A DNA stretch of 17,046 nucleotides, taken from the IMG/VR virus record IMGVR_UViG_3300045988_086891; one strand, 5' to 3'. Position numbers and translations under genes: made by a program. The notes beneath the pieces were generated by a model. It did no database searches, was not told the origin of the DNA, and worked only from the letters and a program-made list of their open reading frames with translations. How positions within the stretch are numbered: the stretch's first letter is position 1; each line of letters begins with the position of its first letter. Source of the DNA: a virus. This document shows positions 1 through 17,046 of this stretch, one piece after another.

Positions 1-55
1 CACAATTTGTTTACATTTTGGTCATACGCTGTTCACAACTGGCCTATATAATGTA
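1..55 (+). repeat. Terminal 55-nt element, copy 1 (candidate replication origin and/or promoter; TATAAT at 47..52)
   Basis: cacaatttgtttacattttggtcatacgctgttcacaactggcctatataatgta recurs identically at 194..248. The TATAAT lies 3 nt before the GGGG that opens the 122-nt repeat unit. I could not place a -35 at 16-18 nt spacing. Confidence 0.8.
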
Positions 56-177
56 GGGGTCGTTTCGAAAGTCGAGATTTTTGGTACATCCCATGCACTT
101 CACAGTGGTACAGTGTTAGCACGTCAGCGTGGTACAGTGAGTGCGCGAAGTTAGTTGTGTCTAACTTAGTACCATAG
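56..177 (+). repeat. GC-rich 122-nt repeat unit A (candidate structured ncRNA or protein-binding array)
   Basis: ggggtcgtttcgaaagtcgag...cttagtaccatag, about 58/122 G+C by hand count in a visibly AT-rich genome. Contains no credible ORF. Near-identical copy at 1016..1137, a deletion derivative at 1138..1197 and a mirror copy at 16870..16991. Predicted helices: tggtac(83-88)/gtacca(169-174), gcact-t-cac/gtgagtgc, and hairpin aagttag-ttgtgt-ctaactt. Confidence 0.85.
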
Positions 178-193
178 TACTATATAAAATGTT

Positions 194-248
194 CACAATT
201 TGTTTACATTTTGGTCATACGCTGTTCACAACTGGCCTATATAATGTA
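194..248 (+). repeat. Terminal 55-nt element, internal direct copy 2 (TATAAT at 240..245), upstream of the 300..623 CDS
   Basis: 55/55 identity with 1..55. Preceded by atgtt and followed by c (the terminal copy is followed by g). Confidence 0.9.
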
Positions 249-299
249 CTTAAAGATAAAGGAAAGGGGTACTCAACGAGGGTATCAAAGGTATATAGT

Positions 300-623
300 A
301 TGAAGCAATATATAAATTTGAATAATGAGATTTTTGAGGTCAAAAAAGTAAAGGGTGAATTGTACCCTATTCGAGAAGTGCGCGGTTTAGGTGATTGTTA
401 TAATAAACCTAGTAGGACAAAACACGAAATTTATAACGAATGGCTGAAATGGTATAAAATAGCTAATATGAATGAAGCAAATTATGCGTTTAGGCATTTT
501 ACAATAAACAGTTATAATTGTATGATGTTTACATTATCAATAGATGTATATGATTCTTCAACTGATAAATTTATAGGCCAGTTATATATCACAAAAACAA
601 GACAAGAGTTTTGGACTATTTAA
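300..623 (+). CDS. Hypothetical protein, ITR-encoded (107 aa from MKQYINLNN...)
   Basis: ORF 189..623 in the track. I prefer the ATG at 300 because aaagg lies 8 nt upstream, and because the first 20 codons of the long version are just the 55-nt terminal element read through. I recognise no family. Confidence 0.6.
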   Translation: MKQYINLNNEIFEVKKVKGELYPIREVRGLGDCYNKPSRTKHEIYNEWLKWYKIANMNEANYAFRHFTINSYNCMMFTLSIDVYDSSTDKFIGQLYITKTRQEFWTI

Positions 624-725
624 AATAGTCGAGTCGGTGCAACTCCGACTTCCTTGTATAGCTGATAGCAGTATCAGCAAGTAACAATCAAACAAGCACA
701 AAAAAAAGAAACGGAGACAAAAACT

Positions 726-1007
726 ATGAGAAAAGAAAAAATGATTACACGTACAATTGTAACTACAAACGCTGACATTATGGCATTTAACTTTGATACT
801 AACGAGGTTATAACTTTAAACGAGTCTTATATTGGTGATTTAAGCGATAAAGAAATTGAAAAGCAGTTTACAATAGATTATAGCAATAGTGCTAAATTCT
901 TAAAACTTGTAAACGCTGAGAAAACATCAAAATTGTATGGTATTTCAGAAAAAGATTTTTTGGAATATGCTGTAGAGCTTGACGAAAACAGAAAAGAGCT
1001 GAAATAA
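726..1007 (+). CDS. Putative phi29 p6-like histone-like dsDNA-binding protein, ITR-encoded paralogue
   Basis: 93 aa, with GGAG 10 nt upstream. Clearly homologous to 13824..14132 (shared MRKxxM[IV]TRTI[IV][ST]T and [KE]LYG[IM]xExDF). From memory these segments resemble phi29 p6 (..REITKTTVNVAKMV.. and ..EVYELPVEKFLEVA..). Confidence 0.7.
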   Translation: MRKEKMITRTIVTTNADIMAFNFDTNEVITLNESYIGDLSDKEIEKQFTIDYSNSAKFLKLVNAEKTSKLYGISEKDFLEYAVELDENRKELK

Positions 1008-1015
1008 TATGATAT

Positions 1016-1137
1016 GGGGTCGTTTCGAAAGTCGAGATTTTTGGTACATCTCATGCACTTCATAGTGGTACAGTGTTAGCACGTCAGCGTAGTACCGTAA
1101 GTGCGCGAAGTTAGTTGTATCTAACTTAGTACCATAG
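1016..1137 (+). repeat. 122-nt repeat unit B (left end only, just outside the ITR)
   Basis: Same length as unit A with roughly 8 substitutions (for example cccatg to ctcatg, cacagtgg to catagtgg, cgtggtacagtgag to cgtagtaccgtaag, ttgtgt to ttgtat). It starts at the first base after the ITR. Confidence 0.9.
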
Positions 1138-1197
1138 GGGGTCGTTTCAAACGTCGAGAAAATCGGTACATCCCATGCACTTCACAGTGGTACCATG
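1138..1197 (+). repeat. Repeat unit C, internally deleted copy in tandem with unit B
   Basis: ggggtcgtttcaaacgtcgagaaaatcggtacatcccatgcacttcacagtggtac joins directly to catg. This resembles the unit end gtaccatag, so it looks like a deletion between two GTAC motifs. Confidence 0.75.
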
Positions 1198-1200
1198 AAC

Positions 1201-1241
1201 ATAAAAATGGAGTGATATGTGTTTTAACATATTACTCCATT
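1201..1241 (-). terminator. Rho-independent terminator of the late operon
   Basis: 15-bp stem (1206-1220 / 1227-1241, one G.U on the - strand RNA), 6-nt loop, then TTTTTAT on the - strand. It lies 7 nt after the stop of the appendage gene. Confidence 0.8.
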
Positions 1242-1247
1242 TGTAAA

Positions 1248-2759
1248 TTATAAATAGAATATATCTAATTTATTTAAATCATTTGCTTTTTGAATTATAC
1301 TTATTTTATTATCATTAATTTTTACTTTTGTAGTACCAACCATAGTTAGATATGTTGTGTGCAAAGGTACAGTTTCAAAGTAGTATAACACAGCATTATC
1401 TGTTTGTAATTCTGTACTTCTTAATACAATTTTTTTTAAAGAATATGGTAATGTAAGTTCATTTTTTATTTCTGTAATTGTACCTAATAATTTATTAAAA
1501 TTAACATTAATAAAATTGTATATAATTGTGTTATTGTACTCCCAGTTTAAAGTATTGGAAGTATAAATATTAGTTGCATGAGTATCGTTAATTGAACCAT
1601 TAATATAGTTATGCAACCCACTACCTCTTATTAGTGTATCAATATAATAATTATCCGTGCTATCATATAAGTAGTTAATAATGTTATATGCTCCGTCAAT
1701 TGTCATTAGTAAGCCACTATGGTCAGTAACTGGTTTACTTGTATCAAAATTATAGTAAGTACCTGCGTGACTGTATGAAAGATTGTTAATGGCATTGTTA
1801 TTACCAACAATATATAACCCAACACAAAACTCTTGTATATCAAAGTTACTGATCATATTTCTACTGCCAGTTAAAGATAACGCAGTTAATGATATTTCAA
1901 AACACTTACTATTTGTGAGCAAATTATTATTATATAATGTAATACCACTTTTGCAAAATGATACTAATATGTCATTAAAATTATTGTCAGTACCAATACA
2001 ATTTAATGCTTTATCGCACCAACTAATTTTACATTCATTTAATACACAGCTTCTACTTGAATTGGACATATTAATACCAGTTTGAAAATAATATATTTCA
2101 ACATTTATTATTGTATTTCTACTATCAGCGCCGTCACCCTTTTCATAATTTAAATTTATTCCATAACTAGGTTTAGTGAAAATACTGGTATTAATTCTAC
2201 CTTTTATTCCTATATTTTTAATTTCATTATTTTTACCAGTAATGTTAAAAATACTTGCATTACCATTTGACGTTATAGTAGTGTTTGTTATGCCACATCC
2301 TATAATAGTTTTATCATCTGTTATTTCTATTGTCTCTGAAATTAAATAAATGCCACTAGGAAAAATAACAGCTTTTCCCGAAGATAAAGCATTCTTAATA
2401 AATACTGTATCATCATGTATGCCGTCACCTTTAGCGCCATACATTTGTGGTGTAACATAAAAGTTAAAATATTTTTGAAATATTAATGTTAATTCACCAC
2501 TTTTTACCATTTCGTCAAGCTTCTTATTAATTTCTTCCTGCACATCAAGATTTTTAAAATAGTTGTCAACATAAGTTTTAAGTGTATTAAATGCACTTTG
2601 TAGTTCATCAAAGTTTTCACTTAATTTATTAACATTTTCCATTGTTTTATTCAAGTAATCGACAACTTTACACAATAACTCATAATAACTTAAGCTATCA
2701 TCATATACCAATGGTAATACCTTTTGACACCAAAATCTAAATGGTCTTAAATCGTTCAT
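1248..2759 (-). CDS. Pre-neck appendage / tail fibre receptor-binding protein with a right-handed beta-helix (pectate-lyase-like) domain
   Basis: The YGAKGDGIHDDTVFIKNALSSGKAVIFPSGIYLI motif is typical of Pectate_lyase_3-type tailspikes. The N-terminal FWCQKVLPLVYDDSLSYYELLCKV anchor followed by a coiled coil is common in Firmicute phage fibres. Last gene of the structural operon, as phi29 gp12 is. GAGG RBS. Confidence 0.85.
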   Translation of the reverse strand: MNDLRPFRFWCQKVLPLVYDDSLSYYELLCKVVDYLNKTMENVNKLSENFDELQSAFNTLKTYVDNYFKNLDVQEEINKKLDEMVKSGELTLIFQKYFNFYVTPQMYGAKGDGIHDDTVFIKNALSSGKAVIFPSGIYLISETIEITDDKTIIGCGITNTTITSNGNASIFNITGKNNEIKNIGIKGRINTSIFTKPSYGINLNYEKGDGADSRNTIINVEIYYFQTGINMSNSSRSCVLNECKISWCDKALNCIGTDNNFNDILVSFCKSGITLYNNNLLTNSKCFEISLTALSLTGSRNMISNFDIQEFCVGLYIVGNNNAINNLSYSHAGTYYNFDTSKPVTDHSGLLMTIDGAYNIINYLYDSTDNYYIDTLIRGSGLHNYINGSINDTHATNIYTSNTLNWEYNNTIIYNFINVNFNKLLGTITEIKNELTLPYSLKKIVLRSTELQTDNAVLYYFETVPLHTTYLTMVGTTKVKINDNKISIIQKANDLNKLDIFYL

Positions 2760-2777
2760 TTTTACCTCGCTTTCCTT

Positions 2778-3551
2778 TTACCATAAAGTAAAGAAACAAT
2801 CACTACAATCCTCAATAATCATCATATCAATATTGAGAAAAGTCTCTCTAAATTTTTTTAATAAACTGCTATAATTTTCTGTTCCTTGTTTGCCTTTTAC
2901 TGTTTCAATATATTTATCAGTACTATTAATATTTTCTGTACCATTTCCAGTTTTACTATCATCCCTTGTCAACGTATCTGTACTTGTATTAGTAGTCGTA
3001 TTATCTTCATTAACCTTAGTAACTGTAGTTAAAGGTACACTATCAGCAATTCCCTGTGTGTCCATACTATTTTGTGGAGTATCACTAAATCTATTCAAAG
3101 TATTAGTATTACTTGTACCACTTCCACTACTAACATTTTTACTTGTACCGCTATTAGTTTCTCTATTATTACTTGTCCTATTACTTGTACCGCTACCCTC
3201 TCTACTCCTAGTCAAATCCACATCATAAAAAGGATTAAACTCAAGCAACTCGCTTTTATACAACTGATTGTAATAAGGCATAATCTCATTGAGCTTAGCA
3301 TTTAATGCAAGCTTCCACCTGCCTACAGTCTCATGCGCAATCTCTCTTGTATAATAATGTTTCAATATCTTCCTGCACAAAACCTGTCTATAGTTTTCAT
3401 CAAAGATAGGAAAGTCAAAATTAAAAATTTTATTCCAACACCTATCTAAAATACTATCAACATTGTATGCACCCTCACTCTTACTCAAGCCTGCACTATT
3501 TTCACAAATAAATCGTACCTCTGTTGTATACTTACTCACTATTCTCACCAC
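2778..3551 (-). CDS. Lower collar protein (phi29 gp11-like)
   Basis: Lies directly after the portal gene. The N-terminal SKYTTEVRFICE...FDFPIFDENYR...LKHYYTREI pattern is typical of lower collar proteins. The start is non-ATG: GTG at 3551, or GTG at 3539 preceded by ggtggtgag. Confidence 0.8.
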   Translation of the reverse strand: MVRIVSKYTTEVRFICENSAGLSKSEGAYNVDSILDRCWNKIFNFDFPIFDENYRQVLCRKILKHYYTREIAHETVGRWKLALNAKLNEIMPYYNQLYKSELLEFNPFYDVDLTRSREGSGTSNRTSNNRETNSGTSKNVSSGSGTSNTNTLNRFSDTPQNSMDTQGIADSVPLTTVTKVNEDNTTTNTSTDTLTRDDSKTGNGTENINSTDKYIETVKGKQGTENYSSLLKKFRETFLNIDMMIIEDCSDCFFTLW

Positions 3552-4428
3552 CTTTGCCTACGTCAGTTTCATTACTCAAATCTGCTTTATCAACATCATA
3601 AGTATCAAGCACCTGCATGTCCTCTCTATAATCAACACTAATGTTTAATCCAAACATTTTGTTAATCTGCTCACAGGCCTGCTGTCTCATAAACAATCTT
3701 GAATACCTACTAGCAATAGTGCCACCTAAGTTTCTTTGTACTTCATCAGTTATCATTCTTTCTTTCTTTATAGTATTAACATTACTAATACCTAAGTAAG
3801 TTAGCGCTTCATTCCAGTATTGAGTCTTTAACTCATACAGTTTATCGGCAACGTATGGACTTGTTGTATCAAGCGTTTTAATACCGCTTAAGTCTAAGTT
3901 TTTATCACCAAAAATGAATGGTTCATTACCCATATACTGTGCATACAGATTTTTCATCACCAATCTCTGATTTTCAGTACAAGTGATAATCTTAGGTGTT
4001 TTCTGCTGTATAATGTTTACGTCAATAGTTCTCTGTATTTCATACAGCCTTTTACTCATTTCCTGCACATCAAGTATGCTGTTAGTGTGTAACATGTTAT
4101 TAAAAATAATAACACTGTTACTAGGGTCAAGTTTCATTTGATAACCATTTTGTGCAAATGCTGTTCTAGTAATAGGTATTCTGTAAACATCAAGAGCGCC
4201 GCCAATAATAACTTGTAAACCTAAATAACCCATGACTTCATCTTTAAAAAATACTGCCATTCCATCATTGAAAAGTGCTAGTTCTAAGAACCTTGCGTCA
4301 ATAGTATCAGGTAAGTTCTTCCAGTCAAACATTGATATGCTTAATTCTGTTAGTCTATTAACATACTGTAGATATGTTCGCTGATTTTGTAAGAAAGCTT
4401 CGTCCTGCGCTTTTCTTCCTTTTCTCAT
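3532..4428 (-). CDS. Portal / upper collar connector protein (phi29 gp10-like)
   Basis: FDWKNLPDTIDARFLE, QKTPKIITCTENQRL..NLYAQYMGNEPFIF and KKERMITDEV align by eye with phi29 gp10 (FEWENLPPTINPSFLE, QKTPVLIRANDNNQL..QVYNQYEGNAPVIF, KKERMVTDEV). RBS agaggtgag. Confidence 0.95.
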   Translation of the reverse strand: MRKGRKAQDEAFLQNQRTYLQYVNRLTELSISMFDWKNLPDTIDARFLELALFNDGMAVFFKDEVMGYLGLQVIIGGALDVYRIPITRTAFAQNGYQMKLDPSNSVIIFNNMLHTNSILDVQEMSKRLYEIQRTIDVNIIQQKTPKIITCTENQRLVMKNLYAQYMGNEPFIFGDKNLDLSGIKTLDTTSPYVADKLYELKTQYWNEALTYLGISNVNTIKKERMITDEVQRNLGGTIASRYSRLFMRQQACEQINKMFGLNISVDYREDMQVLDTYDVDKADLSNETDVGKGGENSE

Positions 4429-4443
4429 TGTCTCACCTCTTTT

Positions 4444-5964
4444 CTAACTAGGACTGTTATCTAATGAATAGTTACCTATTTCACTAGCATTTTTCCAAAA
4501 TGTAATACCATTGTTAAATATATTTTTTATTTCAGTTATATCATTATTGTTACATTTATTTCCTATTATACAGCAATTCTGTGTTTTTGTGTAGTTCCAA
4601 TGTGGTCTACTCTTTATGTCCGGTACTTTTACTCTTTTAGTGGCATAGCCGTATTTGTCAAAATATTCATCAATAATATGAGCATATTGTGGTGTTACTT
4701 GCATTTGTTTAAAGTAAAAATCTTTGTTGCGTGTAGCAACATCAATTGAACCACTATTACTTCCTCTTGTCTGTGGCGGTTTACTGTATGCTAACATAGC
4801 ATCTATACCATTATCAACTAAACCAGTTGCACCACTTAATGCTAATTCCGGATTAAAACTACTCATCCCTGCAACAACTGTACCAGTATTTAACAAAGCT
4901 GACATAGTTAATTTACTAGCTGATTGAGCTAACCACGCTTTATAAGCATCAACAGACCATGCCACTTGTGGAAAATCACCCATAACTAATTTTTCTGAAT
5001 AATTACCTTCATCAACATTAGTACCATTATAACCCATAGGAACTAATGCTATTTGTGGATTTCCTACAACACTTCCGTATAAAGCAAAATCACAAGTATT
5101 TTTTACAAACCATTCATACCTATATATTGCAGAGTTATCGCAACAATCTACTGCTAAATAGTTAAAAGGGTATGTTAATAATTTTTTATTTTTTGGTGTA
5201 TAACCCCCAATTGTAGTGTTTTTTGCTACTACGTTTACTTGCACACTTGGCTGTGTAGTTGTTGTGTAAAAATCACTTGGCATTAAAAAAATATTTACAA
5301 TGCTATCTTGTTTGTTAGCTTGCGTTGCTGTATCTAAATAGGTTAATAGTGCTTGTACTTGTTCATCATTGTCTACTCTGCCTGCTATATAATCTACTCC
5401 ACTAAATAACCCGCCTTGATAGCCACCAGTTTTTGTGCCCTCTTTTGCAAAAGTTGTTGCTATTACTGCGCTATAGCTTGCAAAATGTCCACTTTTACTT
5501 ATAGCATTACAAACAATCGGCCCAGTATCAATATTTTCTGTTACGATATTACTGCCTGCATAATCAATACTGCTATGTTCTCTTTCAACAAAACTCTCTT
5601 TAAGAGTGCAGTCAAAAAGAAACCATGTCTGCATTACATCAATAGTAAAATATACATTGCTAACTTTATCGTTCACATACTCAATATTAGTAATAAAAGC
5701 ATAAAACCATTTACTGCCATAGTTAGTATTTTGAAACATCATATAATTACAATCATAAATACTTTCTGCATTAGCACTCATTCTCACAACACCCTGCTGT
5801 CCGTTAATTCTCTGAAAACTAGCTTTATCCATTGTCTTGCTAACTTTACTTTCAAAATAAGTTTTCTGCGCATCCCTGCTTGCAAAGTAAATAGTATCTT
5901 TATAACTGCTATCTATTGGTACACCACTGCATAATTTGATAATACTATTAGGTTGTATTTGCAT
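4444..5964 (-). CDS. Tail knob / distal tube protein (phi29 gp9-like)
   Basis: NYMMFQNTNYGSKWFYAFITNIEYVND..VYFTIDVMQTWF..ESFVEREH parallels phi29 gp9 SYIMFQNADYGNKWFYAFVTELEFKNS..VHFEIDVLQTWM..ESFIVREH. Confidence 0.93.
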   Translation of the reverse strand: MQIQPNSIIKLCSGVPIDSSYKDTIYFASRDAQKTYFESKVSKTMDKASFQRINGQQGVVRMSANAESIYDCNYMMFQNTNYGSKWFYAFITNIEYVNDKVSNVYFTIDVMQTWFLFDCTLKESFVEREHSSIDYAGSNIVTENIDTGPIVCNAISKSGHFASYSAVIATTFAKEGTKTGGYQGGLFSGVDYIAGRVDNDEQVQALLTYLDTATQANKQDSIVNIFLMPSDFYTTTTQPSVQVNVVAKNTTIGGYTPKNKKLLTYPFNYLAVDCCDNSAIYRYEWFVKNTCDFALYGSVVGNPQIALVPMGYNGTNVDEGNYSEKLVMGDFPQVAWSVDAYKAWLAQSASKLTMSALLNTGTVVAGMSSFNPELALSGATGLVDNGIDAMLAYSKPPQTRGSNSGSIDVATRNKDFYFKQMQVTPQYAHIIDEYFDKYGYATKRVKVPDIKSRPHWNYTKTQNCCIIGNKCNNNDITEIKNIFNNGITFWKNASEIGNYSLDNSPS

Positions 5965-5978
5965 ATCTTCACCGCCTT

Positions 5979-6009
5979 TAAAAGTAGGAGAGCAATTACA
6001 CTCTCCTAC
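5979..6009 (-). terminator. Intra-operon stem-loop terminator/attenuator after the capsid gene
   Basis: Perfect 9-bp stem gtaggagag/ctctcctac (5984-5992 / 6001-6009), 8-nt loop, then TTTTA on the - strand. It sits between the capsid stop (6021) and the tail knob start (5964). Confidence 0.6.
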
Positions 6010-6020
6010 TATATCTTATT

Positions 6021-7388
6021 TTACGCAACTGTAATAGTTGCTTCGCCATACTTAGTACTATCAAACGTGCTAGTAGCCTTTACAGTAATAGTTCCTGCTT
6101 CAGCATCACTATTAACTTTAAGCATACCAGTACTTGAAATACTAGCCTTAGCACCCTCTTCTGCAATACTCCAAATAACACTCTGTGGTGCATAGTTATC
6201 AGTATCAACAGTATCATTTAGCTGTAACTGACCACCTGCACTAACTGTAGCTGTACTAGGTGTAACTGTAACTTTCTTGACTGCAGGAACACCTGCAACA
6301 AATAGCGCATTGTTTGAGAACGGAGACACGGAAAATGTTTTCCATACATGATACCAGTAGTTCCAATACAGTCCCTCACCATTGTACTGTTCTGTAAAGT
6401 TCTGATAGTTGTCGAATATCATGAACCAGTCACTATCAACCATTACACAAGGTATAGCGTCAAGTGCTTCAAGTTCTTCCTTGTTTATCTCTGTATAAGT
6501 TGGGTCATCAGCAAAGAGAATATTTAATCTCTCGATATCTAAATCTCCGAAACTATCTACAAGTACATGATGTCCGTCAAACTCTGCTCTATCCATATTA
6601 AAAGCACTAGCAAGTACTTCAACATTCATAGTAGCATCAAACTGTGAATTGACTAACAAATACTGTTCCTGCTTAGGTGTATGGTTCATAACTCCTGCAA
6701 GGTTATTCTTTGAGTTAAGGAAAGTAAACTTGTTTGATACTCCCTTGATAGTACTAACAATGCTATTCATGTTTGCTGTGTTAATAGCAGGAATAGTAAC
6801 TGGGTTCATCAGGCCATTTAAAATATGCTTTGCAAGCATATACTTCATAGTCTGAAACTCGTCATAGTTAGCACCAGTATACATAGCATCTACAATCTTA
6901 GCAATCAAATCTGTAATACCGTCAATAGACAAAAAAGCCTGCCTTAACTGGTCATTCGAGATTGTAGCTTTGTAGAATTTCTGATAGTTCATAACGTGAA
7001 AAGCACTACGTACATCAGGAATTTCACGTTTGAATACATTGGACTCTGCAACCTGTGGGTCAAACTGGAACGGTTTTGCGATATTAACAAATACTTCCTC
7101 GATAGACTCACCAAACTCGAGCATACCTTTTTTAAACATAGCCCATGGATTGTCGTATGATTTGCTTGTTAAAATTACTCTGCCTATTCTGTTTACAAGA
7201 GCAGACAAAAACTCATTCTGTAAAGCAGGGTAGTCCATAATTACTGCACCTATTTCTCTGATTGAGTCAGAGTCTGCTGTAGCCTGTGGTACATAATCTT
7301 TGTAATTTGTGCTTGCGTTATTTCTTATTGCATTTAAGATGTCAACGCTTGAATTAGTAAGTGTTTTAATTTTTGGTTTTGTAGCCAT
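6021..7388 (-). CDS. Major capsid protein with a C-terminal Ig-like (Big_2-type) domain
   Basis: 455 aa, downstream of the scaffold gene. The C-terminal VTVTPSTATVSAGGQLQL...ITVKATS...GEATITVA is a typical Big_2 fold signature, as in the phi29 gp8 architecture. RBS agagagg. Confidence 0.88.
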   Translation of the reverse strand: MATKPKIKTLTNSSVDILNAIRNNASTNYKDYVPQATADSDSIREIGAVIMDYPALQNEFLSALVNRIGRVILTSKSYDNPWAMFKKGMLEFGESIEEVFVNIAKPFQFDPQVAESNVFKREIPDVRSAFHVMNYQKFYKATISNDQLRQAFLSIDGITDLIAKIVDAMYTGANYDEFQTMKYMLAKHILNGLMNPVTIPAINTANMNSIVSTIKGVSNKFTFLNSKNNLAGVMNHTPKQEQYLLVNSQFDATMNVEVLASAFNMDRAEFDGHHVLVDSFGDLDIERLNILFADDPTYTEINKEELEALDAIPCVMVDSDWFMIFDNYQNFTEQYNGEGLYWNYWYHVWKTFSVSPFSNNALFVAGVPAVKKVTVTPSTATVSAGGQLQLNDTVDTDNYAPQSVIWSIAEEGAKASISSTGMLKVNSDAEAGTITVKATSTFDSTKYGEATITVA

Positions 7389-7393
7389 AATTC

Positions 7394-7723
7394 CTAGTCC
7401 TCTCTTTCTTTAAATAAATCATCAAAGGAAATGTCTTTACCATCATCAGTAATATCTTCCTTTTGGTCTTTCATTACTGTTGTAGGGTCTGTACCCTCTT
7501 TGCCCTCAAAAAATCGTGCTTTATATTTCTCTCTCCACTCATTGTCATTCTGTTCATATTTTGCTTTCCAATCAGTAGTATCACTTGCACGTGTTTCAAG
7601 GTCATTAAATGTATCAGTAAAATTCTCAATCATAGTAAGTGTGTTATCATCAGCGTTATCACCTGCTAAACCTTTTACTGCACTCATAAAATCATCATGT
7701 GAAAGTACTGCCATTTTTCTCAC
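7394..7723 (-). CDS. Putative scaffolding protein (phi29 gp7-like position)
   Basis: 109 aa, strongly acidic with predicted helices, immediately upstream of the capsid gene. Confidence 0.65.
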   Translation of the reverse strand: MRKMAVLSHDDFMSAVKGLAGDNADDNTLTMIENFTDTFNDLETRASDTTDWKAKYEQNDNEWREKYKARFFEGKEGTDPTTVMKDQKEDITDDGKDISFDDLFKERED

Positions 7724-7733
7724 CTCTTTTCTT

Positions 7734-8309
7734 TTAAAATAATGGTCTGCACATCATCCAAACTGGCATACGTTTTCGCTTAGTTGGTGTGGGTGGTGTT
7801 GGTGGTGTAACTCCAGTTAGGTATTCATACCAGTTGCTTGCATAAGTTAAACGTTTATCAAGTGCTGCTACTCCTGCACGTTCTCTTTCATATAAATATG
7901 CTTTGCAAGCTTCAGCAACATCTGTTAATTTTGAAAACTCTGCACCAGTATATCCATAGCCGAGTGACGGCTTAGGTATCCATTGTCCACCATATCCGTT
8001 TATTATTTCATCCCACATTAACTGTGTTTGTATTTCACCAGTTGCCCAGTCAGTGCCATGCGCTGTTGCATAATCTGTTAGGTTACTGCTAGGTGTCCAT
8101 TGTATCAAACCCCAACCACTACTTGCACTTGCTGTTTGTTTCATACCCGGATTAATGTTTGACTCCTGTTGAAGATTACCTAGCATACCTGCCACACTTT
8201 CAATGGTAAAACCTTTACTGTTAAAATATCCATAAAACTCTGTAGCGTTGTTTTCCATTTCAGATTGTGTTAAATATGCACTTACTCCAACTTTAACTAT
8301 CCATGCCAT
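7734..8309 (-). CDS. Virion-associated (tail) lysozyme, Phage_lysozyme2-like
   Basis: The GMLGNLQQES...GWGLIQWT motif is characteristic of the phage tail-tip lysozyme family (N-terminal domain of phi29 gp13). Its start ATG overlaps the endolysin stop (TAATG). The C-terminus is a proline-rich then basic tail, TPPTPPTPTKRKR. Confidence 0.8.
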   Translation of the reverse strand: MAWIVKVGVSAYLTQSEMENNATEFYGYFNSKGFTIESVAGMLGNLQQESNINPGMKQTASASSGWGLIQWTPSSNLTDYATAHGTDWATGEIQTQLMWDEIINGYGGQWIPKPSLGYGYTGAEFSKLTDVAEACKAYLYERERAGVAALDKRLTYASNWYEYLTGVTPPTPPTPTKRKRMPVWMMCRPLF

Positions 8310-8971
8310 TATCTTATACCTAAACTAAAAAGTTTATTCCATGTGTTTTTACCACACTCACCGTCAACAGTTAAATCATATTCTGTCTGAAATTTCTCAC
8401 ATGCATTTACACAACCTTTGCCATACTTTGTATCAATGCTACCAGTATAAAATCCTAACTTTGTCATAAGAATTTCAAATACTGTTACGTCATTATTTGA
8501 TGAACCTTTTTTTAATAAATTCATATTATAGCCTACACTTCCTTTGTCTTCGTTATAACGTAAATGATAACTCCAACCATAACTAGGTGTGTAATATTTG
8601 CGTATGCAAATTTCTTTACCTGTTTGGTCTCCTGCTTTACGTCCTTTTGTAGTTCCATTTTCATCAATGCTTGCATGAACTATATGCTCACTATCTGTTG
8701 AAACACAAACATGATGTCCTACAGCTAAGTGAATATCACCTTTTTGAAAAGGTCTGTTGCAAGAAGTAAAGCCACAACGTTTTAACTGTTCGTACAAGTT
8801 TCGTGTTGTACTGTTTACATTTACATTAAAACCTGCTGTAGCAAGTGCGTGTCCAACTAATGAGCTACAATCAAAGTCAGGATTCCCACCTCTGTTAATC
8901 TGTGAGTAGCCGTGTGAATTGTCATTTGCTATTGCAATCATATAATCTGTGTAAGTATCAACTTTACTCAT
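8309..8971 (-). CDS. Endolysin: Amidase_5 / NlpC-P60-like cysteine peptidoglycan hydrolase with a C-terminal PG_binding_1 domain
   Basis: GYSQINRGGNPDFDCSSLVGHAL resembles the catalytic region of Dp-1 Pal-type Amidase_5 (..SYDCSSS..). The C-terminal DVTVFEILMTKLGFYTGSIDTKYGKGCVNACEKFQ...VDGECGKNTW is a PG_binding_1 repeat. The track starts at GTG 8980. I prefer ATG 8971, which is better spaced from agaaagaag. Confidence 0.88.
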   Translation of the reverse strand: MSKVDTYTDYMIAIANDNSHGYSQINRGGNPDFDCSSLVGHALATAGFNVNVNSTTRNLYEQLKRCGFTSCNRPFQKGDIHLAVGHHVCVSTDSEHIVHASIDENGTTKGRKAGDQTGKEICIRKYYTPSYGWSYHLRYNEDKGSVGYNMNLLKKGSSNNDVTVFEILMTKLGFYTGSIDTKYGKGCVNACEKFQTEYDLTVDGECGKNTWNKLFSLGIR

Positions 8972-9170
8972 TATTGTCACTTCTTTCTACAGTTAGAATG
9001 TCGCATAATTTCTGCAATATTAATGTGTTATCATTTAATGCAGTTGTAAACTTGTCTGTTTCTGCCTTGTGACTATCATTAAGTTTCATACAATACCATG
9101 CTAAACATAAGCACATTACTATAGGAAATCCTACTGCTGTGATAGCCTGCATAATAACGTTTATATCCAT
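8964..9170 (-). CDS. Holin, BhlA/UviB-like (single N-terminal TM helix plus coiled coil)
   Basis: 68 aa. TM segment AITAVGFPIVMCLCLAWYCM is followed by a charged helical tail. Strong RBS aaaggaga. Directly upstream of the endolysin and overlapping it. Confidence 0.78.
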   Translation of the reverse strand: MDINVIMQAITAVGFPIVMCLCLAWYCMKLNDSHKAETDKFTTALNDNTLILQKLCDILTVERSDNNE

Positions 9171-9201
9171 GCTTTTATCTCCTTTCTTTTAATCTATTTT
9201 A

Positions 9202-9229
9202 ATTATATCATATTACTTGATATTTGCAA
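9202..9229 (-). promoter_or_regulatory. Late operon promoter (TTGCAA -16 nt- TGaTATAAT on the - strand)
   Basis: -35 at 9224-9229, -10 at 9202-9207 (plus-strand attata) with an extended TG. About 30 nt upstream of the holin RBS. Confidence 0.6.
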
Positions 9230-9244
9230 TATATATGTTATAAT
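9217..9244 (+). promoter_or_regulatory. Packaging ATPase promoter (TTGATA -16 nt- TGtTATAAT)
   Basis: -35 at 9217-9222, extended -10 at 9236-9244. Back-to-back with the late promoter: the two -35 boxes are 1 nt apart. Confidence 0.6.
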
Positions 9245-9289
9245 AAATTTAGATAATTATATGCAAATTTAAGAAAAGAGTACAACAAT

Positions 9290-10330
9290 ATGAGTGAAAA
9301 TAAATACTATGACGGCACTAAATTACTTTCAATGAAAGACATAAATGGGTTAAAGCCTGAGTTATTTATGTGTACTACTAATAGAAGCGGTGGCAAGACA
9401 ACATACTTTGGCAGATTATTAATAAATAGATTTTTGAAATATGGTAAAAAATTCTGTTTAATCTATAGGTATAATTACGAACTGGATGACGTAGCTAATA
9501 AATTCTTCAAGGATTTACAGATATTGTTCTTTAGAAATTATACTATGGAAAGTGAAAGATGCGCGAGTGGTATCTATCATAGTTTGTTTTTAAATGAACA
9601 ACATTGTGGTTATGCTATTAGTTTAAATAGTGCAGACCAGTTGAAAAAATATAGTCACCTGCTTAGTGATACTGATAGTATGTTATTTGATGAATTTCAG
9701 AGCGAAACTAATCACTACTGTAGTGATGAAATAAGAAAATTTATTAGCGTACATACCAGTATAGCAAGAGGCCATGGAGAGCAAGCGAGGTATCTTCCGG
9801 TATATATGTTAAGTAATGCGGTTAGTATTATTAACCCTTATTATACAGAGCTGGGAATATCTGAAAGATTAAACAGTGAAACTAATTTCTTAAAGGGTGA
9901 CGGGTTCGTACTGGAAAGTGGCTTCATAGAAACTGCAAGCAAAGCGCAAAAAGAAAGTGGTTTTAATAGAGCATTTAAGAATAATCAGTATGTTGCATAT
10001 TCAAGTGAGAATGTGTACTTAAATGATAACACTGCTTTCATTGATACACCAGTAGGAAAAGGAAAATATGTTGCAACACTAAGATATATGGGTCATGATT
10101 ATGCAGTGAAACAATACAGTGAGCAGGGTTTCTTATATATTGATGATAAAGCAGATAGTACTTTTAGAAGTAAAATAAGTGTTACTGTTAATGACCATGA
10201 TATTAATTATGTTATGCTAAAACAGAATGATTTGTTTATTAGTCAGTTGAGATACTATTTTGAAAAAGGTTGTTTTAGATTTAAGAACCTTAAATGTAAA
10301 GAAGTCTTATTTAAGACTATTAGTTATTAG
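9290..10330 (+). CDS. DNA encapsidation (packaging) ATPase, phi29 gp16-like
   Basis: Walker A TNRSGGKTT, Walker B MLFDEF, and YMLSNAVSIINPYY parallel to phi29 gp16 CLSNAVSVVNPYF. The INRFLKYGKKFCLIYRY..EL segment parallels INRFIKYGEQFIYVRRYKPEL. Confidence 0.95.
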   Translation: MSENKYYDGTKLLSMKDINGLKPELFMCTTNRSGGKTTYFGRLLINRFLKYGKKFCLIYRYNYELDDVANKFFKDLQILFFRNYTMESERCASGIYHSLFLNEQHCGYAISLNSADQLKKYSHLLSDTDSMLFDEFQSETNHYCSDEIRKFISVHTSIARGHGEQARYLPVYMLSNAVSIINPYYTELGISERLNSETNFLKGDGFVLESGFIETASKAQKESGFNRAFKNNQYVAYSSENVYLNDNTAFIDTPVGKGKYVATLRYMGHDYAVKQYSEQGFLYIDDKADSTFRSKISVTVNDHDINYVMLKQNDLFISQLRYYFEKGCFRFKNLKCKEVLFKTISY

Positions 10331-10448
10331 GTATCTGCTATTGTATGTTCACTTGATACTGCTAGGTAGCACGTTTGGAAGATAACGCTAGTATGTATTG
10401 TCGTAAATGCTGTGCGCTTGTGTTCTGCAATAGTTATAGATATAGAAA

Positions 10449-10486
10449 AGGCAAGAGTTTTTACTCCTGCCTTTTTGTTTTTTATT
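10449..10486. terminator. Bidirectional rho-independent terminator between the convergent ATPase and early transcripts
   Basis: Stem aggcaagag/ctcctgcct (one mismatch), loop ttttta, then TTTTGTTTTTTATTT on the + strand. On the - strand the same hairpin is followed by TTTCT. Confidence 0.8.
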
Positions 10487-10522
10487 TATAACAATTTAAT
10501 ATTTCTCCATAATATAATCTCC

Positions 10523-10756
10523 TTATTTGTAAAAATGATTGTGTATATCTGTTGCAATTAATATGTTTAATGATAGTACAATTTCTCTTGTATCTTTTTT
10601 CTTTATAAAATCGTATGATAGTAACTTTGAAATGTATAATCCATTTAAACAATATTCTATTTTATACTGCTCTGTATATGATACATCATAAAACTCGATT
10701 GAACCTCTAAATCTTTTGCGTAGTTCTTGTACTACTTTTTCCATTTTATCATTCAT
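10523..10756 (-). CDS. Hypothetical protein (77 aa from MNDKMEKVV...), last gene of the early operon
   Basis: ORF 10523..10870 in the track. The ATG at 10756 has a strong RBS (gggagag, 8-nt spacer). An ATG at 10837 would add a hydrophobic MKKLVIIFAVFAS leader but has no clear RBS. Confidence 0.55.
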   Translation of the reverse strand: MNDKMEKVVQELRKRFRGSIEFYDVSYTEQYKIEYCLNGLYISKLLSYDFIKKKDTREIVLSLNILIATDIHNHFYK

Positions 10757-10892
10757 AATTTTATCTCTCCCTTGTAAAATAATCACAATCATATCTGTAC
10801 TTGCAAAAACAGCAAATATGATTACAAGTTTTTTCATGTTTCTTTGCTTTGTGCCTGTAATATAAATCAACTAACCATGTTATCATATTGTT

Positions 10893-12836
10893 TCACCTCA
10901 TTTCATATGTCGTGTCCACCAATAATACACCACCTTTTATTCTTTTTGGTAGTAATTTTCCAGGGACACATAATCCAGCTTTAAAATCACTATAGTCTCT
11001 TTTTGTTTCTAAAAATTTTAATTCACTTTGCGTATAATTATCACTCTCCTTTGCTTCATAACCCTGCATTGATTTGTCAAATAAATCTTTGCATTTCTGT
11101 GGCATTCCTGCGCATTTAATATCGTTGTATGGTTCATCAATAGGAACTAAATCATTGTGAGTTATGTGTTCTATGTATGTTTTCTGTCTTGTAAAAATAG
11201 CTGTGTCCCAACTGCTTTCAAATTTCCAACAGCAAAATTTCACAGGGTCTACTGTTATACCTTTTATTTTATCAGCAGGCAAGTCACAATGTATACTGTC
11301 AGTGTCAGCGTAAATAAATCCTGCTTTATCTACACCATAGTAATTTTTTTGAGCGGCTGTTATCGTAAAGTTTCGTGCATAGGATGTTATTGCACTACCT
11401 GTTGCTATATGCCCCACCTTTTTATTATTAGCAGGGACTATATAGAAACCAATACTTTCATCCTCTTTTACATATGCAACCTTAAAACTACTGTTGGAAC
11501 TGCTAGCAAGTTTACCATAAAGATTATTGAGAAACAGTTTTGCTTCTGTACGCTTTGCACCTTTGCTATTCATTTTAATTTCTGCATAATGATTGATATA
11601 TTTATCAAATATACCTATAGCAGAATAAAACCAACAACCGTCTAAGATTTCAAAGTCAACTAGTTCATAGTGCTTTAACATTAGTTTATAATCTGTCATT
11701 GTTACTGTCATTATTTGTGTAGTATCTTTTATGTTACCATTAATATCTTTATAGTATCTATTGTAGTTTCCATTTTTATCTAATACATCACTAGTTGTTA
11801 ATGACTCTGTACCTTTATATAAATGATTACCTTTTATTTGAATAAATGGCAACATATTTTCTTTAATATAAAAGCGTGTTTTTATTCTTAAAAAATAATA
11901 TTTATTTTCACCTATTGCTTCGTTAGGTATTATATTACCAGTCCAAAAATATGGTTTACCTATTGGAAAATAATTACCACTTTGCGAGTGCATCATACTA
12001 GGATATAAAGAGTTTACATCAGCTGTCGCTCCGTTATGTCTAACAATATTTTCTTTTCCTTTTACTAAATAGCACCAACCCCCTCTATAGCTGTGCCGTA
12101 TATATTCGTCTGCATTTGATGAACCATAAATATTTTTATCAAGTGTAAATTCATCAAGGGCAGGGAATAAATCATTATAATCATAAGCGCCTAAAGAATT
12201 TTTATATTCTGCTACACAACACGAACCTATTGTTAATTTATCGTGTCCATCATTAAATAACTGTTCAAGTGCTTCTTTAACTACTAATACGTCATTTGCT
12301 ATATATTTCTTTTCTTTATCAGTTATATTGCAACCTGCATATCTGTAGCCAACATATTCCATATCTAATTTTTGGTGCTTTGTTTTAAAAGATTTTCCTA
12401 TTTGCTTTACTGAAAATGGTAATAACTTTAAGCTATCTCTTAATTCGATAAAATGATTATTAACTTTAATAGTAACCATATACCATTGACCCATTGAAGA
12501 TATAGTATATCTAAATGTATTATTTTTCATGTATCTTTCTTTTATAAACTCGCCTTGTGTTCCATCTTCATTAAATGACTCATACGCTTGTTCATATTTT
12601 AAATTCGTTAATAAATATGACAGCCAAAAATTGCCGTCAAATTTAAGATTGTGATAGTATGCTATTATGTCACAATCTAATGACTTAAAATAATTAAACT
12701 GTTCATTTATAGAATGAAAAATCTGAACGTTTTCGGTGTATAATTCTACGCTTGCACTAGCCCACACTTCAGTAGATTTCTGACCCTCATATACTGTAGT
12801 CTCAAAATCACACATAAATTTTCTATAGTTTCTCAT
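10893..12836 (-). CDS. Protein-primed family-B DNA polymerase (phi29 gp2-like)
   Basis: ExoI DFETT, ExoII HNLKFDGNF, ExoIII YIANDV, motif A DVNSLYPS, motif B KLFLNNLYGK, motif C YADTDS. The C-terminal KCAGMP...GGVLLVDTTYEM parallels phi29 KCAGMT...GGVVLVDDTFTI. Confidence 0.97.
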   Translation of the reverse strand: MRNYRKFMCDFETTVYEGQKSTEVWASASVELYTENVQIFHSINEQFNYFKSLDCDIIAYYHNLKFDGNFWLSYLLTNLKYEQAYESFNEDGTQGEFIKERYMKNNTFRYTISSMGQWYMVTIKVNNHFIELRDSLKLLPFSVKQIGKSFKTKHQKLDMEYVGYRYAGCNITDKEKKYIANDVLVVKEALEQLFNDGHDKLTIGSCCVAEYKNSLGAYDYNDLFPALDEFTLDKNIYGSSNADEYIRHSYRGGWCYLVKGKENIVRHNGATADVNSLYPSMMHSQSGNYFPIGKPYFWTGNIIPNEAIGENKYYFLRIKTRFYIKENMLPFIQIKGNHLYKGTESLTTSDVLDKNGNYNRYYKDINGNIKDTTQIMTVTMTDYKLMLKHYELVDFEILDGCWFYSAIGIFDKYINHYAEIKMNSKGAKRTEAKLFLNNLYGKLASSSNSSFKVAYVKEDESIGFYIVPANNKKVGHIATGSAITSYARNFTITAAQKNYYGVDKAGFIYADTDSIHCDLPADKIKGITVDPVKFCCWKFESSWDTAIFTRQKTYIEHITHNDLVPIDEPYNDIKCAGMPQKCKDLFDKSMQGYEAKESDNYTQSELKFLETKRDYSDFKAGLCVPGKLLPKRIKGGVLLVDTTYEMR

Positions 12837-13375
12837 ATATTATCTAAATCAGTAAAACCAAAATATTCGTTAATATCATTAGATTGTATTGCTGATATTC
12901 GTGACATATCGTGATTTGATAATAAAGGTATTAAATCTTCTGTTTTTGCCTGCACTACTTCTGAATATACACTCTCATTTATACTATCTATGGCAGATAT
13001 AATTTCTTCTTCATTTTGTTGTAAATAATACTCGTACTGTTCACTTCCAAAATCTTCTTGCATTTGTTTTATAATTCCTAAAACAGTATAGTAAAAATTT
13101 TCGAGATTATAGTCTATAGCTTCACCGCCATGTGTGTATGCTTGTTTTTTACTAGGTAAAGCCTGCAATCTTGAAATAATACTATCTGTCACTGTATAAG
13201 TTTCTGCGCTTTGTCTTTGTGCTATTTCTGATTGTAAATCTTGCAAAGTATCTTGTGATATTCTTTTTGGAAAAGCTTTTAACCCTTGTGTATTAATACC
13301 TTGTTGCTCTGCTTTGTCTAATATAGCTTGATATGCTTTTTGATTTTTTGATAGTCGTTTCTTTGCCATACTCAT
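12833..13375 (-). CDS. Putative terminal protein (replication primer)
   Basis: The call rests on position only. It lies immediately upstream of the polymerase with an ATGA stop/start overlap, as phi29 gene 3 does. 180 aa with a basic N-terminus and acidic C-terminus, and a strong RBS (agaggag). I recognise no sequence motif. Confidence 0.5.
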   Translation of the reverse strand: MSMAKKRLSKNQKAYQAILDKAEQQGINTQGLKAFPKRISQDTLQDLQSEIAQRQSAETYTVTDSIISRLQALPSKKQAYTHGGEAIDYNLENFYYTVLGIIKQMQEDFGSEQYEYYLQQNEEEIISAIDSINESVYSEVVQAKTEDLIPLLSNHDMSRISAIQSNDINEYFGFTDLDNI

Positions 13376-13400
13376 TTTTCTCCTCTCTGAATTAATAAGA

Positions 13401-13424
13401 CCCCTGCTAACTTAATAGCAAGGG
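13401..13424 (-). terminator. Stem-loop between the SSB-like and terminal-protein genes (weak terminator/attenuator or processing site)
   Basis: On the - strand, cccttgct-attaagtt-agcagggg forms 8 bp including one G.U (a C.A mismatch on the + strand, so the fold favours the - strand RNA). It is followed by tcttatt. Confidence 0.35.
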
Positions 13425-13443
13425 CCAACAGAAAAAATAAAAT

Positions 13444-13800
13444 TTATTTTACTGATTTTACATCAAGAGCACAGTCGATATAAGGCCTGCCTGCCTTCGT
13501 TGTACCGCTAACTTTAATAACACTGAATGATTTGCCATGCATAATGTTAGTAATATTATCAAAACTACGCTTGAAAGTAGCTGACTGACAAGAGAATACC
13601 TCATTGTCTGGTGTAATGATTGATAATATATCAACGCTATCTCCGTTTTCTTTTTCGTCTGTAAATGTAAGATATCCTGCTACTGAAATACTTGTGTTGT
13701 CCGTTACATCCTTTAATGACTGAATACCTCTATCTAATGTCATTAAATACTGCTCTACCTCTGTAAAATCCTTTGACTGTGAATTAATTGTAATTGCCAT
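13444..13800 (-). CDS. Hypothetical protein, possible single-stranded DNA-binding protein (phi29 gp5 position)
   Basis: 118 aa, lying between the p6-like gene and the putative terminal protein gene, which is the slot and size of phi29 gene 5. No motif recognised. Confidence 0.5.
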   Translation of the reverse strand: MAITINSQSKDFTEVEQYLMTLDRGIQSLKDVTDNTSISVAGYLTFTDEKENGDSVDILSIITPDNEVFSCQSATFKRSFDNITNIMHGKSFSVIKVSGTTKAGRPYIDCALDVKSVK

Positions 13801-13823
13801 GTTTGTTTATCTCCTTTTCTTTT

Positions 13824-14132
13824 TTATTCTGCGTCTGACTGCTCTGTCTCAATCGCTTTACGTGTAGCAGGGTCAAGTATCTTTGCGCCCTTGATGAAGT
13901 CTGCTTCATCCATGCCATAAAGTTCATTAACTTCCTTGAGTGAACGAATTGCAACAAGTGTGCAAGCATCTGTGTTGTAAAGTTTTGATGATATTTTTAA
14001 TGCTTTGTCCTTGTCAGCAATCTTGCCAGTAAGTGTAAACTCCTGCTCGAATGTCTCAGCAGTCTGTGGATTTACGCATAAAGCTGTGACTGTTGTTGAA
14101 ATAATTGTACGTGTAACCATTGGTTTTCTCAT
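13824..14132 (-). CDS. Putative phi29 p6-like histone-like dsDNA-binding protein (internal copy)
   Basis: 102 aa with an acidic C-terminal tail, the first gene of the replication module. Paralogue of the ITR gene. Motifs MRKPMVTRTIISTT and ELYGMDEADFIKGA. RBS aaaggag. Confidence 0.7.
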   Translation of the reverse strand: MRKPMVTRTIISTTVTALCVNPQTAETFEQEFTLTGKIADKDKALKISSKLYNTDACTLVAIRSLKEVNELYGMDEADFIKGAKILDPATRKAIETEQSDAE

Positions 14133-14186
14133 AGTCTTTTTTCTCCTTTTCTTTGTGCTATGATTTGTAAAATTAAATGTAATAAA

Positions 14187-14215
14187 GTTATAACACCATA
14201 AGGTGTAGTAGTCAA
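14187..14215 (-). promoter_or_regulatory. Promoter of the replication module (TTGACT -17 nt- TGtTATAAC on the - strand)
   Basis: -35 at 14210-14215 (plus-strand agtcaa), -10 at 14187-14192 (plus-strand gttata) with an extended TG. About 45 nt upstream of the p6-like start codon. Confidence 0.65.
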
Positions 14216-14250
14216 GTTGATTTTTTGCAATCTATTTGATGATAGCTTTA

Positions 14251-14421
14251 CTATCTCTTGACTATTATGCAGGAAAGAAAATCATCTGCTATATGATGAA
14301 TTACAATTTTACAATCCTCGCGATATATAGTTTCTATAGTAGCGCCTAGTTTATCAGTTTCAACCTCAATCTTTTGTGTATTGGGGTCTGTAATAAGCTG
14401 TGCATATAATGTTTCTATCAA
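14251..14421 (-). CDS. Candidate small ORF (56 aa, TTG start), hypothetical
   Basis: Not in the ORF track. (L/M)IETLYAQLITDPNTQKIEVETDKLGATIETIYREDCKIVIHHIADDFLSCIIVKR, with aaaggaagtga ending about 7-9 nt upstream of the TTG. Composition is protein-like. It fills part of an otherwise gene-free 587 bp. Confidence 0.3.
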   Translation of the reverse strand: MIETLYAQLITDPNTQKIEVETDKLGATIETIYREDCKIVIHHIADDFLSCIIVKR

Positions 14422-14451
14422 TGTTAATCACTTCCTTTTTCTTTGAGGAGT

Positions 14452-14490
14452 CCGCACTATTGAGTGTCGTATTGCCTAGCAATAGTGCGG
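14452..14490. promoter_or_regulatory. Perfect 11-bp inverted repeat ccgcactattg / caatagtgcgg with a 17-nt spacer
   Basis: Read directly from the sequence. GC-rich relative to its surroundings, with no U-tract on either strand, so it is not a canonical terminator. Confidence 0.6.
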
Positions 14491-14540
14491 TATCATAGTA
14501 TTAAAGCAAACGTTTTGTAAAAGATGTATTACCTCTTTAC

Positions 14541-14568
14541 ATATTATATAGTACAGTAGTAATGTAAA
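14541..14568 (-). promoter_or_regulatory. Candidate promoter (TTTACA -16 nt- TAATAT on the - strand) downstream of the iteron cluster
   Basis: -35 at 14563-14568 (plus-strand tgtaaa), -10 at 14541-14546. Weak call, and no ORF follows directly. Confidence 0.3.
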
Positions 14569-14617
14569 TGCAGTATGACTAATTTATTAACATTCTATGA
14601 ACTTTTTCGTATTTGAT

Positions 14618-14743
14618 TTTCTGTAATTTACGAAAATTTACGAAAACTTATGCAAATTATCCATAAATTTTATTCATCATTTTCTGTAATTTACGAAAAT
14701 TTACGAAAACTTATGCAAATTATCCATAAATTTTATTCATCAT
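14618..14743. repeat. Perfect tandem duplication, 2 x 63 bp
   Basis: tttctgtaatttacgaaaatttacgaaaacttatgcaaattatccataaattttattcatcat occurs at 14618-14680 and 14681-14743. Each copy holds the last 7 codons plus stop of the 82-aa gene and two 10-bp-spaced tacgaaaa motifs. Confidence 0.95.
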
Positions 14744-14968
14744 TTTATGATAATAATACATGTAATTTATATTACATTGTTTCATAAATACCTTTTCATC
14801 ATAATCTATTCTATTTGCAAAATATAAATATTCTATTTTATACAATAATAAATTAAATAATTGTGATATTATTCTAATACTATTATCTTTACCAATTAAC
14901 ATTGTTTCAAATTGGTTATATTCTTTGCGAATTAATCGCTCTAAAAAATGTTTTCTTTTCTGCGTCAT
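14720..14968 (-). CDS. Hypothetical small protein (82 aa), tandem paralogue 2
   Basis: Homologous to 15008..15250 (KRKHxLERxIRxEYxxF...LLYxKxxYLY...DxEKxFMxxCNxxYxYYH). RBS aaaggag. Confidence 0.7.
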   Translation of the reverse strand: MTQKRKHFLERLIRKEYNQFETMLIGKDNSIRIISQLFNLLLYKIEYLYFANRIDYDEKVFMKQCNINYMYYYHKMMNKIYG

Positions 14969-15007
14969 ATTATAAAAAATCTCCTTTTTATTTTATGATA
15001 AAGTTTA

Positions 15008-15250
15008 TTAATATATTCTATCAATATAATTGTGATAATATAAATAATAAACATTATTACAATTTATCATAAAATTCTTTTCACCGTCAGATATACTACC
15101 AATATCGTATAAATACCATACTTTAAAGTATAATAAATTTGCAATATGCTGTAATATTATTAAACTTTTTCCTTTAGGATAACATAAAGTATTAAAAAGT
15201 GTATATTCAAAACGTATAATTCTCTCTAATTTATGCTTTCTCTTATTCAT
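15008..15250 (-). CDS. Hypothetical small protein (80 aa), tandem paralogue 1
   Basis: See 14720..14968. Its start overlaps the upstream stop (ATGA). Confidence 0.7.
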   Translation of the reverse strand: MNKRKHKLERIIRFEYTLFNTLCYPKGKSLIILQHIANLLYFKVWYLYDIGSISDGEKNFMINCNNVYYLYYHNYIDRIY

Positions 15251-15546
15251 ATCATAAAAAACCTCTTTTCAATTATTCTATGATAAAGCTTGACTATATT
15301 ATCAGCAATTTCCTTTGATGATATGCAACTTAACATATCATAATCAAGTGTATCAAGAAAAAATCTTTTTTCACCTAGTTCACGGGTTTTGACTATAACA
15401 TACCACATGCCCTCTATATTTGCGTAACCATAGAAAACTTTTGCTTTTACCTTTTTAGCAACTTTAGTTGCTATCTCTATGACAAAATCCTCATAAATCT
15501 CGTCAATCTCACTTTTCGACATTTTTCTGTTTTTTGTATTTAACAT
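15247..15546 (-). CDS. Hypothetical protein (99 aa from MLNTKNRKMSK...)
   Basis: ORF 15247..15576 in the track. The ATG at 15546 has RBS aagagg with an 8-nt spacer and removes the overlap with the upstream gene. Confidence 0.65.
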   Translation of the reverse strand: MLNTKNRKMSKSEIDEIYEDFVIEIATKVAKKVKAKVFYGYANIEGMWYVIVKTRELGEKRFFLDTLDYDMLSCISSKEIADNIVKLYHRIIEKRFFMI

Positions 15547-15562
15547 AATTTGTACCTCTTTT

Positions 15563-15763
15563 CTATTCTTCAACATCCACTTGTAACATATTCTCGTTTT
15601 CTACAACCTTAAAGGCCACCACTTTCATTTTCTTTAATTGGTTATTTGACATAATTTGTGACTTTCTGTATAGTTCGTATATGTCGTACTGCACATCATG
15701 CAAGCGAAAATTTGTGGTTTTGCTAAATTTAATAAGTGTACCTAGTTTTATATTGTTTGTCAT
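15563..15763 (-). CDS. Hypothetical protein (66 aa from MTNNIKLGT...)
   Basis: ORF 15563..15781 in the track. The first six codons spell the RBS aaagaggtgaaaca for the ATG at 15763. Confidence 0.65.
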   Translation of the reverse strand: MTNNIKLGTLIKFSKTTNFRLHDVQYDIYELYRKSQIMSNNQLKKMKVVAFKVVENENMLQVDVEE

Positions 15764-15803
15764 TGTTTCACCTCTTTTCATTGTTTACTATATTCAGTTG
15801 GAA

Positions 15804-15850
15804 AGCCTATGCGTGGACTTGCACCACGCTGTGCGCTTTATGCTTAGGCT
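15804..15850 (-). other. GC-rich nested stem-loop in the intergenic gap
   Basis: Inner hairpin gcgtgg-acttgca-ccacgc (15811-15829), outer pairing agccta/taggct (15804-15809 / 15845-15850). The outer stem includes the stop codon of the 64-aa ORF. No U-tract. Confidence 0.45.
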
Positions 15851-16038
15851 ATTAATATTAAAATTTCTGAAGAAATTCTAGTAGTTACACAAGACATAAC
15901 AACTTTTACAGAATAATCTAAATATTCTGTTGGAATATTACAAGCCATACCACTCCATAATATTTTTTGCGTTGTTTCATATTGCAATTCTACAAATTGT
16001 CCATCTAAAAATACTCGGTATAAATCTTCTAATATCAT
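15844..16038 (-). CDS. Hypothetical protein (64 aa), first gene inside the right ITR boundary
   Basis: ORF from the track. Its first 7 nt (ATGATAT) lie inside the ITR. Weak RBS (aaagag). Confidence 0.55.
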   Translation of the reverse strand: MILEDLYRVFLDGQFVELQYETTQKILWSGMACNIPTEYLDYSVKVVMSCVTTRISSEILILIA

Positions 16039-16039
16039 A

Positions 16040-16321
16040 TTATTTCAGCTCTTTTCTGTTTTCGTCAAGCTCTACAGCATATTCCAAAAAATCTTTTTCT
16101 GAAATACCATACAATTTTGATGTTTTCTCAGCGTTTACAAGTTTTAAGAATTTAGCACTATTGCTATAATCTATTGTAAACTGCTTTTCAATTTCTTTAT
16201 CGCTTAAATCACCAATATAAGACTCGTTTAAAGTTATAACCTCGTTAGTATCAAAGTTAAATGCCATAATGTCAGCGTTTGTAGTTACAATTGTACGTGT
16301 AATCATTTTTTCTTTTCTCAT
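16040..16321 (-). CDS. Putative p6-like dsDNA-binding protein, right ITR copy
   Basis: Translation identical to 726..1007. Confidence 0.7.
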   Translation of the reverse strand: MRKEKMITRTIVTTNADIMAFNFDTNEVITLNESYIGDLSDKEIEKQFTIDYSNSAKFLKLVNAEKTSKLYGISEKDFLEYAVELDENRKELK

Positions 16322-16423
16322 AGTTTTTGTCTCCGTTTCTTTTTTTTGTGCTTGTTTGATTGTTACTTGCTGATACTGCTATCAGCTATACAAGGAAGTC
16401 GGAGTTGCACCGACTCGACTATT

Positions 16424-16747
16424 TTAAATAGTCCAAAACTCTTGTCTTGTTTTTGTGATATATAACTGGCCTATAAATTTATCAGTTGAAGAATCATATA
16501 CATCTATTGATAATGTAAACATCATACAATTATAACTGTTTATTGTAAAATGCCTAAACGCATAATTTGCTTCATTCATATTAGCTATTTTATACCATTT
16601 CAGCCATTCGTTATAAATTTCGTGTTTTGTCCTACTAGGTTTATTATAACAATCACCTAAACCGCGCACTTCTCGAATAGGGTACAATTCACCCTTTACT
16701 TTTTTGACCTCAAAAATCTCATTATTCAAATTTATATATTGCTTCAT
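16424..16747 (-). CDS. Hypothetical protein, right ITR copy of 300..623
   Basis: Translation identical to the left copy, with the same start-codon reasoning. Confidence 0.6.
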   Translation of the reverse strand: MKQYINLNNEIFEVKKVKGELYPIREVRGLGDCYNKPSRTKHEIYNEWLKWYKIANMNEANYAFRHFTINSYNCMMFTLSIDVYDSSTDKFIGQLYITKTRQEFWTI

Positions 16748-16798
16748 ACTATATACCTTTGATACCCTCGTTGAGTACCCCTTTCCTTTATCTTTAAG

Positions 16799-16853
16799 TA
16801 CATTATATAGGCCAGTTGTGAACAGCGTATGACCAAAATGTAAACAAATTGTG
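16799..16853 (-). repeat. 55-nt element, internal copy in the right ITR
   Basis: Mirror of 194..248. Confidence 0.9.
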
Positions 16854-16869
16854 AACATTTTATATAGTA

Positions 16870-16991
16870 CTATGGTACTAAGTTAGACACAACTAACTTC
16901 GCGCACTCACTGTACCACGCTGACGTGCTAACACTGTACCACTGTGAAGTGCATGGGATGTACCAAAAATCTCGACTTTCGAAACGACCCC
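16870..16991 (-). repeat. 122-nt repeat unit A-prime (right ITR copy of unit A)
   Basis: Mirror of 56..177. Confidence 0.9.
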
Positions 16992-17046
16992 TACATTATA
17001 TAGGCCAGTTGTGAACAGCGTATGACCAAAATGTAAACAAATTGTG
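16992..17046 (-). repeat. 55-nt element, terminal copy in the right ITR
   Basis: Mirror of 1..55. Confidence 0.8.

Follow-up and report, generated by a model that had tools for sequence, protein, structure and literature searches.

The stretch of DNA analysed here (the window, 17,046 nucleotides) is a complete genome, that of a phi29-like podovirus of the protein-primed type, uncultivated and from the human gut. We consider it fairly probable that a real and recent event, probably a template switch of the polymerase at run-off, added to its left end a copy of the right-terminal 960 bp in inverted orientation. The resulting molecule would measure about 16.9 kb, with its ends at window positions 56 and 16991 and with a perfect, gene-carrying inverted terminal repeat (ITR) of 960 bp. 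If such a molecule is packaged, no ITR longer than this one of about 0.96 kb would be known in the phage group; the maximum found here among isolates is 577 bp.

Gene set and terminal repeat of the genome

The first 1015 nt of the window are the exact reverse complement of positions 16032-17046 (100% identity over 1015 nt), and the window starts and ends on this repeat, as had been stated in the earlier note on this DNA. A perfect repeat of this length cannot have arisen by chance. Between the arms, the matches in Pfam and PHROG bore out the whole phi29-type genome with its full gene set that had been described from the sequence (Table 1). The polymerase shares 33% identity with that of phi29 across 99% of its length. 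The candidate terminal protein, placed by its position, gave zero matches across Pfam, PHROGs and PDB. All matches of the major capsid protein in genome collections were stand-alone contigs of 14-17 kb; therefore, a prophage as the origin of the window, a possibility raised earlier, was rejected.

The claim that the ITR contains two genes also holds for this contig, since orf1 and orf2 are present in both arms. The 107-aa product of orf1 was called by gene callers in 20 public contexts and had no match in Pfam or PHROG. In the case of orf2, a match to phrog_6370 ('dsDNA binding protein', E=2.7e-6) was obtained, and on this annotation the product is predicted to be a dsDNA-binding protein of the p6 kind known in phi29. 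It presents 29% identity (E=1e-9) with the paralogue of the unique region, and the differences among orf2 sequences at codon positions 1, 2 and 3 (171, 39 and 658, respectively) indicate purifying selection.

Table 1. Features of the window, ordered by position
Feature	Position	Strand	Remarks
Element A, outer copy	1-55	+	exact 55-nt copy of 194-248, outside the canonical terminus
Element B, terminal origin module	56-177 (122 nt)	+	begins with the conserved terminus 5'-GGGGTCGTTTCGAA
Element A, inner copy	194-248	+	upstream of orf1; TATAAT at 240-245; two GTTCACAA repeats
orf1, early gene, 107 aa, left copy	300-623	+	right copy 16424-16747, strand -
Hairpin GAGTCGG-TGCAAC-TCCGACT	631-650	+	between orf1 and orf2; kept in L015, L024 and L038
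orf2, 93 aa, left copy	726-1007	+	right copy 16040-16321, strand -
Junction making the long ITR	1009-1022	+	...ATGATAT/GGGGTCG (1015/1016)
Element B', left terminal module of the underlying genome	1016-1137	+	95% identical to B; internal in the contig
Element B'', older fossil terminus	1138-1193	+	89% to nt 1-56 of the terminal module; preceded by ...CCATAG/GGGG
Pre-neck appendage-like / tail-fibre protein	1248-2759	-	pectate-lyase fold; PF12708, phrog_4775
Lower collar, gp11-like adaptor	2778-3551	-	phrog_5472, phrog_3225
gp10 connector / upper collar	3532-4428	-	PF05352, E=2e-63
gp9 tail knob	4444-5964	-	PF20934, PF16838
Major capsid protein, phi29-type	6021-7388	-	C-terminal Big_2 domain; PF25622, E=2e-102
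gp16-type packaging ATPase	9290-10330	+	PF05894
Protein-primed family-B DNA polymerase	10893-12836	-	PF03175
Candidate terminal protein	12833-13375	-	position only; stop overlaps polymerase start
Second p6-like dsDNA-binding paralogue	13824-14132	-	unique region; phrog_6370
Segment R, original right-terminal 960 bp (B, A, orf1, orf2)	16032-16991	-	same end and orientation in all relatives; source of left copy 56-1015
Mirror of 1-55	16992-17046	-	same k-mer overlap

Physical ends and terminal modules

The terminus of the relatives, 5'-GGGGTCGTTTCGAA (GGGGTCG), falls at window position 56, and many contigs end exactly on GGGGTCG. In one of them (L050) TruSeq adapter abuts this terminus at both ends, and in another (L030) the last 2 nt of an adapter are fused to it. 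The outer copy of element A matches the inner one over exactly 55 nt, base 56 (G) being different from base 249 (C), and 55 nt is a common assembler k-mer length; overhangs of k size were also observed in L038 (55), L092 (127), L093 (119) and L023 (119). From these letters we read positions 1-55 as a de Bruijn overlap of k=55 that marks an A/B junction (248/56), and not as a genome end. On this reading base 1, previously taken as the end of the DNA, is not a physical end, and the real ends are placed at 56 and 16991. The outermost structure may consist of an additional unit of 193 bp or represent a minority form.

The underlying canonical genome (1016-16991) comprises 15,976 bp and has an imperfect ITR of 122 bp (1016-1137 versus 16870-16991, 95%). 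A contig of the same group (L098) has 15,979 nt and a GGGG start, and another one, 97% related (L121), starts at the equivalent of window position 1017.

With respect to the terminal modules, element A is kept upstream of orf1 in the relatives. It had been described as promoter-like, and only part of this description stands: the TATAAT box is present, but a -35 box at the right spacing is absent and the sigma-70 promoter scan gave no call. The inner copy is a candidate early promoter or operator. Similarly, the 'structured repeat' corresponds to element B, whose repeat copies (B' and B'') were confirmed, while an RNA structure was not supported by covariation (compensatory changes in 0 of 42 predicted pairs). 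Within element B, GGTAC motifs at 83, 107 and 131 keep an exact 24-nt spacing, and the lengths of the terminal modules (135, 159 and 183 nt) also follow 24-nt steps. Nesting like that of B' and B'' was found in L033, L047, L121 and L123.

Origin of the long repeat

The inner edge of the long ITR, 1015/1016, coincides exactly with the start of the second terminus copy. Here the canonical left terminus is attached to sequence that is internal at the right end and reaches 7 nt into the next early gene. Since this inner boundary is an ordinary left terminus, the long ITR is a secondary duplication of the end, with a single junction to support it. In about 50 IMG/VR relatives the ITR measures 55-172 bp and the two genes are located at the right end only; as a consequence, a long ITR as a fixed feature was not borne out. 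In addition, in all 30 ENA/Logan contexts shown, which were picked by exact orf1, orf2 or an 80-aa protein, orf2 was followed by the next early genes, as occurs at the right end. The suggestion that the same early genes would enter the cell first from either end is not needed, because the ordinary genome has them at one end only.

The junction is present in an independent assembly. A MEGAHIT contig (L092/L105, ERR1018290) is 100% identical to window positions 889-9928 and runs exactly k=127 nt beyond the junction, its 15,207 nt being what is obtained when 2x127 is added to the 15,016 of the unique part and one repeat copy of 63 nt is subtracted; it should be noted that this contig may derive from the window's own reads, so that the assembler is independent and the sample perhaps is not. 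Such full-k tiling needs several independent fragments, and a single ligation chimera would not suffice. By comparison, L096 has only 74 nt of foreign DNA beyond the terminus. In a further assembly (L093/L106/L131, ERZ27260283), about 9.7 kb matched the window with one mismatch and one gap, the junction was 981/1016, 34 nt from that of the window, and the right contig end lay at the predicted 16184. The 981 and 1015 junctions are explained most simply if a single ancestral duplication later suffered a deletion of 34 nt, in which case the junction would be inherited. The contigs of IMG/VR and JGI yielded neither of the two junctions, and the arms are 100% identical versus 92-99% for the ordinary ITRs of relatives, which indicates that the event is very recent or transient. 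A SPAdes contig with 16x coverage (L107) starts exactly at 1016 without the junction; judging from its length (14,987 nt = 1016-16065 minus 63), it could also be explained as the unique segment of a 926-nt form. The window holds a second terminal junction (A/B), and hence the ends in the sample are heterogeneous.

Terminal additions were also observed in other members of the group. A different strain (L023) has a perfect 119-nt (=k) terminal inverted repeat taken from about 1.03 kb in from the right end. Nested left-end units were found in L121 (three units) and L123 (at least six, at 14.8x coverage), and nested termini likewise in L119/L124, L033 and L047, with an A/GGGG joint at only 6.9x coverage in L122. 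In the arrays that were read through (L119/L124, L121 and L123), the terminus begins each unit. These 'fossil' termini at related left ends indicate recurrent terminal additions that are passed on to descendants. Of the eight breakpoints, seven correspond to inverted right-end pieces and the other one (L120) to a direct left-end duplication; all eight are located 122-245 or 926-1030 nt from the copied end, none of them inside orf1 or the body of orf2, and their positions are not random. The size of the long form, 16,936 bp, is plausible, complete relatives with both termini having 16.27-16.73 kb.

According to the mechanism that we propose, the polymerase would arrive at the 5' end of its template (the left terminus) and, instead of stopping, would go on by switching onto the 5'-terminal region of another strand, for example a displaced strand, which would be copied to its 5' end. 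Copying up to that strand's own 5' end would make each added piece start with a true terminus, and the product, with a working origin at both ends, would be able to replicate. A short-piece version of the process would be recurrent in this phage group, leaving old termini inside the left end. Alternatively, the addition could proceed by a panhandle-type fold-back repair, which would be a better fit for L023. At the junctions, no microhomology was found that would point directly to a switch; this step is our inference, and so are the packaging and infectivity of the long form. For the phi29 polymerase, template switching is a documented in vivo event (Murthy et al. 1998, cited in PMC4974454).

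It is possible, although we regard it as rather unlikely, that the packaged genome is the ordinary 15,976-bp form with a 122-bp ITR, and that 1015/1016 and 55/56 come from minor aberrant replication products or chimeras. The assembler would have followed these junctions without competition at the physical end, and the symmetry of the graph would have made the perfect 1015-bp ITR. In an assembly graph, nothing follows a physical terminus; even a small minority of junction-bearing molecules would lengthen the contig, and contigs carry no information on the fraction of such molecules. Contigs often extend exactly k past the terminus, as mentioned above for L092, L093, L038 and L023, and the unrelated DNA past the terminus of L096 indicates that rare chimeras do assemble there. 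Near-identical genomes with different junctions would be expected if such events were frequent, and the identity of the arms and the two different junctions at the window's own termini point in the same direction. However, the partners are non-random, almost all being inverted right-end pieces from the true terminus with clustered positions, and the extension over a full k of 127 or 119 requires several fragments of independent origin. Furthermore, different strains and samples share fixed short additions of this kind, some of them in contigs of 7-15x, and descent is the simplest relation between the 981 and 1015 junctions.

We give very little credit to the reading of the earlier note, in which the phage would be stable, its genome would measure exactly 17,046 bp, bases 1 and 17046 would be physical, protein-capped ends and the ITR of 1,015 bp would be a standing feature. 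That the contig begins and ends exactly on the repeat agrees with such a genome, as does the A-then-B order in L032, L039 and L122, but the outermost 55 nt have one common k-mer length and copy an internal sequence, and in L032 further sequence lies ahead of element A, namely the end of B followed by the spacer, so that A is not terminal there. Moreover, the terminal CACAATTTG is unlike the terminus of the relatives (GGGGTCG, or CCCTGG in a second type), none of which ends at the equivalent of base 1. Hardly credible, in turn, is a pure software artefact, that is, an inverted duplication without any reads that followed a fold-back path in one assembler. Perfect terminal inverted repeats are known to call for caution in metagenomic contigs, and the 43-nt 'ITR' of L034 was only Nextera adapter; nevertheless, a different assembler (MEGAHIT k127) gave the same junction and a further assembly gave its sister. 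The fold-back artefact feared from the beginning is thus contradicted in its pure form.

Comparison with known systems

The nearest cultured relatives are the Clostridium phages CS229P1, CS229P2 and CS229P3 (OP172772-4; host Clostridium symbiosum), with genomes of 16.2-16.5 kb and 73.6% nucleotide identity in the capsid gene; the gene order of CS229P1 is that of the window. They differ in that the DNA-level alignment is limited to the capsid region, and in that their ITR (about 117 bp in CS229P1) is gene-free and the left end leads directly into the tail gene. Lactococcus phage asccphi28 (EU438902), a small protein-primed podovirus, has an exact 577-bp ITR with GenBank-annotated promoters inside, the longest found among isolates, which the 960 bp of the window would exceed. 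However, that ITR has no CDS, and the polymerase is only 25% identical to that of the window. The Streptococcus phages Cp-1 and Cp-7 likewise belong to the protein-primed podoviruses and have ITRs that measure a few hundred bp (about 382 bp, 97%, in Cp-7, where promoters are annotated inside), but these contain promoters and no whole genes. To our knowledge, nested termini have not been reported for them. Shorter ITRs are described in the Bacillus phi29 group (6-16 bp; PMC6266182) and in C. perfringens podoviruses (25-30 bp; PMC3362512). The length comparison of the earlier note is therefore upheld: the 1015 bp of the window, if real, exceed every isolate checked.

Regarding the mechanism, the switching of phi29, in the account of Murthy et al. 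1998 given in PMC4974454, is site-specific during infection and the rearranged molecules are mainly right-end-derived. The products are subgenomic (1-8 kb) and that account does not report them as heritable genomes, whereas the switch proposed for the window would occur at template run-off and would yield a full-length replicable genome. In the tectivirus PRD1, the terminus has four identical bases in a row (template 3'-CCCC), and initiation is described at the 4th base with stepwise sliding back (PMC4974454). The GGGG start found here would fit a sliding-back scheme, by analogy with a virus of another family. In adenovirus, whose linear genome is also protein-primed, an end that is damaged or differs from its counterpart is restored from the opposite one via panhandle or strand-switch intermediates, and variants whose terminal sequences are reiterated or enlarged remain viable. 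This virus is eukaryotic and its terminal protein is unrelated, and the likeness to the process proposed here is one of mechanism only.

Gene content and affiliation of the phage

The earlier note had placed a full phi29-type gene set between the arms of the terminal repeat, and the Pfam and PHROG matches confirmed it. The protein-primed family-B DNA polymerase (E=1e-39) was 33% identical to that of phi29, in an alignment covering 99% of its length, and the phi29-type morphogenesis set was recognized through the Pfam and PHROGs families listed in the table. Without the added left copy discussed below, the canonical form (1016-16991) is a linear genome of the 15-20 kb class, with a 122-bp ITR of 95% identity that starts with GGGG. 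The polymerase type, the morphogenesis set and a linear ITR genome with a reiterated terminal base are those of a phi29-like podovirus (Salasmaviridae / Guelinviridae type). A 180-aa ORF (12833-13375) that overlaps the start of the polymerase gene is a candidate for the terminal protein, for which no homology was found in Pfam, PHROGs or PDB.

No match to the prohead RNA (pRNA), whose Rfam model covers Bacillus phages only, was obtained at E<=1 anywhere in the window, despite the presence of the gp16-type ATPase; the gene of the latter is the sole large plus-strand gene apart from the ITR copies. The window also held no tRNAs and no Rfam family above threshold. Positions 14133-14741 are AT-rich and non-coding over about 590 nt; they contain about nine phased 10-nt AATTTACGAA units and a 63-nt sequence perfectly duplicated in tandem (14616-14678 and 14679-14741). 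MEGAHIT contigs of the same strain lack one of these copies, as L131 shows directly and the length of L092 implies.

About 50 close relatives were present in IMG/VR, with capsid proteins 91-98% identical. The only DNA-level match in GenBank was to the group of Clostridium phage CS229P1, in the capsid gene only (73.6%). All matches in genome collections were stand-alone contigs of 14-17 kb, and a prophage or a part of a larger replicon was therefore rejected.

Features of the terminal repeat and of the region between its arms
Feature	Position	Strand	Match or remark
Element A, outer copy	1-55
Element B, terminal module	56-177
Spacer, 16 nt	178-193
Element A, inner copy	194-248		exact match to 1-55
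orf1, 107 aa	300-623
Hairpin	631-650		conserved
orf2, 93 aa	726-1007
Next gene, first 7 nt	1009-1015
B'	1016-1137		directly after the arm; 95% identity to B
B''	1138-1193		89% match to the first 56 nt of B
gp16-type packaging ATPase	9290-10330	+	PF05894
Protein-primed family-B polymerase	between arms		PF03175
gp10 connector	between arms		PF05352
gp9 tail knob	between arms		PF20934
phi29-type capsid protein	between arms		PF25622
gp11-like lower collar	between arms		phrog_5472
Pre-neck appendage protein	between arms

The terminal repeat and the physical ends of the DNA

The inverted repeat that bounds the window is perfect over 1,015 bp, as had been noticed before, since positions 1-1015 are the exact reverse complement of 16032-17046. 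Its outer part has a different status from the rest. Positions 1-55 and 16992-17046 measure exactly 55 nt, match 194-248 at 100% and fall beyond the conserved terminus. The same k-sized overlap pattern was found in other contigs of the group: 55 nt in L038, 127 nt in L092, a k127 assembly, and 119 nt in L093 and L023, both k119 assemblies. The signature of a k-mer-overlap artefact is found in 1-55 and 16992-17046 only, and not in the remaining 960 nt. Window 1-248 is read as a graph cycle A-B-spacer-A that records a junction 248|56, from the end of A to the terminus; the A|B junction tells of heterogeneous or tandemly extended ends, and not of the point where the molecule stops.

Many contigs of relatives, in IMG/VR and also in ENA/JGI, stop exactly at 5'-GGGGTCGTTTCGAA, the first base of B. 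Furthermore, a TruSeq adapter is fused to the GGGGTCGTTTCGAA terminus at both ends of contig L050, and the last two adapter bases are fused to it in L030 (1-2). These observations place the physical end of the group at window 56, 1016 and 16991, so that base 1, which the earlier note had taken as the end of the genome, is not a physical end; from base 56 inward, the arms begin at the canonical terminus. As far as sequence can tell, the physical ends of the canonical form are supported by the adapter-abutted termini in L050. A second terminal type, CCCTGG..., exists in some strains; GGGGTCGTTTCGAA... and CCCTGGTTACTCAC... coexist in one phage group (ends of L016, L027, L042 and L038 compared with window 56); both types then carry TTTTTGGTAC about 21-32 nt from the end. 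The four identical terminal bases would fit a stepwise sliding-back initiation like that at the terminus of PRD1 (PMC4974454).

Sequencing adapters were observed at the ends of the public IMG/VR contigs L050 (1-26 and the right end), L034 (both ends) and L030 (1-2). The 43-nt 'ITR' of L034 is merely a Nextera adapter, and would give a false complete-genome call. In L096 (ERR1018249), positions 1-74 are 74 nt of unrelated GC-rich sequence beyond the terminus, whose first bases are altered (AGAGACG); they represent a chimera of the ordinary kind, extending past a physical end.

Element B had been described as a structured repeat, but an RNA structure was not borne out: compensatory changes were seen in 0 of the 42 predicted pairs, the covariation term was unfavourable, and the single-sequence fold was unremarkable (z = -2.0). 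With neither covariation nor an Rfam match, B was rejected as a pRNA or other structured RNA. The terminal modules of relatives are 135, 159 and 183 nt long, differing by exact 24-nt blocks (window 56-193, alignment A1), and GGTAC recurs with 24-nt phasing at 83, 107 and 131. In phi29, p6 dimers cover 24-bp units at the origins (PMC4974454). The length variation of B in exact 24-nt modules points to a DNA-level protein-binding array, and B may be an origin region bound by p6-like proteins, one of whose genes would sit in the duplicated segment. Element A, previously regarded as promoter-like, has a -10 box only and is not called by the promoter scan, and was discarded as a standard sigma-70 promoter. 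For B as an RNA, a weak promoter-like site on the minus strand (206 to 179) was considered as the start of an outward transcript, and found no support.

Both orf2 and its paralogue in the unique region (13824-14132, 29% identity) match the PHROG 'dsDNA binding protein' family, and purifying selection acts on orf2. BLASTP gave no significant similarity between orf2 and the annotated p6 of Enterococcus phage Athos; the putative p6-like label of orf2 comes solely from the PHROG family. The hairpin between orf1 and orf2 (GAGTCGG-TGCAAC-TCCGACT, also at 16397-16416) is kept in the diverged contigs L015, L024 and L038. Its sub-threshold match to the Rfam family 'Tymo_tRNA-like' (25.6 bits, with the gathering score at 40) is probably a chance one. 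In positions 1-411 of contig L142 (Logan SRR20648115_182), a second gene called as 93 aa lies upstream of orf2 and replaces the 107-aa orf1; the early genes at the right end seem to form a mosaic that varies from strain to strain.

Origin of the left copy

The long ITR of the earlier note is not shared by close relatives. All of these carry orf1 and orf2 in a segment at the right end only, oriented as in 16032-16991, and their terminal repeats are of 55-172 bp, mostly imperfect (92-99%). The 30 public contexts shown, picked for an exact orf1, orf2 or neighbouring 80-aa protein and mostly in contigs of 14.8-16.2 kb, have orf2 followed by the next early genes, which is the arrangement of the right end of the window. 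The only relative hinting at an independent ITR of this size, indicated as about 1.03 kb, is L023, from another strain. This right-end location elsewhere presents the window as an ordinary genome of 15,976 bp whose right 960 bp have been copied, inverted, onto the left terminus; the resulting long form measures 16,936 bp, compared with 16.27-16.73 kb in complete relatives. The whole duplication rests on one junction, ...ATGATAT|GGGGTCG at 1015|1016, where no microhomology was found.

Five public contigs have tail-fibre, connector and polymerase proteins identical to those of the window. Among the contigs compared, L092/L105 (ERR1018290, MEGAHIT k127, 15,207 nt) shows 100% identity to window 889-9928, contains the junction 1015|1016 and ends exactly 127 nt past it; this contig is as long as the unique part with k added at either side and a single copy of the 63-nt tandem repeat taken away. 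L093/L106/L131 (ERZ27260283, k119, 15,225 nt) agrees with the window along about 9.7 kb, apart from one mismatch and one gap, and has its junction at 981|1016, 34 nt from that of the window, with the other end at 16184, as predicted. L107, a SPAdes contig of 16x coverage, starts exactly at 1016, and its length is that of 1016-16065 minus 63; it may be the unique segment of a 926-nt form, rather than a clean end. Since the same junction is found in a MEGAHIT contig, it has reads behind it and does not depend on the assembler used, and with the sister junction in L093 the long repeat may recur outside the window's own assembly; neither of the two junctions was found in IMG/VR or JGI contigs.

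How these junctions arose can be read in several ways. A ligation or PCR chimera as their sole source is unlikely in view of the full-k extension and the non-random partners: an extension of the full k=127 past the junction needs several independent fragments, and a single chimera is insufficient (compare the 74 nt of L096). It is also rather improbable, though it keeps real weight, that the ordinary genome is the one packaged and that the junctions come from a minority by-product that the assembler followed. Exact searches of IMG/VR for both window junctions gave 0 matches, as did the search for a gapped orf2|terminus pattern and that for a B'-specific 27-mer in JGI metagenomes. The simplest relation between the 981 and 1015 junctions is a deletion of 34 nt, which would make the long repeat heritable. 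The literal reading, a standing 1015-bp ITR with ends at base 1, is very improbable given the conserved terminus at base 56. We consider that a real and recent terminal inverted duplication is the probable explanation, without regarding it as secure.

Terminal additions in the group and comparison with known phages

In close relatives, the left end is built as a stack of units, and every unit opens with the terminus. Next to the B'|B'' of the window, there are three units in L121, at least six in L123 (a 14.8x contig), 99-nt units in L119/L124, an A|GGGG arrangement in L122 (6.9x coverage only) and, in L120, a direct duplication into which unique sequence of the left end has been taken; the right ends of L082, L083 and L084 behave likewise. 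Measured from the copied end, the breakpoints cluster at about 122, 130, 143, 190 and 245 nt and, farther in, at 926, 960 and about 1030 nt, and none of them cuts orf1 or the body of orf2. Non-random breakpoints, and readable added pieces that start at the true terminus, argue against library chimeras.

This pattern fits a mechanism in which the polymerase, at run-off, would switch template and copy to the 5' end of that template, and the genome end would gain a copied terminal piece, taken from the opposite end or from the same one. The phi29 polymerase has been documented to switch templates in vivo (Murthy et al. 1998, as cited in PMC4974454). A stepwise enlargement of the ITR would leave a stack of buried former termini and would occasionally duplicate whole early genes. 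That this gut lineage enlarges its ITRs in such steps, and that the window is a viable product whose ITR of ~0.96-1.15 kb carries genes and is longer than in any other phi29-like phage, with two copies of the gene for the p6-like origin-binding protein, is a tentative reading to which we give slightly less than even chances. If true, it would offer a concrete, sequence-documented route for the origin and growth of ITRs in protein-primed replicons.

Perfect terminal inverted repeats on metagenomic linear-phage contigs serve as a mark of complete genomes. Here an overlap of one k-mer (55, 119 or 127 nt), an adapter or a path of junction reads at a physical end can account for such a repeat, and neither the ITR length nor a genome start at base 1 should be taken at face value in contigs of this kind. 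If the long form is packaged, the ITR in this group is able to carry whole expressed genes, and, together with the nested fossil termini of the relatives, ITR growth by terminal copying would have been caught in progress, which bears on the origin of ITRs in protein-primed viruses and linear plasmids.

The database record of asccphi28 (L112, EU438902) is flagged as circular though annotated with 577-bp ITRs at both ends. In Bifidobacterium phage BadAztec4 (L114, MT006238), the last 620 nt at the right end match the internal segment 1737-2356 in inverted orientation, at 99.8%; the record either has its left 1.7 kb mis-oriented or shows that this phage, too, has a long ITR.

As regards known systems, CS229P1 has the same gene order as the window and an ITR of about 117 bp. 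The ITRs of the phi29 group are of 6-16 bp (PMC6266182) and those of C. perfringens podoviruses of 25-30 bp (PMC3362512), while Cp-7 has about 382 bp, and asccphi28 reaches 577 bp with no CDS within. An ITR of 960 bp with two genes, if real, would be the longest among the phages compared, and if the long form is the real packaged genome, the record for phi29-like phages would be nearly doubled.

Follow-up and report, generated by a model that had tools for sequence, protein, structure and literature searches.

The linear genome of phi29 has an origin at each end for its protein-primed family B DNA polymerase (PolB), and the p6 dimer, which occupies 24 bp, nucleates 46-68 and 62-125 bp from these ends (PMC4974454). 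The inverted terminal repeat (ITR) of phi29 is 6 bp long (AAAGTA) and its terminus is A3. Initiation by sliding-back needs terminal reiteration; in PRD1 (Tectiviridae), a tailless virus of Gram-negative hosts that is unrelated to phi29-like phages, the template ends in 3'-CCCC, initiation takes place at the fourth C and sliding-back is stepwise (PMC4974454). The packaging RNA (pRNA) of phi29, 117-174 nt in size and placed next to the genome end, goes with a packaging motor of the gp16/gp10 type. A first-pass annotation of the DNA described here had started from the premise that phi29-like phages need such an RNA, which is too broad, since no phages other than phi29 and its Bacillus relatives are so far known to have a pRNA (PMC11476376).

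The window analysed here, that is, the whole stretch of 17,046 nt, is a linear, complete-looking genome of a protein-primed, phi29-like podophage. It resembles phi29 in being linear, in encoding a protein-primed PolB and a p6-family protein, and in having a probable origin at each end. The genes to which the text refers are given below with their strand where assigned; lower collar, tail and pre-neck-appendage-like genes are also present.

726..1007, + strand: ORF2, p6-family dsDNA-binding protein gene (phrog_6370 'dsDNA binding protein', E 2.7e-6)
1202..1248: probable bidirectional terminator, a long hairpin that separates the stacked units from the tail-fibre gene (stem of 16 bp at minimum energy)
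1248-2759, - strand: tail-fibre gene
3532-4428: Phage_connector (gp10) gene (family match)
6021-7388: major head protein gene
9290-10330: Podovirus_Gp16 ATPase gene (family match)
10893..12836, - strand: protein-primed family B DNA polymerase (PF03175 DNA_pol_B_2, E 1.2e-39; phrog_1907)
12833-13375, - strand: terminal-protein candidate, from its position just upstream of the polymerase ORF
13824..14132, - strand: second p6-family paralogue (phrog_6370, E 4.2e-6; 29% identity to ORF 726-1007, E 1e-9)

Searches of PHROG and Pfam gave no family match for ORF 12833-13375, and the Pfam search gave none for the p6-family ORFs; a tblastn search of ORF2 against phages returned a single weak match, which is unannotated. 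Because ORF2 lies within the ITR, it is present in two copies, the second at 16040-16321 (- strand). No tRNA or tmRNA was found by ARAGORN. A T-loop-like motif with clear covariation, located in the same terminal region and separate from the repeat unit discussed below, is a genuine structured-RNA candidate in its own right. The nearest isolates are the Clostridium symbiosum phages CS229P1-3, to which the major capsid gene alone can be matched (74% nucleotide identity, INPHARED megablast), and relatives are abundant in human-gut metagenomes.

The first-pass annotation had drawn attention to a GC-rich 122-nt unit near both genome ends. Its description of the unit holds in most respects: repeat comparison recovered the copies at 56..177, 16870..16991 and 1016..1137 and the truncated one at 1138..1197; the unit is indeed richer in GC (47.5% in unit A and 44.3% in unit B) than the genome as a whole (31.8%); no ORF of at least 40 aa lies within 56-177, and unit B is overlapped solely by short antisense ORFs; and a TATAAT is found 3 nt before the unit start, at 47-52. 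The terminal placement also stands; 'near', by contrast, appears too loose, the unit probably sitting at the physical end of the DNA. The features of the terminal region are as follows, entries without a sign having no strand.

1..55, + strand: 55-nt prefix, in all likelihood a k=55 vertex prefix left by assembly of the SPAdes type (copy of 194-248)
56..177: unit A, probable terminal repeat and replication-origin region of the linear genome (related contig ends, TruSeq adapter fusions)
56..81: terminal box GGGGTCGTTTCGAAAGTCGAGATTTT, with the G4 reiteration and a near-invariant 26 bp that includes the TTTCGAAA palindrome (23-unit alignment)
76..147: array of three degenerate 24-bp repeats that have (G)TGGTAC as their anchor; GGTAC at 83, 107 and 131 (lag-24 autocorrelation)
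148..167: invariant palindrome AAGTTAG-N6-CTAACTT (7/7 pairs unchanged in 23 units; the 6-nt spacer alone varies)
178..248, + strand: linker (178-193) and block V (194-248), putative early promoter for ORF1 and ORF2 (conserved TGTTCACAATTTGTTTACA motif, TATAAT at 240-245)
1009..1022: junction ATGATAT/GGGGTCG, where 7 nt from the start of the right-end ORF 15844-16038 (- strand) run directly into what appears to be an old terminus
1016..1137: unit B, apparently a buried former left terminus (ITR boundary; comparison with loci L196, L121 and L173)
1138..1197: unit C, apparently a partial, older relic unit that ends at a GGTAC register point (52 of 60 bases as in unit A)
16870..16991: mirror of unit A at the right end (repeat comparison)
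16992..17046, - strand: mirror of the 55-nt prefix (repeat comparison)

Units A and B agree at 116 of their 122 bases (95% identity), the six mismatches falling at unit positions 36, 48, 76, 81, 84 and 104, and they have no 55-mer in common. The mirror of unit A lies within the ITR (1-1015 and 16032-17046, 100% identical), the inner boundary of which, at 1015, coincides with the exact start of unit B at 1016. Whereas the ITR of phi29 measures 6 bp, the core of the ITR is here a modular unit of 74-170 bp; G4 takes the place of A3 at the terminus, and a p6-like gene is found inside the ITR.

Anatomy of the terminal unit

The anatomy of the unit was derived from an alignment of 23 units. The terminal 26 bp are near-invariant (GGGGTCGTTTCGAAMGTCGAGATTTT), with columns 1-5, 7-11, 13-14, 16-22 and 26 being identical in all 23, and the aligned units end in AGTAC(C/T)ATAG. 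An array with a period of 24 bp spans unit positions 21-92, in which GGTAC recurs at unit positions 28, 52 and 76 (spacing 24, 24), and in longer units also at 100 and 124. Identity at lag 24 is 57%, the highest of any lag, a value that was reached in 6 of 20000 shuffles. TRF detected the period of 24 in one relative (L045) and did not detect the 24-nt repeats of the window, because these are too diverged. Units in relatives contain 0-4 modules of 24 bp and their lengths step by 24 (74/76, 95-99, 118-123, 143-146 and 170), module losses always being in register at GGTAC. The AAGTTAG-N6-CTAACTT element, earlier taken as a hairpin, is equally a predicted dyad-symmetric site for protein binding.

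The array thus offers a 24-bp periodicity tens of base pairs from the end, in a phage with two genes for p6-family proteins, and this is the spacing and placement of p6 nucleation in phi29. Of the two readings in the first-pass annotation, that of an array of DNA sites bound by p6-like proteins or terminal proteins therefore points the right way, with the terminal origin repeat, the 24-bp GTGGTAC array and the two p6-family genes on its side, the site itself being a predicted one. We conclude that the 122-nt unit is probably the terminal inverted repeat, and with it the replication-origin region, of a protein-primed phi29-like linear genome, and that it works as DNA. The terminal 5'-GGGG (template 3'-CCCC) would serve sliding-back with TP-dGMP initiation by the complex of terminal protein and DNA polymerase, as in PRD1, whose 3'-CCCC template end corresponds to the same 5'-GGGG genome end. 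The 24-bp array would be the nucleation site for the p6-family dsDNA-binding proteins, which would open the end for initiation. One difference from phi29 bears on this assignment: phi29 p6 reads bendability and not a motif, whereas the iteron here is an explicit GTGGTAC, and a 24-bp iteron that is defined by its sequence could bind another protein instead.

The unit is followed by the linker and block V, which are conserved in relatives, the TGTTCACAATTTGTTTACA motif being retained even in L078 (65% pol identity). These features suggest a promoter function for block V, in which the promoter scan scored no canonical sigma-70 promoter. The dyad AAGTTAG-N6-CTAACTT lies ~80 bp upstream of the block V TATAAT, and p6 complexes at the ends of phi29 also repress early promoters (PMC4974454), so that the repeats and dyad of the terminal unit might mainly form an operator array that controls transcription from the early promoter, and not replication. 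This is unlikely. In two relatives (L121 and L173), the left terminal unit adjoins the same terminator and tail-fibre gene as units B and C of the window, with no promoter, yet keeps both the terminal box and the dyad; moreover, roles in transcription and replication are not exclusive.

Contig ends, prefixes and internal copies

The assignment of the unit to the physical end of the DNA draws on a comparison of ~100 related contigs, among which there are 28 unique unit-bearing contig ends. Eighteen of these 28 begin inside the G-run/TCG, and three further ends (L045, L194 and L220) have a TruSeq adapter fused to the G-run. In contig ODYJ01001197.1 (16866 nt), whose ends are L220 and L194, the TruSeq universal adapter is joined to TGGGTCGTTTCG at both ends, the junctions reading T-GGG (TGGGTCG) and not GGGG; in L045, the read-2 adapter is joined to GGGGTGGTTTCG. 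Ligation-type adapter junctions hence lie on the G-run in 3/3 cases. In a further contig (L013), the first two letters, CT, may be left over from an adapter, and contigs from Nextera libraries (L019 and L059) have adapter remnants at non-terminal ends too. The unit is found inverted at both DNA ends, in the adapter-fused contig as well as in three contigs that carry it at either end (3300029203_000022, Ga0256404_1007750 and OPXH01001427).

Contigs from other clades begin in a similarly uniform manner. Those of a sister clade all start with CCCTGGTAC, that is, 5'-CCC(TGG), and those of distant relatives (65-69% pol identity) at a common TTTGCCCCTTTAA, that is, 5'-TTT(GCCCC). As each clade starts at one common sequence, contigs of this group do capture termini, and the first base is reiterated at the termini of each clade, as it is in the 5'-GGGG of the unit. 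The G-run comprises 3-4 G at termini (mostly 4) and 2-6 G at buried junctions. The contig starts in the G-run, together with the TruSeq junctions at the same place, point to GGGGTCG... (G-run at window position 56, mirror at 16991) as the physical DNA terminus. A mere branching of the assembly graph at a repeat was considered as the cause of the GGGG starts and was rejected on account of the adapter fusions and of the lack of a common 55-mer in units A and B.

Window positions 1-55, outside the G-run, are an exact copy of block V (194-248; 55 nt, 100%), ending in ..CCTATATAATGTA. Where a contig continues past the G-run, the added length equals one k-mer of the assembler: the prefix measures 55 nt in the window and in the SPAdes contigs L197 and L213, 127 in the MEGAHIT k127 contig L268, and 118/119 in the k119 contig L269. 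A prefix one k-mer long is the mark left by an edge leaving a branching vertex, and window position 1 is unlikely to be a true terminus. Such a prefix can arise only if reads cross the junction; the V/GGGG junction is therefore present in reads, and some molecules must have at least one more outward copy of unit, linker and block V. The TATAAT before unit A, which lies within this duplicated 55-nt block at a branch of the assembly graph, is consequently unlikely to be a dedicated promoter.

Inside the ITR boundary, the junction at 1009..1022 leaves 960 nt copied from the right end outside unit B. Neither of the two junction strings specific to the window occurred in the first 267 loci; the ORF2/unit B junction was later found in an independent MEGAHIT assembly from a different sample (L268), and in L269 the junction is another one, lying 34 nt deeper in ORF2. 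A close relative, OGLX01001002.1 (L196), has unit B, with the B-specific SNPs, as its left contig end, and two partial units follow; since unit B is a contig end there, it would be a buried former terminus in the window. Stacked partial units like unit C also occur in L122, L196, L213 and L189, and tandem arrays reach up to six units (L213). Junctions in other genomes are of several types (..CTATATA/GGGG, ..TATAAT/GG, ..TGTTCACAAT/GGGGGG, ..CACAAT/CCCTGG, ..CCTATAT/CCTGG and ..ATGAT/GGGGG), all of which end at a G-run or at CC(C)TGG; most are without microhomology. Judged by these junctions, the internal copies appear to be buried former ends, each lying where sequence copied from an end was added outside an older end.

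It might be argued that assembly alone produced the repeat family and the long ITR, as collapsed or chimeric de Bruijn repeats with no biological duplication behind them, given that window 1-55 is exactly one SPAdes k-mer, that contigs break exactly k nt before G-run junctions and that the ITR is 100% identical across 1015 nt. The same k-mer prefix, however, presupposes junction-spanning reads; the ORF2/unit B junction recurs in an independent sample with another assembler (L268, k127); unit stacks with differing SNPs are seen across many samples and assemblers; and units A and B, with six differences and no shared 55-mer, could not have collapsed into each other. An artefactual origin is thus highly improbable, although assembly collapse may be a partial cause of the perfect identity of the 1015-bp ITR.

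The structured-RNA and mobile-element readings

The other reading of the first-pass annotation, by which the unit would be the gene of an abundant structured RNA, perhaps a divergent pRNA, has some points in its favour. The phage encodes a gp16-type ATPase and a gp10 connector, and the unit matches pRNA in size and, as in phi29, is found at a genome end. Transcription could be imagined in the sense direction from the TATAAT at 47-52, or in the antisense direction from a promoter in the linker, running off the DNA end; a weak promoter-like site facing the terminus (TAAACA-16-TATAGT) is present on the - strand at 206-179. The proposed three-helix junction can be drawn, and 95.6% of its cells pair in the 23 homologues. 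The sense strand of unit A folds at -37.1 kcal/mol (z -2.25).

Comparison with RNA families and among homologues gives a different picture. Rfam cmscan of the whole window, of 1-1300 with laxer filters and of 15740-15900 placed no family, that of phi29 pRNA included, on 56-177, on 1016-1197 or on the mirror, on either strand at E<=10. Covariation of the helices is at shuffle level: the score of 0.048, against a shuffle mean of 0.049, was reached in 367 of 500 shuffles, a comparison of limited power with sequences this close. Under the same limit, double changes were seen in 1 of 427 cells in the 23 homologues, in which the hairpin stem never varies and the loop does. The junction is thus drawable and without covariation support. 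The fold energies are unremarkable, with z values of -1.8 for unit B and -1.66 for the - strand of unit A.

Nor is the architecture constant. Units occur at lengths between 74 and 170 nt, in 24-nt increments, and 4/23 of them lack the 5' strand of helix 2. Since the unit of relatives begins with the DNA end itself, a sense promoter has no room upstream there; on the antisense strand, two pairs that are frequently G-U turn into C-A, in 10/19 and 11/19 sequences. The apparent helices are largely a consequence of repeats and palindromes within the iterons (GTAC, CAGTG/CACTG and GCAC/GTGC). With the known range of pRNA confined to phi29 and its Bacillus relatives, an RNA encoded by the unit is very hard to credit. 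What the unit has in common with phi29 pRNA is its size, its place and the packaging motor encoded beside it; it differs in having no covariance-model match, no covariation, no fixed length and, when terminal, no possible sense promoter, and it is not a member of the phi29 pRNA family.

An exact 29-nt unit pattern had no match in IMG/VR, from which the unit variant of the window is itself absent; a 19-nt degenerate pattern gave 30 matches in genome contigs, all by chance and in unrelated GC-rich bacteria, and hence no host information; and about three quarters of the pattern matches in metagenome contigs are chance matches. A mobile or selfish nature of the unit, as a small MITE-like or homing element with phage genomes as its targets, is scarcely conceivable: there are several copies per genome with sharp G-run boundaries, a GC content above that of the host genome and two alternative 5' modules (GGGGTCG.. 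and CCCTGGTAC..), but the copies lie only at termini or stacked directly inside them in constant orientation relative to the end, have no target-site duplications, never occur in the ~14-kb body of ~100 relatives and, in the scans of sequence collections, had nothing but chance matches outside this phage group, with no transposase or homing-endonuclease gene found among the scanned ORFs.

Proposed remodelling of the genome ends

The origin-repeat reading leaves the internal copies to be accounted for. Spontaneous reiteration of terminal sequences occurs in adenovirus, and works by Esteban (1997) and Murthy (1998) reportedly bear on template switching by the phi29 polymerase. Template switching by phi29 DNA polymerase is documented (PMC4176320). 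In the phage described here, units B and C, and likewise the tandem arrays of relatives, may be fossil termini that arose in the same manner. On reaching the 5' end of its template, the polymerase would switch to an internal position on a strand ending at either terminus and would then copy outward. Copying of this kind could extend the ITR, when the addition is inverted (here to ~960-1015 bp, with duplication of ORF1 and the p6-like ORF2), or could produce direct tandem copies, so that a single process of template switching would cover both inverted and direct additions. The TATAAT before unit A would be a by-product of such a duplication. As judged from the junctions, an origin of the fossil termini by template switching is plausible.

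The likeness to the template-switch products of the phi29 polymerase and to adenovirus reiteration lies in the new sequence being placed outside the old terminus. The difference is that the additions seem here to have become fixed in natural phage lineages, in the form of nested fossil termini, of arrays with as many as six units and of an ITR that has grown to ~1 kb. No paper describing fossil termini or ITR growth for phi29-like phages was found in a literature search. A broader proposal can be put forward tentatively, and we regard it as possible rather than probable: the ends of these genomes would be telomere-like, the origin unit being re-added outside the old end by template switching, which would give nested fossil termini and arrays of up to six units and would have taken ITRs from ~100 bp to ~1 kb, duplicating early genes including the p6-like one; the GTGGTAC iterons would be p6 nucleation sites defined by their sequence, and their copy number of 0-4 might tune the strength of the origin.

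In terms of known systems, the unit is probably the origin repeat at the ends of a protein-primed phage genome, and its form is unusually modular and dynamic. With this placement, one pRNA candidate outside Bacillus phages, tempting yet wrong, drops out. The placement also has a practical side: contigs of such phages have end prefixes of k-mer length, which are not to be annotated as promoters or termini. For the abundant, uncultured phi29-like phages of the human gut, the G4 terminus would fix the true genome ends. Old termini that are kept in place would make the history of ITR extension and tandem reiteration readable, as a natural record of how such ends are remodelled, and the modular 24-bp array close to a p6-family gene provides a substrate on which to ask if origin activation of the p6 type works beyond Bacillus phages.

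A structured-RNA candidate in the early operon

The early operon carries a recurrent T-loop-like RNA motif, which is the actual candidate for a structured RNA near the genome ends. Its elements in the window are as follows:

606-690 (+), mirrored at 16357-16441 (-): first element of the T-loop-like RNA motif
about 15812-15860 (-): second element of the T-loop-like RNA motif

The motif consists of a 6-bp hairpin set inside an outer helix, with the hairpin loop GG-UGCAAnU-CC invariant. Across 30 diverse copies from relatives, compensatory double changes occur at four of the six stem pairs (one such pair is UA in 12 copies, GC in 12, CG in 4 and AU in 1), and the outer helix, as judged by eye, covaries too. 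Genomes carry one to three copies, each of which lies 40-60 nt upstream of the ribosome-binding site of an early gene. The sole Rfam match to the first element was Tymo_tRNA-like, whose 25.6 bits fell below the gathering score of 40; the second element had no Rfam match. Elsewhere in the early region, a non-coding stretch holds the following repeat:

14616-14741: two adjacent 63-nt copies with 100% identity, a perfect tandem duplication

A probable early promoter or operator and an outward-facing promoter-like site

Two features lie close to the 122-nt GC-rich terminal repeat (the unit):

190-217 and 194-248 (about 170-200 in the related contig L078): motif TGTTCACAATTTGTTTACA, upstream of the early TATAAT
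179-206 (-): promoter-like site TAAACA-16-TATAGT, within the conserved linker and directed toward the genome end

Tandem Repeats Finder (TRF) resolves TGTTCACAATTTGTTTACA as 2.5 copies of the 11-nt repeat TGTTCACAATT. Conservation of the motif at this upstream position extends even to relatives that have 65% identity in the protein-primed family B DNA polymerase (pol). The motif probably serves as an early promoter or operator, although it received no score in a sigma-70 promoter scan. Transcription from the outward-facing site could produce an antisense RNA of the unit by run-off at the genome end.

Remodelling of the genome ends

Comparison of contig starts revealed that terminal sequences differ among sister clades. 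Relatives at ~90% pol identity (L026, L029, L037 and L044), which retain no more of the unit than its 3' 75 nt, start with 5'-CCCTGGTAC..., and those at 65-69% (L052, L057, L062, L074 and L076-L078) with 5'-TTTGCCCCTTTAA.... Given these clade-specific starts, the initiating nucleotide appears to change between close clades, being G, C or T. Several public contigs also carry end artefacts: in L039 the start folds back on itself at the 12-nt palindrome CACTGCGCAGTG, and L019 and L059 start with untrimmed Nextera adapters.

In relatives such as 3300029203_000022, the early gene ORF1 and its neighbour ORF2, which encodes a p6-family protein, are confined to the right end. The window genome holds both genes twice (300-1007 and 16040-16747), because its terminal inverted repeat has grown to about 1 kb. 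Remodelling of the ends has thereby altered the dosage of the two genes.
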